Assembly (NCBI GenBank): GCA_963738685.1
Contig: CAVTXK010000002.1
Location: 1,603,815-1,667,814, forward strand
Direction: 5' to 3'
Length of the DNA stretch: 64,000 bases
Source: an uncultured Chloroflexia bacterium
GTDB taxonomy: Bacteria; Chloroflexota; Limnocylindria; Limnocylindrales; CSP1-4
In this document: piece after piece, positions 1 to 64,000 of the stretch
Numbering within the stretch: the first letter of the stretch is position 1
How the letters are laid out: each line of letters opens with the position of its first letter
Made by a program: the position numbers and the translations under genes
The notes under the pieces: generated by a model
Databases searched by the model: none
What the model saw: only the letters and a program-made list of their open reading frames with translations
What the model was told of the DNA's origin: nothing

Positions 1-873
1 CGGTGGTTGAGTTTCAGGATCCCGAAGCCCTCGGCCGCGGTTCCGGTCAGGCGGATGACGTAATCGCCCGAGCCTTTGCGCGGCTCAGAGCCATTCCACT
101 TCGGGATCTTCTGGACCGGGTTGATCGTGACGGTCCAGCTGCCGGATGCGGTGATCTTGAAGGCGACGGAGTGGTCGCGCTCGTCGAACAGCACGCGGCC
201 CTTGTACCTGCCGATGTCGTTCACGAGCAGGTCGGTCTCGTCCCCGGACGCGTCGACGGCCCAAACGGCGAAGTTGCCCGATCCGGCGTGGGTCAGCGAC
301 GCCATCCCGATCGCGTCCTCGGGAATCTTGAATTTCATGATCTTGTCGCCTCGACCACTCTTCTTGATCGGTGCGAAATCCATCTGCGCCGTCGGGGCCG
401 GTGTCGGCTCGGGCATCGGTGTCGGTGCAGGTGTGGGTGTCGGGTCGGGCGTTGCGGTTGGGGCCGCCGTGGCCTCCGGGATCGGCGTCGGCGTGGGTGT
501 CGCGGTGATCGTTGGCGTGGGCGTGGCATCTGTGATGGCCACGGCAGGCGTTGTCGGCACCGCATCGGCGGTCTGTCCGGCCGGGGACGCAGGGCTCGCA
601 ATGGAGCCAACGAGGCCCAGGAGTACCAAGGCCGTGACGCCATGGACGGCCCAGCGTCCGCGCGGCCACCGGTTCTTCAGGGCTCCGTCGTACGCGCGCA
701 GACCACGACCGGCCACGACCCTGGCCTGTGTCGTCTTTGATGTTGTTGCTGCCGCCCCGGCAAGGGGCACGATCTCTGTGTCCGCCGGAACGTATTCCTG
801 GCCGCACCGACCACAGAAGCTGGCTTCCGGCACCCGGGGCAGGCCGCAGCGCGAGCAGTTGGACTGTGACAAG
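1..873 (-). CDS. membrane-anchored secreted protein: N-terminal double CxxC zinc ribbon, TM helix, Pro/Thr-rich linker, C-terminal beta-rich domain (3' end runs off the window)
   Basis: Own minus-strand translation. TTG at 873 follows a GAGGTG RBS. Then SQSNCSRCGLPRVPEASFCGRCGQEY, hydrophobic AVHGVTALVLLGLVGSIA, a (T/P)n linker, and MDFAPIKKSGRGDKIMKFKIPED... Absent from the ORF track because there is no stop inside the window. Confidence 0.55.
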
Positions 874-1031
874 GGAAGGTCACCTCAACGATCGATCTAT
901 TCGTGTAGTGGGAGAAGGGTGACGCCACGCACCATGCGGCGGTATTGGCGGGAAGTACCGTCCGGGCCTACGGCCGCTGAACTAGTCGTTGTTGAACCTG
1001 CCCCTCGGGCTCGACGCGGATCGCCCGCGAT

Positions 1032-1075
1032 CGTCATTCGGATTGCGTTGACGTCATTCCGAATCGCTGCCATGC
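1032..1075 (+). promoter_or_regulatory. candidate vapBC promoter/operator: direct repeat CGTCATTC x2 (1032-1039, 1052-1059) around a TTGACG -35-like hexamer
   Basis: Read directly. ATTCGGA/TCCGAAT inverted arms, 10-50 nt upstream of the vapB ATG. AbrB-type antitoxins usually autoregulate through such repeats. Confidence 0.3.
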
Positions 1076-1082
1076 TTTCTGA

Positions 1083-1325
1083 ATGCGGACCACCCAAGCA
1101 ACGGCTGAGGCGAAGCTTCGCGCTCGGAACCAGCTCACCCTGCCGGATCCCGTCGTCCAGGCTGCCGGGATCGTGGAGGGGGATCGATTCCTGGTCGAGA
1201 TCGACGCGGATGATCCGGACGTCGTCCGTCTGCATCGGATCCGAACCACCTACGCGGGGGCAATGGCCGGGATCTTCGGCGATCCGGTCGCGTACCTCGA
1301 CGAGGAACGCCGAAGCTGGGAGTGA
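1083..1325 (+). CDS. vapB: AbrB/SpoVT-fold antitoxin (VapB-like)
   Basis: 80 aa. QLTLPDPVVQAAGIVEGDRFLVE is a SpoVT-AbrB swapped-hairpin motif. The stop at 1323-1325 is 1 nt before the PIN gene start. Confidence 0.8.
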   Translation: MRTTQATAEAKLRARNQLTLPDPVVQAAGIVEGDRFLVEIDADDPDVVRLHRIRTTYAGAMAGIFGDPVAYLDEERRSWE

Positions 1326-1326
1326 C

Positions 1327-1794
1327 GTGACCTCGCTCACGCTGGATGAGGCGATTCCGCCCGGCGCGAGCCTCTTGATCGACACCTCTGTTGCGCTCGC
1401 TTACCTGGCCGGCAGCGAGCCTGTGAGTCCTGCCGCAACCCGACTGTTCGACGAGTTCCTAGCGAACGGCCGCGATCGAGGAGCGCTGTCGATGGTCACC
1501 GTCGGCGAGATCCTGGTCCGACCATTCAGGGCGAGCCAGGCGGCCGTCGCCATCGCCGAAGGATTCCTCCGCCATTTCGCGGACCTGGAGCTCGTGGCCG
1601 TCGACTATCGGATCGCTCGCGAGGCCGCCCATATCCGCGCCATGACCGAACTTCGCGTGCCGGACGCGCTGATCCTTGCCTCCGCTTCGGCGATCGGAGC
1701 AGACAGACTGGTGACCAACGATCGCAGCCTGGCGGCGGCCGCCGAGCGCTTCGGGCTCGGTTCTTGCCTCCTGGCCGATCTTCGCGGCCCGTAA
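1327..1794 (+). CDS. vapC: PIN-domain ribonuclease toxin (VapC-like)
   Basis: GTG at 1327 in the frame of track ORF 76..1794. LLIDTSVALAYL (first acidic residue), later VTNDRSL. Size about 155 aa and adjacent to vapB. Confidence 0.8.
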   Translation: MTSLTLDEAIPPGASLLIDTSVALAYLAGSEPVSPAATRLFDEFLANGRDRGALSMVTVGEILVRPFRASQAAVAIAEGFLRHFADLELVAVDYRIAREAAHIRAMTELRVPDALILASASAIGADRLVTNDRSLAAAAERFGLGSCLLADLRGP

Positions 1795-1864
1795 CGGCAC
1801 CCTGACACCCTGGACGTATGGTCGTTCGAAGGCCGATCACTGGCCAGCAGGGAGGAAGGATCCG

Positions 1865-2230
1865 ATGCGCTTGATCCAGGAGTTCGGATACTCGGTCAAG
1901 GTCGGCCAGGACGAGGCACACCAGCGCTGGCTGACGGAGAACGACGCCGCCCTGCGCGGGTCGATGCCCGCCGGCAACAGCTACATGGGCACGTTCGCGG
2001 TCGTCATCAGCACCGAGAAGCAGGCGGGCTCGTACAAGGCCCTCATCGGTCTGGACAGCTATGGGGCGATGGACGCCGGTGCCGCGGCGGCCAAGGACCC
2101 GAACAACGATTACGGTCGATTGCTCCGCGACCTCAGCCAGTTCTTCGACACGGACCTCGCCGCGCCGTGGAGCAGCGCGATCCTCAAGGACGTGCTCGAC
2201 GCGACCGTCTGGGATCCGAAGCAGGGCTGA
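1865..2230 (+). CDS. hypothetical small protein (possibly dimeric alpha/beta-barrel-like)
   Basis: 121-aa ORF with balanced composition, GGAGGAAGGA RBS upstream and a hairpin downstream. No motif recognised. Confidence 0.5.
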   Translation: MRLIQEFGYSVKVGQDEAHQRWLTENDAALRGSMPAGNSYMGTFAVVISTEKQAGSYKALIGLDSYGAMDAGAAAAKDPNNDYGRLLRDLSQFFDTDLAAPWSSAILKDVLDATVWDPKQG

Positions 2231-2262
2231 CGGCGGGGACCGGCCACCGCCCGACATGACAA

Positions 2263-2290
2263 GGCCCGGACCGGCGAACCGGTCCGGGCC
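2263..2290. terminator. bidirectional hairpin between convergent genes
   Basis: Perfect 12-bp stem GGCCCGGACCGG / CCGGTCCGGGCC with a CGAA loop. No U-tract (common in high-GC genomes). Confidence 0.5.
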
Positions 2291-2302
2291 CCGCCAGGCG
2301 GC

Positions 2303-3736
2303 CTACGCGGTGGCCATCGGCGCCTCGCCGGCACCGACCGGCGACTCCGCACGGCCGTCGTCCGATACGACGCTAGAGGCACGACTGCGACCCGGTAGTG
2401 CCAGAGCCGCCACTGCCCCGATCCCGACGACGACCGCTCCGAGCTGCATCGCCGGCACGAGCCCGTCGACAAAGGCGATCGGCGAGACATACGACCCGTT
2501 GGCCGTGAAGACAGCCGCCAGGACCGCCACCCCGAACACACCACCGAGTTCGCGGATCGCGTTGTTCGCGCCCGATGCCTTGCCCTCCTCCTCTGGCCGA
2601 ACGGCCGACAGGACGACGTTGGCGATTGGCGCGAAGAACAGGCCCATCCCGGCGCCGGCGATGACGAACGCGGGCACGAGCGCGAGGTACTCGACGGTCG
2701 GCGTGGTGACCGCCGCCAGCCAGGCGAGGCCGACGGCCTGCAGCGTCATGCCGAGGACCAGGAGCGGTCGAGTGCCGGTGCGGGTCGAGATGAGCCCGGC
2801 GATGGGCGCGACGATGACCGGCATGAACGTCCACGGGAGGGTCCGCAGGCCCGCTTCGAGCGGGCTGTAGCCCTGGACGACCTGGAAGAACTGGGCGAGC
2901 AGGAAGATCGAGCCGAACATCCCGAACGTCATCAGCATCGAGACGATGTTCGCGGCCGTGAACGCTCGCGAGCGGAACAGGCGGAGCGGGAGCATCGGGT
3001 TCGCGGTCCGGGCTTCCCACGCGACGAAACCGGCGATGAGCAGGGCGCCGCCGCCGAGCAAACCGATGATCTGTGGGTCGGTCCAGCCGCGTTCGTTGCC
3101 GTTGACCAGACCCAACACGACCGCGAGCAGGCCGGCGCTGACGAGACCGAGGCCCGGCAGGTCGAGGCGGCTCGGCGGTCCGTAGCTCTCCTCGAGACGG
3201 AAGATCGCTAGTGGGATCGCGATGAGGCCGATCGGGACGTTGACCCAGAAGATCCATTGCCAGTCGAGGCCCTGCGCGATCGCTCCGCCGACCAGCGGAC
3301 CGACGGCGATGGCCAGGCCGGCGATGCCACCCCAGGCGCCGAGTGCGACGGCCCGGCGTTCCGGTCTGACCGCGGCGGACAGGATGGTCAGGCTCAGGGG
3401 CGTCAGGATGGCGCCGCCGAGGCCCTGGATCGCGCGGGCGACGATGAGTTCGCTCGATGTGGACGACAGCGCGGCCGCCGCGGACCCGGCGGTGAAGATC
3501 GCCAGGCCGATGACGAAGAGCCGCTTGCGTCCGAACCGATCGCCGAGGGCTGCGCCGGTGAGCAACAGCACCGCGAAGGTGAGCGTGTAGGCGTTGACCA
3601 TCCATTCGAGCTCAGCGAGGGTGGCGTTGAAGTCGGCGCGGATGACCGGCAGGGCGGTCGTGACGACCAGGTTGTCGAGGGCCGCCATGAAGACGGCGAG
3701 GGCGGTGATGAGAAAGGTCCAGGCAGTTCGCGTCAT
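2303..3736 (-). CDS. MFS drug:H+ antiporter, DHA2 (EmrB/QacA, 14-TMS) family
   Basis: 477 aa. LDNLVVTTALPVI, GDRFGRKRLF (MFS motif A). About 14 hydrophobic segments. Confidence 0.9.
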   Translation of the reverse strand: MTRTAWTFLITALAVFMAALDNLVVTTALPVIRADFNATLAELEWMVNAYTLTFAVLLLTGAALGDRFGRKRLFVIGLAIFTAGSAAAALSSTSSELIVARAIQGLGGAILTPLSLTILSAAVRPERRAVALGAWGGIAGLAIAVGPLVGGAIAQGLDWQWIFWVNVPIGLIAIPLAIFRLEESYGPPSRLDLPGLGLVSAGLLAVVLGLVNGNERGWTDPQIIGLLGGGALLIAGFVAWEARTANPMLPLRLFRSRAFTAANIVSMLMTFGMFGSIFLLAQFFQVVQGYSPLEAGLRTLPWTFMPVIVAPIAGLISTRTGTRPLLVLGMTLQAVGLAWLAAVTTPTVEYLALVPAFVIAGAGMGLFFAPIANVVLSAVRPEEEGKASGANNAIRELGGVFGVAVLAAVFTANGSYVSPIAFVDGLVPAMQLGAVVVGIGAVAALALPGRSRASSVVSDDGRAESPVGAGEAPMATA

Positions 3737-3760
3737 GGGTGGGGCTCCTCAGGTGGGTGT

Positions 3761-3782
3761 ATTACTTAGCACTCACTTAGTT
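3761..3782. promoter_or_regulatory. TetR operator copy O1 (upstream of the MFS gene)
   Basis: ATTACTTAGCACTCACTTAGTT. Its reverse complement AACTAAGTGAGTGCTAAGTAAT matches 20/22 nt of the site at 4412-4433. An AT-rich island in GC-rich DNA. Confidence 0.55.
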
Positions 3783-3814
3783 ACGTACCGAAAAGGGGGT
3801 GGGCCGCGATCCAG

Positions 3815-4405
3815 TCAGTCGGTACCTCCCAGCTTGGCCAGGGTCCACGTCGACGGCTCGCCCTCGAGCTGGACGGCGGCACCGACATTCAGGAGCATGC
3901 CCTCGGCGAAGAAGTGATGGATATCGTGGTCGGGAGCGCCCGTCGTATCGGTAACGAACCGATGAAGCCGGCCGAACTCCTCACGCACCGCTGCCTGTAC
4001 GTCCGCGTCGCTGCAGGCGGCGTACGCCTGGAGCTGGAGCAGCAACAACGTGCGATCGGCGAGGAGCCGCTTGTAGGCCGCGCCCATGGCAGCGAGGGCG
4101 CTATCGCAGTGGCTCTCGCTCAGTTCGCCACGTCCATATCGGTCGGCCGCGTCCTCGAACGCGAGCCGCGTTCGTTCGAAACACCGGCGCACGACCGCGA
4201 TGAACAGGTTCTTCTTGGTCCCGAACAGCTGGAACACGTAGGGCTGCGACACGCCCGCCCGTCGAGCGATCGCATCCGTCGATGCCCCTGCCAGACCTTT
4301 CGCCGCGAACTCATCGATCCCGGCGGCGACGATCGAATCGCGCCGCTCGTCGGCCGACTGGCGCGGGGAGCGGGGATTCCGGTAGATCGCGGCGGCTTCG
4401 CTCAT
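3815..4405 (-). CDS. TetR/AcrR-family transcriptional regulator
   Basis: 196 aa. N-terminal HTH AAGIDEFAAKGLAGASTDAIARRAGVSQPYVFQLFGTKKNLF. Confidence 0.9.
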   Translation of the reverse strand: MSEAAAIYRNPRSPRQSADERRDSIVAAGIDEFAAKGLAGASTDAIARRAGVSQPYVFQLFGTKKNLFIAVVRRCFERTRLAFEDAADRYGRGELSESHCDSALAAMGAAYKRLLADRTLLLLQLQAYAACSDADVQAAVREEFGRLHRFVTDTTGAPDHDIHHFFAEGMLLNVGAAVQLEGEPSTWTLAKLGGTD

Positions 4406-4411
4406 GCGCAG

Positions 4412-4433
4412 AACTTAGTGACTGCTAAGTAAT
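4412..4433. promoter_or_regulatory. TetR operator copy O2 (immediately upstream of tetR)
   Basis: AACTTAGTGACTGCTAAGTAAT with palindromic half-sites ACTTAG-N6-CTAAGT, 7 nt upstream of the tetR start codon. Confidence 0.55.
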
Positions 4434-4477
4434 CTGTCAACCCCCGAAAACCATCGGCTGCACGGTCCAGTGCCCGC

Positions 4478-5818
4478 TCAGTAGCCGGCGGGCGGCACGG
4501 GCCAGGGCTTCTGGTACTCCACGCGGTCGTACTCCTCGTGCGCTGCAGTCAGTTGCCGGGACCATTTCCGGATGGTCGAGGTCGCGGCCCCGCAATCGGC
4601 GCCATCCAGCCTCGCGTTGAGCTTCTTCACGAAGTCGCGGCTGATACGCACGTGGCCGGCTTCGTGGTCGCGGATGAAGTCGACGACATCCCGCCACCAG
4701 TCGAGGAGCCGCACCGGCACCCGCTTGGGCGCGGTCCAGCGAGGGATGTGGATCGTGAACCGGGCTTTGACACTGGCTCGGGTGATCGTGCAGGTCCCGT
4801 TCGATGCGGTCCGCTCGCGGATGGCGTCCTCGGTATCGGGGAAGGCCGTTATGGCACACGCGGCCGGCCGATCATCGCCTTCGTGCCATTCGTAGTTGAT
4901 CTCGCCACATGCCTTGAGGCCACCACGGGCCATGCTCGCGAAGAGCTCCCCGACCGTATCGCCGCGGACGCCGAAGTAGAGGACCTTGGCACCGTCGACC
5001 GGAGCGCTGATCGCCGGCAGGTTGGCAAGGCCGCCGGCGGTGTTGGGCGGCTCTTCCGGGTCGGGCGACGGCTCGTTCACGACCGCGACCGCTTCCCGGC
5101 GTCCGGTGAGCTCGTACGACGCGGTCTGTTCCTCGCAGCCGGCGGCCGTGCCGATCGATGTCGGCGCAAGCCGCAACTCCAGCGAGCCCATCAGCTGGGT
5201 CGATTCCACCGCCGAGCCGGCGGGACGGGTGGTGGCCGCCCACAGGCGCATGGTCGAGCTGACGGTCGCGCCACCGTGGACTCGACCGCCGAAGTCATCG
5301 AGGCATGGCCCCTCATTCTCGGCCTGGGCCGCCGAGACGTAGCGATCCCCTGCGCGCGAGAGGACGACCACCGACACGGGCTCGGTCCGGCCCAGCGGCG
5401 TCATCGACACCTCGACCGTCGGGCACGGCTCGGTATCGCAACCGGGCGTCACGACGAATGCCTCGTCGTCGAAGGCCGCGTCGCCCGGGATCAGGGCCGA
5501 ACGATCATCGAGCGAGAGGACCTTTCGGACACGCCACTCGCCGGCGATCGGGACGGGCTCGGCCACGGGCGTGGCGGACCCGGTCGGCGCCGCGGATCCG
5601 GTCGGCGGGCCGGGTGTGGCGCGGATGCTCGAGGTCGGCCCCGGACTCGTGGTCCCGGCAGCGTTCCCGTCGGGTGGTGGACTGGCGGACGGGCCGGAGA
5701 GGCCCATGCAGCCTGTTACGACGATGAGGCTGAGGCCCGCGCCGATCCAGCGCGCCGTCCGGCTCGATCGCGCGGCGACGGTCCGCGGACCGAATGCGAA
5801 GCTCCCCCAGCGCGGCAT
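4478..5818 (-). CDS. lipoprotein with C-terminal DUF922-type HExxH putative Zn-protease domain
   Basis: 446 aa. Lipobox LIVVTGC. The C-terminal FIRDHEAGHVRISRDF matches the DUF922/COG5661 signature. Confidence 0.65.
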   Translation of the reverse strand: MPRWGSFAFGPRTVAARSSRTARWIGAGLSLIVVTGCMGLSGPSASPPPDGNAAGTTSPGPTSSIRATPGPPTGSAAPTGSATPVAEPVPIAGEWRVRKVLSLDDRSALIPGDAAFDDEAFVVTPGCDTEPCPTVEVSMTPLGRTEPVSVVVLSRAGDRYVSAAQAENEGPCLDDFGGRVHGGATVSSTMRLWAATTRPAGSAVESTQLMGSLELRLAPTSIGTAAGCEEQTASYELTGRREAVAVVNEPSPDPEEPPNTAGGLANLPAISAPVDGAKVLYFGVRGDTVGELFASMARGGLKACGEINYEWHEGDDRPAACAITAFPDTEDAIRERTASNGTCTITRASVKARFTIHIPRWTAPKRVPVRLLDWWRDVVDFIRDHEAGHVRISRDFVKKLNARLDGADCGAATSTIRKWSRQLTAAHEEYDRVEYQKPWPVPPAGY

Positions 5819-5953
5819 CGCCGCATCCTACCCCGGCACTCCTGCCCGGGCCATTAGGACCATGGGCGTAGACTTCGGGAGTCTCCCGACCCGCCCTCGA
5901 GTCGACGTCTCACTGCCCCCTCGGACGGGCCGAGCAAGTCAGGAGGAGCCGTC

Positions 5954-6352
5954 ATGCAGGCATTTCTCGTTGAGTTGGCCAACAAGCCGGGCGAGTTCGC
6001 GCGCGTCGCCGAGGCCATCGCCGCGAAGGGCGTGAATATCACCGCGGTGAGCGGCAGTACGTGTGGTGACTCGGGCCGCGCGGCGATCATGACGAGCGAC
6101 GTGACGATGACGCGCACGGCGCTCGGCGAGGCCAAGGCCAAGTACACCGAGGTCGAGGCGACCGATACGGCCATCCGCCACGAGCCGGGCTCGCTCGCGA
6201 AGGCATTGCGGCGCCTCGCCGAGGAGAACATCAACATCGAGGCGTTGATGCCGATCGGGATGGAAGGCAATGAGGTCCACGTCGCGTTCGTGACCAACGA
6301 CGCGGCCAAGGCCCGTGACGTCCTGTCCCACGCGGGGATGAAGTCCCGCTAG
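5954..6352 (+). CDS. tandem ACT-domain protein
   Basis: 132 aa. Two repeats of the ACT pattern (LANKPGEFARVAEAIAAKGVNI; HEPGSLAKALRRLAEENINIEAL). AGGAGG RBS. Confidence 0.75.
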   Translation: MQAFLVELANKPGEFARVAEAIAAKGVNITAVSGSTCGDSGRAAIMTSDVTMTRTALGEAKAKYTEVEATDTAIRHEPGSLAKALRRLAEENINIEALMPIGMEGNEVHVAFVTNDAAKARDVLSHAGMKSR

Positions 6353-6361
6353 GAACCTCGT

Positions 6362-7000
6362 TCAGCGTTCCCCGGCGAGGTACGCGTGCCATAGCAGGCG
6401 TGCGGCCACGGCTCGCCATGGCCGCCACGCCTCGGCGATGACCGACTGCTCCGAGCCGGTCGGTAGCGTTGTCATGCCCTTGGCGCGACGCATCGCCCCG
6501 GCCAGCGCCAGGTCGCCCGTCGGCCAGATGTCGGGACGGCCCAACGCCATCAGCAGGTAGATGTCCGCGGTCCATCGGCCGACTCCCAGCACGCTGGTGA
6601 GTCGCGCGCGGGCGTCATCGTCATCCGCCGCCGCGACGGCGTCGAGATCCAGCCGGCCATCGAGCACGTCGCCCGCCAGGCCGAGGAGATAGCGCGACTT
6701 CTGGCGCGTCAGGCCGGCGTCCCGCAGGGCCTGGTCGCCGGCCCGGACGATCGCGGCCGGTTCGATGGCGCCGGCGGCGCGCACCAGCCGTTGTCGAGCG
6801 GCCTCTGCCGAAGCCAGCGAGACCTGCTGTTCGAGGATGATCCGGACGAGCGTCTCGAAGCCGGGCTCGCGGGCCCACAGCGGTGGCGGTCCATGACGCT
6901 CGGCGATCCCGGCAAGGTCCGGGTCGATCGTGGCGAGTTCCCGGACGCCCTCGACGAGCAGGTCGTCGTCCAGCCGAGGCTGGGTCACCGGATCGGTCAT
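6362..7000 (-). CDS. HhH-GPD DNA glycosylase (AlkA-like 3-methyladenine glycosylase II)
   Basis: FETLVRIILEQQVSLASA, LTSVLGVGRWTADIYLL, WPTGDLAL. Start set at the ATG at 7000 (MTDPVTQ). The Arg-rich N-terminal extension of track ORF 6362..7345 looks non-coding. Confidence 0.7.
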   Translation of the reverse strand: MTDPVTQPRLDDDLLVEGVRELATIDPDLAGIAERHGPPPLWAREPGFETLVRIILEQQVSLASAEAARQRLVRAAGAIEPAAIVRAGDQALRDAGLTRQKSRYLLGLAGDVLDGRLDLDAVAAADDDDARARLTSVLGVGRWTADIYLLMALGRPDIWPTGDLALAGAMRRAKGMTTLPTGSEQSVIAEAWRPWRAVAARLLWHAYLAGER

Positions 7001-7331
7001 CGATGCACGGTAGCGGGCCGGGGCCCGTGCGGGCACGCTCGACGTCAGGACGTGCTTGGTAGACGGCAGAAGTTCCCCGGAGGCGCCGAAGGCGGCCGCA
7101 TCGAGCGCCATAGACGTCGATCCGTGCTTGGCAAGCACATCCTGGTGAGCGGGACCGGCTGCAGCAGGCCCGCAGACGCATCCGACCCGATCGTGCCGAC
7201 TGGGAAGCACATTGCGCGATCGAACCGGACGAAGTGGCCGGCCGCGTGCCAGCGGACCGGCCGCCACTCGGCCGGCCGCTCGCCACGGGACCCGCGCCAC
7301 TCGGCCCGCCGCCAGCCGCGGAACGGCCCGC

Positions 7332-8015
7332 TCAATGGGCCGCAAGCGGATCGGTGAGTTCCGTCAGGGTCTCCACAACGGCCGCGGCCCCCGCCGCGCG
7401 CAGCCCTGCCTCGTCGACCGCGGCCCCGGCGGTCACCCCGATCGGGATCATCCCGGCGGCCACGGCCGCGACCATGTCCCAGGTCGCATCGCCGATGTAC
7501 CAGCACCGAGCCGGCTCGACACCGACCTGCGAGGCCGCCAGGAGCAGCAGGTCCGGCTCCGGCTTGGCGTGCTTGACGTTGCTCGCGTCGACGATCCTCG
7601 GTTCCTCGTCCAGCCCGAGGGCCGCGACGGACGTGGCGACCTGGGCCTTCCGGCTCGATGTGGCGATCGCCCACGGCAGCCGGCGCGCCTCGATCGCCCG
7701 GACGAGCTCGCGGACACCGGGGAGTGGGCGAGGGGACTGGTTCAGCCGCTCGTAGACCTCGCCCGACCGCTGGTCGATCGACTCGGCGCGACCATCGTCG
7801 AGCGAGACTCCGGCGAGCGCGGCGATCTCGCGCGCGAGCCGCTTGCCATCGACGCCGATGAGCGGCGCCAATCGATCGCGAGTCGTCGGGAACCCGGCCT
7901 CCTCGAGCGCCACGAGCCACGCATCGATCCGCGTCCCGACGGTGTCGACAAGCGTCCCATCGAGATCGAACAGCACGGCACCCGGGGGCGGCAGTCGGTC
8001 GAGATCGGCGGGCAT
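7332..8015 (-). CDS. HAD-superfamily hydrolase (phosphoglycolate phosphatase-like)
   Basis: 227 aa. Motif I LFDLDGTLVDT, motif II ATSS, KPEPD, motif IV GDATWD. Confidence 0.85.
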   Translation of the reverse strand: MPADLDRLPPPGAVLFDLDGTLVDTVGTRIDAWLVALEEAGFPTTRDRLAPLIGVDGKRLAREIAALAGVSLDDGRAESIDQRSGEVYERLNQSPRPLPGVRELVRAIEARRLPWAIATSSRKAQVATSVAALGLDEEPRIVDASNVKHAKPEPDLLLLAASQVGVEPARCWYIGDATWDMVAAVAAGMIPIGVTAGAAVDEAGLRAAGAAAVVETLTELTDPLAAH

Positions 8016-8046
8016 CGGCCTACGGTAGCCGCTCTCGGTCGGGCGC

Positions 8047-9312
8047 TCAGGCCGGCCTCGGCGTCCGGGGCCCGAATCGGAACGCCGACCACAACCCGAC
8101 GCTGAGCACCCCGATCCCGACGACCCCGATCACCACCCCGGCCGAGACCCGATCCGCGACGGGTCCGGCGATCAACGTCGGCACGAGGCTGGCCGCGCTG
8201 ACGATCGAGGCGAGCACGCCGAAGACCCGACCGCGCACCTCGGATGGCATCGATTCGAGGAGCGCGGTCTGGGCCGACACCGACACGACCCCGTAGGCCG
8301 CGCCCGCGCAGACCGCCACGGCGACGACGAGCGGCACGACCGAGAGACCGACGCCCGCCAGCAGGCCGCCGAAATAGCCCGCCAGGGCCAGCGACGCCGC
8401 CAGCAGTCCCAACACGATCTGGCCGCCCTCCGCGGCCCGCCGCCGCGATAGCGCGCCGCCGAACCGCCGCAGGCCCAGCACCCCGATCACGACGCCCACG
8501 CCGAGCGGTACCACGATGACGGCGAGTTGGGTCGGCTCCAATCCGACGGTTGCGGCGAGTCCCGGCCCGAGCACGCCTAGCACGCCGGCCACGGACGCAA
8601 CGGCCGCCTGGTGGACGATCGGTCGGCTCACCTCGCGATCCCCGCGGATGACCCGCAGGCCCTCGCGCAGCTCCTGGATCGGCCGAAGGATGGCCTCGCG
8701 TCCGGACTCCGCCTCGGGCCCGCGCACCGGTGGTGCGCTCGGCAGGCCGATGCAGGCGATGGTCGCCGCGATGTACAAGGTGGTGACGACGCCCAGCACC
8801 GCGGATGGCCCGGCGATCGTCACGAGCAACGGGCCCAGGAACGCGAACCCGAGCGCGAAGGAGGCCTGGAGCGTCAGGTTGAAGACGCTCATCGCCGTCT
8901 GGAGCTGGGCGCGCGGTACGACCCGCGGGATCATCGAACCCTCCGCGGGGGTCAACAGGACGCTCGAGAAGCTGATTCCGAGGTTGAGCGCGAGGAGCAG
9001 CGGGATGTTCGCGCCGGCCATGGCCAACCCGGCCGTCATGATCGAGCGGGCGACGTTCGGTCCGATGAGCGCCCAGCGCAGGTCCAGCCGATCGACGATG
9101 ACCCCGGCGAACGGCGATAACACGATCTGGGGCAGGACGAACGAGGCGACGAGCGCCCCCACGGCGCTGTTCGAGCGCGTCGCGTCGAACACGAGGACCG
9201 TCAGCGCGTACAGCGCCATGTTGCCGCCGACCTGGTTCGCGGCCTGGATGAACCACAGTCGCGCGAACGTGGGATCGCGCAGGATCGACCGCGTCGCCGA
9301 GGTCTCCGTCAT
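8047..9312 (-). CDS. MFS transporter (EntS/MFS_3-like, 12 TMS)
   Basis: Start at the ATG at 9312 (MTETSATRSILRDPTFARLWFIQAANQVG). The upstream 61 codons of the track ORF are Arg-rich. Confidence 0.8.
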   Translation of the reverse strand: MTETSATRSILRDPTFARLWFIQAANQVGGNMALYALTVLVFDATRSNSAVGALVASFVLPQIVLSPFAGVIVDRLDLRWALIGPNVARSIMTAGLAMAGANIPLLLALNLGISFSSVLLTPAEGSMIPRVVPRAQLQTAMSVFNLTLQASFALGFAFLGPLLVTIAGPSAVLGVVTTLYIAATIACIGLPSAPPVRGPEAESGREAILRPIQELREGLRVIRGDREVSRPIVHQAAVASVAGVLGVLGPGLAATVGLEPTQLAVIVVPLGVGVVIGVLGLRRFGGALSRRRAAEGGQIVLGLLAASLALAGYFGGLLAGVGLSVVPLVVAVAVCAGAAYGVVSVSAQTALLESMPSEVRGRVFGVLASIVSAASLVPTLIAGPVADRVSAGVVIGVVGIGVLSVGLWSAFRFGPRTPRPA

Positions 9313-9377
9313 CCCGCGAACCTTACCGAGTCGGCAGTCCGTCTCGCGGGTCCCAGCGACCGTCGCGCTATCACGCT

Positions 9378-10445
9378 TTGGTCGGGCGTCGTAGATTCGC
9401 GACGATGATCCTCCGAGTCGTCCTCGGACGACTGCCACCCGGAACGGACGCGGCCGCGCTCGTCGAGGTCCGCGGACGGCTCGCCCGCGCCGCACGCGAG
9501 GTGAACGGCCTCGACAGCCTCATCGTCGGGGCTCGTCGCGCTCCTATGGCCGTCTCCACTGAGGACGATGTCGAGGCCCACGCGCTGGCCGATGTCGAGG
9601 CGGCGATCATCACGGTCTGGCGCGACGTCGAATCGATGGTGCGGGCGACCGGGATCGACGAGGAGGACCGGTTCCTCGCGGCGCGCCTGAACCTGCCGTT
9701 CGCGATCGACCGCGCCGTCCACTACGAGATCGTGGGTCGGACGTTCGCGGCGCTGCCGCCAGATGCCACGATGTATCTGCGGATCGTGACGGTCCGGGCA
9801 CGACCCAACGAAGAAGCCCGCCTGATCGAGACGCTGCGGGGGCAACGGGAGCGTCTGGTGGAGCTCGGACTGGTCGCCTCGCACCTCGGCCGCCGGGTGG
9901 ACGGCTCCGAGTGCGAGGCGATCACCGTGGGGGTGTGGCCCGACCGGGCGACCCTCCGGCGGGCGACGCGCGGCGGGCCGGAACGGCCGCTGTTCGAAGA
10001 GGAACTGGCCGACTGGGCCGATCGGTTGCGCCTCGAGACCTACGACGGCATCGAGATCGCCCCGCGCCTGCCGGCCGCGAGCGGACCACCGATCTTCGTC
10101 ATCGACGATGAGATGCGGATCGTGGACATCACGGCGTCCGCGGCAGCCACCCTGGGCTGGGCCGCTGCGGACCTCGTCGGTCGGAGCATGCCGGAGCTGT
10201 CGCGCACCGATCCGGAGGTGTATCGCCGCAACTGGACGACGCTGATCTCGGCGGGGGAGGTGGCCGGGGAAGGCAAGTGGCATGTGCCCGAGGCCGGCCT
10301 GGTCTTCCTCCGCTACATCGCGCGTCGCGACGTGCCGATCAACGGGCGCCACAGCGTGCTGGTCCACCGCTGGAACGAACCCGCCCCCACGGCCGCCGAC
10401 CTGGATGCGGCGCTGGACGCGGCCTTTCCGGGCCGGGTCTCGTAG
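9378..10445 (+). CDS. two ABM/dimeric-alpha-beta-barrel-like domains fused to a C-terminal PAS domain
   Basis: 355 aa. Repeated MILRVVLGRL... and MYLRIVTVRA... modules, then IFVIDDEMRIVDITASAAATLGW...LVGRSM (PAS). The start could be the ATG at 9405. Confidence 0.6.
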   Translation: MVGRRRFATMILRVVLGRLPPGTDAAALVEVRGRLARAAREVNGLDSLIVGARRAPMAVSTEDDVEAHALADVEAAIITVWRDVESMVRATGIDEEDRFLAARLNLPFAIDRAVHYEIVGRTFAALPPDATMYLRIVTVRARPNEEARLIETLRGQRERLVELGLVASHLGRRVDGSECEAITVGVWPDRATLRRATRGGPERPLFEEELADWADRLRLETYDGIEIAPRLPAASGPPIFVIDDEMRIVDITASAAATLGWAAADLVGRSMPELSRTDPEVYRRNWTTLISAGEVAGEGKWHVPEAGLVFLRYIARRDVPINGRHSVLVHRWNEPAPTAADLDAALDAAFPGRVS

Positions 10446-10465
10446 AGGGGCCCGCTCCAGACAGG

Positions 10466-10504
10466 CCGAAGCCCCGCCCCGGTGAAGGGGAGGGGCTTCG
10501 GTTT
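10466..10504 (+). terminator. rho-independent terminator
   Basis: CCGAAGCCCC-g-CCCC ggtgaa GGGG-a-GGGGCTTCGG followed by TTT. Lies 20 nt after the stop at 10445. Confidence 0.65.
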
Positions 10505-10519
10505 GGGCGCGAATCTGGG

Positions 10520-10825
10520 TCAGCGCTTCTGGTTGGTCGGTCGGGTGTTGGCGCCCGTCTGCTGGTCGCCCATGGGTTCCTTGGTGGTGTTGCCCATGTT
10601 GCCCTGGGACTGCGGGTTCGGCTGGCCCTGGTTCTGGCGGCCCTTGTCGCCGTACGTCTCGTCCGGCGAGCGGTCGTCCCAACCCGTGCCCTGAGGCTGC
10701 CCCTGGCCGCTGCCCTGGTTGCCGTGGGTCCCGACCTGGGTCGTGCCCTTGTTCTGGCCACCGGTCTGGTTCTGGCCCTGGTTCTGGCCCTGGTTCTGGC
10801 CCTGGTTCTTGGTCTGGTCACCCAT
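10520..10825 (-). CDS. small Gln/Gly/Asn-rich hydrophilic (probably disordered) protein
   Basis: ATG at 10825 preceded by GGAGGTG at a spacing of 6 nt. MGDQTKNQGQNQGQNQGQNQTGGQNKG... No hydrophobic core. Confidence 0.5.
   Translation of the reverse strand: MGDQTKNQGQNQGQNQGQNQTGGQNKGTTQVGTHGNQGSGQGQPQGTGWDDRSPDETYGDKGRQNQGQPNPQSQGNMGNTTKEPMGDQQTGANTRPTNQKR
10766..10813. repeat. 12-bp tandem repeat CTGGTTCTGGCC (3 perfect + 1 imperfect unit), encoding (GQNQ)n on the minus strand
   Basis: Read directly from the sequence. Confidence 0.9.
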
Positions 10826-10957
10826 GAGCGCACCTCCATGCGGGCGTTTCGGGGGTCGTGGCCAGTCTCGGTGCGAGCGGCCCACAGACGGCTCAACGAC
10901 CATCGTTCCACGGCGTTGCGGTCGCCTTGCGGCTCGCCGGGCTGTCCGTCGGGGTAG

Positions 10958-11698
10958 CTATGGCGTCGTCTCGATCGTGGCGGTGAACTCGCCGGCGGGG
11001 GCCGGACCGTCGAATGTCAGGCGCAGGACATGACCCTGCCCACCCAGCGTGTCGCCCTGACACGCCGGCCGGGTGATCCGCAGGGTCCGGCCGTCGGGGT
11101 CGATCTCGAGCTCGTGGCTCGTGTCGCACACGTTGCCGCCCCAGGTCAGCACGACGGTCGAGGGATCGGCCGGGTCGTTCTCCACCCGCACGGTCTCCGG
11201 CGGCACGTCCACGCCGTCGCCGGGATCACCGGACACCGCCTCGACCAGCGTGAACGACGCGTCGGTGACGTCGATGAAGGCGTCCTGCCCGACGTGCTCG
11301 ATGAGATCGACGCGGGTGGTCTCGGGGTTCGGGCCGACGGTCGGCGCCACCGACGGCGGCACGGCCGACGGTGACGACGACGGCGACGGCGACGGATCCA
11401 CGATCGGCGGGACGACCGCCGGCTGGCGCTGGTCCAACCACCGACCGACCCCGACGCCGGCCAGGGCGACAGCCAGCAGCAGGGCCAATGCGGCGAGGAG
11501 CGGCACCGGCTGCAGCAACCCAGCGAAGCCCGAGGAACTCCCCATCGGGTCGCGGCGGAGCGCACGGAACGGGTCGCGCCGGCGCGGGTGGGCGCGGGCA
11601 TGCGCGAGGGCCACCTCGATCGTGGACTCGGAGGCGCGGCTCGGCCCCTCATCGAAGAAGGCGGCGATCCGCCGGTCGGTGTCGTTGCTCATGGTCAT
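10958..11698 (-). CDS. anti-sigma factor: cytoplasmic N-terminus, one TM helix, Pro/Ser linker, extracytoplasmic domain
   Basis: The ATG at 11698 overlaps the sigma stop (ATGA). MTMSNDTDRRIAAFFDEG..., TM helix LLQPVPLLAALALLLAVALAGVGV, PSPSPSSSPS linker. Confidence 0.65.
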   Translation of the reverse strand: MTMSNDTDRRIAAFFDEGPSRASESTIEVALAHARAHPRRRDPFRALRRDPMGSSSGFAGLLQPVPLLAALALLLAVALAGVGVGRWLDQRQPAVVPPIVDPSPSPSSSPSAVPPSVAPTVGPNPETTRVDLIEHVGQDAFIDVTDASFTLVEAVSGDPGDGVDVPPETVRVENDPADPSTVVLTWGGNVCDTSHELEIDPDGRTLRITRPACQGDTLGGQGHVLRLTFDGPAPAGEFTATIETTP

Positions 11699-12262
11699 GC
11701 CGTGCGCTCCCTGGGGTCGTCGATACGGGCGTCGGCTTCGAGCGCCGCGCGCAGGGCGCGGGTCGCGTAATGGAGTCGGGAGTTGGCCGTGCCGACCGGG
11801 ATCCCGAGGACATCGGCGATCTCGGCTGCGGACTGGCCGCCGTAGTGATGCAGGGTCAGGATCGCGCGCTGCTCGGGCTTGAGGCGGCGAAACCCGCGCT
11901 CGACCTGGTCGCGATCCGCGACCGTAGCCGATGTCGTCGGCCGCTCGGGACGCGTCGGCGTCGTCGGGGAGCAAACGGACCACCGCCCCACCGCCCGGTC
12001 CCCGACGCTCGCGCTTGGCGGCGGCGACGCTGGCCCGCACGATCAATCGATAGCTCCACGCGTCGAACCGGTCGGGATCGCGCAGCCGCGGGAGCTCGTC
12101 CCAGATCGTGACCAGGGTCCCCTGCACCGCGTCCTCCGCCAGGTGGTGGTCGCGCAGGATCCGATAGGCGATCGCGAACAGGCGGTTCGCCGATGCGCGG
12201 ACCAGGGCCTCGAAGGCCTCCTGGTCGCCACGCGCGGCCCCTTCCACGAGTGTTCGCTGCAC
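11695..12262 (-). pseudogene. ECF (group 4) sigma-70 factor, interrupted by an apparent +1 frameshift
   Basis: Region 2 (FEALVRASANRLFAIAYRILRDHHLAEDAVQGTLVTIWDEL...FDAWSYRLI) is in the frame of 10958..12262. Region 4 (LKPEQRAILTLHHYGGQSAAEIADVLGIPVGTANSRLHYATRALR) is in the frame of 11695..11991. The shift lies between 11915 and 11991. Confidence 0.7.
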
Positions 12263-12425
12263 GTTCGGTCGTCTCCTGCGGTCGGTCGTTCGTCGAGTAT
12301 GGGGAACGGCGAGCCGGATTCCTTCAAAGATCGCCGGCTTCGCGGTCTCATGACGTTCTCAGGCAGGACGACTGGAATGGCAGCCATGGACCGCTTCGAC
12401 CAGCACCCCGACGAATCCGACATTC

Positions 12426-13376
12426 GTGCCCCTTACTCCGGTCCGTCCGTCCCCCCCGGGCGGACCGGACCTTCCGGCGACCCGCGCCGGCGAGCCCATC
12501 CCATCCGCGATTCCAACGGCGTCCTCCTCCCGTCCGTTGCGTGGTCGATGGCTCGCCGGCGTCCTCGCCGTGTCGATGCTGTCGGCCGTCGTGGGATCGG
12601 TGGGCACCGTGGGGTTGCTCACCGGGATCGGCGCCACGGACCCGGGAACCGGCACGACCGGCGTGACCGGTACGACCACCGGCGCGACGACGGGCACCAC
12701 GACGTCACCCGTCGACATCACCGCCTCGGACGCGGTGGTCGCCGTGGCCGAATCGGCCAGCCCGGCCGTCGTGACCATCACGGTCGGATCGGCCGGCAAC
12801 GAGGGCTTCGGGCCGTATTCCGTCCCATCGACCGGCGTCGGATCGGGCTTCATCTTCGATGACTCCGGGCTCATCCTGACCAACAACCACGTGATCGAGG
12901 GCAGTGACCAGATCACCGTTACGCTCCAGGACGGTTCGGAGCTGGCGGGCACGGTCATCGCCACGGACACCGAGCACGACCTCGCGGTCGTGAAGGTCGA
13001 TACCGCCCAGGACCTGCCGACGATCCCCATCGGGGACGCCGCCGCCCTCAAGGTCGGCCAGCTGGTCATCGCGATCGGCAGCCCGCTCGGCACGTTCACC
13101 GAGTCGGTCACGTCGGGGATCCTGTCGGCCACCGGCCGGACCATCGAGGTCGGTTCCGGGATGAGCCGCCAGACCACCACGATGACCGGGCTCCTGCAGA
13201 CCGATGCGGCCATCAACTCCGGCAATAGCGGCGGGCCGCTGCTCGACGCCTCGGGCGCGGCGATCGGGGTCAACGTCGCCGTCGCCGCGAGTGCGCAGGG
13301 GATCGGCTTTGCCGTCCCGATCGATGCGGCCGCGGCCGTCATCGCCGAGGCCCGCTCGGCGGCGGGGATCGCATAG
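12426..13376 (+). CDS. HtrA-like trypsin-fold serine protease (S1C) with an N-terminal TM anchor and no PDZ domain
   Basis: 316 aa. TNNHVIEG (His), DLAVVKV (Asp), GNSGGPLLD (Ser). The start is uncertain (GTG at 12426; an out-of-frame ATG at 12386). Confidence 0.85.
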   Translation: MPLTPVRPSPPGGPDLPATRAGEPIPSAIPTASSSRPLRGRWLAGVLAVSMLSAVVGSVGTVGLLTGIGATDPGTGTTGVTGTTTGATTGTTTSPVDITASDAVVAVAESASPAVVTITVGSAGNEGFGPYSVPSTGVGSGFIFDDSGLILTNNHVIEGSDQITVTLQDGSELAGTVIATDTEHDLAVVKVDTAQDLPTIPIGDAAALKVGQLVIAIGSPLGTFTESVTSGILSATGRTIEVGSGMSRQTTTMTGLLQTDAAINSGNSGGPLLDASGAAIGVNVAVAASAQGIGFAVPIDAAAAVIAEARSAAGIA

Positions 13377-13435
13377 GGCGCGCTGCCCCCAGTCAGGGCC
13401 GAATCGCGGGTTCGGGGCATACTGCACCGATCCTC

Positions 13436-14334
13436 ATGCTTGACTCCGCGTCCCCGCTCCGTCCTCGTCGCGCCCTCGTCGCCTTCCTCATTGCGGCCCT
13501 GACCGTCGTCGCGTGCCAGCCGGGCGACCCTGGGGCACCGACCTCCGCGGCCACGATGGCGGTGGCACCGACCGGAGAGCCGACACCGACCGGAGAGCCG
13601 ACACCGACCGGAAAGCCGGCACCGAGCGATGACGGCGCGACGGCGGGCGAGCCCGGTCCGAGCGCGACCGTCGACCCGGCACCGACCGCCACCGCAACGC
13701 CCACGCCACTCCCGGAGGTCGCCGAAGCCGACCCCGAGCCCTTCGCGATGAACCTGTTCCGCAGGGGCGACTTCGTGGCGCAGTACACCTTCGAGTGGTG
13801 CGTCGGGGCCAGCCTGCAGATGGCCCTCAACATGGCCACCGACCGATCGCGCACGACCCGGGCCGACCAGCGAGACCTCTGGGAGGCGGCCCGCGACCAG
13901 AGCTTCAGCCCGTTCGGCGGCGCCAATCCGCGCGGCTGGACCGCGGTGCTCAACGACCTGGGGATCGGCCCCTACGAGCTGGTGTCGCTCCCGACGTTCG
14001 ACGACGCCATGACTGCCGCGGCCGAGGCGATCCGGGCCACCAAGCGGCCCGTCGGCCTCGTGATGTGGCGCGGCCGGCATGCCTGGGTCATGAGCGGCTT
14101 CGAGTCGACCGCCGACCCCCGGACCTTCGATGACGTTCGATGTCACCGGGATCCGGGTCCTGGACCCGCTGTATCCGCACGGCAGCTCCGTCTGGGGCAA
14201 CAGCCCGAAACCGAACAGCCTCGTCTCGCCCGACGACGCTGGCCAAGCAGTTCGTCCTGCGCGACAGCACCCGGGTCAACCTCGGCGTGCCGCCCGGCTA
14301 CCTGCTCGTGCTGCCCGTCGCCGCCGAGGCCTGA
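13436..14334 (+). pseudogene. lipoprotein with papain/C39-like cysteine-peptidase domain, two apparent +1 frameshifts
   Basis: Lipobox LTVVAC, (PTGEPT)n linker, EWCVGASLQMALNM (Cys) and GRHAWVMSGF (His). Continues as FDVTGIRVLDPLYPHGSSVWGN (frame of 14130) and LAKQFVLRDSTRVNLGVPPGYLLVLPVAAEA* (frame of 14140). Confidence 0.55.
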
Positions 14335-14473
14335 CGCGCGCCCGCCTCGCGACTGCAACACGGTCGTCACGCGCCGGGCGACCGGAGCGCGTCTCCCGCA
14401 TCGCCGCCGTCCGTACGGTGTCGCCGACCCCCAGGACGACAACCACCACAGCGACGGCAAGGGGAGGGCCCAC

Positions 14474-14983
14474 ATGAGCGAGGCGAAGTACGGCGACGAG
14501 TTCATCACGCACGAGTTCGATGAGGCGATCGCGATCCAGCAGGCCATCGTCGATGGTGGGGAGAAGCTGAGCACCGCGCACGCCCGGTCGGAGTCGAAGC
14601 GACTCATCAAGACCGCGCTCCGCGAGGACGAGAAGTACCTCCGCGAGCTGCGGCGGCTCGGCAGGAAGCACGACGCGACCGGCAAGCTCGAGGGTGTCGC
14701 GCTCGCGCTCAAGGAGTTGATGGACGAGACGGCCCAGAGCGCCGCCGAAGCACCGAGCGAGTCCTACGAGGCGCACGCGGTGCTGATCAATCTCAAGCGC
14801 AAGCAGCAGGACTCGGCCGCCGCGATGCTCAAGATCGCGCGCGAGCAGAAGGACACCGAGCTGCGCGACGCAGCGACCGAATTCGGGAAGGCGACCAAGG
14901 CCAGCGCCCAGGAGCTGGCCGATGATCTCGCCCTGTTCGCGGTCGAGATCGCCATGATGCAACCGACCCAGGCCCGCGCCTGA
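14474..14983 (+). CDS. all-helical hypothetical protein (possibly ferritin-like/DUF892-like)
   Basis: ATG at 14474 after an AAGGGGAGGG RBS. 169 aa, rich in E/K/A heptad-like helices. A strong terminator follows. Confidence 0.5.
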   Translation: MSEAKYGDEFITHEFDEAIAIQQAIVDGGEKLSTAHARSESKRLIKTALREDEKYLRELRRLGRKHDATGKLEGVALALKELMDETAQSAAEAPSESYEAHAVLINLKRKQQDSAAAMLKIAREQKDTELRDAATEFGKATKASAQELADDLALFAVEIAMMQPTQARA

Positions 14984-14999
14984 ACCAGCCCGCGGATCC

Positions 15000-15033
15000 C
15001 AACGGCCCCTCCCGGCTACGGGAGGGGCCGTTG
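15000..15033 (+). terminator. rho-independent terminator
   Basis: 14-bp perfect stem CAACGGCCCCTCCC / GGGAGGGGCCGTTG with loop GGCTAC, then a T-containing tail. Confidence 0.65.
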
Positions 15034-15115
15034 TCGTTCGTGCTCCTTCGCGTGACCCCATGCGGTGAGCGTGGCGGGCGCACCCGCGTGACGCGATCGC
15101 GGGCAGCCGGTACCG

Positions 15116-16399
15116 TTGCGCGGTGCTGCCCCACGTCTCCCTGCCGCGTTGGTCGTGAACCCGCGGCGCGCCAGATCGCTCATCGCCGTGGCGGTCTCTG
15201 CGATCCTGATCGCCGGCGCGTGCGGGACGGTCACCCCGAATGAGTCCGACGCGGCCGTGACCGAACCGAGCACCCCACCGGCCACGGTCCGCCCCACGAT
15301 CGTGCCGATCCCCGGCCACGAGGTCTACGGCTTCCTCCCGTACTGGGAGATGGACGACGCGATCGTCGAGCACGTCGGCGCGACCGACCTGACGACCCTT
15401 GCCCTGTTCTCCGTCACGCATCGACGCGATGGCGAGCTGGACGACGCCCAGAACGGCTACAACCAGATCACCGACGGGCTCGGGCGCGAGATCATCCGGG
15501 CCGCCCAGGATCGGGGCACCCGGGTCGAGCTGGTGTACACGAGTTTCGGCGCCGGCAAGAACCGCCAGTTCTACACGGAGCCCGAGGCCCAGGAGCGCTG
15601 GATCGAGGTGCTCGTCGATCTCGTCGTGGAGCTCGGGCTCGATGGCATCAACGTCGACGTCGAGAGCCTGCCGCAGGAGCATGTGCTCGACTACGGCGCA
15701 TTCGTCGGTCGGTTGCGCGAGGCCCTTCGCGCGTGGCTGCCCGATGGGCAGGTGTCGGTCGCGACGCAGGCCAACCAGACCGGCGCCGCGATGGCGGCGG
15801 CGGCCGCCGCGGCCGGGGCCGACCGCATCTTCCTCATGGGGTACGACTACCACTGGGCGGGTTCAGAGCCCGGCGCCTCAGCGCCGATCGACCGGATCGA
15901 TGGGGAGGAGCGGGACCTCATCTGGTCGCTCGACCTCTACGGAGCGCTGGGCGTGCCGGTCGACCGGACGATCCTGGGGCTGCCGCTGTACGGCATGACC
16001 TGGCCGGTCATCGGTCCGGGGGTCGGGTCGCCCTCCACGGGACGCGGCGACGCGTGGGTCCCGCGGCGCAACCTGGACGTGATCGCGGATCCGTCGTTCG
16101 AGCCGCTGTTCGAGCCGGTCCAGAGCGTCGAGTTCTACGCCGTCCCGACCGATGGAGCAGCGTCGGCGTCACCGTTGAGTAGCGGCTCCCCGTCCGCCTC
16201 CGACGAGGCCGTGCCGCGGACCGAGGCGTGGACCGCGGTCTATTACGACTCGCCCCGGAGTCTCGCCCCGAAACTCGCCCTGGCCGACGAGCGCGGCCTG
16301 GCCGGTGCTGGCTTCTGGGCCATCGGCTACGAGCGTGGCCTGCCCGACTACACCGAGCTGATCGCCACGTTCCGAGCCGGCGACATCGCGGCGCCCTGA
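15116..16399 (+). CDS. GH18 glycoside hydrolase-like lipoprotein (chitinase/spore-cortex-lytic type)
   Basis: 427 aa. Lipobox LIAGAC. GH18 catalytic motif LDGINVDVE (DxxDxDxE). MGYDYHW. Confidence 0.8.
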   Translation: MRGAAPRLPAALVVNPRRARSLIAVAVSAILIAGACGTVTPNESDAAVTEPSTPPATVRPTIVPIPGHEVYGFLPYWEMDDAIVEHVGATDLTTLALFSVTHRRDGELDDAQNGYNQITDGLGREIIRAAQDRGTRVELVYTSFGAGKNRQFYTEPEAQERWIEVLVDLVVELGLDGINVDVESLPQEHVLDYGAFVGRLREALRAWLPDGQVSVATQANQTGAAMAAAAAAAGADRIFLMGYDYHWAGSEPGASAPIDRIDGEERDLIWSLDLYGALGVPVDRTILGLPLYGMTWPVIGPGVGSPSTGRGDAWVPRRNLDVIADPSFEPLFEPVQSVEFYAVPTDGAASASPLSSGSPSASDEAVPRTEAWTAVYYDSPRSLAPKLALADERGLAGAGFWAIGYERGLPDYTELIATFRAGDIAAP

Positions 16400-16562
16400 C
16401 CTCAGGGGAATAGCCGCGTCGCCCAGGGACGCCTGATTGCAATCCGCCTGCAAGGCCGGCGCCCGCATGGTCGAGGCGGCCAACGAGCCGGGCTGACTAC
16501 GCTGGTTCGAGGTCGTCGCCCGGGCCGATATCCCGCCCGTGTGCGTGGCAGGAGGACCAACG

Positions 16563-17884
16563 ATGGACACTTCGCGCATCACGTGGCGCGTTCTCGCGCT
16601 GTTCGCCGCCCTGAGCCTGGCGATCGCCGCGTGTGGCACCAATGACGGGTCCGGCGCCGTGGGCGGTAGCGCCGCGGCACCCAGTTCGGATGCCGGCGCC
16701 GGAGCCTCCGGCGCCTCGGCCGAGCCCTCCGCCGCAGCAAACCTGAGCGGCGAACTGACCGTGTGGGCCATGGGCAACGAAGGCACCAAGCTCCAGGTCA
16801 TGGCCGACAAGTTCATGGCCGCCAACCCGGGCGTCACGGTCAGCGTCACCCCGGTCGACTGGGGCCAGGCCGTCGCCAAGCTGCAGACCGCCATCGGTGG
16901 CGGCGAGACGCCGGACGTCAGCCAGATGGGCACCGACATGATGGGCCAGTTCGTCGAGACGGGCGCCCTCGAACCGGTCGGCGCCGGCATCGACCCGAGC
17001 GTGTTCTTCGAGAGCGCCTGGCAGACCGGCGTGGTCGATGGCCAGGCGTACGGCGTGCCGTGGTACGTCGAGACGCGCGTCCTCTACTACCGGACCGACG
17101 TCGCCGAGAAGGCCGGGATCACGGCCGCCCCGACCACCTGGGACGAGCTCATGACGATGGCCAAGGCGATGCAGTCCCAGGGCGGCGCCGAATGGGGCAT
17201 CGCGCTCGGGACCAAGAACGGGCAGGAGTACCTGCCGTTCGTCTGGTCGAACGGCGGTGACGTCCTCGGCGAGGACGGCGCCTTCACGCTCGATTCCCCG
17301 CAAGCGGTCGAAGCGCTCACGTATCTACGACTCGTTCTTCGAGGAGGGCCTGACGCCGAAGTCGGTCCCGGAAGGCTTCGACATCACGCCGGCCTTCGTG
17401 GCCGGCACCCACCCGATGTTCTTCTCCGGGCCGTGGCACCTCGGCCTCATCACGGAGGCCGGTGGCGCCGACATCGAGGGCAAGTGGGCGATCGCCCCGA
17501 TGCCGAAGAAGGTGACTGGAACGTCCTTCGTGGGCGGCAGCAACCTCGTCGTCTTCAAGGACAGCCCGAACAAGGACGCAGCCTGGGCGTTCGTCCAGTT
17601 CATGGCCGACCCGGCGAACCAGGTCGCCTGGTACGAGGAGGCGACCGTGCTGCCGGCCGTCCAGAGCGCGTGGGAGGATCCTGCCCTCGCCGACGATGCG
17701 AACGTGGCCATCGTTCGGGACGCAGCTCGAGGACACGAAGGCCCCGCCGCCCATCCCGACCTGGAACGAGGTCTCGACCGCGATCAACGACAACCTCGAG
17801 CGGGTCACGACCGGAGATGTGGCCCCCGCGGACGGAGCGAAAGCGATGGAGGACGAAGCCACCGCGATCGGCACGGGCCAGTAG
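16563..17884 (+). pseudogene. sugar ABC transporter substrate-binding lipoprotein, two apparent +1 frameshifts
   Basis: AGGAGG RBS. MDTSRITWRVLALFAALSLAIAACG. Homology continues from the frame of 16539 to the frame of 17257 (YDSFFEEGLTPKSVPEGF...) near 17325, and to the frame of 17696 (SFGTQLEDTKAPPPIPTWNEV...) near 17710. Confidence 0.75.
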
Positions 17885-17886
17885 CC

Positions 17887-18886
17887 ATGGCCCAGCGAGT
17901 TGATCCGGTCGGGCCGCCACGCTCGACCGGATCGGTCCGCGATGCTGCGGCTGCCCCGGCGCTCGCCGGTGCCATGGGCGGCGCGGCCATGCGTCGCGAA
18001 CCGCACATCAGCCTCCGTCAGAACCTCACCGGCTGGGCCTTCGCCTTGCCGTTCGTGGTGATCTTCCTGGTCTTCATGGCCGGGCCGCTGCTCGCATCGC
18101 TGGTGCTGAGCCTGACCGACTTCGGCCTGCGCGACCTGCGCAACCCGCTCGGCGTGAACTTCATCGGGCTCCAGAATTACGTCGAGCTCCTCGGCGACAC
18201 CACCTTCCACAAGGCCCTCGCCAACACCGCCTACTTCGTGATCGTCGGCGTCCCCCTGACCCTGGGTCTCGGCCTGGCGGCGGCGTTGGCGCTGGACCGC
18301 GGCATCCGGCGATTCCGCACCGTGTACCGGGTGGGCTACTACCTGCCGGTGGTCACGAGCATCGTGGCGATCGCCGTGGTCTGGCGGTTCGTGCTCAATC
18401 CCGATTACGGGCTGGTCAACATGACCCTGGGCGCGATCGGATTCGAGGGGCCGGACTGGCTCGGCAATCGAGATCCTGGCCATGCCGTCGCTCATCGTGA
18501 TGGCTGCCTGGCGCAACCTCGGATTCGCGATGGTCCTGTTCCTGGCCGGCCTGCAGACGATCCCGGTCCAGCTCTACGAGGCGGCGTCCATCGACGGCGC
18601 AAGCCGCTGGGCCGCGTTCAAGTCGGTGACCCTGCCGCTGCTCCGACCGACCCTGTTGTTCGCCGTCGTCATCACCACGATCGGGTACCTCCAGGTGTTC
18701 GAGGAGCCATTCGTCATGACCGACGGCGGCCCACTCGACAGCACCCTCTCGATCTCGATGTTCATGTACCAGGAGGGCTTCGAGTTCTTCCACCAGGGCT
18801 ATGCCGCGGCGATCGCCTGGGTCCTGTTCCTGCTCGTTGCCGTCATCGCGGTCGTCCAGTTCCGCGCACTCCGGTCGCAGACGTGA
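17887..18886 (+). pseudogene. sugar ABC transporter permease (MalF/UgpA type), one apparent +1 frameshift
   Basis: LTGWAFALPFVVIFLVFMAGPLL... then the frame of 18482 with the EAA loop LYEAASIDGASRWAAFKSVTLPLLRP. Removing one C at 18475/18476 gives GNRDLAMPSLIVMAAWRN. Confidence 0.75.
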
Positions 18887-18899
18887 CGGAGGTGTACGC

Positions 18900-19770
18900 G
18901 TGACCGCCCTTGCCCGCCCAGCGCCGCTGCGCGCGGCCGGCGCACCGAGGCGCAGTCGCGCCTCGATCGTCCTCTATGTCCTGCTCACGCTGGGACTCAT
19001 CCTGATGATCGCGCCGTTCGTCTGGATGGTCCTGGGCTCGTTCAAGCCGCAGGGCGAGTTCCTGCGCCTGCCGCCGACCTGGTTGCCCGAGCAGCCGACC
19101 CTCGACAACTACCAGCGCCTCGTCGACCAGCTGGACATGCCGCGCTTCTTCTTCAACTCGATCGTCGTGGCGGCCGTCGTGACCACCGGGACCCTCGTGT
19201 TCGCCCCGATGCTCGGCTATGCCCTGGCCAAGCTCCGGTTCGTCGGCAAGGGCGTGCTCCTGGGCCTCGTCCTTGCGACGTTGATGCTGCCGGGTGCGGC
19301 CATCCTCGTGCCCCAATTCGTGCTGATGAGCGCCCTCGGGTTGGTGAACAGCTACCCGGCGCTGATCCTGCCGTTCCTCGCCGGACCGTTCGGTGTGTTC
19401 CTGACCCGTCAGTTCTTCTCCGGCCTGCCGGACGAGCTGCTCGAGGCCGCCCGCATGGACGGAGCCAGCGAGTTCCGGATCTTCTGGACGATCGCGATGC
19501 CCCTCGCCGGCCCGGTCCTTGCGACCCTGGGCATCCTGACGTTCCTGGGCTCGTGGAATTCGTTCATCTATCCCGCTCGTGATGGCCCAGGAGCCGGAGA
19601 TGTACACGCTGCCGGTGGCCCTGGCGACGTTCGCGACGGGTCAGTACCAGGCCGACCACGGGATGCTCATGGCCGGCGCCCTGGTCCTCGTCCTGCCCAT
19701 CCTCATCATCTTCGTGCTGCTCCAGCGCTGGATCACCGAAGGCATCGCGACGACGGGCCTGAAGGGCTGA
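18900..19770 (+). pseudogene. sugar ABC transporter permease (MalG/UgpE type), one apparent +1 frameshift
   Basis: GTG at 18900 after GGAGG. EAA loop LLEAARMDGASEFRIFWTIAMPLAGP. Removing one C from CCC at 19572-19574 gives NSFIYPLVMAQEPEMYTLPVALATF. Confidence 0.75.
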
Positions 19771-19815
19771 CCCGTCGCCGACGGCCGGAGCGGCCGCCGA
19801 ACAGGAGGTATCGAT

Positions 19816-21345
19816 ATGCGCCAGCGCCGACTCCATCCGCTCATCACGGCCCTCGCGGCGCTGGTCATCGCGGCCGTTGCGTTCCCGGCAGCGGCCGTCG
19901 GCGCGGGCTCGGGCTCGGGCTCGGGCGGCCTGAGCGCCGCGCAGCGCGAGACGCTCCTCGGGTATGCGCGCGACACCTGGGCCTCGTTCGTGGCGATGAC
20001 CGATGCCGATACCGGCCTGCCGGCCGACAGCCTGGCGGCCGACGGCACGCCGAGCATCCAGACGTCGACGACCAACATCGGGGCGTACATGTGGAGCACG
20101 GTGGTCGCGGAGCGCCTCGGGTTCATCGACCACGCCGAGGCCGTGGCCCGGCTGGGTCGGACGCTCCAGTCCCTCGAGACGATGGAGCGGCATGAGCCGA
20201 GTGGGCAGTTTTTCAACTGGTACGACCACACGAACGGCGAGGTCCTGACCGTCTGGCCGCCGACCGGCGCGACGGTGACGCCCATCCTGTCGTCGGTCGA
20301 CAACGGCTGGCTGGCGACCGGGATCCAGGTGGTGGCCAACAGCGTTCCCGAGCTGTCCGGGCGGGCGGGGGACCTTTTCGACAGCATGCACTTCGGCTTC
20401 TACTACCGGCCGGAGGTCAACCGCATCGCCTTCCACTACACCCCGAGCACCGGCGCATCTCCGTGCTGCTACGACACGATCGTCAGCGAGAGCCGGATCG
20501 CGAGCTACATCGGGATCGCCACGGGCGAGCTACCGACCAAGGAGTACTTCGGCGCCTGGCGGACGTTCCCCGACACGTGCGACTGGAGCTGGCCCGAGAC
20601 GAAGCCGGTCGGCTTCCACCGCACGTATCTCGGCGTGGACGTCTTCGAAGGGGCCTACCCGTACGAGGACTTCCGGGTCGTGCCGGGCTGGGGCGGGTCC
20701 ATGTTCGAGGCGCTCATGCCCGCGCTGTTCGTGCCGGAAGAGAAGTGGGGCCCACGCAGCTGGGCCGTCAACCACCCGCTCACGGTCGCCGCGCAGATCC
20801 ACCACGGCCTTGTCGAGGCGGAATATGGCTACTGGGGCTTCTCCCCGGCCAACATCCCCGAAGGCGGCTACTCCGAGTACGGCGTCGACGCGATCGGGAT
20901 GGACCCCGCCGGCTATACGTCGAACGAACAGAAGACGAAGGTCGACCGTGGCTTCGCCGGTTGCCCCGGCCGCGAACCGCAGCCCGACCCGCCGCCGTCG
21001 GCGTACACGAACGGGGTCGTGACCCCGCATGCGGCCTTCCTCGCCCTGCGCTGGGCGCCCGACCGGGTCATGGAGAACCTCGCCAACCTGCAGGCCGACT
21101 TCGATATCTACGACCAATGGGGCTTCCGGGATTCGGTCAACGTCCAGACGGGCGTTGTCTCGGGCGCGTACCTGTCGCTCGACCAGGGCATCATCATGGC
21201 CGCGATCGGCAATGCCCTGGCGGACGACCTGCTGCGCGAGGCGTTCGCGACGAAGGAGTTCCGAAAGGTCCTCCGGCCGGTGATCGGCATGGAGACCTTC
21301 AACGCGGGGCCGCGCGGCGCCGGTGACGCGTTCCTTCGGCCGTGA
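19816..21345 (+). CDS. secreted (alpha/alpha)6 glucoamylase-like / DUF3131-type beta-glucan hydrolase (GH144/GH162-like)
   Basis: 509 aa with a signal peptide. FFNWYDHTNGE, SSVDNGWLATG, YDTIVSESRIASYIG resemble the DUF3131/putative glucoamylase family. Assigned from memory of the family only. Confidence 0.5.
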   Translation: MRQRRLHPLITALAALVIAAVAFPAAAVGAGSGSGSGGLSAAQRETLLGYARDTWASFVAMTDADTGLPADSLAADGTPSIQTSTTNIGAYMWSTVVAERLGFIDHAEAVARLGRTLQSLETMERHEPSGQFFNWYDHTNGEVLTVWPPTGATVTPILSSVDNGWLATGIQVVANSVPELSGRAGDLFDSMHFGFYYRPEVNRIAFHYTPSTGASPCCYDTIVSESRIASYIGIATGELPTKEYFGAWRTFPDTCDWSWPETKPVGFHRTYLGVDVFEGAYPYEDFRVVPGWGGSMFEALMPALFVPEEKWGPRSWAVNHPLTVAAQIHHGLVEAEYGYWGFSPANIPEGGYSEYGVDAIGMDPAGYTSNEQKTKVDRGFAGCPGREPQPDPPPSAYTNGVVTPHAAFLALRWAPDRVMENLANLQADFDIYDQWGFRDSVNVQTGVVSGAYLSLDQGIIMAAIGNALADDLLREAFATKEFRKVLRPVIGMETFNAGPRGAGDAFLRP

Positions 21346-23228
21346 CGACCAAGACCGGGCCCCAGACCGTGCCGTCGGAGGGCCACGGGTCCGCCCGGAT
21401 CGCCTGGTTCGAGACCTTCGGCGCCTCGACCGTACGCGACCGGCCGGCACCGGATGTCGTCCTGCCGGCCCCGACCGACGTCCGCGCCGAGCGTGGCCGC
21501 GGACAGGTGACCGTGTCGTGGTCGCCGGTGGCCGGCGCGGCCGGCTACCTCGTCCATCGCGGCCGGCCTGACGGCGACCTCGCCCCGATCGATCACAAGG
21601 GCGGGGACGTCCTCGCGGTCCCGCACGGGCCGTACGTCGACACGACCGGCGCTATCGACGCCGATCACGTCTACGCGGTGGCCAGCCTGGCCAGTATCGA
21701 CGGGTCCGTCGGGCCGCTGTCCGCGCCAGTCCGTCCCACTCCGACCGCGGGCGACGGCCAAGTCCGCATCGTGGTGGATGCCGCGCGGTCGACCGGCCCG
21801 GTGCATCGGCCATGGCGGCGGATCATCGGCTCCGAGCACCTCGCGATGCTGCTGCGCGGCGAGGGACCCGGCGGGCTCCACGTCGGGGAAGACCTCGCCC
21901 TCGCGTTCCGGATCGTGCGCGCGGAGCTCGGCGTCGAGGCGGTCCGAGCGCACGCCATCCTGCACGACGTCCTGGGCGTGTACCGCGAAGCTCCGGACGG
22001 CACGCCGCAGTACGACTTCAGCAAGGTCGATCTGGCGATCGACGGGCTCCTCGCGACGGGTCTGCGGCCGGTAGTCGAGCTCTCGTTCATGCCGAAGGCC
22101 CTGGCCGCCGACCCGAACGTCAGCGTCTTCGACTATGTGGGGCTGATCTCGCCGCCGCGGGACCTGGACCGATGGTCCGACCTGGTCGAGGCTCTGGTTC
22201 GGCACCTCGTCGAAGGCCACGGCGTCGACGAGGTCGCCCAGTGGGGATTCGAGGTCTGGAACGAGCCGAACATCACGGTCTTCTGGGCCGGCCGCCAGAG
22301 TGACTACTTCGACCTCTACGACGCGACCGCCCGGGCCGTGAAGGCGGTCGACGAGCGCTTGCTCGTGGGCGGACCGTCCACGGCCGCGGCCGGCTGGGTC
22401 GACGACCTGCTCCATCACGCGAACGAGACCGGCGTCCCGGTCGACTTCGTGAGTACCCACACGTACGGCGCGCCGCCGCTCGACGTGCAGCCGATCCTCG
22501 AGCGGCACGGTCGCCCCGACCTCCCGATCTGGTGGACCGAATGGGGCGTCAGCCCGACCCACGGCGGGGCGGTGAACGACAGCGTCTGGGGGGCGCCGCT
22601 CGTGAGCCGTGGCATGCGGTCGGCGGCCGGTCGGGTCGACGCGTTGGCCTACTGGGTCGCCTCCGACCAGTTCGTCGAGCTCGGGGTGCCCGAGCGGCTG
22701 TTCCACGGCGGGTTCGGGCTCCTCACGATCGGCGGACTGCGCAAGCCGCGGTTCTGGGCGATCGCGATCCTCGAACGCCTGGGCGATGAGGAGTTGGCCG
22801 TTCGGTCGGATGGCGATGGGGCAGGCGGCCTCGTCGAGGCGTGGGCGAGCCGCGACGCCGACCCCGTCGCCGGGCAGCGGATCGCCGTCGCGATCTGGAA
22901 TGGGAGCCTTGATCAGTCCAAGACCGACGGCGATGACCGTCTCGGCCGGCACGTGACGTTGGAGATCACGGGACTGGCGCCGGGCGACTACCGCGTCGAC
23001 CATCAGCGGGTCGACCACGAGCACTCGAACATCGCCCGGGTCTGGGCGTCGCTCAGCGGTGGGGATTGGCCCACGGCGGACGAATGGGGGCGGCTGCGGG
23101 CGGCGGACCGCCTCGAGACGCTCGGGCCGGAGGAGCGCATCGAGGTGGGCGGCGATGGGGCCGCGCGCCTGGCGTTCGACCTGCCCATGCCGGCGATCTC
23201 GTTCGTGGAGCTTCGCGCGACGACCTGA
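21342..23228 (+). CDS. GH39-like glycoside hydrolase with N-terminal FN3-like module
   Basis: 628 aa. WGFEVWNEPN (acid/base motif), IWWTEWG (nucleophile region). The N-terminal VTVSWSPVAGAAGYLVHR is FN3-like. Confidence 0.65.
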   Translation: MTTKTGPQTVPSEGHGSARIAWFETFGASTVRDRPAPDVVLPAPTDVRAERGRGQVTVSWSPVAGAAGYLVHRGRPDGDLAPIDHKGGDVLAVPHGPYVDTTGAIDADHVYAVASLASIDGSVGPLSAPVRPTPTAGDGQVRIVVDAARSTGPVHRPWRRIIGSEHLAMLLRGEGPGGLHVGEDLALAFRIVRAELGVEAVRAHAILHDVLGVYREAPDGTPQYDFSKVDLAIDGLLATGLRPVVELSFMPKALAADPNVSVFDYVGLISPPRDLDRWSDLVEALVRHLVEGHGVDEVAQWGFEVWNEPNITVFWAGRQSDYFDLYDATARAVKAVDERLLVGGPSTAAAGWVDDLLHHANETGVPVDFVSTHTYGAPPLDVQPILERHGRPDLPIWWTEWGVSPTHGGAVNDSVWGAPLVSRGMRSAAGRVDALAYWVASDQFVELGVPERLFHGGFGLLTIGGLRKPRFWAIAILERLGDEELAVRSDGDGAGGLVEAWASRDADPVAGQRIAVAIWNGSLDQSKTDGDDRLGRHVTLEITGLAPGDYRVDHQRVDHEHSNIARVWASLSGGDWPTADEWGRLRAADRLETLGPEERIEVGGDGAARLAFDLPMPAISFVELRATT

Positions 23229-23255
23229 AGTCGCGCCCGCGCCATCCGGGAGACA

Positions 23256-25070
23256 ATGGTCCGGATGCCCATCGACGACCCGACCGACGACCCGACACCC
23301 GACCAACTCGCGCCCGACGGCTTCAGCGCCTTCGAGCTCGACGCGCGCCTGCTCGAGGCGATCACGGGCCTCGGCTACGAGGAACCCACGCCGATCCAGC
23401 GCGAGGCCATCCCGCTGCTGCTCGCTGGCCGCGACCTCCTCGCCGAGGCGCCGACCGGGACCGGCAAGACGGCGGCGTTCGCGCTACCGGTCCTCCAGCG
23501 GATCGCGATCGGGGAGGCGGGGCCCGGCCGGACGCGAGCGCTGGTCGTCGTCCCGACGCGCGAGCTCGCGATGCAGGTCGCCGAGGCGTTCCATGCCTAT
23601 GGCAAGGGCATGGGCGCCCGGGTCGTGCCGGTCTACGGCGGGCAGCCCATCGGGCAACAGCTCCGCGGCCTGCGCCGCGGCGTCGATGTCGTCGTCGCGA
23701 CCCCGGGTCGCGCGGTCGATCACCTCAAGCGCGGCAGCCTGTCCTTCGAGGAAGTCGATGTCGTCGTGCTCGACGAGGCGGACGAGATGCTCGACATGGG
23801 CTTCGCCGAGGACCTCGACACGATCTTGTCGGCGACGCCGGCCGAACGCCAGACCGCGCTATTCTCAGCCACGATCTCGCCGACCATCACGCGCATCGCC
23901 AAGCGGCACCTGCGCGAGCCCGCCCGGATCTCGGTCAAGGCCGAGCGGCCGGCCGGCGATGGGGCCGCCCTGGTCCGCCAGACCGCGTACGTCGTGCGCC
24001 GCGTCGACAAGCTGGCCGCGCTCTGTCGCATCCTCGACGTCGAGGACCCGACGTCCGCGCTGATATTCGCCCGGACGCGCGGTGAGGTCGACGACCTGGC
24101 GGAGGCGCTTAGCAGCCGTGGCCACGACGCGGGGGCGCTCCATGGCGGGCTGGCCCAGGAGGCCCGCGATCGGGTCATGGGCCGCTTCCGTGACGGATCA
24201 CTGGACGTGCTCGTGGCGACGGACGTCGCGGCGCGCGGCCTCGACATCGAACACGTGAGTCACGTCGTCAACTACGACGTGCCGTCCGACCCCGATGCCT
24301 ATGTGCATCGCATCGGCCGGACGGGCCGGGCTGGGCGCGAGGGCGTGGCGATCACGCTGGTCGAGCCCCGCGAGCATCGACTGCTTCGCAACATCGAGTC
24401 GGCCACCAAGTCGAAGCTCGAGATCGCCCGGCTGCCGACGGTCGCCGACCTGCGCGAGCGGCGGCTCGAGCTGCTGCGCGCGAACCTGCGCGATGCGCTG
24501 GAGACCGGCGGCCACGATCGACTGCGGGGCGTGGTCGAGCCACTCTCCGACGAGTTCGACCTGGTCGACATCGCCCTGGCGGCGGTCAGCCTGATCGAGG
24601 GCGCCGAGACCAGGGATGAGGACGAGGTGGAGCTTGCCCAGGCGTCACTCCAGCCGTCCGGCCCGGCGCGCGGACCAGTCGGGCGGCCGGGGTCGGGCGG
24701 GTCGTGGCAGCCGCGGCGGGGTGGGCCACCGCCGTTCCCTCGACCCGGTGCCGGGGCCGGCGGCGGGCGCGGTGCGCCACGGGCGGCAGGTGCCCGGGGC
24801 CCGCGTGGTCCGGAGGCCGACGGCTGGCAGCAGCTCTGGATCGGCGGCGGCCGGCGCGCCGGTCTCCGGCCGGGCGATCTCGTCGGCGCCATCGCCAACG
24901 AGGCCGGCGTGCCCGGATCCGTCGTCGGAGCGATCCAGCTCTTCGATGACTTCGCACTCGTCGACGTCCAGGGCCAGGTCGCGGATGCGGTCGAGCACGC
25001 CCTGCGCAACGCCACGATCCGCGGCCAGAAGCTCCCCGTTCGCCGCGAGCGAGCGCCCGGCCGTCGCTGA
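23256..25070 (+). CDS. DEAD-box ATP-dependent RNA helicase with Gly/Arg-rich linker and DbpA-like C-terminal RNA-binding domain
   Basis: 604 aa. Q motif, AEAPTGTGKT, DEAD, SAT, HRIGRTGRAG. Confidence 0.9.
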   Translation: MVRMPIDDPTDDPTPDQLAPDGFSAFELDARLLEAITGLGYEEPTPIQREAIPLLLAGRDLLAEAPTGTGKTAAFALPVLQRIAIGEAGPGRTRALVVVPTRELAMQVAEAFHAYGKGMGARVVPVYGGQPIGQQLRGLRRGVDVVVATPGRAVDHLKRGSLSFEEVDVVVLDEADEMLDMGFAEDLDTILSATPAERQTALFSATISPTITRIAKRHLREPARISVKAERPAGDGAALVRQTAYVVRRVDKLAALCRILDVEDPTSALIFARTRGEVDDLAEALSSRGHDAGALHGGLAQEARDRVMGRFRDGSLDVLVATDVAARGLDIEHVSHVVNYDVPSDPDAYVHRIGRTGRAGREGVAITLVEPREHRLLRNIESATKSKLEIARLPTVADLRERRLELLRANLRDALETGGHDRLRGVVEPLSDEFDLVDIALAAVSLIEGAETRDEDEVELAQASLQPSGPARGPVGRPGSGGSWQPRRGGPPPFPRPGAGAGGGRGAPRAAGARGPRGPEADGWQQLWIGGGRRAGLRPGDLVGAIANEAGVPGSVVGAIQLFDDFALVDVQGQVADAVEHALRNATIRGQKLPVRRERAPGRR

Positions 25071-25080
25071 ACCGACGGCC

Positions 25081-26595
25081 TCAGCGGCCGAGGAGCTGAT
25101 CCACCGGGGCGAAGTCGTCGGTCAGGACCTGGGCGTCGCCGATGAATTCCGCCACGTCGGCCGGATCGGCGAGGATCCCGGTCGAGTCGCCCTCGCCCCA
25201 GGTCTCGATCCCGGCCGTCACCGCGGCCACATCCAGCGGTTCGGCACTCGCGACCAGCACGACATTCCCGCCGGTCTCTCCGGCCAACGTCGACCCGCTG
25301 CTGATGACCGCTACGTTCCCGAACCGCTGAGCCGCGGTCGCCGCCTCGGCCCGAACGAAGCCGAGCGGTGGATAGTCGATCAGGTTCATCACGTACATCC
25401 CGCCCGGGCGTAACACGCGCACCACCTCATCGAGGAACTCCGTGGTCGTGAGGTGCCACGGCACGGCGAGCCCGCCGAACGCGTCGCCGACCACGAGGTC
25501 GAACGCGTCGTCCGGCAATCCCTCGATGGATCGCCGCGCGTCTCCGACGACCACATCGATCGACTCGCTCGGCGCGAACCCCAGCTGTTCGCGCGCAACC
25601 TGCAGGACCCGCGGATCGAGCTCGAGGACGGTCTGCCCGGCGACCGGCCGGGTCGCCTCGAGATAGCGCGGGAACGTGAAGCCGCCACCGCCGACATGCA
25701 GCACCTCGACCGGTCGATCCAGCCCGTCCAGGTACGGTCCGGCAGCGTCGGCGAACCTCCGGATGTAGCCGAACTCGATATCGGTCGGGTCGGCCAGGTC
25801 GACCTGCGCGTGCGACAAGGTGTCGAGGACGAGGACCCGGCTGTCGGGATCGCTCGCGTCGACTTCGACCGCGATGCAGTAGTAGGCGCTCTCGGTGTCG
25901 CACGGGGAGGGGCCGGCCAGGGCGAGACCGCCCATGGCGACCGCGGCGACTGCCAGTACCCCGGTCCGCGGCCCGCCGCCACGACGCAGTGCGAACGTCA
26001 GCGCGAGCCCGATGACGACGAGCAACGCACCGACCGCGACGATCAGCATGCGCGTCGGGACCAGCCCGAGCAGCACGAATCCGGTCAGGAAGGTCCCGCT
26101 GATGGCCCCGGCCGTCCCGATGGCCGACAGCCGCCCCACGATCGAGCCGCTCGTCGCGACGTCGGTGAGGGTGGCCCGCACGATCATCGGCCCGACTGCG
26201 GACAGGATGGCTGCCGGAGCCACGAACGCGGTGGTCGCCAAGGTGACGATCGCCGGGAACCCGTCGCCCAGCCCGACCGGCCCCAGGGCCCCGACGATGG
26301 GGACGGCGGCGATCGCCGCGATCCCGCCGAGCACGAACGACGGCCCCAGCAGTGGCAGCGGGCCGAAGGCGTCTGCCGCTCGACCGCCGAGCCACGCCCC
26401 GATGGCGATGCCGGCCAGGATGGCGCCGATGATCCCGGTGTACGTCGTGAGCGACACCCCGACATACGGAGCCAGCAACCGGCCGGCGGCGATCTCGAGG
26501 ACGAGGACGCAGCCCGCGGCGAGGAACGTGAGCGCCGCAGCGACGGGCCAGGCCAGGCGGCGATCGCCGGCGGCGCCGGGCTGTGGGTCAGACAA
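25081..26595 (-). CDS. membrane-fused spermidine-synthase-like (class I SAM-dependent aminopropyl/methyl-transferase fold) protein
   Basis: About 7 N-terminal TM helices, then VLHVGGGGFTFPRYL, LDPRVLQVAREQLGF, VVGDAF, LRPGGMYVMN. Start taken as the TTG at 26595, overlapping the upstream stop. The Arg-rich N-terminus of the track ORF was rejected. Confidence 0.65.
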   Translation of the reverse strand: MSDPQPGAAGDRRLAWPVAAALTFLAAGCVLVLEIAAGRLLAPYVGVSLTTYTGIIGAILAGIAIGAWLGGRAADAFGPLPLLGPSFVLGGIAAIAAVPIVGALGPVGLGDGFPAIVTLATTAFVAPAAILSAVGPMIVRATLTDVATSGSIVGRLSAIGTAGAISGTFLTGFVLLGLVPTRMLIVAVGALLVVIGLALTFALRRGGGPRTGVLAVAAVAMGGLALAGPSPCDTESAYYCIAVEVDASDPDSRVLVLDTLSHAQVDLADPTDIEFGYIRRFADAAGPYLDGLDRPVEVLHVGGGGFTFPRYLEATRPVAGQTVLELDPRVLQVAREQLGFAPSESIDVVVGDARRSIEGLPDDAFDLVVGDAFGGLAVPWHLTTTEFLDEVVRVLRPGGMYVMNLIDYPPLGFVRAEAATAAQRFGNVAVISSGSTLAGETGGNVVLVASAEPLDVAAVTAGIETWGEGDSTGILADPADVAEFIGDAQVLTDDFAPVDQLLGR

Positions 26596-27463
26596 GTGGC
26601 GCGACGTCCCGGGCGAACCGCTCGGCATGGGCGACCACCTCGGCCGGGTCGGTCGTGTCGAACCACAGGGCGACGTGGCTGACCCCGACAGCTTCGAACG
26701 CGCGGACCTCGGCCGCCATCTCCTCGGGCGTGCCGCGAATCGCGTAGTAGCGGTTGGTCGCCTCGCCGAACTCGGTGAAGGCTCGGGCCGTGAGGGTCGG
26801 CATCGGTCGGCCGGCGGCGTCCGCGGCAGCCCGGATGATCGGTACGCGAGCGGCGTACTTCGCAGCGCTCGTGGCGTTCGGCTGGTAACCGTCCCCGAGC
26901 GTGCCGGCTCGCCGGAGCGCGGCCTCGGCGCGGCCGCCGACGATGATCGGCAAGGCAGCACCCTGAGCGGGGAGGGGACCGAACGCGAAGTCGTCGATCG
27001 TGTGGAAGCGTCCGTGGAACGGCTCGACCGAGCCGGACCAGAGGTGGCGCCACAGTCGGATGGTTTCGTCGAGGTAGGCACCGCGCACGTGGTAGCGCTC
27101 GGCCACGCCCACATTCGCGAACTCGGGCTGGCTCCAGCCGACCCCGACGCCGGCCATGACCCGGCCGTCGCTGAGGGCATCGAGCGTGGCCAGCTCCTTG
27201 GCGAGGATCACAGCGTTGCGGTACGGGACGACGATGACGCTCGTCCCGAGGCGCACCCGAGCGTACTTCGCGCCGATCCAGGCAAGGCTCAGGACCGCCT
27301 CGTAGACGCGTCCGTAGTCGTCGGCATCCTCCTTGGCGACGAGCAGATGGTCGGTGGTCCAGACGGTCGACCAGCCGAGCCGCTCGGCGACCTCGGCGGC
27401 CGCCTCCAGGCCCTCGCGCGATGCGCCATCACGGAAGTTGGGGAGACACAAGCCGTAGTCCAC
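26588..27463 (-). CDS. LLM-class (luciferase-like) F420-dependent oxidoreductase
   Basis: 291 aa. MDYGLCLPNF, WTTDHLL, GRVMAGVGVGW. Typical TIGR03619-like layout. Confidence 0.8.
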   Translation of the reverse strand: MDYGLCLPNFRDGASREGLEAAAEVAERLGWSTVWTTDHLLVAKEDADDYGRVYEAVLSLAWIGAKYARVRLGTSVIVVPYRNAVILAKELATLDALSDGRVMAGVGVGWSQPEFANVGVAERYHVRGAYLDETIRLWRHLWSGSVEPFHGRFHTIDDFAFGPLPAQGAALPIIVGGRAEAALRRAGTLGDGYQPNATSAAKYAARVPIIRAAADAAGRPMPTLTARAFTEFGEATNRYYAIRGTPEEMAAEVRAFEAVGVSHVALWFDTTDPAEVVAHAERFARDVAPLV

Positions 27464-27522
27464 GGCACGGATGGTAGCCGGAGCTGCGGTTCGTAACGGT
27501 TCGGTGACGTCGAGGCGCTATC

Positions 27523-28317
27523 GTGATGAGCCGCGATGCCCGACCGATACCCGTTGCTGGCGAGGTGCCGTTCGTGACGAACCAACCGCTGAGTCTTCTC
27601 GAGCGGATGGATCAGACCATCCGCCGAAGCCCGGTCTGGCGCTCGCTGTTCCGACAGCCGTACCCGCGCGACGAGCGGTCGCGCGCGTACGCGGTCATGA
27701 ACAACGTGTTCCTGCACATCCACCCGGTCCGCGTCCGCCAGCACGCGGTCAAGTTCGCCTACACGTTCTGCCTGGGTGGCCTGACGTTCTTCTTGTTCCT
27801 CGTGCTGACGATCACCGGCGTGTACCTGATGTTCTTCTACGTGCCCAGCGCCACGCTGGCCTACACCAACATCTTGGAGATCCAGAGCCAGGTGACGTTC
27901 GGCCTGTTGACCCGCAACATCCACCGGTGGGGCGCCCACCTGATGGTCTTCTTCGTGTTCCTGCACATGATGCGGGTCTTCTACCACGGGGCCTACAAGC
28001 CGCCGCGCGAGTTCAACTGGGTGGTCGGGGTGGTGCTCCTGTTCCTGACCATCATGATGAGCTTCTCGGGTTATCTGCTGCCGTGGGACCAGATCGCCTT
28101 CTGGGCGATCACGATCGGCACGAACTTCGGCTCGTACTTCCCGATCGTCGCGACCCCGGTGAACCGGCTCCTGCTCGGTGGCGTCGAGGTCGGGCAGAAC
28201 ACGCTGCTGCGCTTCTACGTCCTCCACATCATGTTCCTGCCCTTGCTCACGGCCGTCTTCCTGGCCGTCCACTTCTGGCGCATCCGCAAGGACGGTGGGA
28301 TCTCCGGGCCGCTCTGA
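27523..28317 (+). CDS. di-haem cytochrome b, b6-type N-terminal domain only (4 TM)
   Basis: 264 aa. Helix B NIHRWGAHLMVFFVFLH (His i/i+14). Helix D LHIMFLPLLTAVFLAVH (His i/i+15, the b6-type spacing). PWDQIAFWA (PEWY-region analogue). Confidence 0.8.
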   Translation: MMSRDARPIPVAGEVPFVTNQPLSLLERMDQTIRRSPVWRSLFRQPYPRDERSRAYAVMNNVFLHIHPVRVRQHAVKFAYTFCLGGLTFFLFLVLTITGVYLMFFYVPSATLAYTNILEIQSQVTFGLLTRNIHRWGAHLMVFFVFLHMMRVFYHGAYKPPREFNWVVGVVLLFLTIMMSFSGYLLPWDQIAFWAITIGTNFGSYFPIVATPVNRLLLGGVEVGQNTLLRFYVLHIMFLPLLTAVFLAVHFWRIRKDGGISGPL

Positions 28318-28331
28318 CTCGAATGTGACGA

Positions 28332-28367
28332 CACCCGGCTCGGGATTTGGGGATCCCGAGCCGGGTG
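28332..28367. terminator. bidirectional hairpin between convergent genes
   Basis: Perfect 15-bp stem CACCCGGCTCGGGAT / ATCCCGAGCCGGGTG with loop TTGGGG. Confidence 0.6.
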
Positions 28368-28391
28368 CAGGGCGCTGGGTCGGTCGCCGGC

Positions 28392-29060
28392 TCAGCCAGG
28401 CGTGTCCAGGCCCTCCTGCAGGAAGGTCTCGATGTCGTCCGCGTCGATCGCAGCGCGGAAGGTGAGGATCAGGACCCGGTCGTGGAGCATCGCGTCGCCG
28501 TCGATGTCGTGCTCCGGCTGGACCATGACGAACCGGCCGGCCTCGCGATCGATGAACAGCGCCAATCGGTTGTCGCCGGGGCGGTCGACCCAGGTCAGGC
28601 GCAGCGTGTGGTCATCGATGTTCTCGACCTGGAGCGTGTAGGGCTCGACTGACGCGCTGGCGGTCGGGATCCCGGTCTCGGCCGTCACGACACCGAACTG
28701 GTCGTCGACGATGTCGACGGTGACGGTGTGGCCGGTCAGCGTCTCGAGATCGACGGTGATCGGCATCGCGTCGACCCCATCGCTCGGCTCGGCGGTCGGC
28801 TCCGGCTCGGCGGTCGGCTCGGGCTCGACCGTCGGGTCGGGCGACGGCGCCTCGCTGGGCACCGGTGCCGGCGTCACGACGGGCGTGCCTGACGGCGTGC
28901 CGACCGGAGCCGAAGACGGCTTGACGGTCGGTGTCGGTGTCGGCGTCGCCGGCGACTCCCCGCCGAATGCCGCAACGGCCGCGATCGATCCGGCCACGAT
29001 CAGGCCGGCGAGAAGGAGGATCAGGGCGGCGCATCGGCGGCCCGCGGTCTGCTTGTTCAT
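28392..29060 (-). CDS. membrane-anchored extracytoplasmic protein; C-terminal domain paralogous to the anti-sigma factor at 10958..11698
   Basis: 222 aa. N-terminal TM helix ALILLLAGLIVAGSIAAVAAF, (P/T/E)-rich linker, then ITVDLETL...LQVENIDDHTLRLTWVD...RVLILTF, which aligns with VDLIEHV...VRVENDPADPSTVVLTWGG...HVLRLTF. Confidence 0.6.
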   Translation of the reverse strand: MNKQTAGRRCAALILLLAGLIVAGSIAAVAAFGGESPATPTPTPTVKPSSAPVGTPSGTPVVTPAPVPSEAPSPDPTVEPEPTAEPEPTAEPSDGVDAMPITVDLETLTGHTVTVDIVDDQFGVVTAETGIPTASASVEPYTLQVENIDDHTLRLTWVDRPGDNRLALFIDREAGRFVMVQPEHDIDGDAMLHDRVLILTFRAAIDADDIETFLQEGLDTPG

Positions 29061-29264
29061 GACGTCGTTCCTTGGCGCTTCGCCACCGAGGTCTCTCGGT
29101 GTTCACCTGGGATGGGGCATCGACCACGCGATTCCTTCACCCAGATCGACCCGCAGGGCACGGTTGCGTACGTTCGTGCAGCGCCCCTACGTCGAATGAC
29201 GGCCGATCCTGCCCTCGCCACGGCATACTCGCGACACCGGGCACGCACATTGGAAGGGAGTCGC

Positions 29265-29903
29265 ATGGACCGTCGCCTTGCGCTCGCGCTGTTCCGTCTC
29301 GCGCTCGCTGGCATCACGCTGCTGGCGGTCGGCTACCAGTTGGCCGACCTCGCGGACAAGGGAACGCTGGTCCCTCTGAACTTCTTCAGCTACTTCACGA
29401 TCCAGAGCAACCTGATCGCCGCGGCGGTCTTCCTGGTCGGCGCGGCCCGTTGGCGATCCGAGTCGAGCCGGCGCTGGGACCTGGTCCGGGGCGGCGCCGT
29501 CGTGTACATGACGGTCACATTGGTGGTCTTCGCACTGCTCCTTTCGAACACCGACGTCGACACCGCGGTCTCATGGGTCAACACGGTCGTCCACCAGCTG
29601 ATGCCGATCGCCGTCATCGTCGACTGGCTGATCGACCCGCCACGGAACCGCATCTCGTTCCGGGACAGCCTGGTGTGGCTGGTCTATCCACTCGCCTGGA
29701 CGGCGTACTCCCTCATCCGTGGGGCCATCGCCGGCTGGTACCCGTATCCGTTCCTGGACCCCGCGAATGGCGGGTATGGCGCGGTGGGGCTCTACGTCGT
29801 GGCGATCCTGGCGTTCGGGACGGCGCTGTGCTGGCTGGTCAGCTGGATCGGCAACTCGCTGGGCCAGCCCCGCGGGGGTGGACCGCGACCCGCGACGGTC
29901 TGA
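29265..29903 (+). CDS. Pr6Pr (FAR-17a/AIG1-like) six-TM membrane protein
   Basis: ATG at 29265 after GGAAGGGAG. FFSYFTIQSNLIAA is the family signature. 212 aa. Confidence 0.6.
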   Translation: MDRRLALALFRLALAGITLLAVGYQLADLADKGTLVPLNFFSYFTIQSNLIAAAVFLVGAARWRSESSRRWDLVRGGAVVYMTVTLVVFALLLSNTDVDTAVSWVNTVVHQLMPIAVIVDWLIDPPRNRISFRDSLVWLVYPLAWTAYSLIRGAIAGWYPYPFLDPANGGYGAVGLYVVAILAFGTALCWLVSWIGNSLGQPRGGGPRPATV

Positions 29904-30914
29904 TCAGTCCAGGTCCGCCAGGAGCTCCGCGAGCATCAGGGCGTTCGTCGCCCCGTAGTTGGCGTAGCAGTTGTTGAACAGGACGTGCGTCTCCTTGGCC
30001 TGCCCGGCCGCCTCGCGGACGCGCGGCACCCACTCCTCCAGCTCGCCCTCATCGTAGAGGTACCGGAAGCGCTCGACCGTCTTGATGTTCTTCGCCTCCC
30101 ACGTCTCGGCGCGGCGCCCGTGGAAGCGGACGACCGCGAGGTCGGGCGAGGTGGCCGCGACGATCGCCGGCACGCTCGACTTGAAGCCCTGCGGCTCATC
30201 GACCATGACCAGCGGGATCTGCCGATCACCGAGGAACTTCAGCGTCCGCTCGATGTTCTTGTCGTTGAACCACGACGCGCTGCGGAACTCGACGGACGGG
30301 GTCATGCCGGCCCTCCGCAACCGCTCCACCAATTCCTCGATCGTTGCCCGATTCTCCGATGAGGTGAAGAACCAGCGCGGGTACTGCAACAAGATCGAGC
30401 CAAGCTGACCCGCCTCTTGCAGCGGCTCCAGGCCGTCGGCGAACCACGCCCAGACGTCGTCCCGGAGATCGTCCGGCAGGTCCTTGGCGTAGATCCTCGC
30501 CTTCTCGGCCACGTCGCCCGGAAGCGCCTCGCGCAGGTCCTTGGGCAGCCGCTTCGTCTCGGTCGGTTGCCCGGTCATGAGCGCATGGGCCTTGATATCG
30601 AAGATGAAGTCGGGCGGCGTGCGCTCCACCCACAGTTCGGACGTGCGCCGCACCGGCAACGAGTAATACGTCGCATCGACCTCGACGAGCGGGAAGCGTG
30701 AGGCGTAGTACTGTAGCCGTTCCTCGGCCGAGTCCGAGCCGATCGGGTAGAAGACCCCCGATGCCGTCATCGTCGGGTCCGTCCACGACGCCGTGCCGAT
30801 GCGGATCGTGCCACCGCCCGCCAGCCCGACCGGATCCGCGGCGATGTCCGGCGGCCCATCGAAGGTCGCAGCCGCGCCGTCCGGCCCCGGATCGTGGGGA
30901 TTCGTCGTCGTCAT
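29904..30914 (-). CDS. DUF72 (UPF0759) family protein
   Basis: 336 aa. IRIGTASWTD, YYASRFPLVEVDATYYSLP, FEFRSASWF-type motifs (here VEFRSASWF). Confidence 0.85.
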   Translation of the reverse strand: MTTTNPHDPGPDGAAATFDGPPDIAADPVGLAGGGTIRIGTASWTDPTMTASGVFYPIGSDSAEERLQYYASRFPLVEVDATYYSLPVRRTSELWVERTPPDFIFDIKAHALMTGQPTETKRLPKDLREALPGDVAEKARIYAKDLPDDLRDDVWAWFADGLEPLQEAGQLGSILLQYPRWFFTSSENRATIEELVERLRRAGMTPSVEFRSASWFNDKNIERTLKFLGDRQIPLVMVDEPQGFKSSVPAIVAATSPDLAVVRFHGRRAETWEAKNIKTVERFRYLYDEGELEEWVPRVREAAGQAKETHVLFNNCYANYGATNALMLAELLADLD

Positions 30915-31021
30915 GCGCTCAGCCTACCCCGATGCCGACCATCGTTTACACGCCGCCCGCCCAGCGGCAACCGTACGTTCATCTCCCGCGTTCAGCCTCG
31001 TCCACGTCTACAGACCAACCC

Positions 31022-32647
31022 ATGAGAGGTGGAAACGTGGAACAGCCCAGCCGGACCCGTCGTGCGGCCCGCACCGCCGTACCGATCGGTCTCATGCTCA
31101 TCGTCGCCGCTGCGGTCTCACCGGCCGCCGCGGCATCGCCGACGACGGCCACCGGGCCGAGCAGCGCGACCTCGCCCTACGTCCTGCCGGTCGCCGACGA
31201 CGTCAAGATCACGTCCCTGCTCACGGTGGACGACGCCAAGGCCGCCGGCAACGGCTATGAGATGGTCGGGATCCCGGACGGCCTCGGGATCACGAAGATC
31301 GACGGCAAGATCGTCGTCTACATGAACCACGAGCTCCGTGACGCACCCGGCCAGGCCCAGGGCATCGTCCGGCGGCACGGGCAGATCGGCGCGTTCGTCT
31401 CGCGCCTGACGATCGATCCCAAGAGCCTCAAGGTGACCTCCGGCTCCGACCTGATCGATCCGGGCGCGCAGTTCTGGGATTACCCGAACGGCCAGTACGT
31501 CACCACCGCCGCCCGCTGGGCCGATCTTGCGCCCCAGCAGTTGTCCTTCGGCCGGTTCTGCTCGGCGACGCTGACCGACCCGGGCATCCTCTACAACGAC
31601 GACACCGATCGCGGGTATCGCGGCCAGCTGTTCTTCGGCAACGAGGAGGACGGCGACAACGGCCGTGCCTTCGCGATCACGGCCGACGGCACCACGACGT
31701 CCCTCCCGCGCCTGGGCCTCTTCTCGTGGGAGAACACCGTCCCGGCCGCCAACCGGAGCGATACGACCCTGGTCATGGGCCAGGAAGACGGCCCGGGTGA
31801 CGGCAGCCAGCTGTGGGTCTACGCCGGCAAGAAGACCAATTCCGGCACCGCCGTCGATCGTGCCGGCCTGACCAACGGCCTCGACTATGTGTTCGATGCG
31901 GTCAACCCGGCGGTCACGAATGACGCCGAGTGGCGCTCCGCCTACCCGAAGGGCACGACCGGCCAGGTCCAGCTCGTCAACATCCCGTGGAGCCTGACCG
32001 GCGCCCTCCAGAACAGCCTCGCCAAGACCGATGGCCTCAACCTCAACCGGGTCGAGGACGGGATCTGGGACCCGAACCGCCGCAACGACTTCTACTTCCT
32101 CACCACCGAGGGTGGCGAGAAGACCGGAACGGGCCTCGACTCGCGCGACGGCGGTGGCCTGTGGCGGCTGCGCTTCGTGGACATCGAGCGGCCCGCGCTC
32201 GGCGCCTCGCTGACGCTGCTGCTCGACGGCTCCGAGTCACTCAGCGGGACCGAACCCAAGTTCAACAAGCCCGACAACCTCGGCATCGACCGCCACGGCA
32301 ACCTCCTGATCCAGGAAGATCCGGGCGGCAACAACCACCTCGCGCGGATCATCGCCTACCGCATCAAGGACGGCGCTCTCGGTGTCGTCGCGCGCTTCGA
32401 CGAGGCGCTCTTCGGCCCGGGTGCGATCGAGGACCCGAACCGCCTGACCATCGACGAAGAGTCCAGCGGGATCATCGACGCCTCGCGGTACCTGGGTGAC
32501 GGCACCTTCGTGTTCGATGCTCAGATCCACACCGCGAAGGGCCTGCCCGCTGGCACGGGTCCCGGGACGGTGCAGGAGTACGTGGAGCACGGCCAGCTGC
32601 TTGTCCTCCGGGTCAAGGACTGGGACGACGTGTACGGCGACGACTGA
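31022..32647 (+). CDS. secreted PhoX-like / DUF839 beta-propeller phosphatase
   Basis: ATG at 31022 (alternative GTG at 31037). Signal peptide. GIPDGLG, FGRFCSATL, LGLFSWENTV, NRVEDGIWDP, PDNLGIDRHGNLLIQEDPG. The Arg/Pro-rich upstream part of the track ORF was rejected. Confidence 0.55.
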   Translation: MRGGNVEQPSRTRRAARTAVPIGLMLIVAAAVSPAAAASPTTATGPSSATSPYVLPVADDVKITSLLTVDDAKAAGNGYEMVGIPDGLGITKIDGKIVVYMNHELRDAPGQAQGIVRRHGQIGAFVSRLTIDPKSLKVTSGSDLIDPGAQFWDYPNGQYVTTAARWADLAPQQLSFGRFCSATLTDPGILYNDDTDRGYRGQLFFGNEEDGDNGRAFAITADGTTTSLPRLGLFSWENTVPAANRSDTTLVMGQEDGPGDGSQLWVYAGKKTNSGTAVDRAGLTNGLDYVFDAVNPAVTNDAEWRSAYPKGTTGQVQLVNIPWSLTGALQNSLAKTDGLNLNRVEDGIWDPNRRNDFYFLTTEGGEKTGTGLDSRDGGGLWRLRFVDIERPALGASLTLLLDGSESLSGTEPKFNKPDNLGIDRHGNLLIQEDPGGNNHLARIIAYRIKDGALGVVARFDEALFGPGAIEDPNRLTIDEESSGIIDASRYLGDGTFVFDAQIHTAKGLPAGTGPGTVQEYVEHGQLLVLRVKDWDDVYGDD

Positions 32648-32667
32648 CCGACCCACCCCCAACAGAT

Positions 32668-32695
32668 CGAAGGCCGGGCAACCGCCCGGCCTTCG
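32668..32695 (+). terminator. terminator hairpin after the PhoX-like gene
   Basis: 12-bp stem CGAAGGCCGGGC / GCCCGGCCTTCG with loop AACC. Confidence 0.55.
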
Positions 32696-32772
32696 CCATG
32701 CCCGGCGGACCGACGACGCGCGGCACGGCGTACGCGGCGACCCGGTAGGGCGTTGAAGGGCAAGAGTAAGGT

Positions 32773-33669
32773 GTGCCGATGTCGTTTCGGCCTCTGCCCG
32801 TTGCGGGACTCGCGGCGCTCCTGGTCCTGGCCTCGCTCGTTTCCGCCCCCGCGGTCCTGGCCGCCGATCCCGTCATCGTCGGTGCCGGAGACATCGCGAA
32901 TTGCGGCACGACGACCGACACCGCGACCGCCCGGCTCGTCGCGAAGATCAGTGGGACCGTCATCACCCTGGGTGACAACGCGTACCAATCCGGAACCGCG
33001 GCGCAGTTCAAGAACTGCTACGGCCCGACGTGGGGTCGGTTCAAGTCGCGAACTCGGCCGGCGACCGGGAATCACGACTACCAGACCGCTGGCGCAAAGG
33101 GCTATTTCGACTACTTCGGGACCCGAGCCGGTCATCGAAGCAACGGGTACTACGCCTACACGCTGGGGACGTGGCACATCATCGTCCTCAACTCGAACTG
33201 TGGCCTCGTCAGCTGCAAGGCGGGGTCCCCGCAACTCAAGTGGCTCGAGTACGTGCTTGGCAAGAGCCGGGGCCGAAACGTGCTGGCGTACTGGCATCAC
33301 CCGCGATTCAGCTCGGGCAAGCACGGGAACGACGAATCGGTCCAGGCGTTCTGGGACCTCCTCTACCGCGAGGGAGCGGACATCGTCCTGAACGGGCACG
33401 ACCACGATTACGAGCGATTCGCGCCACAGACGCCGACCGGCCGATCCGACCCGAAGTACGGGATCCGACAGTTCGTGGTCGGTACGGGTGGGACCTCACT
33501 CCGGTCGAAGGGATCGACCGCGGCCAACAGCCAGGTCTTCTCGTCAACCCATGGCGTGATCAAGCTCCGCCTGCGCGCCACGTCCTACTCCTGGAACTTC
33601 ACGCCCATCGCCGGCAAGTCGTTCAGTGACGCCGGCACGCAGCGGACGCACGGCCGGCCACCGGGCTGA
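32773..33669 (+). CDS. secreted calcineurin-like metallophosphoesterase
   Basis: 298 aa with a signal peptide. GAGDIA, GDNAY, GNHDY, WHHP, GHDHDYER. The ATG at 32779 is an alternative start with a better AAGG spacing. Confidence 0.85.
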   Translation: MPMSFRPLPVAGLAALLVLASLVSAPAVLAADPVIVGAGDIANCGTTTDTATARLVAKISGTVITLGDNAYQSGTAAQFKNCYGPTWGRFKSRTRPATGNHDYQTAGAKGYFDYFGTRAGHRSNGYYAYTLGTWHIIVLNSNCGLVSCKAGSPQLKWLEYVLGKSRGRNVLAYWHHPRFSSGKHGNDESVQAFWDLLYREGADIVLNGHDHDYERFAPQTPTGRSDPKYGIRQFVVGTGGTSLRSKGSTAANSQVFSSTHGVIKLRLRATSYSWNFTPIAGKSFSDAGTQRTHGRPPG

Positions 33670-33716
33670 CTGCCTCTCATGCGTCGCCGGGACATGTCGT
33701 CGCTCGCAACGACCGA

Positions 33717-35564
33717 TCAGAGGGCGGGATTCACCCCTGCCGGGCCGCCGAAGAAGCAATACGGGCATAACCCTTTGCGATGGTTCTCCAGGAGCCGCAA
33801 GGGGAACGGCAGCCGATCGGCGATCTCTCGCTCGAATCGGTACCGGTGGGGTGCATCGACAGCGCGACATGGCGCATCGGTGCGGTGCCATTCCGACCAC
33901 CGGCGCACTTGCGCCTCGCCGCGGTAGGTCCACGTGTCGGTGGCCTCGTCGACGGTGATCTGCGGGTTCTTCACCTGCGAGCGCCAGCGGACGTAGGCAC
34001 CTGCCGGGAGCGGCCCGCGCATGTGGACATCGAGTGACTCGGTCGCGAGCTCGGTCACGTTGGGGCCGAGTCGGCGGTATAACCGCGCGACGATGCCGAA
34101 GTCCGTCGCGTTCGCGAACGACGCCGGCAGGAAATGGAACCGAAGCCGCTCGGCTGCCGATCCGTCCTCGTCTCGCAGAACGACGTCATTCGTCCGATCC
34201 TCCAGGGTCCAGCGGATGCGCAGCGCCGGGTCACTGGCAGCGACCCCCGACGGGAGCCGCATCAGGTAGCGCAGGCCGTCGCCGGCATAGGTGCTCGGCA
34301 CCGCTGTCGGGCCGAGGAGCGCCGCCGGGGTGGGGGTCTCCCGGACCGAGATGCCGATGTAGGTGCCGACGGATGTGATCTCGAACTGGTCGACGCCGAT
34401 GCGCACGGCCACGCCGCCCGGGGGAGGGATCGTCCGCCGCACTCGGGCTGCGGGCGCGCCCGGGCTGGCCGCCTTGACCCGTCCGCTGAAGTTCTGACCG
34501 GCGGCGCTGACCAGGTCTTCGATGTAGAGGACCGCCAACCCGACCGTGAGGACGCCCAGAAACACCTCGAGGACGATGACCCACCACGACCGGTCCACAT
34601 CGGTTTCGACACCCTCGATGCGGAATCCGAGGGCCGCCCATGTGCGGCTGTTCACGCGTCGGGTCTTGGGTAGGTACTGGAAGATCGTGCCAGGCCGCGT
34701 GTGGAACATCGTCGGGACGACGTGGAACGAGAAGTTCACCGTGCCCGATGACTTGCTGGCAGCACCGCTGACCAGGAAGTAGCCGGCCGTCGGGGTCACC
34801 GAGAACCGGTCGAGGGTCGCTCCATCCTCTTCTATGGCGGTGACCATCCGCGTGTGAAGGTCGTCGAGAAGCAGCACCGCGGCATCCGCGTTGACCACAC
34901 CGGCCACATCGTTGCTGCGCGCGAAGTCGACCAGGGCCCCCGCGTTACCCACGATCGAATGGGTGTCATCGTCGACATTCAGACCGAGCAGCACCGCACC
35001 GTTTCGCACGCGGACGTCCACGGACGTCGCCATACGAGCGAGCGGGCCGAAGAAGCTCACGTCGATGGCGGGCAGTTTGATCAACCGGAATGCGATCGCG
35101 GCGCGAATGGCCTGCTGCAGCCGATCCTTGAACTGACCGCCGATCAGGAAGGCGACGACCGCGGCCGGCGTGCCCGCCGACGTCACCGAGGCCGTCCAGC
35201 GGCGGACGACGACGTCCTCGGGTGCCGGTTCCAACTGCAGGTTCGAGCCGGGTGCGAATGCGGGCCTAATCGTCGCCTCGAGGTCGCCGGCGATCTGGGC
35301 GCTGTGCTCGGTACCGTCGAGGGTGACGCGCAACGAACCCCAGACGCCCAAGGTCAACACGAGCAGGTTGGTGGCCCCTTCGCAGTCGATCTCGGGCTGA
35401 CCGAGGAACAGATCGGCAGCGACCTCCGGCGGCCCGCCCGGCAGATCGGCCTTCAACACCTTCGGGAAGGATCCGTTCGCGTATGCCGCCAGCAGTGCGA
35501 CGTTGAGGGCGTGCTCGCGAACAGTCACCGCGGCGGCAAAGCCGGCGTGATCGGGCATGGCCAC
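33717..35564 (-). CDS. 615-aa orphan protein with a single central TM helix (no recognisable domain)
   Basis: Long uninterrupted ORF with protein-like composition. TM helix WWVIVLEVFLGVLTVGLAVLYI at about residue 325. The C-terminus ends CPYCFFGGPAG. Codon usage is visibly less GC3-biased than in neighbouring genes. Confidence 0.6.
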   Translation of the reverse strand: MAMPDHAGFAAAVTVREHALNVALLAAYANGSFPKVLKADLPGGPPEVAADLFLGQPEIDCEGATNLLVLTLGVWGSLRVTLDGTEHSAQIAGDLEATIRPAFAPGSNLQLEPAPEDVVVRRWTASVTSAGTPAAVVAFLIGGQFKDRLQQAIRAAIAFRLIKLPAIDVSFFGPLARMATSVDVRVRNGAVLLGLNVDDDTHSIVGNAGALVDFARSNDVAGVVNADAAVLLLDDLHTRMVTAIEEDGATLDRFSVTPTAGYFLVSGAASKSSGTVNFSFHVVPTMFHTRPGTIFQYLPKTRRVNSRTWAALGFRIEGVETDVDRSWWVIVLEVFLGVLTVGLAVLYIEDLVSAAGQNFSGRVKAASPGAPAARVRRTIPPPGGVAVRIGVDQFEITSVGTYIGISVRETPTPAALLGPTAVPSTYAGDGLRYLMRLPSGVAASDPALRIRWTLEDRTNDVVLRDEDGSAAERLRFHFLPASFANATDFGIVARLYRRLGPNVTELATESLDVHMRGPLPAGAYVRWRSQVKNPQITVDEATDTWTYRGEAQVRRWSEWHRTDAPCRAVDAPHRYRFEREIADRLPFPLRLLENHRKGLCPYCFFGGPAGVNPAL

Positions 35565-35771
35565 TCCTCGAGTGGTGGGGGAGCAGCGCCCGATTCCTGG
35601 TGCACCAGTGAACGTCCGATGGACGCTGGACTTAAGGCCAGATCCTCATGGTTCTTTCGCGCGTTCATACGAGACGCGACATCCACGACGCCGCTCCGCG
35701 CTGGATGCTACGGCCCCGATGTCTGCTTGGCAATACCCGAGCGATACCCTCCCGGGGTATTGACAAAGGGG

Positions 35772-35800
35772 TTGACAAATCGACCCTGAGGGCGCACAAT
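35772..35800 (+). promoter_or_regulatory. candidate sigma-70 promoter for dnaG-rpoD: TTGACA-17 nt-CACAAT
   Basis: Read directly. A second TTGACA lies at 35760-35765 and a third inside the palindrome at 35826-35831. Confidence 0.35.
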
Positions 35801-35816
35801 CCTCTTCTACCGGGCT

Positions 35817-35831
35817 TGTCAAGTCTTGACA
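35817..35831. promoter_or_regulatory. perfect 7-1-7 palindrome TGTCAAG-T-CTTGACA downstream of the candidate promoter
   Basis: Read directly. The loop is too small for an RNA hairpin, so a dimeric protein-binding site is more likely. Confidence 0.4.
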
Positions 35832-35913
35832 GGCCCACAGGTGTGTCCGGGACCTTGCGGGAGGGGCGGGCACGGGAACAGGCACGGAGCCGACTGGTCA
35901 TCGGCACGAAGGA

Positions 35914-37854
35914 GTGGATTTGTCGGTCGGCGTCACCGCCGAGGTGAAGAGCAAGCTGTCGGTCGTCGATGTCGTCGGCGAGTCGGTCACGCTGAAGAAG
36001 GCGGGTACAACGTTCAAGGGCCTGTGCCCGTTCCACGGTGAGAAGACGCCGTCGTTCGTGGTCACACCGGCCCGCGAGAGCTGGCACTGCTTCGGCTGCG
36101 GCCTGGGCGGCGACATCTTCAGCTTCGTCATGCAACGGGACGGTTCCACCTTCCCGGAAGCTCTCCGCACGCTGGCCACACGCGCCGGCGTCGAGATCGA
36201 TGAGCGGACGAAGCGCGAGGATGCCCGCCGAGCCCGGCTCCGCCAGGTACTCGATACGGCGATCGCGTTCTATCACGCCGTGCTGACCGGCTCCAAGGCC
36301 GGTGAGCCCGCCCTCGCCTATCTCCAGGGTCGTGGCTTCACCGACGCGACCATCGAGATGCACCAGCTCGGCTGGGCGCCCGGTGGGTGGGACCAGATGG
36401 CCCGCCAGCTCCAGGCCAAGCGGGACGTCCGTCCGGACGAGCTCGTGGAAGTCGGCCTTGCCAGCCCGAGCCAGCGTGGCCGGGGCGTGATCGACAAGTT
36501 CCGCGCCCGGGTGATCTTCCCGATCCGCGACGCCAGCGGTCACGCGGTCGGTCTGGGCGGCCGGCTGCTCGAGGGGGAGGGGCCCAAGTACCTCAACTCC
36601 CCGGCGACCCCGCTCTTCGACAAGAGCCGGACGCTCTACCTGATCGACAAGGCGAAAGGCCCGATCCGACGGACGGGCCAGGCGGTCATCGTCGAGGGCT
36701 ACACCGACGCGTTGATGGCCCACCAGGCTGGTTTCGAGAACGTCGTCGCGAGCCTTGGCACGGCCCTGACGCCGAACCAGATCGGTCTGCTGACCCGCTA
36801 CGCCAACCGCATCGCGCTCGCGTACGACGTGGATGCCGCGGGCGAGAAGGCGGGCACGCTCGGGGTGACCGCGCTGGCCGGCCTCATCGGTCAGCTCCAG
36901 GGCGACGACTCTGGCGTGAAGCTCGAGGACGTCCGGGTCGTCCGCCTGCCGAATGGCAAGGACCCCGACGAGGTCGTCCGCGAGGATCCGGCGGCGTGGG
37001 AGGCCGGCGTCGCGAAGGCGAAGCCGCTCGTCGAGTACCTCATCGACCTGCACGCGAAGCGGTTCGACCTCAAGACCTCGACCGGGCGGCTCGGCTTCAT
37101 CGATGCCGTCACGCCGGCCCTGGTCGACATCGCCGACCCCCTTCGCCGCGACGAGGCGCTCCAGCAAGTCCGCCATGCGTCCGGGGTAGAAGAACGCGTC
37201 CTGCGTCAGGTGCTGGACCGTCGGATCGCCGCGGCCGCCGGCTCGGGCTCGAATCGCCGAGGCGGCGAGGCGGCGACCCGGATCACCGCGGACGCGGTCC
37301 TCGCGTCCCCGGATGCCCTGCCAGTCGGGGACATCCTGCGCGCCGTGACCCCGGTCGAGGCGGAGCTGCTCAGGCTGCTCCTCCTCCTGCCGGACCAGCA
37401 ACTTCGGGTGGTCGAGGAACTCGGTCCGGACCAGCTGCCCAGCACGCTCGCGCGCGAGCTGTACCGGGCGATCGTCCTCGCGCGGGCCCCCGACGACCAG
37501 GGTGTCCACCCGCCGTTCGACGGAGCCGCCCTGCTGTTGACGCTCGACGACGAGACGGCCTCGCTCGCGCGGGCGCTGTACGCGAAGGCCGGCCCGGATC
37601 CGCGCACGCTCGACATGCGTCACCTGGCCTACGAGATCACCAGGCTTCTGCTGGAGCTCGAGGACGACCAGCTGCGCGAGCGCAGCGACTACAACGAAGC
37701 CGCCCAGGCGGAGGCCGAACGCGCCGGTGACACCGACACGATCGATCGCCTCCTCCTCGAGCGACGAAAGATCAATGAAGAACGTCGATCGCTCGATCGA
37801 CGACGTGATGAAACCCGATTGCTCGCCCGGCCCAGCGTGGCCGTGCGCGCCTGA
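35914..37854 (+). CDS. dnaG: DNA primase
   Basis: 646 aa. Zinc ribbon [50 protein letters not shown]. The TTG at 35920 is an alternative start with better GGAG spacing. Confidence 0.9.
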
Positions 37855-37877
37855 ACCTGTCCCCCAAGGAGGAACCC

Positions 37878-39602
37878 ATGCCCGCCGATCCGCTCGACAA
37901 GCAACTCGTTGAGGCCGTCCTGTCGCGGCCGCGCCGCGCCAAGGCCGACCTCGAGGAGGCCAAGCTGGCCGGCCTGCGCCCCTCGCGTGGTGCCGCCGCC
38001 GTCGCCGAGGAAGACGATGACGAGGACGACGACATCGACCTCGGGCCCGAGGCTCCGGCCGATGGCGCCGATGCTGAGGTGAACGTCGAAGTCGTCGCCG
38101 ATGACGGCTCCATCGACACCGCCGCCAAGCTCCCGACCGAGGGCCCGACCAAGCTCGACCCCAAGGAGGTCGAGGAGCCGACCGCCGAGGACCTCGAGGC
38201 CATCAGCGCCGACATGATCGGCATCGATGACCCGGTCCGGATGTACCTCAAGGAGATCGGCAAGGTCGCCCTGCTGACCGCCGAGGAAGAGGTCGTCCTG
38301 GCCAAGGCCATCGAGCTCGGGGAGCAGCTCGTCGAGGAGCCGTGGAAGGGCCTCGCGTCGCTCCACGAATGGACGCTCCACGACACCGAGCGCAAGACCC
38401 GGACCCAGAAGCCGCAGCATCGACTGCCGTTCGGGGACGAGGCCCACGCGTTCGTCCGCGCGGCGATCAGCGCCGACGAGGCCGCCGACCTGCTCGTGCC
38501 GTCGCCCGACTTCCACCTCGTGAAGGCCGGCCGGGACGCGCAGTCCGATGGCACCAAGGAGCTGCTCAAGGAGGCCAAGAAGCTCGTCCACGCCTACAAC
38601 GAGGCGCTGACGCCGGACACCTTCATCACGCTGCTCGATTGGGCGTTCATGGCCGTCCACAACGGCGACCTCGATTCGCGCGACAACGTCGGTCTGCGGG
38701 CGATCTGGGACTGGACCCGCGAGGGTGTGGCCTTCCCGGCGCTCGAGCGCTACATCCTGGCCGGCAACGAGGCCGACCTGCTCAAGCGCATGGGCTACGA
38801 CCCCGAGGTGCCGCTCAAGACCAAGCTGCGCGACCGCAAGGGCACGATCGTCGAGATCGGACGCGATGCGCGCGAGCAGCTGACGTCGGCCAACCTGCGC
38901 CTCGTCGTGTCGATCGCGAAGAAGTACATCGGGCGCGGCATGTCGTTCCTGGACCTCATCCAGGAAGGCAACATCGGCCTGATCCGGGCGGTCGAGAAGT
39001 TCGACTACGAGAAGGGCTTCAAGTTCTCCACGTACGCGACGTGGTGGATCCGCCAGGCCATCACCCGGGCCATCGCGGACCAGGCGCGGACGATCCGCAT
39101 CCCGGTCCACATGGTCGAGACGATCAATCGCCTGATCCGGGTCTCGCGCGGGCTCCTGCAGGAGCTGGGTCGTGAGCCGACGGTCGAGGAGATCGCCGAG
39201 GCGATGTCCAAGGGCCAGGAGGTCCAGGTCACGCCGGAGAAGGTCCGCGAGATCATCAAGGTCTCGCAGGAGCCGGTCTCGCTGGAGACGCCGATCGGTG
39301 AGGAGGAGGACTCCCACCTCGGCGACTTCATCGAGGACCGGGGCGCGCTGGCCCCGGCCGAGGCGGCTTCGCACCAGTTGCTCAAGGAGCAGGTGGAGGC
39401 GGTGCTGGACTCGCTGACCGGTCGCGAGCGGCGCGTGCTGCAGCTCCGGTTCGGCCTGGAGGACGGGCGTGCCCGGACTCTCGAGGAGGTCGGCAAGGAG
39501 TTCAACGTGACCCGCGAGCGGATCCGCCAGATCGAGGCGAAGGCGCTGCGCAAGCTGCGCCACCCGTCCCGGAGCCGCAAGCTCAAGGACTACCTGGAGT
39601 AG
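37878..39602 (+). CDS. rpoD: primary (housekeeping) RNA polymerase sigma-70 factor
   Basis: 574 aa. AAGGAGGA RBS. Region 2 [56 protein letters not shown]. Region 4 [30 protein letters not shown]. Confidence 0.95.
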
Positions 39603-39619
39603 TCGCCCGGGCCACAACC

Positions 39620-39775
39620 GGCGAGCCCGGCGAGCACGGGGAGCCCGGGGAGCCCGGGAGCTCGCAGCCCCGGTGAGCCCGTCCAGCCCGGGGAGCCCGC
39701 CGAGCCCGGGGAGCTCGCAGGCCCGGCGAGCACGGCCAGCCCCGCCACGCCCGGTGAGCCCCGCCACGGGCGGCG
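39620..39775. repeat. degenerate GC-rich repeat tract with 9-nt periodicity (GGSGAGCCC units; longer internal duplications)
   Basis: CCCGGCGAGCACGG occurs at 39626 and 39722. GAGCCCGGG(G)AGCTCGCAG occurs at 39650 and 39702. Translates as Gly-X-Y (GEPGEHGEPGEPG...) but with broken frames and no start codon. Confidence 0.6.
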
Positions 39776-40046
39776 GTAGCTCAGCCGGCGTCCTCGGATG
39801 GTCCGGTTGGGTCGATTTCGTGCATCCGGCGAACGAATCCGGCTCGCTCTTGCATCAAGTGCACGTAACTTCGGCCAGGGGGCGGCCGCGGGTTGACTTT
39901 GTGCGTCAGGCGCATGGCGGCGGAGGGATAGCGCGCAAAATGGGGCTGGGCAGACGAAACTCTGCGTCCAATGCACACTGCAGGCCCGAACCGACGTCCG
40001 CGGCGAGTCCGGCAGTCACAACGTGCATTTGGCGCAAGGCCGGCCC

Positions 40047-40673
40047 TCACAGCAGGATCACCGAGCCACCGCCAGGGTCCACGCCGGCCGCGAGCAACTC
40101 GAGCGCGCGACGGCCCGGCATGGGGAATCGCTCCTCGAGCACCGGTGCGTGCGCTCGCACGAAGTCTCGATTGTGTCGCGAGTCGGTGAGGAGGAGGCTG
40201 ACCGCATCGATGTCACCGTCGCGCATCTTCAGCGCCAGGCGCCGTTCCAGTGCCTGGCGGTCGCGGGGCCGGGTCTCCGCCTCGTAGGCATGACGCCAGC
40301 CCGGCCCGAGCAGGACGACGTCCCAGGCGCGGAGGTCGCCGGCATGCGGAAAGGGAACTTCGGTCCGCACCCGGATCGATGGATGCAGGCGAGCCCGGAA
40401 TCGTTCGATCAGCGCCACATGCCCGGCGTCCCGGATCGGTTCGCCGGCGGGGAACGCTTTCACGGAGAGCTCCAGGCCAACGGCCGCGAGCAGCACGGCG
40501 GTCTGCTCGATCGTGATGCCGCGGGTCAGGCCGCGCTCGATCCGGCTGTATTGCGAAGCTGAGATCCCGAGTGTGGCGGCGACGCTCGCCTCGCTGAGGT
40601 CCCGATCAAGGCGGGCGGCTCGGAGCTCACCAAGGATGTTCGCGGTCATCGCGCGACCGCGAGCCGACCCCAT
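40047..40673 (-). CDS. XRE-family HTH protein with an uncharacterised C-terminal domain
   Basis: HTH SEASVAATLGISASQYSRIERGLTRGITIEQ. The C-terminal DLRAWDVVL...AYEAETR pattern is vaguely PD-(D/E)XK-like (speculative). The start is uncertain (ATG at 40673 or 40649). Confidence 0.6.
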   Translation of the reverse strand: MGSARGRAMTANILGELRAARLDRDLSEASVAATLGISASQYSRIERGLTRGITIEQTAVLLAAVGLELSVKAFPAGEPIRDAGHVALIERFRARLHPSIRVRTEVPFPHAGDLRAWDVVLLGPGWRHAYEAETRPRDRQALERRLALKMRDGDIDAVSLLLTDSRHNRDFVRAHAPVLEERFPMPGRRALELLAAGVDPGGGSVILL

Positions 40674-40804
40674 GTCCACGGTTCGCTCGCGGCTTCCCAT
40701 GGCGGCGAGGATGACGCTTGGCACTTCGCTGCGACTTCGCCACGCTGCGACTTGCCGGCGACGATGGAGCGCCCCCACGGGGGCCGCCGTCCGCAGAACA
40801 TCGA

Positions 40805-40835
40805 AAACGCCCCGGCCACAACGGCCGGGGCGTTT
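40805..40835 (-). terminator. terminator hairpin downstream of the VOC gene
   Basis: 13-bp stem AAACGCCCCGGCC / GGCCGGGGCGTTT with a 5-nt loop. On the minus strand the stem ends in TTTT. Confidence 0.6.
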
Positions 40836-40851
40836 CGCGTACGGCGAGAAG

Positions 40852-41196
40852 CTACTCGGTCAGACCGATGACGTGGCCTTCGGGATCGGCCAGGAGCGCC
40901 AGGGTCGCGCCCGCGCCCGGGCTGAACTTGGGCATGATCACGCTGCCGCCGGCCTTGGTGGCCTTCTCGAGCGTGGCGTCGATGTCGGCGACCCGCACGT
41001 AGAAGGTGACGTGCCCGGCGCTGCCGTCCGGGGTGGCGCCGACGCCGACCACGATGCCGGTCTCGTCGTGCGACGTCATGCCGTAGCCGCCCGGGTTGCT
41101 GGTGTCGAGGTTCCAACCGAACAGGTCGGCGAAGAAGCGCTGCAGCGCGGCGCCGTCGCGCCCGACGACTTCGGCGTGGATGACTTGATTGGCCAT
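40852..41196 (-). CDS. VOC-family (glyoxalase/bleomycin-resistance fold) protein
   Basis: ATG at 41196 after GGAGGA. MANQVIHAEVVGRDGAALQRFFADLFGW...ADPEGHVIGL. 114 aa. Confidence 0.8.
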   Translation of the reverse strand: MANQVIHAEVVGRDGAALQRFFADLFGWNLDTSNPGGYGMTSHDETGIVVGVGATPDGSAGHVTFYVRVADIDATLEKATKAGGSVIMPKFSPGAGATLALLADPEGHVIGLTE

Positions 41197-41280
41197 GACC
41201 TGGTCCTCCTGAGTCGGGGCCTGGTGGCCACCGTCAACCCAACGACGAACGCGCGAACCCGGAATCGACAATGCCGCGGA

Positions 41281-42240
41281 TCATCTCTTCGGGATCTCGC
41301 GAAGCGCCCAGCGCGCAGGGGTGAGGCCGATCGGACGGTTGGCGGCCGTCTCGCCGGCGGAGGCCTCGGCGGCTCCCGCGATGCGTAGGTCGGCGGGCGC
41401 GAGCTCGGATGGTCCAGTGGCTTCGGCCGATGGATCCGCGGCGGCTTCGGCCGATGGATCCGCGGCGGCTTCGGCCGATGGATCCGCGCCGACTCCGGTG
41501 ACGGGCCCATCGCCGGATGTGGCCTCGACTCCCGCAGCGGGCCGCAGCTGCCCCGTCATCCAATCCCGATACCACGGCGACCACGTTCGCGCGCCTCCGT
41601 CGTGGTACTCCGCGTACGTCTTCCCGAACGGCGCCTCCGAATTCGGACGCCGCGACGTGAACGCTCCAGCGTCGTGGAGCGGCGGCAGGTCCGCCTCCGA
41701 AACGCCGAGCCCGCGATAGACCGCCTCGACCTGGTGCAGCCACTCATGCACGTAGCCCTGGGCCGGATCGGGGTCGGTGCGCAGGGTCCGCCAATGATCG
41801 GTCGAGATCGATGTGAACCCGGCGCCGAACGTCGCCTCGCCCGGCCCGATCGTGCAGCCCCAGCCGCACTGGGGAACCTCCGGATCGCACGGCCACAAGG
41901 CGATCACCGAGTCGTACGCGGCGCCCGCGGCCGCGATCGCGGCGAGCTCCGGCCGGACCTCCCGCGGCCCGACCCACCATCGACCGCCGCCGCTCGCCGA
42001 AAGCGAACCGATCGGGCGGCGCATCTCGACGATATCGAACGGCTCCAGCGTCGCGAGCCCGGAGCTCCAGTCGGTCACCGTCGCCGGCAGGCGCTCGATG
42101 ACCCCCGAAACCGCCGCCCGCTCTTCGCGCGTCATCACCCGGCGCGCCCGGCGACGGCCGAGCCCGGACCCGTAGCGGGCATCCAGCACGGGATAGAGCA
42201 GCACGAGCGTTCGCCAGCGCTGGGTGCGGTCGTCGGTCAT
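41281..42240 (-). CDS. hypothetical protein with HEWLH (HExxH-like) motif and C-terminal ADPSAEAA repeats
   Basis: 319-aa ORF. YVHEWLHQVEAVY. No signal peptide. The C-terminal tail is low-complexity. Confidence 0.55.
   Translation of the reverse strand: MTDDRTQRWRTLVLLYPVLDARYGSGLGRRRARRVMTREERAAVSGVIERLPATVTDWSSGLATLEPFDIVEMRRPIGSLSASGGGRWWVGPREVRPELAAIAAAGAAYDSVIALWPCDPEVPQCGWGCTIGPGEATFGAGFTSISTDHWRTLRTDPDPAQGYVHEWLHQVEAVYRGLGVSEADLPPLHDAGAFTSRRPNSEAPFGKTYAEYHDGGARTWSPWYRDWMTGQLRPAAGVEATSGDGPVTGVGADPSAEAAADPSAEAAADPSAEATGPSELAPADLRIAGAAEASAGETAANRPIGLTPARWALREIPKR
41419..41490. repeat. 24-bp tandem repeat x3 (GGCTTCGGCCGATGGATCCGCGGC; third copy has 1 mismatch)
   Basis: Read directly. 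In frame, it encodes (ADPSAEAA)3 on the minus strand. Confidence 0.95.
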
Positions 42241-42286
42241 CCACGCGAGCGTACCCGGCCGATCGAGCCCCTGCTAGCATCCGGGC

Positions 42287-43186
42287 GTGGACACGCAGGC
42301 GAACGACCACCCCGGCCCCCTGGTCGACGTCGATTGGCTCGCCGACCACCTGCACGACTCGGACCTGCGGCTCGTCCACGTCTCACCCGACCGACGCGTC
42401 TACAACAAGCGCCATCTCCCCGGCGCGACGTACAGCGACCTGCACCGCGAGATCGCGTTGCGTGGAACGGCCCCCGAGACCGGCGACGCGGAGCGCGAAT
42501 GGCTCATCCCGAGCCCCGAGCAGACCGCCGCGGTCCTGCGCCGCTGGCGAGTCGGCGAGGGCGATCGGATCGTGTTCTACGACGACGTTGGCCTCAACCG
42601 CCAGGCCATCCGCGGGTACTGGCTCCTGCGCCTGTACCGCTACCCGGCGGATCGGTTGCATATCCTCGACGGGGGCATCAGGGCCTGGCGGCGGGCCGGC
42701 CACGAGACCACCGCCGAGGTACCCACCACGGACGAGACCGACGACGGGCGCGCCGCGGCGACCCTGGGCGGGCGCGACGACTCCATCATCGCGACCTACG
42801 ACGAGGTGCTCGCCTGGAGCCGTGAATCGACGACCGGCGACGACCCACCGACGCGCATCCTGGACGTCCGGACGGCCGGCGAGTGGGTCGGCACGGATCT
42901 GCGAGCCAGGCGCGGTGGCCACATCCCTGGTGCCCGCAACCGGCTGTTCTCGGACCTGCTCACCGATGAGGGCACGTTCCGCCCCGTCGACCAGATGCTC
43001 TCGATCATCCGTGCCAGCGGGGCGGACCCGGCCGAGATTCGCGCCACCTACTGTCAGGGTGGCGTCCGCGCTGCGCTCGTCTGGTTCGTCCTCCATGAGC
43101 TGGCCGGTTTCGAGGATGTCCGCAGCTACGCCGGGTCGTGGGAGGAGTGGGGCAACCGCCCGGACAGCCCCATCGAGGCGCCCTGA
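42287..43186 (+). CDS. two-domain rhodanese (thiosulfate/3-mercaptopyruvate sulfurtransferase)
   Basis: 299 aa. VDVDWLADHL, HLPGA, GGHIPGARN, active-site loop YCQGGVRA. Confidence 0.85.
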   Translation: MDTQANDHPGPLVDVDWLADHLHDSDLRLVHVSPDRRVYNKRHLPGATYSDLHREIALRGTAPETGDAEREWLIPSPEQTAAVLRRWRVGEGDRIVFYDDVGLNRQAIRGYWLLRLYRYPADRLHILDGGIRAWRRAGHETTAEVPTTDETDDGRAAATLGGRDDSIIATYDEVLAWSRESTTGDDPPTRILDVRTAGEWVGTDLRARRGGHIPGARNRLFSDLLTDEGTFRPVDQMLSIIRASGADPAEIRATYCQGGVRAALVWFVLHELAGFEDVRSYAGSWEEWGNRPDSPIEAP

Positions 43187-43244
43187 GCGAGCCGTGGGGC
43201 TGAACATCGATCCAGGTCGCGACCTTCCCGCGCGGTCGACCGCG

Positions 43245-43997
43245 ATGGTCCGCGCGTTCGGGCAACCCCTGCAGCGGGCGATGATCGGCGGCGGACTCGT
43301 CGCTGCCGTCATCGCGGTCGTGTGGATGTTCGTCGTGGACGGGACCGCATCCTCGATCCCGCAGCCGCTGGTCGTGGCGCCGATCGCCGGCATGGCAGGG
43401 ACGCTGGTGGCAGTCGCCCTCGTCCCAGCCCATGTGCGCCGGGCGTACGAGGCCTTCTCCTGGCTCGGTCGGGCGGAGGTGGACCGGTTCGAGGCACGGA
43501 CCGGTGGCCCGGTCCCGACCCGACCCGACGAGTTCGAGGACTGGCTCGCCGCTCACCCGCCGACGCCAGCGATGCTCCTGCCGCGGGTCGAGATCCTGGC
43601 CTTCCTCGGTCGCTACGACGCGGCGCGCCGCGAGCTCGCGGACATCGAACAGGCTCCCGACACCGCGTTCGAACGGGCCTCGTTGACGCAGTACATCGAC
43701 TGGATCGAGACCGGCACTCCCGGGACCGCCGCCCTGCGCGCTGCCACCGCACCCATCACGCCGGGCACCGATGCCCGGCGGGTCGCGGACACGACCGTCG
43801 CCCTGGCTGAGGCCCGCGTACTCGTCGAGGGCGACGACCCCGGGTGGACGGTGCCGCTCGAGACGGCCCGACGCGACCTGGGCGTCGCGCCGTTGCGGGT
43901 CGTGCTCCGCGATACATGGGTCAAGGCCGGGGTCACCTTCACGCTCGTGGCGCTCATCGCGGCATTCGGCGCGTCCCTGCTGCGCTTCCTGCTCTGA
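43245..43997 (+). CDS. membrane protein (2 N-terminal TM helices + 1 C-terminal TM helix, helical middle)
   Basis: ATG at 43245 in the frame of track ORF 42462..43997. GGGLVAAVIAVVWMFVV, VVAPIAGMAGTLVAVALV, VTFTLVALIAAFGASLL. Confidence 0.5.
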   Translation: MVRAFGQPLQRAMIGGGLVAAVIAVVWMFVVDGTASSIPQPLVVAPIAGMAGTLVAVALVPAHVRRAYEAFSWLGRAEVDRFEARTGGPVPTRPDEFEDWLAAHPPTPAMLLPRVEILAFLGRYDAARRELADIEQAPDTAFERASLTQYIDWIETGTPGTAALRAATAPITPGTDARRVADTTVALAEARVLVEGDDPGWTVPLETARRDLGVAPLRVVLRDTWVKAGVTFTLVALIAAFGASLLRFLL

Positions 43998-44058
43998 GGT
44001 ATCCTTCCGACCGGCCGCGTGTCTCGCGGCCTCCGCGGGCGCGACGCCCGGGTCACGT

Positions 44059-44133
44059 TCCGGCGTAGCTCAGTGGTAGAGCGGGCGACTGTTAATCGCT
44101 TGGTCGTAGGTTCGAATCCTACCGCCGGAGCCA
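44059..44133 (+). tRNA. tRNA-Asn (anticodon GTT), CCA encoded
   Basis: Manual fold. Acceptor TCCGGCG/CGCCGGA, D arm GCTC-AGTGGTA-GAGC, anticodon arm GGCGA-CTGTTAA-TCGCT, T arm GTAGG-TTCGAAT-CCTAC, discriminator G, CCA. Confidence 0.9.
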
Positions 44134-44213
44134 TTCTCCTCCCGACGAACATGCGCGCTCAGCGCTGCTCATTGACGTTGCGAGGTGGAGGCGCCACCAA
44201 GAGGAGTAGGTCT

Positions 44214-44345
44214 ATGGCCAACGAACGGACGTATCCGGTCCTGCCGTGTGGCGATGTCGACGAGTCGATCGCGTTCTACGAGTCACTCGGGTTCAAGAGG
44301 TCATACCGACAGGTGCGTCCGAACCCGATCAATTCGGTCACGTGA
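44214..44345 (+). pseudogene. 5' fragment (43 codons) of a VOC/glyoxalase-family gene, truncated
   Basis: GAGGAG RBS. MANERTYPVLPCGDVDESIAFYESLGFKRSYRQVRPNP then INSVT*. Full-length family members are about 120 aa. The break coincides with the 16-bp palindrome. Confidence 0.5.
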
Positions 44346-44349
44346 CCGA
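44334..44349. repeat. perfect 16-bp palindrome TCGGTCACGTGACCGA at the truncation point
   Basis: Read directly. It contains the stop codon of the fragment. Confidence 0.9.
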
Positions 44350-44351
44350 GC

Positions 44352-44849
44352 TTGTCGATCAAGGATGAGACAGCGATCGGGGAGGCAGTCCCTGTGCCAT
44401 CGAGCGTAGTCGCCGAACGTCTCGCCGAGTGGCGCGCCGCCGAGCGGGCCTGGGAAGGCATGAGCCCCGAGGCGCCGGGGTTTCGCGACGCCTCCATCGC
44501 CGTCCTGCGGGCGTGGCTCGCCTACCAGGCCGCCACCGAGCCGGCGGAGCCTGGAACGTTTGCCCTCGTCGCGGATGACGATCACGCCTATGTCGCGGTG
44601 AGCGCCGGGGTCACGGCGGTGCTGGGGTATGAGCCGGCGGAGCTCCTGGGCCTCCACATCGAGGACATCGCCGCGCCCGACCTGGCCGCGCTGACACCGG
44701 AGCAGTGGCGCGCGTTCCTCGCCGCAGGTCGCCAGGACGGCGAGTACCGGCTGCTCGCCAAGGACGGGTCGACGGTCGCGGTCCGGTTCCAGGCGCGGGC
44801 ACACTATCCGATCCCCCGGTTCCACCTGTCACGGTTGACCGCTCGCTAG
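44352..44849 (+). CDS. PAS-domain protein with helical N-terminal region
   Basis: 165 aa. FALVADDDHAYVAVSAGVTAVLGYEPAELLGLHIEDI...GEYRLLAKDGSTVAVRF. Non-ATG start. Confidence 0.55.
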   Translation: MSIKDETAIGEAVPVPSSVVAERLAEWRAAERAWEGMSPEAPGFRDASIAVLRAWLAYQAATEPAEPGTFALVADDDHAYVAVSAGVTAVLGYEPAELLGLHIEDIAAPDLAALTPEQWRAFLAAGRQDGEYRLLAKDGSTVAVRFQARAHYPIPRFHLSRLTAR

Positions 44850-44877
44850 CGACGGTCGTCGCGAGGATCCGAGGCGC

Positions 44878-45480
44878 CTACGGTTCGAGGTGGCTGCCCT
44901 CGTTCCACAGCTCGATCACGCGGTTCGCTCGGTCCCAACCCAGCAGCCCGAGCGTGGCGGTCGAGAGGGCGAACTTGCTGCCGCCGGTCGGCGGCAACTC
45001 GACCCAGCGGGCGGCCAGCACGCGCAGGAAGTGGCCGTGCGCGAAGATCAGCGCGTCGCCGTCGACGGCCGGGTCGAGGCATCGCTCGATGACTCGATCG
45101 GCCCTGGCGCCGACCTCCTCGGGCGTTTCCCCGTCGATCCACGGGCCGGTCCAGATGCTCCAATCCGGGATCTCGGTGCGGATGTCCGCCGTCGTCCGCC
45201 CCTCGAACGCGCCGTAATCCCACTCGTGCAGGTCGGGGTCGATCTCGAGGCGGTCGCCGAACCCGGCGAGCTTGGCGGTCTCCGCCGCACGCGACAGGGG
45301 ACTGCTCAGCACGAGGGCGAACGTCCGACCGGCGAGCCGCTTCCCGAGGGCCCGGGCCTGCTCGCGGCCGGTCTCCGTGAGCGGGATGTCGGTCGTGCCG
45401 GTATGCCGGCCGTTGCGCGCCCACTCGGTCTCGCCGTGGCGAACGAGCCAGATCTGGCGCTCGGCGGCCGGTTCGCTCAC
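44878..45480 (-). CDS. histidine phosphatase (phosphoglycerate-mutase-like) family protein
   Basis: 200 aa. WLVRHGETEWARNGRHTGTTDIPLTETG (RHG motif), later FAHGHFLRV. Confidence 0.85.
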   Translation of the reverse strand: MSEPAAERQIWLVRHGETEWARNGRHTGTTDIPLTETGREQARALGKRLAGRTFALVLSSPLSRAAETAKLAGFGDRLEIDPDLHEWDYGAFEGRTTADIRTEIPDWSIWTGPWIDGETPEEVGARADRVIERCLDPAVDGDALIFAHGHFLRVLAARWVELPPTGGSKFALSTATLGLLGWDRANRVIELWNEGSHLEP

Positions 45481-46043
45481 AGGACCGCCTCCGATCGGGC
45501 GATCTCATCGGATCGGGCCGCGAAGAACTCACGCGGTCGCCAGCCGAAGACCCAGGCCAGGACAAGGGCCGGCACGGTCGAGATCCTCGTGTTGTAGCGG
45601 TAGACCTGGTCGTTGTAGAGCTCGCGGCGGTCCGCGATCATGCTCTCGAGGCGTTCGATCTCGTCCTGCAGGTCGAGCACGTTCTGCTGCGACTTGAGCT
45701 CCGGATAGGCCTCGACGACGGCGAACAGCGAGCGGACCGCGGCGGTCGTGGCGTCGGAGTGGACGGCCTGGTCCGGGATGGGCTCGGTGGGGGAGTAGGC
45801 GGCCCGAGCCTGCGCCACTTCCGTGAGCACCTGCTGCTCGAAGGCCAGGACGCCGCGCACCGCCGACACGAGGGCGGGCAGTTGGTCGTGGCGCTGCTTG
45901 AGCGCGACATCGATGTTGGACCAGGCCTTGTCGATGCGTTGCCGTAGTGCCATGACAGCGTTGTAGTTTGCTACCACGATGAACGCCACGATCGCGACTA
46001 CGAGTCCGACGGCGAACGCGGCGACCATCGAGGCGGGGGTCAT
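45477..46043 (-). CDS. lemA: LemA family protein
   Basis: 188 aa. N-terminal TM helix, YNAVMALRQRIDKAWSNIDVALKQRHDQLP, YNTRI. Confidence 0.9.
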   Translation of the reverse strand: MTPASMVAAFAVGLVVAIVAFIVVANYNAVMALRQRIDKAWSNIDVALKQRHDQLPALVSAVRGVLAFEQQVLTEVAQARAAYSPTEPIPDQAVHSDATTAAVRSLFAVVEAYPELKSQQNVLDLQDEIERLESMIADRRELYNDQVYRYNTRISTVPALVLAWVFGWRPREFFAARSDEIARSEAVL

Positions 46044-47129
46044 GGGGCGAGCTCCGGGCCGACCATGAGCGCCAACGCCAGCGCACAGCCGATCGCGAGC
46101 ACCGCGCCGAGCAACCCGATGATGAACCGATCCTGGAATCGGTCGGCGGCGACGCCCGGCACCCCATGCGCGATCAGCAGCGGCACATCCGGCGCGCTGG
46201 CCATGACCAGCGCGCCGGGCGCGATCGCGAACCGTCGTTCGATCTGCGCAGCTTCCTCGGGCGGCGCCACCGGCAGGGCCTGGGCCGCGGGATCCAGCTC
46301 CGGCGTTCGCACCGGCCGTCCGACCCCGAAGCCGGGGATCGCGGCGTTGCCCCAGGCCTCCTCGGGGGTATCGGCCAGCAGCCCGGCCTCCCGCGCCTCC
46401 GCGATGTTCGCGTTGACCTCGTAGTCGTCGACGGCCACCTCCGATCCGAGCGCGATGTCGGCCTCGGCCGGATCCGCCAGGTCGGAGAAGGGCATCGCCC
46501 GGCCGACGATCGTGACCGGATCGCCGGGCTCCAATCGAGACTCGCGGTACCGTCGCCCCCGATCGGACCCGCCCATCCCGCCCGCGCCGTCGCGGAGCAA
46601 CGGATGTCGATTCGCGTCGACTGCCGGTCGGACCGACAACAGCACGGCGATGGCCGCCTCGCGGTCCAGCTCGGCTGCCGGCAGCGCGATCGCGCCACCG
46701 GTCCGCAAGGCCAGGCCGGGCGGCTCGTCCCCGAACGTCCCGGTCCGGTCGTCGAAGCTCATCGGTACGTCCCAGCGACCCCCGCGCGGGAAGACCCGGA
46801 TGTCGCCGGAGGCGTCACGGACCCGAAAGCCGATGGCCCGTTCCTCGTCGAAGTCGGCGCTCCCCGAGTCATCATCCCGGTCCACGGTTGCCCGGTAGTA
46901 CACGCACGGCCGGCTCTGCAGCGGGGAGATGAGCGTCACCTCGGCCGCCTCGACCACGCCGCTCACCCGCACCTCGCCGGCCGCCAGCGAGCGGATCGTC
47001 GACGTGCCGGTGTCACCGATCCGGGTCGCGCTGCGATAGCCCCGACATCCCGCGTACCAGGAGCCACAGCCCGGCGACCACGCCGGCGGCCGCCAGCGCG
47101 GCGACCAGCCCATCGAACCCCGACTCCAT
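46040..47129 (-). pseudogene. GIDE-domain membrane protein, one apparent +1 frameshift near the 5' end
   Basis: The ATG at 47129 gives MESGFDGLVAALAAAGVVAGLWLLVRGMSG (TM helix). The rest (YRSATRIGDTGTSTIRSLAAGEVRVSGVVEA...) is in the frame of 46040..47137. The junction is the CCCC run at 47040-47043. There is a C-terminal TM helix. Confidence 0.65.
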
Positions 47130-47162
47130 GCACGCATCGTACGGGGCTTGCCGACCCCGCCG

Positions 47163-47339
47163 TCAGCTTTCCGGACGACCGGGCCGGAAGGAGAGCACGA
47201 CCAGGACGACGCCCAGCACGACCGAGGCGATCGGCCAGAGCCGCCCGAGATCGAACCCCGGAAGAGCCTCGCGGGCGAGGAACAACGCCCCGATGATGAT
47301 GAGGACCAGGCCGGCGGCGATCGCCCCGCGGCCGCTCAC
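47163..47339 (-). CDS. small two-TM membrane protein (DUF5668/LiaI-LiaF-TM-like)
   Basis: The GTG overlaps the upstream stop (GTGA). VSGRGAIAAGLVLIIIGALFLAREALPGFDLGRLWPIASVVLGVVLVVLSF. Confidence 0.45.
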   Translation of the reverse strand: MSGRGAIAAGLVLIIIGALFLAREALPGFDLGRLWPIASVVLGVVLVVLSFRPGRPES

Positions 47340-48319
47340 GAGCAGCCCTCCTCGGGGTTGAGTCGGAACGACCCGGCATTCGCCTCGGTCCGGAGCTCGA
47401 TGCGGATCACCGCGGTGTCGTACCCGGGCGTCTCCCACGCCTCCCCGACCTGGACGAGCCCCGCCTCCCCGAAGTCCTGCGAGGAAAGGACGCTGTCCCC
47501 GGTAAGCAGACGCAGCGCCACATCGCGTGGGGCGCACAGGCGGATGCTGCCGGCATTGGCCTCGATCGAGCCCGTCATCGACAGCGACGGCAGATCGAGC
47601 CCGAGCTCGCCCGCATTGATGCCGATCTCAACCCCTTCGATCTCGACGATGTCGCGCAGGTCGATGATCGCCTGCCCGGCATTGACGTCGACGGTCACGA
47701 TGGCCACCCGTGCCTCCTCGAGATCGACGGTCATCCGCCCCGCATTGAGCTCCAGGCCGAGGTCGAGGCGGCTCTCCGTGGGCAGGGTGATGAGCCAGTC
47801 GTCGCGCTCCCCGAGGAGGTTCGCCGGCCCCGAGTCGGACGGGCCGATGTCGAGCTCGTCGGCCCCACGGTCGATCTGGGGTCCGGTGCCGTCCTCGTCG
47901 GTGCCCTCGACGGTCCAGCCGTTGCCTGGGCCCGTCCCGATCTCGACCTCTCCACAGTCCAGCGTGACGCGTACCTGTGCGTCGGTGCCGAGGGTCCCTG
48001 ATCTCGGCTCGAACGGGACGCCACCCTCGTCCGGCCCACAGACCCCGGACGGGAAGCCGGCGAGGCCGCCGAACCCGCTGGCGAGCGCCCCACCGACGAG
48101 GATTCCCAGCGTGGCCGAGACGATCAGCCCGCCAAGGACCTCCAGCGGCGTCTTCGTGAAGATCAGGCCGAGCCCGGCGCCGACCAGGAGCAGCGGCCAG
48201 AACGACCACCAGCGATCGAGCACCGCGGGATCGAGCGCGCCCGTCTGCACGGCCAGCGGTACTCCGCCGGCCACGATGAAGAAGACGCCCCAACCGAGCA
48301 GGTCCTTGTTGACGCGCAC
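47336..48319 (-). CDS. membrane protein with C-terminal DUF4097/LiaF-like 'toastrack' beta-helix domain
   Basis: 327 aa with 3-4 N-terminal TM helices. Repetitive ...LELNAGRMTVDL..VDVNAGQAIIDL..IGINAGELGLDL..IEANAGSIRL..TEANAGSFRL strands. Confidence 0.6.
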   Translation of the reverse strand: MRVNKDLLGWGVFFIVAGGVPLAVQTGALDPAVLDRWWSFWPLLLVGAGLGLIFTKTPLEVLGGLIVSATLGILVGGALASGFGGLAGFPSGVCGPDEGGVPFEPRSGTLGTDAQVRVTLDCGEVEIGTGPGNGWTVEGTDEDGTGPQIDRGADELDIGPSDSGPANLLGERDDWLITLPTESRLDLGLELNAGRMTVDLEEARVAIVTVDVNAGQAIIDLRDIVEIEGVEIGINAGELGLDLPSLSMTGSIEANAGSIRLCAPRDVALRLLTGDSVLSSQDFGEAGLVQVGEAWETPGYDTAVIRIELRTEANAGSFRLNPEEGCS

Positions 48320-48445
48320 GCCGTCACGATACGCGCCGGCGCCTCCTCGCGCACCTCGTCATGCGGTCCGATGGTCGTGTGCTAGCCTCCGGCGAACGGC
48401 CGGGACGGGTCCGGCACGTGCCATCCTGTTAGAGAGGATCCGCGC

Positions 48446-48988
48446 ATGCGCCTGAGCGACTGGCGGGCTCGAGCCCCGCACAAGGACGCGATGACCCTCA
48501 AGGTCACGGCGGTCATCGAACCAGTCCTGTCGTCGCTGGGCGCCGAGTCCGATCCGTCCTGCTGGGTCGCGTGGGGGGACGACCCGGCGGTGCGCTACAC
48601 GATCCTGGCGCCGACGCCGGCAGGCCTCGTCGTCGCCCATGTCCGGGTGAACGTCCCGCAGGAGGGCCCACGGGCGGGCGGCAAGGTCGTCCGCTGGAGC
48701 CGGGTACAGATCGGCGAGCTCGCCATCGAGATGGCCGGCGGGCATCGATTGATCAGCTTCCAGGTCGAAAACCAGGTCATGCGTGGCTCCGACGCCGACG
48801 CCGATACCATCGCGGCCTTCGCGCTCGAGCTGTTCGCCGCCATCGATGGCCGGACCTACACGCCACCGACCACGAAGGGCCGGCGCAAGCCGAAGCCGGC
48901 ACCCACGAAGACCACGGCCGCGTCGTCGCGCACGCCCGGCCGGACGGCGCCACGCAAGTTGCTCCCGCCGCCGGGGGCCGGCTCCTGA
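48446..48988 (+). CDS. hypothetical protein with basic Pro/Lys/Thr-rich tail
   Basis: 180-aa ORF with protein-like composition. No motif recognised. Confidence 0.5.
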   Translation: MRLSDWRARAPHKDAMTLKVTAVIEPVLSSLGAESDPSCWVAWGDDPAVRYTILAPTPAGLVVAHVRVNVPQEGPRAGGKVVRWSRVQIGELAIEMAGGHRLISFQVENQVMRGSDADADTIAAFALELFAAIDGRTYTPPTTKGRRKPKPAPTKTTAASSRTPGRTAPRKLLPPPGAGS

Positions 48989-49005
48989 CTGGCGCTTCGC
49001 CCACC

Positions 49006-49857
49006 GTGACCCCGCCAGGGCGGCCGCGGCAGGTCCATCCGCTCCGAAGGACGATCCGGTACTGGGCGTCGCGGCTCGTGGCCGCTGCCGTGACGCGCGG
49101 CTGGCTGCGCATCCGGGTCGAGGGGATCGAGCGACTGCCCGGTGGGCCGGCCATCTATGCCTTCAACCACCTGTCGTGGGTCGACCCGTTCGTGCTGATG
49201 GCGACGCTGCCATTCCGTCCCCGGCTGTTCTTCTTCGGGCCCAAGGAGGAGGACATGGGGGCCGGCGGCCGAAATCGACTGATGCACTGGACCGGCGCCA
49301 CGATCCCCTACAAGCCCGGCAAGAACGACCTGCTGGAGGCGACCCGGCGCGTCGGCGCGGTCATCGCCGACGGCGGCGTCGTCGCGATCGCCGGGGAAGG
49401 ACGGATCGGGGCCATCGAGTCGGCGATCCTGCCGCTCAATGACGGCCCAGCCTACTTCGCGCTTCGCTCGCGGATCCCGGTCGTCCCGATCGCGATCAAC
49501 GGGGTGAGCTGGCTCCGCTTCGGCGGTCGGATCCGGGTGCGGGTCGGTGCGCCCATCAGGGGCGAGGGCCGACCCGATCGCGCGGCTGTTGCCGCCCTGA
49601 CGGCCGAATTGGAAGGCGCGCTGGCCGCGCTCGTGGCCGACGCTCCGGACCCCGAGCGTACCGGACGGGTGGCCCGCTGGCTGACGGATCGGTTCAACGA
49701 CTGGCCGGAAGGATCGCGCGAGGCCGCCCTCGAAGCGCAGCTGACCGGAACGACGGCCTCATCGACCGGTTCGGCCATCGTCGCCGAGGGCGTCGGTCCG
49801 CAACCCCCACCGCCTCCGACCACCGACTTGGACCCCGGAGCGTGGGCCGGCAGCTGA
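49006..49857 (+). CDS. 1-acyl-sn-glycerol-3-phosphate acyltransferase (PlsC/LPLAT family)
   Basis: GTG at 49006 in the frame of track ORF 48571..49857. HX4D motif NHLSWVDP, AGEGRI, VPIAING. Confidence 0.8.
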   Translation: MTPPGRPRQVHPLRRTIRYWASRLVAAAVTRGWLRIRVEGIERLPGGPAIYAFNHLSWVDPFVLMATLPFRPRLFFFGPKEEDMGAGGRNRLMHWTGATIPYKPGKNDLLEATRRVGAVIADGGVVAIAGEGRIGAIESAILPLNDGPAYFALRSRIPVVPIAINGVSWLRFGGRIRVRVGAPIRGEGRPDRAAVAALTAELEGALAALVADAPDPERTGRVARWLTDRFNDWPEGSREAALEAQLTGTTASSTGSAIVAEGVGPQPPPPPTTDLDPGAWAGS

Positions 49858-49915
49858 GCGAGTCGGTCTGGCATACTCGGGCGGACGTCCCCAGGTCCAC
49901 TGCACAGGAGCGTTC

Positions 49916-50281
49916 GTGGCAGCGACCGGCCTTTCGCCCGACCCGACCGAGTACCGAGCCCGCCTGACCGAGCAGAGCGACGAACAGATCGATCTCTGGG
50001 CCGCGGAGATGATGCGCGATGTCGCCAAGCGCCGCGGCGTCCTCCGGGTCCTCGACGATTTCCGCCGGTCGGCCAAGCTCGACGAGCGCGATATCGAACG
50101 GGTGTTCGCTTCTGGCGGTGGCCCGACGGCGGTGGTCGGCCGCGACGCCACCGGCCGGCAGATGATCCCGGCCGTCGCCCTGTTCGCGCTGGTGCCGGGC
50201 ATCCGCGCCGATGCGCCGGACGGTCGACAGCGCCTGATCGACTACCTCGTCGAGAACTTCGACGAGCTCGTTTACGTCTGA
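49916..50281 (+). CDS. hypothetical protein
   Basis: 121-aa ORF with balanced composition. No motif recognised. Confidence 0.45.
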   Translation: MAATGLSPDPTEYRARLTEQSDEQIDLWAAEMMRDVAKRRGVLRVLDDFRRSAKLDERDIERVFASGGGPTAVVGRDATGRQMIPAVALFALVPGIRADAPDGRQRLIDYLVENFDELVYV

Positions 50282-50297
50282 GGCCGTCGGCCTCCGT

Positions 50298-51119
50298 CTG
50301 GCGGGTCTGGTCCGCCTCGTCCACCCGTTTCCCTCGCTCCTCGATGGCGTCGTCGTCGCCGCCGTCGCCCTGGTCGCCGGGGGAGAACCGGGTGTCGCCG
50401 CCGCACTCGGGGTCTCGATGACGGCCCTCCAGGCATCGATCGGCGCCGTGAACGACCTCCACGACGCCCCAGCCGACGCCGGCCGCAAGCCGGGCAAGCC
50501 GATCCCCGCGGGACTGGTCTCGGTCCCAGTTGCACGGGTCGTGGCGGTGGTGGGCGCCGTGCTTGGGTTGCTGCTGGCGACGACCGTGGACCCGCGTCTG
50601 ACCGTCCTGGCGGTCGCGGTCCTGGCCATCGGCTATGGGTACGACCTGCTCGCCAAGGGGACGGCCTGGTCGTGGCTACCGTTCGCGGTCGGGATCCCCA
50701 TCCTGCCGGTGTACGGGTGGCTCGGCGGGGCGGGGTCCCTCCCGGCCTTCTTCGGTGTGCTCATCCCGATGGCGGTCGCGGCCGGGGCGGCCCTCGCCAT
50801 CGCCAACGCCCGGGCGGATGCGGAACGCGATATCGTGGCCGGGACGACGTCGATCGCCACGCGGCTCGGTCTCGAATGGTCGTGGCGGCTCCACGCCGCG
50901 CTGTGGGTCATCGTCGTCGCCCTCGGGCTGGGCTGGCTGGTCGGCGCCGCCGTTCCGGCCGCGCGGTGGCTGCCGGTCGCCGCCGCCGTCGCGATCCTGG
51001 GAGTCGGTGTCGTGGCGGGACGGCGGGCCGACGCGCCCGGGCGAGAGCGAGCGTGGCAGGTGGAAGCCGTCGCGGTCGCCTTGGCCCTCGTGGCCTGGCT
51101 GAGCGTCGCGCTGGGTTAG
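50298..51119 (+). CDS. UbiA-family prenyltransferase (start codon unresolved)
   Basis: NDLHDAPADAGRKPGKPIP (NDxxD Asp-rich motif) and about 8 TM helices. The first TM helix (LVRLVHPFPSLLDGVVVAAVALVAGG) lies upstream of the first ATG (50418). The frame is open from 50238 with no ATG/GTG/TTG, only CTG at 50298 and 50307. Confidence 0.65.
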   Translation: MAGLVRLVHPFPSLLDGVVVAAVALVAGGEPGVAAALGVSMTALQASIGAVNDLHDAPADAGRKPGKPIPAGLVSVPVARVVAVVGAVLGLLLATTVDPRLTVLAVAVLAIGYGYDLLAKGTAWSWLPFAVGIPILPVYGWLGGAGSLPAFFGVLIPMAVAAGAALAIANARADAERDIVAGTTSIATRLGLEWSWRLHAALWVIVVALGLGWLVGAAVPAARWLPVAAAVAILGVGVVAGRRADAPGRERAWQVEAVAVALALVAWLSVALG

Positions 51120-52153
51120 CCCCCGGAGTCGCCCGTCCGGACGAGGGCGATGGCATTCTCCAGCCGGAGCTTCGCGATCGTGAGGTACTTCGCGAGGTTG
51201 GCTCGATCGACCTCGCCGATGGAGCGGACCGCCTCCGGTGAGCGCAGGACGCCAACGAGGTCATCCAGGGCCTCGCCCAACGACTGCTTGGCATTGACCA
51301 GTGAGTCATCGCCGATCTCGACGAGGATCTCCGAAGCGGGCAGGGGCTCGGGCGCCGGCAGCACGCCGTCCTCGAGCTGGAGGTCCGCCTCCTCGTGGGC
51401 GGCATCGTCGATCCCGATCGAGTCGGTCGCTCGGGCGGACCGGGTTCGCCGGCCCTCGATCTTGTCGCGAAGTTTGACGAGCGTGAGCTCACCACGCGCC
51501 ACCTGATCGGCCAAGCGCTTGCGCTTCCGTGGGTCGTCGACCTTCATGAGTTCGTACGCATGCGACAGGGTGTCTTTGCGCAAGGACACAAGCTCGCGAA
51601 CCTCCGGGGGCGCATCCGCGAGGCGCAGCCGGTTCTCCAGGTAGCCCTTGTCCTTACCCAGCTTGTCCGCCAGCTTGCGGATGCTGTACCCATGCTCGCG
51701 GACCATGCGGTCGTACATGGCGGCTTCGTCGAGCGGCGAGATGTCTTCGCGCTGGAGGTTCTCGATGATCGAGATCTCGAGCGCGGTGTCGTCGTCGATC
51801 TCCTCGATGAGCGCCGGGATCGTCGCCAGGCCCGCCTGCTTCGTGGCCCGCCAGCGACGCTCTCCGGCGACCAGCTGGTAGCGGTTCTGACCGGTCGGCC
51901 GGACGAGGATGGGCTGGAGGACGCCGTGCTCGCGGATCGACGCGGTCAGCTCATCGAGCGTGTCCTGGTTGAAGGCGAGGCGCGGCTGCTGCGGGTTCGA
52001 TTCGATGTGTTCGACGGGGACGATGCGAACGCCCACGCTGCGGGTGACGGCGTCGTTCGACAGGAGGCTGACGATCGCGGGCGAGAGTTCGCGCTCCTCG
52101 GACAGGCGGCGTGCAGCGGTAGCTCGGAAATCAGGGCGCGCCAAGGTCGACAA
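51116..52153 (-). CDS. parB: ParB/Spo0J-family partition protein (divergent)
   Basis: 345 aa. [43 protein letters not shown] (arginine patch), [26 protein letters not shown]. Confidence 0.85.
51570..51589. promoter_or_regulatory. palindrome copy 1 (GTGTCTTTGCGCAAGGACAC) inside parB
   Basis: Core 51572-51587 GTCTTTGCGCAAGGAC, 19/20 symmetric. Encodes VSLRKDT of ParB. Confidence 0.6.
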
Positions 52154-52922
52154 CCTCCCTCGCCAGCTCGCGATACGTGCGAGCCGCCTCGCTGCTGCCG
52201 GCGTACGACGTGATCGGTCGACCGACCAGCGGCGCCTCGCCGAGCTTCACGGTGTTGCGGACGATGCTGCTGAAGACGTGGTGGTCACCCACGACGCGCA
52301 GTTCGTCGAGCATGTCGCGCGCCAGGTTCGTCCTGCCGTCGTAGAACGTCGGCAGGAGCCCGAGGATGCGCAGGTCCCGGTTCAGCTTCAGCCGGATCGC
52401 GTTGATGACCTTGACGAGATTGGTCAGGCCCTTCATCGCGTAGTACTGCGTCTGCACCGGGATGATCACGCCACTCGCCGCGACAAGGCCGTTGACCGTG
52501 AGGAGGCCGAGGTTGGGCGGGCAGTCGATGATGGTGTAGTCGTAGCCCTCGAGATGGCCCTCGATCGCCTCGCGCAGGATCTGCTCGCGCCCGAGGGCCG
52601 TGAACAACTCACCCTCGGTGGAGGCCAGATCGATGTGGGCAGGTGCGACGTCGATCCCGGCACTGTCGGTCGCCAGCACGATCTCGGGGAGCGTTGCGCG
52701 CCCATCGGCGAGGACGTCGGCCATGGACCGCTCGACCGTGTTGAGGTTGATCCCGAGGCCGGCGGTCAGGTTCGCCTGCGGATCCATATCGATGCAGAGG
52801 ACGCGATATCCCTCCTCGGCGAGCGCGCCGGCGAGATTGATCGCCGTCGTCGTCTTCCCGACGCCACCCTTCTGGTTGGCGATCGCGATCACATTGGTCA
52901 CAGGGGCATCACCTCGGATCAT
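52131..52922 (-). CDS. parA: ParA/Soj-family partition ATPase
   Basis: Deviant Walker [27 protein letters not shown]. Start taken as the ATG at 52922 (alternative ATG at 52973). Overlaps parB by 23 nt. Confidence 0.85.
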
Positions 52923-53006
52923 CGGCCCGGCTGGGGGAGACCGGCGTGGCGGGACGGGCGGGATGTCGACCATGCTACTCCAGGCATGGCTGTCGCGAAC
53001 GCGCGG

Positions 53007-53051
53007 GTTATCCACACGGATCGGGAGTTGTTCACCATTTCCGTGGATAAC
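53007..53051. promoter_or_regulatory. inverted pair of DnaA-box-like 9-mers: GTTATCCAC(A) ... GTGGATAAC, 27-nt spacer
   Basis: TTATCCACA at 53008-53016 is the exact E. coli-type DnaA box. The reverse complement of 53042-53050 is TTATCCACG. A TATGAT -10-like hexamer follows at 53060-53065. Confidence 0.4.
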
Positions 53052-53072
53052 TGGGACCGTATGATGGCCGGT

Positions 53073-53088
53073 GTCCTTGCACAAAGAC
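53073..53088. promoter_or_regulatory. palindrome copy 2 (GTCCTTGCACAAAGAC) in the pccB leader
   Basis: 7 nt downstream of TATGAT and about 30 nt upstream of the GGAGG (53103) + TTG (53116) start signals. Confidence 0.55.
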
Positions 53089-53115
53089 GGGCTGCGCACG
53101 ACGGAGGTCGACACG

Positions 53116-54660
53116 TTGGCGACGAATGAGGAGCGTTCTGCGCGGCTCGATGCGATGCGCGCCGAGGCGTTGCTCGGTGGCGGATCGGAACGCATCGAAC
53201 AGCAGCACGAACGCGGAAAGCTGACGGCGCGCGAGCGACTCGAGCTGCTCCTGGATGCGGGGTCGTTCGTGGAGCTCGACGCATTCGTCACGAATCGCAA
53301 CCCCGAAGTAGAAACGGCGTTCCTCGGCGATGGGGTCGTGACGGGCCACGGCAAGATCGACGGTCGGCTCGTCTTCGTCTTCAGCCAGGACTTCACGGTC
53401 TTCGGCGGGTCGTTGTCGGAGGCCTACGCCGAGAAGATCTGCAAGATCATGGACATGGCGATGAAGGTCGGGGCGCCGATCGTCGGGCTCAACGACTCGG
53501 GTGGCGCACGGATCCAGGAAGGTGTCGTGTCGCTCGGTGGCTACGCTGACATCTTCCTGCGTAATACATTGGCGTCCGGGGTCGTGCCGCAGATCTCCGT
53601 CGTCATGGGCCCGTGCGCCGGGGGAGCGGTGTATTCACCGGCGATCACCGATTTCACGGTGATGGTCGAAGGCACGAGCTACATGTTCGTGACCGGGCCC
53701 AATGTCGTTCGTGCCGTCACCCATGAGGAGGTCGACGCCGAGCGGTTGGGTGGAGCGACCACGCACACGACGCGCAGCGGGGTCGCGCACCTGGCCGCCC
53801 ACGACGAGGCCGAGGCGCTGGCCGCCGCGCGACGGATCCTCGGCCATCTGCCCCAGAACAACCTGGGCGACGCACCGATCGTGGTGTCGTCCGATCCGAT
53901 CGACCGCCAGGATCCGGGCCTGGACACGATCGTCCCCGATGACCCGTCGCGGCCATACGACATGCACGAGGTCATCGAGGGCATCGTCGATGACCGGGCC
54001 TTCCTCGAGATCCAGCCGGGATGGGCGCCGAACATCATCACGGGCTTCGCGCATCTCGGCGGGCGAAGTGTCGGGATCGTGGCGCAACAGCCGGCCGTCC
54101 TGGCGGGTGCGCTCGACATCGACGCATCGACCAAAGCGGCCAGGTTCGTCCGGACGTGCGACTGCTTCAATGTGCCGTTGCTGACGCTCGTCGACGTGCC
54201 GGGGTTCATGCCCGGGGTCGAACAGGAGCACGGCGGAATCATCCGCCACGGCGCCAAGCTGCTCTATGCGTATTGCGAGGCAACGGTCCCCAAGCTCACC
54301 GTCATCACGCGCAAGGCGTACGGCGGCGCATACGACGTCATGTCGAGCAAGCACGTCCGCGGCGACATCAATCTGGCGTGGCCGACGGCAGAGATCGCGG
54401 TCATGGGCGCGGAGGGGGCCGTGAACATCCTGAACCGCGACGAGATCGCGGCAGCGAGCGATGCGGTGGCAGAACGCGCGCGTCTCGTCGCCGACTACGA
54501 GGAGCGATTCGCGAACCCGTACGTCGCGGCGGCGCGCGGGTATGTCGACGACGTCATCAAGCCGTCCGAGACACGGCCGCGGCTGATCGCGGCGCTGGAG
54601 ATGCTGGCGAACAAGCGCGACACCAACCCACCGAAGAAGCACGGCAACATCCCGTTGTGA
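53116..54660 (+). CDS. pccB: propionyl-CoA carboxylase beta subunit / acyl-CoA carboxyltransferase
   Basis: [54 protein letters not shown]. The TTG at 53116 has a GGAGG RBS. The track start GTG at 53071 has none. Confidence 0.9.
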
Positions 54661-56261
54661 CCACGACCTCCGACTCGGCCCGCCCGTCTTTGCGCAAGGA
54701 CAGGTCGGGGCCGCCATTCCACCGGCTGTTGGTAGCGAACCGGGGGGAGATCGCGGTGCGGATCATCCGCACCTGCCGAGACCTGGGTGTCGAGACGGTC
54801 GCGGTGTTCTCGGACGCCGACGCGGATGCCCTCCATGTCCGCCTGGCCGATGCCGCGGTCCGCCTTGGACCCGCACCGGCGGGGGAGAGCTACTTGCGAT
54901 CCGATGCGATCGTCGCCGCGGCGCTGGCCTCGGGCGCCGAGGCGATCCACCCCGGTTACGGCTTCCTGTCGGAACGCGCGTCGTTTGCTCGAGCGGTCGC
55001 GGACGCCGGTCTCGTCTTCGTCGGCCCGAGTGACGAGGCGATCGACGCGCTCGGCGACAAGCTTGCCGCGCGGCGGACCGCACAGGCCCACGGCGTGCCC
55101 GTGGTCCCGGGTACGTTCGAGCCGGCACCGGTAGATCGCCCCGACGATGTCGGCGCGATCCTTGCAGAGGCGGAGCGCATCGGGTTCCCCTTGCTGGTCA
55201 AGGCCTCGGCCGGCGGCGGTGGTCGCGGGATGCGGCGGGTCACCTCGGCGAACGACCTGCCGACTGCGCTAGCGGCCGGTTCCGCCGAGGCACGCGCCGC
55301 GTTCGGAGATGGGGCCGTCTACCTCGAATGTGAGATCAGCCCGGCGCGGCATATCGAGGTCCAGCTGCTCGGCGACGCCGACGGGACGATCGTGGCGCTC
55401 GGCGAGCGCGATTGCTCCATCCAGCGCCGACACCAGAAGCTCGTCGAGGAGACACCGGCCCCGGGCCTGACCGTCGGGGAGCGCGCGGCGTTGCATGCCA
55501 TGGCCGTCATGGCCGCACGGGCGGCGAATCTGCACAACGCGGCGACCGCGGAGTTCCTCTTCGATGCCGATCGACGGTTCTGGTTCCTTGAGGTCAACGC
55601 TCGCCTCCAGGTCGAGCACGGCGTGACGGAACTCGTCACGGATCTGGACCTCGTCGCGGAACAACTCTGGATCGCCGCCGGCGCCCCGTTGTCGGATGAG
55701 GCCCGGAGCGCCGCGGACGCCGCCGCGACACCGACCCGCCACGCGATCGAGATCCGCCTTGCGGCCGAGGACCCGGCACGCGATTTTGCGCCCGCGCCCG
55801 GGCGGATCGGATCGTGGGTGATGCCATCGGGACCGGGGGTTCGCGTCGACACGGCGATCCGTCCTGGCGAACGCGTGCCGCCCGACTACGACCCGCTCAT
55901 CGCCAAGGTCATGACGGTGGGCGCGGATCGACGGGAGGCGCTCCTGCGGATGCGGCGCGCCCTCGACGAGATCGAGGTGACCGGCATCCAGACGACCTTG
56001 CCGTTCGACCGCGCGCTCCTGCGTGATCCGGCCTTCGTGGACGGGGAGGCGCTCGGGACCGACTGGGTCGAGCGACGCTGGGATGGCGCCGAGGACCGAG
56101 CACGATCGTATCGACGGGCGGCCGAAGCGGCGGCGGCCGCGAGCCAGGTCGACGCCGACGGCGGTCGTGACGAAGGGTCGTCTTTGCGCAAAGACGCCGA
56201 GCTCGGCGGAGCGTGGCTCGAGGCCGGGCGCGCCGCCGCGATCTCGCGCTGGCCGCGATGA
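54657..56261 (+). CDS. biotin carboxylase subunit of acyl-CoA carboxylase (no BCCP domain)
   Basis: The GTG overlaps the pccB stop (GTGA). [47 protein letters not shown]. Has a roughly 60-aa non-conserved C-terminal tail. Confidence 0.9.
54686..54701. promoter_or_regulatory. palindrome copy 3 (GTCTTTGCGCAAGGAC), about 25 nt after the pccB stop
   Basis: The 16-mer is identical to the parB copy. Confidence 0.55.
56179..56196. promoter_or_regulatory. palindrome copy 4 (CGTCTTTGCGCAAAGACG, perfect 18 bp), about 60 nt upstream of the BCCP start
   Basis: Read directly. Confidence 0.55.
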
Positions 56262-56746
56262 GCGCGCCGGGTCCGATGCGAGTGAGCCCGGCCCCGAACA
56301 CGGCTCATCCCGAAGATGCCCAGGTCGTGGTCTCGCCCGATGACGCGCATGAAGCCCGCGTCGACGCCCGAACCCAGGTCGGTCGCAGCGGACCGATGGA
56401 CCGAGCCGGCCGCCACCCGGTGGAGGTCGTTGTCGATGGCTGGCGGTTCGAATTCCTCGTCGAGGACGAAGCCCGTGCGGCCCTCCGCGACCGAGCCACG
56501 CGCGGCCGGGGGGCCGCCGGCACGACCGATGGCCCGCTGGAGATCCATGCCATCATCCCGGGGAGGATCCTGGACGTCGCCGTCGTCGCGGGCGACACCG
56601 TCGAGGCCGGCCAGACGCTGCTAGCCGTGGAGGCCATGAAGATGCAGAACGAGCTTCGGGCACCACGGGCCGGAACCGTGACCCGCGTCGCGGTCGCGGC
56701 CGGTACGACCGTCGAGCTCGGTGACCTCCTCGTGGTCCTGGGATGA
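56258..56746 (+). CDS. biotin carboxyl carrier protein (biotinyl/lipoyl domain)
   Basis: The ATG overlaps the upstream stop (ATGA). Biotinylation motif EAMKMQNEL in a C-terminal hammerhead domain. Confidence 0.8.
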
Positions 56747-58449
56747 CCGGCACCACGGGCAGCCTGCCCCACCCGCCCCGCCCGACCGGGGAGGGCCACG
56801 ACCCCGGCCGCGACCGATGGCGCGAGACGCTTCGGGCGAAGGCCGTCAAGGCGGCCGCCGAGCGCCGTGATCCCTTTGCGACCTCGTCCGGCATCACGAT
56901 CCGCGACCTCTACACCGCGGCCGACATCGCCGGTCTAGACGAGGAGCGCGACCTCGGACGGCCGGGCGAGTATCCGTTCACCCGAGGCGTGCAGCCCACG
57001 ATGTATCGCGGCCGCTTCTGGACGATGCGCCAGTACGCGGGCTTCGCCACGGCCGAGGAGACCAACCGCCGGTTCCGCTACCTCCTCGATCAGGGCCAGA
57101 CCGGGCTCTCGGTCGCCTTCGACCTGCCGACCCAGATGGGCTACGACTCGGACGCCGCCGCCGCCGAGGGGGAGGTGGGTCGGGTCGGCGTTCCGATCAG
57201 CAGCCTCGCCGACATGGCCGTCCTCCTCGATGGCCTGCCGCTCGGTCAGGTGAGCACCTCCATGACCATCAACGCCACGGCGCCCGTGCTGCTTGCCCTG
57301 TACGTGGCCGCGGCCGAGGCCCAGGGCGTCGAGCGGGCCAGCATCAGTGGGACGACCCAGAACGACATCCTCAAGGAGTACATCGCCCGCGGCACGTACA
57401 TCTTTCCGCCCCGCCCGTCGATGCGACTGGTGACCGATGTCTTCGAGTTCTGCGCCGGCGAGCTGCCCAAATGGAACACCATTTCGATCAGCGGGTACCA
57501 CATGCGCGAGGCCGGAGCGACGGCCGCCCAGGAGCTCGCCTTCACGCTGGCCGACGCCATCGCTTATGTCGATGCGGCCGTGGAGCGCGGTCTGGACGTC
57601 GACGACTTCGCCGGGCGGCTGTCCTTCTTCTTCGCGGCCTGGTCGGAACTGTTCGAAGAGGTGGCGAAGTTCCGAGCCGCCCGCAGGATGTGGGCCACGA
57701 TCATGCGGGAGCGGTTCGGCGCCACGAATCCGCGCTCGCTGCTGTGCCGTTTCCACGTCCAGACCGCCGGGTCGAGCCTGACCGCCCAGGCGATCGACAA
57801 CAACGTGGTCCGCACCACGGTCCAGGCCCTCGCGGCGGTCCTTGGCGGGGCCCAGAGCCTCCACACGAACTCCCGCGACGAGGCCCTTGCCCTGCCCACC
57901 GAGGAAGCGGCCCGCCTCGCGCTTCGAACCCAGCAGATCCTCGCCTACGAGGCCGGCGTGACCGAGACGCCCGACCCCCTGGCCGGCTCGTACTACGTCG
58001 AAAGCCTGACCAACGAGCTCGAGGCGGCCGCCTGGGCCTATCTCGACGAGATCGAGTCGTTGGGCGGCACCCTGGCCGCCATCGAGCGCGGCTTCCAGCA
58101 ACGGGAGATCCAGGAGGCGGCCTACCGGGTCCAGCGAGCGGTCGACAGCGGCGAGCAGGTCGTCGTGGGCGTGAACAAGTTCCGCGACGACGAGATCGCG
58201 ACGCCGCCGACCCACCGGATCGATCCGGAAGGAGAGCGGCGCCAGGTCGAGCGCGTCCGGCGCGTGCGGGCCGAGCGCTCGGATGAGGCGTGGACCGCCG
58301 CCATGGATGAGCTCGAGCGCGTTGCCCGCGCCGACGGCAACCTGATGCCCCAGATCCTCGCGGCGGTGCGCGCCTACGCGACCGTCGGCGAGATCAGCGA
58401 CCGCCTCCGCATGGCGTGGGGCGAGCATCGCGAACTGATCACGGTCTGA
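56743..58449 (+). CDS. methylmalonyl-CoA mutase family, large catalytic (TIM-barrel) subunit without B12-binding domain
   Basis: 568 aa. [54 protein letters not shown]. Ends before any DxHxxG B12 domain. Confidence 0.9.
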
Positions 58450-58450
58450 T

Positions 58451-59353
58451 GTGATGGATCGACCTCTGACGGCCGACCTCCACGAACGGCTCGCCCCCGA
58501 GGGCAGCGGGGGTTTCGTCGTGGCGAGTGCGGTGGATCCGTCGGCCATGGCGGCCCTCGCCAACGAGTTCGGCGCGCGTCACGCGGTCCTGGATGGCCCG
58601 ACGACGAAACGCGGCCTGATCGAGGCGCTCGCCCGGGGTCTCGACTTCCCGCCGAGGACCGGCCGGACCTGGGCTGCGCTCGAGGGATGGCTCGCCCGAC
58701 CCGAGCCGCCGTTCGACGGACCGGTCATCGTTACGTGGCTGCATCCGGCCCGCCTCGACCCGGCCGATGCCGGGACGTTCCGCTCGATCGTCGATCAGGC
58801 GGCGGCCGCCCGGCAGGCCGCGGGTGGTGGCCACCTCCTCGTCGTCGCCGGACCGGCTCTTTCGGCCACGGGCGGGGTCCCCGTCGCCCCGGCGGTCCCG
58901 AGTGCGATCCGTGGCCTCGGCAAGGTCCACCATGTCGCGCTCATCGTCGCCTCGATCGAGGACGCGCTGGGGTTGTGGCAGGAGATGCTCGGGCTGGAGC
59001 TCGAGACGGTCATGGACATCGCCTCGGACCGCGTCCGGATCGCGTTCCTCCGCGTCGGCGAGTCCAAGATCGAGCTCGTGCAACCGACCGACGATACGAC
59101 CGGGGTCGCGCGGTTCCTGGCCTCGAAAGGGGAGGGCTTCCACCACGTCTGCTTCGAGGTCGCGAACCTGGCCGAGACGCTCTTGCGTCTCGAGATCGAC
59201 GGCCTGGAGCTCATCGACTCAGCCCCCAGGCGTGGCGCCGAGGGACCCGTCGCGTTCATCCATCCGCGGTCGTGCCACGGCGTCCTCGTCGAGCTCATCG
59301 AGGCGCCAGGGGGTCCGGCCTGGCACGCCCTGGGATTCGAGTCGCCGAGTTGA
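58451..59353 (+). CDS. fusion: N-terminal barstar-like domain + C-terminal methylmalonyl-CoA epimerase (VOC fold)
   Basis: 300 aa. AVLDGPTTKRGLIEALARGLDFPPRTGRTWAALEGWL aligns with barstar [39 protein letters not shown]. The C-terminal KVHHVALIVASIEDALGLW...GEGFHHVCFEV...IHPRSCHGVLVELIE is MCE-like. Confidence 0.7.
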   Translation: MMDRPLTADLHERLAPEGSGGFVVASAVDPSAMAALANEFGARHAVLDGPTTKRGLIEALARGLDFPPRTGRTWAALEGWLARPEPPFDGPVIVTWLHPARLDPADAGTFRSIVDQAAAARQAAGGGHLLVVAGPALSATGGVPVAPAVPSAIRGLGKVHHVALIVASIEDALGLWQEMLGLELETVMDIASDRVRIAFLRVGESKIELVQPTDDTTGVARFLASKGEGFHHVCFEVANLAETLLRLEIDGLELIDSAPRRGAEGPVAFIHPRSCHGVLVELIEAPGGPAWHALGFESPS

Positions 59354-59427
59354 GGCTGGTCCCGCCGGCCCTCGACTAAGCTGGGCCATCGACCGACAAC
59401 GACAATCGCTTGGAAGGGGACGACACC

Positions 59428-59748
59428 ATGATCCTGTCCACGACCCCATCGATCGAGGGGCGCACGATCGCCGAGTACCGGGGCATCGTCACCGGCGAAG
59501 CCATCCTCGGTGCGAACATCTTCAAGGACCTCTTCGCGGGCATCCGCGACATCGTCGGTGGGCGGGCGGGCGCCTACGAGCGAGAGCTCGCGCGAGCGCG
59601 CTCGCTCGCCCTCGAGGAACTCGAAGCGGTAGCGGTCGGACTCGGCGCCGATGCCGTCGTCGGCATCGACCTCGACTACGAGACGGTCGGCCAGGGCGGC
59701 TCGATGCTGATGGTCACGGCCTCGGGGACCGCCGTCCGCCTGGGCTGA
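59428..59748 (+). CDS. YbjQ/UPF0145 family protein
   Basis: ATG at 59428 after [55 protein letters not shown]. Confidence 0.8.
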
Positions 59749-59764
59749 GGACGCGCAGCGCGAA

Positions 59765-60031
59765 TCAGTCGCGGAACGCGCGCGAGGACTTGTTGCGCTC
59801 TTCCTTGGACGGCTTCGGCTCGCGGCCCGGCCGCGGGGGCTTGGGCGCCGTGCCGGGAGCCATCGGCTCCGGCGGTGGCAGCGGACCGCGCGCCCGGGCG
59901 GCTGCGACGGCGGTGTTGAACGACTTGGCGACCTCGGGCGTCAGGCTGCCGAGCCACGCGGCCTCGATCTCCTTGACGCGGATCGTCTCGTTGGCTCGGC
60001 GCTCGCGCTCCGAGCGGGAATGCTTGGTCAT
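59765..60031 (-). CDS. small basic hypothetical protein
   Basis: 88-aa ORF that is Lys/Arg/Pro-rich. Coding status is uncertain. Confidence 0.4.
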   Translation of the reverse strand: MTKHSRSERERRANETIRVKEIEAAWLGSLTPEVAKSFNTAVAAARARGPLPPPEPMAPGTAPKPPRPGREPKPSKEERNKSSRAFRD

Positions 60032-60114
60032 GGTCCGTCCTTGGTCGTGGGGTCGGGCGAACGGACGGATGGGTCCCGTTCGCGGTCAGCTCGATCCGGG
60101 AAGTGTACGCCGGT

Positions 60115-60963
60115 TCAGGCCTCGGTCGGCTTCGTCGCCCGCAGCGAGAACATGAGCGGCAGCTCCCCGCCACCCGCCGGGAGGACGAATCGGCCACTCC
60201 CGGGCTCGCTCTCGACGAGGAAATCCGCGGCCCAGTCGAGGTAGGGATGCTCCTCGAGCGACTCGATCCGGAGCCCGGCGTCGATGAGGGCCGTGACGAT
60301 CTCGCCGAGCCCGTGGTCCCAGCCGTGCTCCTTCTGCTCGCCGACGTCCGCTGACGGGTCCGCGTATGAACCCTTGACGTCGAAGACGAGCGGGTCGCGG
60401 TGCTCCCAGTACGGATAGGTGAGCCGCAGCTCGCCAGGGGCCACGCCCTCGTTCTCGAAGACCTGCATGACGGGATGGGCTTCGGTGATGAAGAAGGTCC
60501 CGCCCGGTGCGAGGAAATGGGCCACGACCCGCGCCCAGCCGCGGATGTCCGGCAGCCAGCCGATCACGCCGCGTGAGGTGTAGACCACGTCGAACCGGCC
60601 GTCGAGATGCTGCGGCAGGTCGTACAGGTTCGACTCGACGAAGCGAGCATCCGCGATGCCGATGTCGCGGGCGATCTCGCGGGCGAGTCGGATGGCGGCC
60701 GGGGAGAAGTCGGCCCCGGTCACGCGAGCGCCGAGGCGCGCCCAGGAGAGCGTGTCGATGCCGAAGTGGCACTGCAGGTGGAGGAGGGTCCGGCCACGGA
60801 CGTCTCCGACCGCGGCGATCTCATCGTCGCGCAGACGGATGCCGCCCTGGCGGAACCCAGCCAGGTCGTAGAACTCGCCCTGCGCATGGACGGCGGTCCA
60901 TGCCTCCCAGAGGCGCTGGTTCGCCGCGTACGAGCCGGCGTGGTCGGGGGCGTCGGCCATCAC
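60115..60963 (-). CDS. class I SAM-dependent methyltransferase
   Basis: 282 aa. LLHLQCHFGIDT (motif I variant), FDVVYTSRGV, LAPGGTFF. Confidence 0.85.
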   Translation of the reverse strand: MMADAPDHAGSYAANQRLWEAWTAVHAQGEFYDLAGFRQGGIRLRDDEIAAVGDVRGRTLLHLQCHFGIDTLSWARLGARVTGADFSPAAIRLAREIARDIGIADARFVESNLYDLPQHLDGRFDVVYTSRGVIGWLPDIRGWARVVAHFLAPGGTFFITEAHPVMQVFENEGVAPGELRLTYPYWEHRDPLVFDVKGSYADPSADVGEQKEHGWDHGLGEIVTALIDAGLRIESLEEHPYLDWAADFLVESEPGSGRFVLPAGGGELPLMFSLRATKPTEA

Positions 60964-61445
60964 AGCGCCCAGAGGAAGACGACGACCGGCGCCCGGTCCG
61001 CCTTCCGGCAGAACTGGACGAGGTCGCCGGCGAGCTCGCGGATCCAGGGCTTCTCCTCGCCCGGCAGCACGCCGAGCTCCTCCTCCAGCCGATCGATCCA
61101 GCGGCCCGCGACGCCGTCGAGCGTGATCTCGGGGATGGCCGCGACCGCCGAGATCCAGGCCGGGTCGACGCGCTCGATCGACAGGTCGGAAGCGGGTGCG
61201 TCGGGCGCCGGTTCACCGCTGCCGAGCTCCGTGCGCGCGTCGATGAAATCGACCGGGGCATCCTGCTCGGTCGCGGTCCGGACCGCCTCGGCGAACAGGT
61301 CCAGCCAGGTCGGGTCCATCCCGCCGCTCAGCGAGAGGTAGCCGGGGAACCGGTCCTTGTCGCGCAGGGCGTCGCGGTCGTCGGTCGAGAGCACGACGAG
61401 GATCTCGGTGACGTCGCCGGCGATGAGCTCCATGCGCGAGCTCAT
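60960..61445 (-). CDS. hypothetical acidic protein
   Basis: The ATG at 61445 overlaps the DinB stop (ATGA). 161 aa. The Arg-rich upstream part of the track ORF was rejected. Confidence 0.5.
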
Positions 61446-61948
61446 GGTCGCGGCTCCGTCTCGGTCTCGGCCCCCGTGGCCCGGGCCCGCTCCTCGGAGA
61501 AATCGATCATGTCGAGATCGCCCGGGGAGTGGCCGACCGCGGTGAGCAGCACGGCCGCCTCGGATCGGTGCTGCGTGCCGTGGTTCACGACGTGGGTGAG
61601 CATCTGCCAGTACGGGATCCCCTCGTCGGTCACGTTCAGGGCGTCGTCGTCCAGGCCGTCGAGCCACCGATCGAGGTCCAGCCACTCCTGCTCCCAGCGG
61701 GCGCGCAGGTCCTCGATCGTGGGGAGCGGCTCGCGCTCGGGACGCGGCACCTCCGGGGAGCCGGAGAGCCCGTGCCGCCAGCGCTGGCTGGCGCCCAGGT
61801 GGTGGACCAGGATGCCGCCGAGACCCCGTTGGTCGATGGCGTTCTCGGCCGACCAGGTCGCCTCGTCCACGCCGGCCGTCGCCTCGAGCACGCGCCGCGT
61901 TGCCCAACGATCGAAGTCGAACAGGAAGCGCAGGTCGGTCTGACGCAT
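61442..61948 (-). CDS. DinB/DUF664-family four-helix-bundle protein
   Basis: The ATG at 61948 gives [23 protein letters not shown]... [22 protein letters not shown] (His triad). Confidence 0.8.
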
Positions 61949-61961
61949 GGTCGTCGCTCCT

Positions 61962-62848
61962 TCAGCCGCGGTAGCCGGCGTCACGGAGGAGGGCGGGCAG
62001 CTCGGTGGGGGAGCCCGCGACCAGGAACCCGGCCGCCTCGAGCGCCTCGACCTTGGACGCGGCGGTCCCTGCGCCGCCGGAGATGATCGCCCCGGCGTGG
62101 CCCATGCGCTTGCCCTCCGGCGCGGTCCGTCCCGCGATGAACGCGACCTTGGGCACGTCCTGGAGATGCTCCCCGGCCCAGGCGGCGGCCGTCTCCTCGG
62201 CCGCGCCACCGATCTCGCCGATGAGCACGATCGCGTCCGTCTCGTCGTCCGCCGCGAACAGCTGGAGCGATGTCCAGGAACGTCGTGCCGATGATCGGGT
62301 CGCCACCGATGCCGACGCACGTCGACTGGCCGACACCGGCGTCGGTCATCGCCTGGACGGCCTCGTAGGTCAGCGTCCCCGATCGCGAGACCACGCCGAC
62401 CCGGCCCTCGCGATGGACCGAACCCGGGATGATCCCGACCTTGGCCCGGCCCGGCGAGGTGGCACCAGGGCAGTTGGGCCCGATCAGCCGCGCCCCGCGC
62501 TCCCGGACGAACTCGACGACCGCGACCATGTCGAGGGCCGGGATGCCCTCGGTGATGCAGAAGATCGTGGCGATGCCCGCCGCGGCGGCCTCCATCACCG
62601 CGTCCGGGGCGCCAGCCGGCCGGGACGAAGATCAACGAGGTGTTCGCACCGGTCTCGCGGACGGCCTCGCGGACCGTGTCGAACACCGGGACCGCGCCGT
62701 CCAGCGCCCGCTGGCCGCCCTTGCCGGGGGTGACACCGGCGACGACGTTCGTGCCGTATTCGCGCGACGCCTGGGCGTGGAACCCGCCCTCGCGGCCGGT
62801 GATGCCCTGGACGACGAGGCGGGTGTCGCGACCGACGAGGATGCTCAT
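61962..62848 (-). pseudogene. sucD: succinyl-CoA ligase alpha subunit, two apparent +1 frameshifts
   Basis: [24 protein letters not shown] (frame of 62848). [19 protein letters not shown]...[10 protein letters not shown]...[14 protein letters not shown] (frame of 62598). [21 protein letters not shown]...MGHAGAII (frame of 62336). Junctions at about 62612 and 62268. Confidence 0.8.
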
Positions 62849-64000
62849 GCCACGGCCCCGGCGGCGCGCGACGCTTCGACCGCCTTGGCCGCAGCGTCGT
62901 CGAGCGAGGCGGCGGTCTGGAACCGCGCTTCCTCCAGGAGGACCGCAGCCTCCGCGGCGTTGGTGCCGACGATCCGAACGACCATCGGCACCTCCCGGGT
63001 CTGCTGGCCACGTGCCTCGATGAGCCCGCGGGCGACCTCGTCTCCGCGCGTGATCCCGCCGAAGATGTTCACGAGGATCGCGTTGACCTTCGGGTCGGCG
63101 AGGATGAGGCGCATGGCCGCGGCCACCTTGTCCGCCCGCGCCCCGCCGCCGATGTCGAGGAAGTTGGCCGGCTCACCGCCGGCCCGCTTGACGAGGTCCA
63201 TCGTGGTCATCGCGAGGCCTGCGCCGTTGACCATGCAGCCGATCGTGCCGTCGAGCTTGATGAACGTGAGGCCCGCCTCGCGTGCCTCGCGGTCTTCGGG
63301 AGCCTCCTCGTCGGGGTCCCGCAGCTCCTCGAGCCCCGGGTGCCGGGCGAGGGCCGAGTCGTCGAGGGTGACCTTGGCGTCGAGGCAGACCAGCTGCTCG
63401 ACCGTCGTCCCGTCCGGCGCGGTCTCGCGGACGATGGCGAGCGGGTTGATCTCGACGAGGTCCGCGTCGTAGGCCTTCATGGTCTGGACCAGGCCCTTCG
63501 CGATCGCGACCGCGGCCTTCAGGTGGCCGCCCAGGCCCATCGCGAAGGCCAGGTCGCGGGCCTGGAAGTCGAGCAGGCCAAGGCGCGGGTCGGCGTGGCG
63601 GCGGATGATGGCCTCAGGATCGGTCTCGGCGACCGCCTCGATCTCGACGCCCCCTTCGGCTGAGCCCATCAGCAGGATCCCGCGCTCGGCCCGGTCGAGG
63701 ACCGCGGCGAGATAGAACTCCTTGACGATGTCCGCGGCCGGGGCGACGAGCACCTTGCGCACCGTCATGCCCTTGATGTCCATGCCGAGGATGGCATCGG
63801 CGACCGCCGCGGCCTCGTCCGGCGAGCCGGCGAGCTTCACGCCGCCGGCCTTTCCTCGGCCACCGACCAGGACCTGGGCCTTGATGACGATCTTGTCGGC
63901 GCCACCGGTCAGGAACCGCTCGGCTGCGGCCCGGGCCTCGTCCGGGGTGTGGGCGACCGCCCATTCCGGGACCGGCAGGCCCTGGGCGAGCAGCAGCGAC
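62845..64000 (-). CDS. sucC: succinyl-CoA ligase beta subunit (5' end beyond the window)
   Basis: My translation stays open to position 64000 (...[20 protein letters not shown]...). [22 protein letters not shown]. The stop overlaps the sucD ATG (ATGA). Confidence 0.9.

Follow-up and report, generated by a model that had tools for sequence, protein, structure and literature searches.

In the classic picture of Nanopore indel errors, deletions prevail, in long homopolymers and in low-GC genomes, and the usual consensus error is a homopolymer deletion. Decaying genomes (Mycobacterium leprae, recent symbionts) also carry many disrupted genes, some of them clustered in operons; bacterial mutation is deletion-biased and decay yields mixed lesions. 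Suppression of +1 frameshifts at CCC-N is known from tRNA-Pro sufA6/sufB2 and from m1G37 deficiency, and prfB uses programmed +1 frameshifting. Nanopore-only assemblies under about 40x coverage keep frameshift-causing indels (bioRxiv 10.1101/2021.10.27.466057), frameshift errors are more numerous in soil ONT assemblies (PMC13087279), and such indels are a greater problem where coverage is low and in metagenomes from soil (bioRxiv 10.1101/2021.10.27.466057; PMC13087279; PMC12313526).

The ten frame changes described here lie in a window of 64 kb, i.e., the whole stretch of DNA that was analysed. As in Nanopore-only assemblies, single-base indels split conserved genes throughout the genome and marker completeness is lowered despite high contiguity, but in contrast to the classic picture more than 90% of the changes are insertions, the genome has 70% GC and none of the census insertions lies in a run of at least four bases. 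Many disrupted genes, partly clustered in operons, recall genomes in decay; however, lesions of several kinds (stops, deletions, larger losses) are not mixed here, essential genes are affected and constraint downstream is not relaxed. With sufA6/sufB2 and prfB, the genome shares the +1 direction and a subset of sites at proline CCC-G, but no common in-frame signal, an equal enrichment of the motif antisense and no expanded anticodon set it apart.

Ten frame changes in seven genes of the window

The initial annotation had reported ten frame changes in seven genes, each of them +1, and all are present in the deposited sequence (Table 1): three-frame translation passes every time from frame f to frame f+1 along the direction of transcription. 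A check against orthologues, which it had proposed, was made by tblastn with relatives' ORFs and by DNA alignments and places the switches, and the GC3 phase is displaced by one position at all ten sites, although the signal is fainter at two short C39 segments and at the GIDE N-terminus. A one-base change of frame restores each broken gene to full-length family architecture, with no other lesion. No eleventh shift was seen in the window by tblastn and GC3 phase, the full set found being ten. Extra shifts raised by tblastn at 38489, 45624, 50800 and 52389 were rejected, as the GC3 phase is unchanged there; these four candidates are mirrored errors of error-prone query genomes.

Table 1 Genes with frame changes in the 64-kb window (window coordinates)
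Gene	Position	Strand	Frame changes and support
ECF sigma factor	11695..12262	-	one +1 change within 11927-11958; region 2 and region 4 in separate frames
C39-like lipoprotein	13436..14334	+	two +1 changes, about 14138-14141 and about 14227-14231
ABC-transporter solute-binding protein	16563..17884	+	two +1 changes; tblastn, DNA alignment, GC3 phase
ABC permease 1	17989..18886	+	one +1 change, about 18468-18476; translation, G011 alignment, GC3 phase
ABC permease 2	18894..19770	+	one +1 change, about 19569-19574; translation, GC3 phase, G011 alignment
GIDE-domain membrane protein	46040..47129	-	one +1 change, about 47038-47050; translation, relatives, ORF limits
sucD (succinyl-CoA ligase alpha subunit)	61962..62848	-	two +1 changes, about 62606-62617 and about 62267-62269

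For the ECF sigma factor, tblastn with the ortholog of the congener G012 runs in frame -1 over 12229-11927 and then in frame -2 over 11958-11698, with a change in GC3 phase. The C39-like gene is matched by a G012 paralogue/orthologue (L020) in frames 2, 3 and 1 over 13844-14137, 14142-14231 and 14227-14328, and translation and GC3 phase back both changes; an apparent third change near 13840 is absent from the window, where frame 2 is unbroken from the signal peptide on. In the binding protein, an ORF of G011 matches in frames 3, 1 and 2 while the GC3 phase goes from 1 to 2 to 0. Its first change is placed at 17282-17364 by pairwise DNA alignment with L009 and at 17347-17525 by tblastn, and its second at about 17710-17714 (tblastn interval 17714-17757). 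The switch in permease 1 falls at 18468-18473 by tblastn with relatives' ORFs, and that in permease 2 near 19571 in the pairwise DNA alignment with G011, in the context TATCCCG. The GIDE change (coding strand CGGGGC) separates the N-terminal TM helix from the body of the protein, at a junction over which G007 and G012 keep a continuous LLxRGxxSYR (LLxRGxxSYRxxxR). In the case of sucD, six congeners, all with the frame open and intact over about 300 aa, were aligned by MAFFT; exactly two private single-base extra columns result, near 62614-62617 and 62268, and tblastn with four relatives supports them. The read-through SucD product has 294 aa, equal in length to 94%-identical database proteins; a search with it found no conspecific independent assembly in the protein database, the best match being 94% identical.

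Frame changes across the genome

Frame changes were counted at 553 orthologous loci, which cover 655 kb or 18% of the genome, with 1.7 Mb of G010, a congener in 20 contigs and 95% complete, as the sole later reference, since error-prone congeners had mirrored their own errors into the window; tblastn was run with -comp_based_stats 0. The census gave 210 frame changes, i.e., 0.32 per kb, of which 173 belong to the mod-3 class +1 and 37 to the class +2/-1. Clean events, sorted by net length difference, comprise 133 of +1, 17 of +2, 10 of -1 and a single one of -2. The 10/10 bias of the window thus holds genome-wide (clean +1 versus -1, 133:10), and of the two possibilities that the initial annotation had left standing, one extra base or two missing, it is the extra base that applies (net +1 versus -2, 133:1). 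It had made consensus error depend on a genome-wide tally of direction, and this tally does carry the bias. Smaller prior censuses were concordant (46:6 and 103:17). With ten changes in 64 kb the window has a density of about 0.16 per kb, and its 100-kb bin, at 0.24 per kb, is below the genome mean. The region of the rRNA operon also holds single-base insertions private to this genome (G000), one within the 23S rRNA and two a short way downstream of it; as a non-coding control, the one private 1-nt event in 23S fits the rate, with a statistical power of nil.

Among the broken genes are indispensable single-copy ones with no second copy, i.e., rplK (L11), thrS (ThrRS, four changes), infB (IF-2) and dnaE (DnaE). 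Compared with the congener, proteins are 73% identical upstream of the shifts and 75% identical downstream, versus 76% for loci with no shift, and good alignments very rarely contain an in-frame stop. The genome itself, in 2 contigs, has a marker completeness of only 73.14%, which is what the density of shifts predicts (exp(-0.32)=0.73, with 75% of census loci shift-free); the low completeness of this 2-contig genome follows from that density and reflects broken marker genes, not absent DNA. Elsewhere in the genus, few-contig genomes are 59-83% complete, with G010 (20 contigs, 95%) as the sole exception, and many-contig genomes are 77-93% complete, three of the five reaching 91-93%.

The clustering that the initial annotation had pointed out is real, as loci with two or more events number 50 in the census versus 35.5 expected (P=1e-4), but it is a property of the whole genome and not peculiar to the window. 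Its reservation about uniform random error, based on pairs 100-380 bp apart beside 20 kb of clean genes, was fair. Bunching is present at gene scale and absent at the 100-kb scale, and 47% of the census loci of 2.4-6 kb are shift-free. Given that over-dispersion at gene scale extends across the whole genome, clustering is not enough to save a biological reading; it may stem from patches where read support is thin or poor, or from a mixture of strains.

Origin of the extra bases

We consider it very probable, judging by these sequence comparisons, that each of the ten +1 changes is a single-base insertion error, made in the consensus of a metagenome-assembled genome built from noisy long reads, and that the living organism almost certainly has all seven genes of the window intact. 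This is what the initial annotation had favoured, and it gains support from the genome-wide +1 bias, the lesions in essential genes, the unchanged identity downstream and the fit to completeness. The host would be a high-GC Chloroflexota (Limnocylindrales-like) bacterium whose assembly was most probably Nanopore-only, with about one error per 3 kb of coding sequence and roughly a thousand in the whole assembly, more than 90% of them an extra base and not a missing one, in small local bunches. Candidates for the step that generated them are the basecaller, the Flye consensus, Medaka, methylation or strain mixture. We infer platform and pipeline from the pattern of contiguity and completeness and from the record names of the nearest relatives, the nearest public genomes being MFD04212.bin.1.72 and MFD02134.bin.2.2; both belong to the long-read MAGs of Microflora Danica, which were produced from Nanopore data only, with Flye and one round of Medaka (PMC12313526).

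The census insertions lie mostly outside long homopolymers, the inserted bases being C (25), G (22), T (10) and A (8), and 42 of 94 sites are single odd bases. On the sense strand of the larger sample, CCCG occurs 15 times versus 4.9 expected and CGGG 11 times versus 5.2 expected, a preference of about 2.6-fold (2-3-fold) on both strands. As the sense strand is enriched in both motifs, the process does not discriminate between gene orientations, and the error spectrum is one-sided (133:10) irrespective of how the gene lies. About 29% of sites carry the CCCG/CGGG motif and the others stand in unrelated contexts. An association with ATC/ATCG, suspected at the window sites, was not borne out, as ATC shows no enrichment in the census (12 versus 11.4 expected).

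Within consensus error, it is conceivable, albeit on the doubtful side, that low coverage alone is not the main source and that the insertions arise mainly from strain collapse or from methylation-linked basecalling at specific motifs. Bunching at the scale of genes but not of 100 kb would agree with this, as would the enrichment of CCCG/CGGG on both strands and the substitutions that adjoin the extra base at several window sites when compared with relatives (e.g., GTC versus ATCG in sucD and the binding protein); however, the motif is missing from most sites.

Genuine pseudogenes, i.e., real insertions in a genome undergoing massive decay, are very improbable. The shifts are truly present in the deposited sequence and they are bunched in some genes and operons, e.g., four in one transporter operon, but at about one shift per 3 kb such decay would knock out about a quarter of all genes, with the single-copy L11, ThrRS, IF-2 and DnaE among the dead. 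Moreover, +1 insertions make up nearly the whole spectrum, outnumbering deletions about 14:1, and nonsense codons are almost absent, which is not the mixture of lesions that decay should leave; protein identity and GC3 periodicity are undiminished downstream of the shifts, where relaxed constraint would have lowered them; and the same genes are intact in the 95%-complete congener.

Translational recoding, in which real extra bases would be read via programmed +1 frameshifting or quadruplet decoding (e.g., by a sufB2-like tRNA-Pro at CCC-N), is highly implausible. Every shift in the window is +1, several window sites contain CCCG, and in the first sample CCCG stood in frame at proline codons 15 times versus 4.3 expected while CGGG on the sense strand was at 5 versus 4.8. 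This sense-only signal of +1 shifting by tRNA-Pro was dropped, as the asymmetry was gone on doubling the sample and the tRNA scan was negative; with CGGG at twice its expectation in the larger sample, the motif is strand-blind and not tied to translation. ARAGORN found no 4-base or expanded (8-nt loop) anticodon among 54 tRNAs, all anticodons being of 3 nt, including those of the three tRNA-Pro (tgg, cgg and ggg). Contexts are varied, with the motif at less than a third of sites and no common in-frame signal found on the sense strand, the extra bases are missing from congeners at the same codons, and private insertions occur in the rRNA operon region too. Strand symmetry and varied contexts largely refute recoding. 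We give next to no credence to hundreds of real extra bases tolerated through efficient ribosomal +1 shifting, e.g., at proline CCC-G with an unusual tRNA-Pro, TrmD or EF-P state; if true, +1 recoding would be genome-wide in this bacterium.

Consequences for this genome and its congeners

The ten frame changes are without biological significance for the organism. Under consensus error, the transporter operon, sucD, the ECF sigma factor, the C39-like lipoprotein and the GIDE protein are to be treated as intact. The wider warning concerns this genome and several few-contig congeners, as insertion errors split about one in four of its genes; thus, before gene loss, pseudogenisation, fused ORFs or an odd operon structure is claimed in this assembly, a frameshift-aware check is needed, and readings such as a sigma/anti-sigma fusion, a "dead" transporter or a "dead" sucD fall under the same caution. 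The insertion-only, non-homopolymer spectrum enriched in CCCG/CGGG may also be of interest for tuning the polishing of high-GC Nanopore MAGs. The few-contig congeners G011, G012 and G007 are likewise full of frame changes, and the direction of the bias varies among them, G012 being +1-biased while G011 and G007 are mixed.

Frame changes within the window and across the genome

The genome holding the window (G000; 3.62 Mb in 2 contigs, GC 70.5%) has a very strong codon-position signal (third-position GC, GC3, ~0.9; GC2 ~0.5), the phase of which tracks the reading frame. Three-frame translations confirmed that, as the initial annotation had listed, ten frame changes interrupt seven genes (encoding an ECF sigma factor, a C39-like lipoprotein, an ABC solute-binding protein, two ABC permeases, a GIDE-domain protein, and SucD), the coding frame moving each time from f to f+1 as transcription proceeds, and the GC3 phase moves by one position at each of the ten sites. 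These were localized as intervals by scanning candidate positions in scripts. As four additional candidates (38489, 45624, 50800, and 52389), obtained with queries from error-prone genomes, show no change of GC3 phase and were rejected as mirrored query errors, the ten appear to be the complete set within the window. The open frame of sucD is intact (~300 aa) in all six aligned congeners, and the sequence across the GIDE junction (LLxRGxxSYR) is uninterrupted in two relatives. The stop of the ECF sigma gene overlaps the anti-sigma start (ATGA, window 11695-11700), in agreement with a companion observation of the initial annotation, and it is the insertion error that creates the 434-aa sigma/anti-sigma "fusion" ORF (10958-12262).

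Frame changes in the window, by gene
Gene	Window position	Localized by
ECF sigma factor	within 11927-11958	tblastn with relatives' ORFs
C39-like lipoprotein, change 1	~14138-14141	tblastn with relatives' ORFs
C39-like lipoprotein, change 2	14227-14231	tblastn with relatives' ORFs
Solute-binding protein, change 1	17347-17525; narrowed to 17282-17364	tblastn; pairwise DNA alignment
Solute-binding protein, change 2	~17710-17714	tblastn with relatives' ORFs
Permease 1	~18468-18476	tblastn with relatives' ORFs
Permease 2	near 19571 (19569-19574)	pairwise DNA alignment with congener G011; no two-frame match by tblastn with relatives' ORFs
GIDE-domain protein	~47038-47050	tblastn, matching the downstream frame only
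sucD, private single-base column	near 62614-62617	MAFFT with six congeners (exactly two such columns)
sucD, private single-base column	62268	MAFFT with six congeners

For a genome-wide census, sense-frame ORFs (at least 100 aa) from 1.7 Mb of the best congener, G010 (95% complete, 20 contigs), were searched by tblastn against the whole of G000. Across 553 orthologous loci (655 kb, ~18% of G000) 210 frame changes were found, i.e., 0.32 per kb, splitting 173 to 37 by mod-3 class, and the +1 bias from which an insertion-type error had been proposed holds genome-wide; the genome-wide lack of bias that the initial annotation had named as refuting its reading was not observed. The net length difference was +1 in 133 events, +2 in 17, -1 in 10, and -2 in a single one, the remaining events combining a shift with in-frame indels; therefore, the typical lesion adds a single base and does not remove two, with insertions outnumbering deletions ~14 to 1. 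Most "+2" events include 9-45 residues left unaligned and resemble a pair of insertions close together. The window (10 shifts in 64 kb) is not special within G000, its 100-kb bin lying at 0.24 per kb, below the genome mean.

Insertion sites and their clustering

Of 94 net +1 events, each positioned where DNA identity to G010 was best, 42 fell at a single base unlike its neighbors, 10 in runs of two, 13 in runs of three, and none in runs of four or more, the remaining 29 being ambiguous. Read in sense orientation, the inserted bases comprise 25 C, 22 G, 10 T, and 8 A, and are therefore strand-symmetric. The outstanding context is CCCG/CGGG (CCG becoming CCCG, or an insertion directly 5' of CCCG), present at 26 of 91 sites against ~10 expected (~2.6-fold, both strands, e.g., C2:2499709, C2:2504091, and C1:232940) and, in the window, at permease 2 (TATCCCG, 19569-19574) and GIDE (CGGGGC, 47038-47050). 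Such insertions may represent a motif- or methylation-linked class of basecalling or polishing error. Many other census insertions create CGCG. An association with ATC/ATCG, suspected at the window sites, was rejected, as ATC was not enriched in the census (12 vs 11.4 expected).

The clustering remarked upon in the initial annotation is real, though general to the assembly. Loci with at least two events numbered 50 against 35.5 expected (P=1e-4), and those with at least three 15 against 6.4 (P=5e-4), under a length-weighted random model; heterogeneity across 100-kb bins of G000 was not significant (P=0.10), and long genes are often clean: of the loci spanning 2.4-6 kb, 47% are free of shifts (Poisson expectation 38%). 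Thus, errors bunch locally, in small groups, everywhere in the assembly. This could be caused by locally thin or poor read support, by collapsed strain variation, or by motif- or methylation-linked basecalling. At some sites a substitution adjoins the extra base (e.g., GTC in relatives vs ATCG in the window).

Consensus error, mutation or recoding

Several independent observations point to errors rather than real mutations. Indispensable single-copy genes, recognized by NCBIfam equivalog models and with all tblastn matches in G000 listed, are broken without a second copy: those for ribosomal protein L11, IF-2, and DNA polymerase III alpha (one change each) and threonyl-tRNA synthetase (four changes). 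Constraint shows no sign of relaxation around the shifts: the stretches before and after them are 73% and 75% identical to G010, respectively, and unshifted loci 76%. Lesions other than frame changes are nearly absent: nearly all of the 78 in-frame stops inside HSPs fall in 5' extensions of stop-to-stop queries or aligner-bridged off-frame stretches, leaving apparently one to three true nonsense codons among the 217,000 codons examined. Based on the broken essential genes, the unchanged identity, the near-absence of other lesions, the genome-wide +1 bias, and the marker completeness and congener patterns described below, we consider it very probable that the initial annotation was right in proposing insertion-type consensus error in genes intact in vivo, and that the ten frame changes are not a biological feature. 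A rare apparent nonsense codon in a well-aligned stretch of a TrpB-like gene (G000:C2 ~2247800; AMAGE*PDLVIGC vs GMAGEEPDVIIGC) is probably a substitution error.

The 23S rRNA of G000 (3.07 kb) carries one private single-base insertion relative to three congeners, a control without statistical power (L204:2808, G000:C2 ~1463470; CCATTCAGCAG vs CCGTCA-GCAG), and the spacer downstream holds two more.

Recoding, or quadruplet decoding, through +1 shifting at CCC-N by tRNA-Pro was briefly suggested by the first 58 events, where CCCG was enriched on the sense strand only (15 vs 4.3 expected, often exactly at proline codons; CGGG 5 vs 4.8), and is rejected: once the sample grew to 91 events, CGGG too was enriched (11 vs 5.2 expected, alongside CCCG at 15 vs 4.9) and the insertion process is therefore blind to gene orientation, ~70% of sites lack the motif, and ARAGORN found no expanded anticodon among the 54 tRNAs, all ordinary 3-nt, three tRNA-Pro included. 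The same predictions contain a tRNA-SeC (C2:757753-757851) and unusually long calls for tRNA-Val (83 nt, C1:406907-406989), tRNA-Arg(cct) (95 nt, C2:994125-994219), tRNA-Gly(tcc) (93 nt, C2:1789269-1789361), and tRNA-Ala(ggc) (84 nt, C2:1476266-1476349), each of which may reflect an insertion error, an intron or a false prediction.

Marker completeness and sequencing origin

Despite its 2 contigs, G000 has a marker completeness of 73.14%. At the measured density of 0.32 per kb, a 1-kb marker escapes any shift with a probability of exp(-0.32)=0.73, and 75% of the census loci carry none; therefore, the "missing" quarter is broken genes, not absent DNA. Within the genus, few-contig genomes reach 59-83%, with G010 the one exception (20 contigs, 95%), and many-contig genomes 77-93%, three of five at 91-93%. 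Window-syntenic regions of the few-contig G011 (C6), G012 (C7), and G007 (C2) (59-77% completeness) are dense in frame changes, +1-biased in G012 as in G000 and in both directions in G011 and G007; that of G010 has few. The GIDE orthologs of G011, G007, and G012 end in Arg/Pro-rich out-of-frame tails. Each reading of gene loss, fusion or pseudogenization in G000 and its few-contig congeners calls for caution.

By the names of its database matches, G000 falls in the Chloroflexota, near Candidatus Limnocylindrales. The nearest public genomes, MFD04212.bin.1.72 and MFD02134.bin.2.2 (86-88% protein identity on one window protein), belong to the Microflora Danica catalogue, built from Nanopore-only metagenomes with Flye assembly and a single Medaka round, whose authors searched lower-coverage MAGs for Nanopore-associated errors (PMC12313526). 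Nanopore R10.4 yields near-perfect assemblies only from ~40x, leftover indels producing frameshifted gene calls (bioRxiv 10.1101/2021.10.27.466057), and frameshift errors are commoner in soil ONT than in HiFi assemblies (PMC13087279). Given these relatives, their published methods, and the pattern of contiguity and completeness, we infer that G000 probably came from a Nanopore-only, lightly polished pipeline. A protein database search with the read-through SucD found no independent conspecific assembly, the best SucD match being 94% identical. In the same search, a JGI entry of 395 aa, annotated SucD, outscores (684 bits), at only 77% identity, the 94%-identical proteins of 294 aa; its gene call may be fused or duplicated.

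Follow-up and report, generated by a model that had tools for sequence, protein, structure and literature searches.

Canonical parS is near-universal in bacteria. The general architecture of ParB-family centromeres has been described (PMC5450999), and in ParB itself positions 173, 179, 184 and 201 set the specificity for parS versus NBS, with R173 and G201 invariant in ~1,800 ParB orthologues (Jalal et al. 2020, PMC7383237). The ParB encoded in the 64-kb window (the whole stretch of DNA analysed here) is an ordinary ParB/Noc-type CTPase, yet its DNA-contact residues are unlike those of canonical ParB. It matches ParB/Noc structures in the PDB at ~1e-40 and keeps the CTP motifs GERRWRA and ENLQRE intact. 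The residue-by-residue alignment to these structures reveals the changes Q162I, S172D, R173K, T179R, A184D, G201S and R204Y (Caulobacter numbering), so that the four specificity positions carry K, R, D and S, and three of the six contact residues common to ParB and Noc are replaced. The initial annotation had likewise called this ParB divergent. Across 38 related loci the altered recognition region does not vary, and 52 of the 150 nearest representatives of 50%-identity clusters have it too. With up to 3 mismatches allowed, the window contains no canonical parS, as had also been claimed, and the 476 kb of 65 related loci contain one weak match only at up to 2 mismatches. It appears that this ParB does without the DNA-reading residues of ordinary ParB and uses a new site of 16-18 bp instead of canonical parS.

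The candidate for this site is a palindrome, GTCYTTGCGCAARGAC, with four copies in the window, starting at 51572, 53073, 54686 and 56180. They lie among the following features, whose gene identities were confirmed by Pfam:

51116..52153, minus strand: parB, ParB/Noc-family CTPase with altered DNA-recognition region (ParB_N 2e-37, HTH_ParB 3e-17)
51572..51587: site S1, GTCTTTGCGCAAGGAC, inside parB, coding for S190-L-R-K-D194 on the minus strand
52131..52922, minus strand: parA, small Walker-type partition ATPase (AAA_31 2e-60, CbiA, ParA), overlapping the start of parB; translation may begin at ATG 52922 or at a GTG close by
53008..53050: DnaA-box module, TTATCCACA-N11-TTGTTCACC-N7-(rc)TTATCCACG, upstream of parA and beside the pcc -10 hexamer
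53060..53065, plus strand: TATGAT, -10-like hexamer of a putative pcc promoter
53073..53088: site S2, GTCCTTGCACAAAGAC, in the parA-pccB intergenic region
53116..54660, plus strand: pccB, carboxyltransferase (Carboxyl_trans 5e-201)
54657..56261, plus strand: accA, biotin carboxylase (Biotin_carb_N, CPSase_L_D2, Biotin_carb_C); start uncertain, GTG 54657 (which overlaps the pccB stop) or a later codon
54686..54701: site S3, GTCTTTGCGCAAGGAC, at the pccB-accA junction, 25 nt past the pccB stop
56180..56195: site S4, a perfect copy of GTCTTTGCGCAAAGAC, near the 3' end of accA, in a tail that is not conserved

A scan for GTCTTTGCGCAAAGAC allowing up to 3 mismatches recovered S1 to S4 with 1, 2, 1 and 0 mismatches, respectively, and no fifth copy in the 64 kb. 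Shuffled sequence is expected to give 0.14 matches, four were reached in 0 of 100 shuffles, and all copies are confined to 4.6 kb. The initial annotation had reported these four copies and judged their chance recurrence negligible, and its description of each agrees with the sequence: S1 extends to the longer form GTGTCTTTGCGCAAGGACAC; S2 begins 7 nt past TATGAT and ends 27 nt short of the probable start of pccB; S3 repeats the 16-mer of S1; and S4 is a perfect 18-bp palindrome, CGTCTTTGCGCAAAGACG (56179-56196), 62 nt before the BCCP ATG (56258), where about 60 nt had been given. Half-sites that it placed at 56870 and 33765 are not among the exact matches to GTCYTTGC, which fall in isolation at 19269, 19515, 28286 and 36956, approximately the number expected by chance. 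The 16-bp palindrome has an effective length of 18 bp (YGTCYTTGC followed by GCAARGACR). With its 16 bp, its T-rich arm and its 6-bp core (2C, 2G, 1A, 1T, central CG), it matches the centromere architecture of the ParB family. We consider it probable, from sequence comparison, that the palindrome is a variant parS of a chromosomal ParABS system.

A common gene order, UbiA-parB-parA on one side and pccB-accA-BCCP-mcm-epimerase on the other, is found in at least ~65 related loci, whose MAGs carry the labels Limnocylindria, Chloroflexia or Chloroflexota. Comparison of these loci, as had been proposed earlier, shows that dozens of species conserve the palindrome at the DNA level and in set positions: one within parB, one between parA and pccB and one where pccB meets accA. 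S1 is kept at the same codons in 38 loci; S2 is also kept in 38, 7-32 nt from a TAnnAT hexamer; and S3, the best conserved, is kept in 43, mostly in perfect form. Just 8 of the related loci have S4, which is therefore a facultative extra site. While the 16-mer is retained, the flanks of S2-S4 are randomised, except that 98 of 98 non-coding copies have a pyrimidine at position 0 and a purine at position 17, a symmetry that lay outside the search pattern used to find them.

The initial annotation had remarked that all four copies share a reading frame and spell S-L-(R/H)-K-D. This is literally so for the maximal ORFs, but only S1 (ParB residues 190-194) and S4 (the non-conserved C-terminal tail of AccA) are surely coding. 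The peptide reading of S2 is doubtful since this copy precedes TTG 53116, the probable start codon of pccB; that codon follows an RBS (GGAGG, 53103-53107) and is succeeded by an N-terminus, (M)xTN(E/D)ER, conserved in relatives; the maximal ORF begins at GTG 53071. S3 is not conserved as a peptide, as all three frames relative to accA are represented among the relatives (28, 9 and 6 loci). S1, whose codons come directly after those of the HTH recognition helix, has TTG as its Leu codon in 30 of 33 loci (background 5.4%), AAA as its Lys codon in 28 of 39 (background 8%) and TCY for Ser in 38 of 38. Codon choice thus indicates that S1 is held by DNA-level selection through rare codons inside parB.

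A different possibility raised earlier is that the motif acts as RNA, with a GUCUUU/AAAGAC stem and a GCGC loop controlling processing, stability or translation of the pcc (and parB) transcripts. The perfect copy can fold as a 6-bp hairpin (about -7 kcal/mol once two flanking pairs are added), both S3 and S4 are intercistronic, and a TTG within S3 is in frame with accA in ~2/3 of loci and could be its start codon. However, compensatory changes are lacking in >120 copies, in which the sequence itself is kept, including the GCGC 'loop' and the flanking Y/R. The commonest variant of S2 (pcc sense) and S1 (parB sense), GTCC...AAAGAC, places a C.A mismatch in mid-stem, and such variants fold no better than shuffled sequence. 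An A/U-rich stem of 6 bp is weak for a 70% G+C genome and Rfam gave no match at these sites, making a primary role as an RNA hairpin highly improbable.

The sites are two-fold symmetric and, in the window and the homologous loci scanned, confined to the parAB-pcc locus. This also bears on the idea that they are a generic repeat of the dispersed, REP-like kind, or else a motif for restriction/modification or recombination, sampled here by accident. In three homologous loci picked by their ParB protein alone, each taken with 10 kb of flank on either side (21 kb), exactly three sites were present per locus, at the positions of S1, S2 and S3, and none in the other ~17 kb of each; one of these loci (L128) carries only site variants that the search pattern could not match. 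Among 120 listed matches from a 596-Gb collection, ~75 are in this one syntenic locus, with the remainder being single, from unrelated phyla and in roughly chance number. The positions are orthologous across species, unlike those of mobile repeats. Single intergenic copies beside unrelated genes do occur in four Chloroflexota loci (L059, L062, L105 and L110), a point for the repeat and against parS. On the window, the three 21-kb loci and the matches listed, we give the repeat explanation very little credence.

A more serious competitor is an operator of a dimeric transcription factor for pccB-accA-BCCP-mcm, with ParB an unrelated neighbour. Regulators of the ScfR family (PccR, RamB, PrpR) recognise TTTGCAAA palindromes and govern propionyl-CoA pathways, with pccB among their targets (PMC6765138), and the inner TTTGC/GCAAA of the window motif resembles theirs. 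Three of the four sites lie at pcc cistron boundaries, as do the extra sites in L005, L011 and L014, and S2 follows a conserved TAnnAT hexamer in most loci; these features, like the ScfR resemblance, count against parS, and an operator would look alike. Yet in ScfR sites 8-bp palindromes stand in tandem upstream of promoters, whereas the window site is a single palindrome of 16-18 bp with 2 extra central bp and an outer GTC/GAC conserved as strongly as the rest. S1, held by rare codons, is 1.5 kb off within parB, the surroundings of S3 do not resemble a promoter, and in the most divergent lineage (L016 and L119) S2 and pccB have a tRNA-Met gene between them. Neither the conserved block nor the annotated genes of the window include a regulator gene, ScfR-like or otherwise, and an operator would leave the re-wired ParB without a candidate site. 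We therefore regard regulation of pcc as an unlikely primary function.

Within the clade, synteny alone cannot separate ownership by ParB from ownership by pcc, since parAB and pcc are adjacent in almost every genome examined; the separation rests on S1 and on sister ParB clades. L011 retains two sites beside parA, in a spot that lacks pccB, accA and BCCP. Three mobile-element loci encode a sister ParB (GKGKGY...THARE), have no pcc genes and contain seven perfect copies of GTCTGGACGTCCAGAC in total, upstream of parA, inside parB and downstream; in one of them (L121) GTCTGGACGTCCAGAC codes for S-G-R-P-D at codons equivalent to those for S-L-R-K-D here. A third ParB clade has GTATTTACGTAAATAC or GTACTTACGTAAGTAC inside parB, with symmetric co-changes in both arms. 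These palindromes, in or beside their own parAB, are related to that of the window but different from it, and the palindrome thus follows ParB and not pcc. The sister clades are the strongest evidence for the parS reading, which the initial annotation had listed first and which the altered specificity residues, the lack of canonical parS nearby and the codon choice at S1 also support.

Most likely, then, the four palindromes are the centromere sites of an unusual ParB found across a whole class of soil Chloroflexota, and ParB would be the protein that binds them. We infer that the chromosome is segregated by this ParABS rather than by a canonical system elsewhere in the genome. By homology with ParB CTPases, ParB dimers may read each half-site with a helix-turn-helix of diverged base-contacting residues, nucleating at three to four sites over ~3-4.6 kb around parAB. 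Nucleated ParB would then bind CTP, close as a clamp and spread across the parAB-pcc region, and the resulting partition complex would be moved by ParA. ParB on S2, which in this genome falls near +1 of the putative pcc promoter, might in addition dampen or time transcription of pcc, and perhaps of parAB; such an effect on pcc is a possible, even likely, by-product.

The putative pcc promoter is inferred from conservation only, as a consensus scan gave no -35 to match TATGAT; in related loci the hexamer reads TAtgAT, TAgaAT or TAtcAT. The DnaA-box module beside it is an element separate from the palindrome. Genes for dnaA and dnaN are absent from the window, a point against the centromere reading as far as closeness to the origin goes. 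The only two DnaA-box matches in the whole 64 kb both fall in this module, and it is kept in nearly all of ~35 related intergenic regions.

Searching the window for GTCTTTGCGCAAAGAC with up to three mismatches returned exactly four matches, S1 to S4, which span 4.6 kb over parB, parA and neighbouring genes, with no fifth match in the 64 kb. In dinucleotide-preserving shuffles the mean number of matches was 0.14, and four were never found. Half-sites occur in the window only as isolated ones at chance frequency, with no enrichment. The four sites and the genes around them are as follows:

51116-52153, minus strand: parB
51572: S1, inside parB, 1 mismatch to GTCTTTGCGCAAAGAC
52131-52922, minus strand: parA
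53073: S2, in the parA-pccB spacer, 2 mismatches
53116-54660, plus strand: pccB
54657-56261, plus strand: accA
54686: S3, at the pccB-accA junction, 1 mismatch
56180: S4, in the 3' tail of accA, 0 mismatches

The initial annotation, made by eye, had already reported four recurring copies at these positions, and the match search and the shuffles agree with it. Its finer details can also be read in the sequence: S1 extends to a 20-mer, S4 is a perfect 18-bp palindrome about 60 nt ahead of the BCCP ATG, a TATGAT hexamer lies 7 nt ahead of S2 with GGAGG/TTG after it, and S3 lies 25 nt past the pccB stop. The gene identities hold as well, Pfam assigning ParB (ParB_N + HTH_ParB), ParA, PccB, biotin carboxylase, BCCP and methylmalonyl-CoA mutase, and in addition an epimerase.

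The palindrome is conserved well beyond this genome. The pattern GTCYTTGCGCAARGAC, run against GTDB representatives (one genome per species, 596 Gb), matched at least 120 loci, whose synteny and ParB identity were assigned by tblastn with the window proteins. About 65-75 of the 120 matches listed are in MAGs labelled Limnocylindria, Limnocylindrales, Chloroflexia or Chloroflexota, CSP1-4 included (taxa are named as in the sequence records, where some contigs, such as the 'beta proteobacterium' L037, are clearly mis-binned). These loci have a common gene order, UbiA-parB-parA followed by pccB-accA-BCCP-mcm-epimerase, and their ParB proteins are 51-86% identical to that of the window. The other matches listed are single ones in unrelated phyla, of the order of magnitude expected by chance (an estimated ~500 for a 16-mer in 596 Gb). 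Comparison of the orthologous parAB and pcc loci, as suggested in the initial annotation, places the palindrome at the same positions in the syntenic relatives: S1 inside parB in 38 loci, S2 in the parA-pccB spacer in 38, S3 directly after the pccB stop in 43 (mostly perfect), and S4 at the accA 3' end in a minority of 8. The flanks of S2-S4 share no similarity among the syntenic loci, and the footprint is therefore sharp. The base before the 16-mer is a pyrimidine and the base after it a purine in 98/98 non-coding copies, a symmetry that lay outside the search pattern and that extends the site to an 18-bp dyad, YGTCYTTGC-GCAARGACR, in which position 4/13 tolerates Y/R.

Because the collection scan selected loci by the motif itself, three extra loci were picked by ParB protein similarity alone and 10 kb were read on each side. 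Each contains exactly three sites (S1, S2 and S3), and the rest of the 21 kb is free of copies; the L128 sites are all variants outside the search pattern. Every fully covered related locus has 3-4 copies. A dispersed REP-like repeat, which would be scattered over the genome irrespective of parAB or pcc and which the initial annotation had set against its own reading, is rejected: the copies are local in the 64 kb and in the three 21-kb loci, the collection matches listed are mostly syntenic, and dispersal was seen in none of these. Nor did an 11-mer survey of 50 loci point to another conserved motif as the 'real' parS: near parAB these loci share only the palindrome, words of coding sequence and a DnaA-box module.

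A few copies lie at other positions. Some genomes have them at further boundaries within the same operon: an extra copy follows the epimerase gene and faces sucD in L005 (2686), and others are found upstream of mcm in L014 (7978) and L011 (2107 and 2232), one of the L011 copies being inside a longer inverted repeat, ccccT-site-Agggg. Single perfect or near-perfect intergenic copies, whose neighbours are unrelated genes, occur on Chloroflexota contigs at L059 1039 (TPP enzyme, rhodanese), L062 2657 (HflX, methyltransferase), L105 985 (FmdE) and L110 2620 (trypsin-like protease). These four may be additional parS sites elsewhere on the chromosome, or chance matches.

S1 is truly coding, for ParB residues 190-194 (S-L-R-K-D in the window protein; all other ParB residues are given in Caulobacter numbering). 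Its codons depart strongly from the usage of the same genes: the Leu codon is TTG in 30/33 (background 5.4%), the Lys codon AAA in 28/39 (background 8%), the Arg codon CGC in 39/40 (background 44%), and the Ser codon TCT or TCC in all 38, with TCG and AGC together making up ~70% of the background. This codon bias indicates that the S1 DNA is under selection of its own, beyond that on the protein, and the ParB sequence and S1 have apparently co-evolved. The initial annotation had pointed out that all four copies read S-L-(R/H)-K-D on whichever strand is coding. That holds as genuine coding for S1, but a meaning at the peptide level is not supported. Within one relative frame a palindrome gives the same reading from either strand, which leaves only the choice of frame as informative, and the frame of S3 varies among relatives: set against the conserved ANRGEIA of AccA, all three are used (SLRKD in 28, VFAQR in 9 and LCAKT in 6 loci). 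S2 lies upstream of the probable pccB start, TTG 53116, which has its own GGAGG and at whose equivalent the conserved PccB N-terminus (M)xTN(E/D)ER begins in relatives. With the flanks unconserved as well, a peptide-level explanation is rejected.

The same copies bear on the proposal that the palindrome acts as an RNA hairpin, with a stem formed by its arms and GCGC as the loop. In more than 120 copies there is no compensatory change, and 'loop' and 'stem' are conserved to the same degree. GTCC...AAAGAC, the form that dominates among variants of S2 (in the pcc sense) and S1 (in the parB sense), would place a C.A mismatch in the middle of the stem, and these variants fold no better than shuffled sequence. 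Rfam found only tRNA in the window. Lacking covariation and having destabilising dominant variants, the hairpin reading is not sustained.

The ParB encoded next to the sites is a regular member of the ParB/Noc family. Its PDB matches include Noc, Caulobacter ParB, Thermus Spo0J, Myxococcus ParB and B. subtilis Spo0J at ~1e-37 to 1e-42, Noc structures being the top sequence matches, and the CTPase motifs GERRWRA and ENLQRE are intact. Together with the adjacent ParA (Pfam AAA_31/CbiA/ParA) it makes up the Walker ATPase and CTPase/HTH ParB pair of a generic ParABS system. PLSDB plasmids contain no close homologue of this ParB, the best having ~43% identity and coming from other taxa. Alignment to 6T1F gives I162, D172, K173, R179, D184, S201 and Y204 for the window protein. 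Residues Q162, G170, K171, S172, N178 and R204 contact DNA and are common to ParB and Noc, and a change of four residues, R173, T179, A184 and G201 in ParB against Q, K, K and R in Noc, is enough to switch specificity between parS and NBS, R173 and G201 being reported as invariant in ParB (PMC7383237). The window ParB thus lacks the R173 and G201 of the canonical type and the contact residues Q162, S172 and R204, which agrees with the earlier remark that it is divergent from chromosomal Spo0J. The recognition segment GKDKGY[LIV]...LVS[LV]... is invariant in 38/38 related loci, with overall ParB identity down to 51%. Of the 150 nearest cluster representatives (clustered at 50% identity), 52 have the same segment, and beyond those the canonical R/G/R type prevails, at ~35-45% identity.

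With the ParB residues re-wired in this way, the canonical parS TGTTNCACGTGAAACA is not expected to be read. It has no match at up to 3 mismatches in the 64-kb window, in line with its reported absence, and 476 kb of 65 related loci gave only one chance-like match with 2 mismatches. The locus resembles the canonical ParABS systems of B. subtilis, Caulobacter and Thermus in its parA-parB operon, in a ParB with a ParB_N CTPase domain and HTH_ParB (~40-45% identity over the domains), in a 16-bp perfectly palindromic site with a T-tract arm and a central CG, and in having several sites around parAB; one of these lies inside parB itself, just as a B. subtilis parS lies within spo0J. It differs in the site itself, whose two arms are GTCTTTGC and GCAAAGAC with the T-tracts 2 bp closer, and in the ParB residues. 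ParB proteins usually carry an N-terminal peptide of the LG(R/K)GL type, which the window ParB, as read from its sequence, does not have. Moreover, the locus is not beside rsmG, jag or dnaA, its fixed neighbours being a UbiA-family gene and the pcc operon. Consensus and specificity residues were both tested and neither agrees, and we therefore do not assign the system to the canonical parS/Spo0J class.

Since parAB and pcc are neighbours throughout the lineage, the nearest ParB relatives outside it were compared. In a second clade, ParB proteins 43-52% identical to that of the window carry GKGKGY(I/V)E(D/S)RLRL...RPDTLTHARE. Their contigs are mobile-element-like, with TraG/TrwB-like coupling protein, relaxase, Mrr, N6/N4 methyltransferase, RadC and recombinase, and none of the three loci contains pcc genes. 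A perfect GTCTGGACGTCCAGAC is present in 3/3 loci, with seven copies in 51 kb:

L121: 10555-10570 and 10779-10794
L122: 8792 and 10418
L123: 4554, 6185 and 8999

The copies are placed directly upstream of parA (L122, L123), inside parB (3/3 loci) and downstream (L123), and GTCTGGACGTCCAGAC has the outer GTCT...AGAC and the central CG in common with the window motif. In L121 one copy encodes S-G-R-P-D at the exact codons of the window S-L-R-K-D. Inside parB, GTCTGGACGTCCAGAC is repeatedly read as V-S-G-R-P-D-T, in the linker in L122 and L123 and beside the HTH in L121, the same frame preference as that of S-L-R-K-D.

The third clade, from MAGs labelled Roseiflexaceae, Chloroflexales or Oscillochloridaceae, has ParB proteins with G(K/R)SKGYVQNRL(R/H)LL... 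in a context rich in integrase, transposase and excisionase. The parB linker carries GTATTTACGTAAATAC, GTACTTACGTAAGTAC (twice) or GTATTYCCAGRAATAC, in which the arms change together symmetrically; with one or two copies per locus, these palindromes are no more than suggestive of cognate sites. In the Chloroflexales mobile elements L124-L127, GTATTTACGTAAATAC-type palindromes lie ~750-930 nt into parB, and the gene order is an excisionase-like HTH_17 gene, ParA, ParB, then antirepressor or YhcG. A different palindrome, TGTCGTA(G/C)CTACGAC(G/A), is found upstream of the HTH_17 gene in L124 and L125. Three ParB recognition regions thus go with three related palindromes of the form GTNTNNNC-GNNNANAC, in or beside parAB, which is the expected signature of cognate ParB-parS pairs. 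To judge from this comparison, the palindrome follows ParB, not pcc. Two arrangements inside the lineage agree with this. L016 and L119, which represent its most divergent branch, have a tRNA-Met gene between S2 and pccB, with TATACT ahead of it (L016 4367-4442; L119 247-322); the L016 ParB is 51% identical to that of the window, and the L119 fragment does not include parB. In L011 two sites are kept beside parA, and pccB, accA and BCCP are absent from that spot.

These observations weigh on the most serious rival, raised in outline by the initial annotation, namely that the palindrome is an operator of the pcc operon, bound by a regulator of the ScfR type. The ScfR-type regulators PrpR, RamB and PccR bind TTTGCAAA palindromes and govern propionyl-CoA pathways; their operators are 8-bp palindromes, usually two in tandem, upstream of the promoter and with the regulator gene nearby (PMC6765138). 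The inner TTTGC/GCAAA of the motif resembles TTTGCAAA, and the propionyl-CoA carboxylase/methylmalonyl-CoA pathway is the same. However, the architecture differs, being a single TTTGCGCAAA-centred dyad of 16-18 bp with two extra central bases and an outer GTC/GAC that is equally conserved. The selected site S1 sits inside parB, the intercistronic copies have no promoter context, and the palindromes of the sister clades occur without pcc genes. Neither the ~50 ORFs annotated in the window nor the conserved block include an ScfR-like gene. Control of pcc by such a regulator is therefore not retained as the main function of the palindrome.

A second conserved element of the parA-pccB spacer is independent of the palindrome:

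53008-53050: DnaA module, TTATCCACA-N11-TTGTTCACC-N7-(rc)TTATCCACG

Two of its DnaA boxes, perfect or nearly so, are inverted around a third, TTGTNCACC box, and no DnaA-box match lies elsewhere in the 64 kb. Nearly all related loci have the module in the parA-pccB spacer (L001-L120), ~80-120 nt ahead of parA, a conservation that suggests control of parAB and/or pcc by DnaA. The perfect boxes and a minimum of the cumulative GC skew near 50 kb led us to consider a replication origin between parA and pccB. It was not adopted, as there are only ~3 boxes, no AT-rich unwinding region and mixed gene orientation, and the skew does not rise above noise at the 64-kb scale. The window contains neither dnaA nor dnaN. 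A conserved catGCTAc (reverse complement TAGCAT; 52965-52975), about 35 nt from the module, probably serves as the parA -10. The likely pcc -10 is a conserved hexamer, TAtgAT, TAgaAT or TAtcAT (TATGAT, 53060-53065, in the window); S2 follows it at 7-32 nt and would thus be at about +1 of the putative pcc promoter in the window. As a sigma-70 consensus scan at S2 gave no complete -35/-10 promoter, nor a -35 for the parA hexamer, the pcc promoter is called from the conserved TAnnAT hexamer only. A protein bound at S2 would probably hinder pcc transcription.

Taken together, the palindromes are clustered at parAB, the adjacent ParB has altered recognition residues, and site and ParB lineage covary over three clades. 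The non-canonical parS proposed in the initial annotation remains the best explanation of these features, and we consider it highly probable that the palindrome is a new parS variant serving a divergent chromosomal ParB. ParB dimers would nucleate on the three or four sites and, by homology, would then take up CTP and slide along the parAB-pcc region as closed clamps; the resulting partition complex would be the substrate on which ParA acts. From this we infer ParB binding, its spreading and its role as the main partition system of the chromosome. The ~1.5-kb spacing of the sites simply reflects gene lengths: apart from S1, they sit where 16-18 bp fit, in spacers and at non-conserved protein termini.

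The closest precedents each share part of this arrangement. Bsr systems (ParBc2, ParBc3, pBC and others) use ParB-specific, mutually orthogonal 16-bp palindromic parS, related ParBs having related but distinct sites. The 5' arm of these sites is T-rich, and their 6-bp core has 2C, 2G, 1A and 1T including the central CG (PMC5450999). The core of GTCTTTGCGCAAAGAC, TGCGCA (2C, 2G, 1A, 1T, central CG), fits this description, a likeness of site architecture; Bsr, however, belongs to secondary chromosomes and plasmids of Burkholderiales (Proteobacteria), whereas the present sites are on the main chromosome of a Chloroflexota class. Noc is the precedent for substitutions at 173, 179, 184 and 201 re-targeting the ParB fold to another 16-bp palindrome (PMC7383237), but it has Q, K, K and R, sites of the ATTTCCCGGGAAAT type scattered over the chromosome and no ParA partner; the window ParB has K, R, D and S, is in an operon with parA, and its sites are clustered at the locus. 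KorB of IncP plasmids, also a transcriptional repressor, is a ParB-family CTPase that unites partition with gene regulation through palindromic sites (OB) at or near promoters, as S2 is at ~+1 of the putative pcc promoter, and the window ParB has a weak Pfam KorB match below the curated cut-off and a match to PDB 8QA8 at 4e-15. The OB sequence, TTTAGCSGCTAAA, is unlike the window motif, KorB is plasmid-borne and works with KorA, and regulation is only putative here. We regard it as unlikely that ParB-parS was co-opted in a KorB-like manner as a regulator of pcc, or, as a further possibility, that ParAB-parS was captured from a mobile element and replaced an ancestral canonical system of the chromosome. 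With such co-option, the position of S2 in the initial transcribed region of pcc, that of S3 and S4 in the operon, and the three-box DnaA module would couple pcc and parAB expression to replication and segregation.

Chromosomal parS is among the most conserved cis elements of bacteria. In the searchable literature we found no description of this motif, nor of parS in the Limnocylindria/Chloroflexi lineage. If the parS assignment is true, a widespread and mostly uncultured class of soil and freshwater has a chromosomal ParB in which the specificity residues are replaced and which uses another palindrome, a natural experiment in protein-DNA co-evolution, and the ParB/Noc specificity switch gains K, R, D, S as a third solution, with more beyond it. 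The assignment would also explain why consensus-based prediction of parS and origins fails in these MAGs, and would offer at least three new, probably orthogonal ParB/parS pairs for DNA labelling (GTCTTTGCGCAAAGAC, GTCTGGACGTCCAGAC and GTAYTTACGTAARTAC). Sites fixed in a metabolic operon beside DnaA boxes would, moreover, provide a testable link between segregation, replication control and metabolism.

The window is chromosomal, and dnaG, rpoD, tRNA-Asn, sucCD and a DEAD-box helicase gene are among its other contents. Flanking synteny is kept in L128-L130 (window 45477-48358 and 48446-51119), with LemA, an unknown 365-aa protein, a LiaF-like membrane protein, acyltransferase/HAD and UbiA, and on the other side methyltransferase, DinB and sucDC, which indicates a stable chromosomal neighbourhood rather than an island. 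The methylmalonyl-CoA epimerase (Glyoxalase_4; 58451-59353) has an N-terminal extension of ~150 aa with a weak Barstar-like match (1.5e-5), and the same fusion is called in L130. In L130, biotin carboxylase and BCCP are called as one 767-aa fusion (5165-7468); in the window they are separate genes, with an ATGA overlap at 56258-56261.
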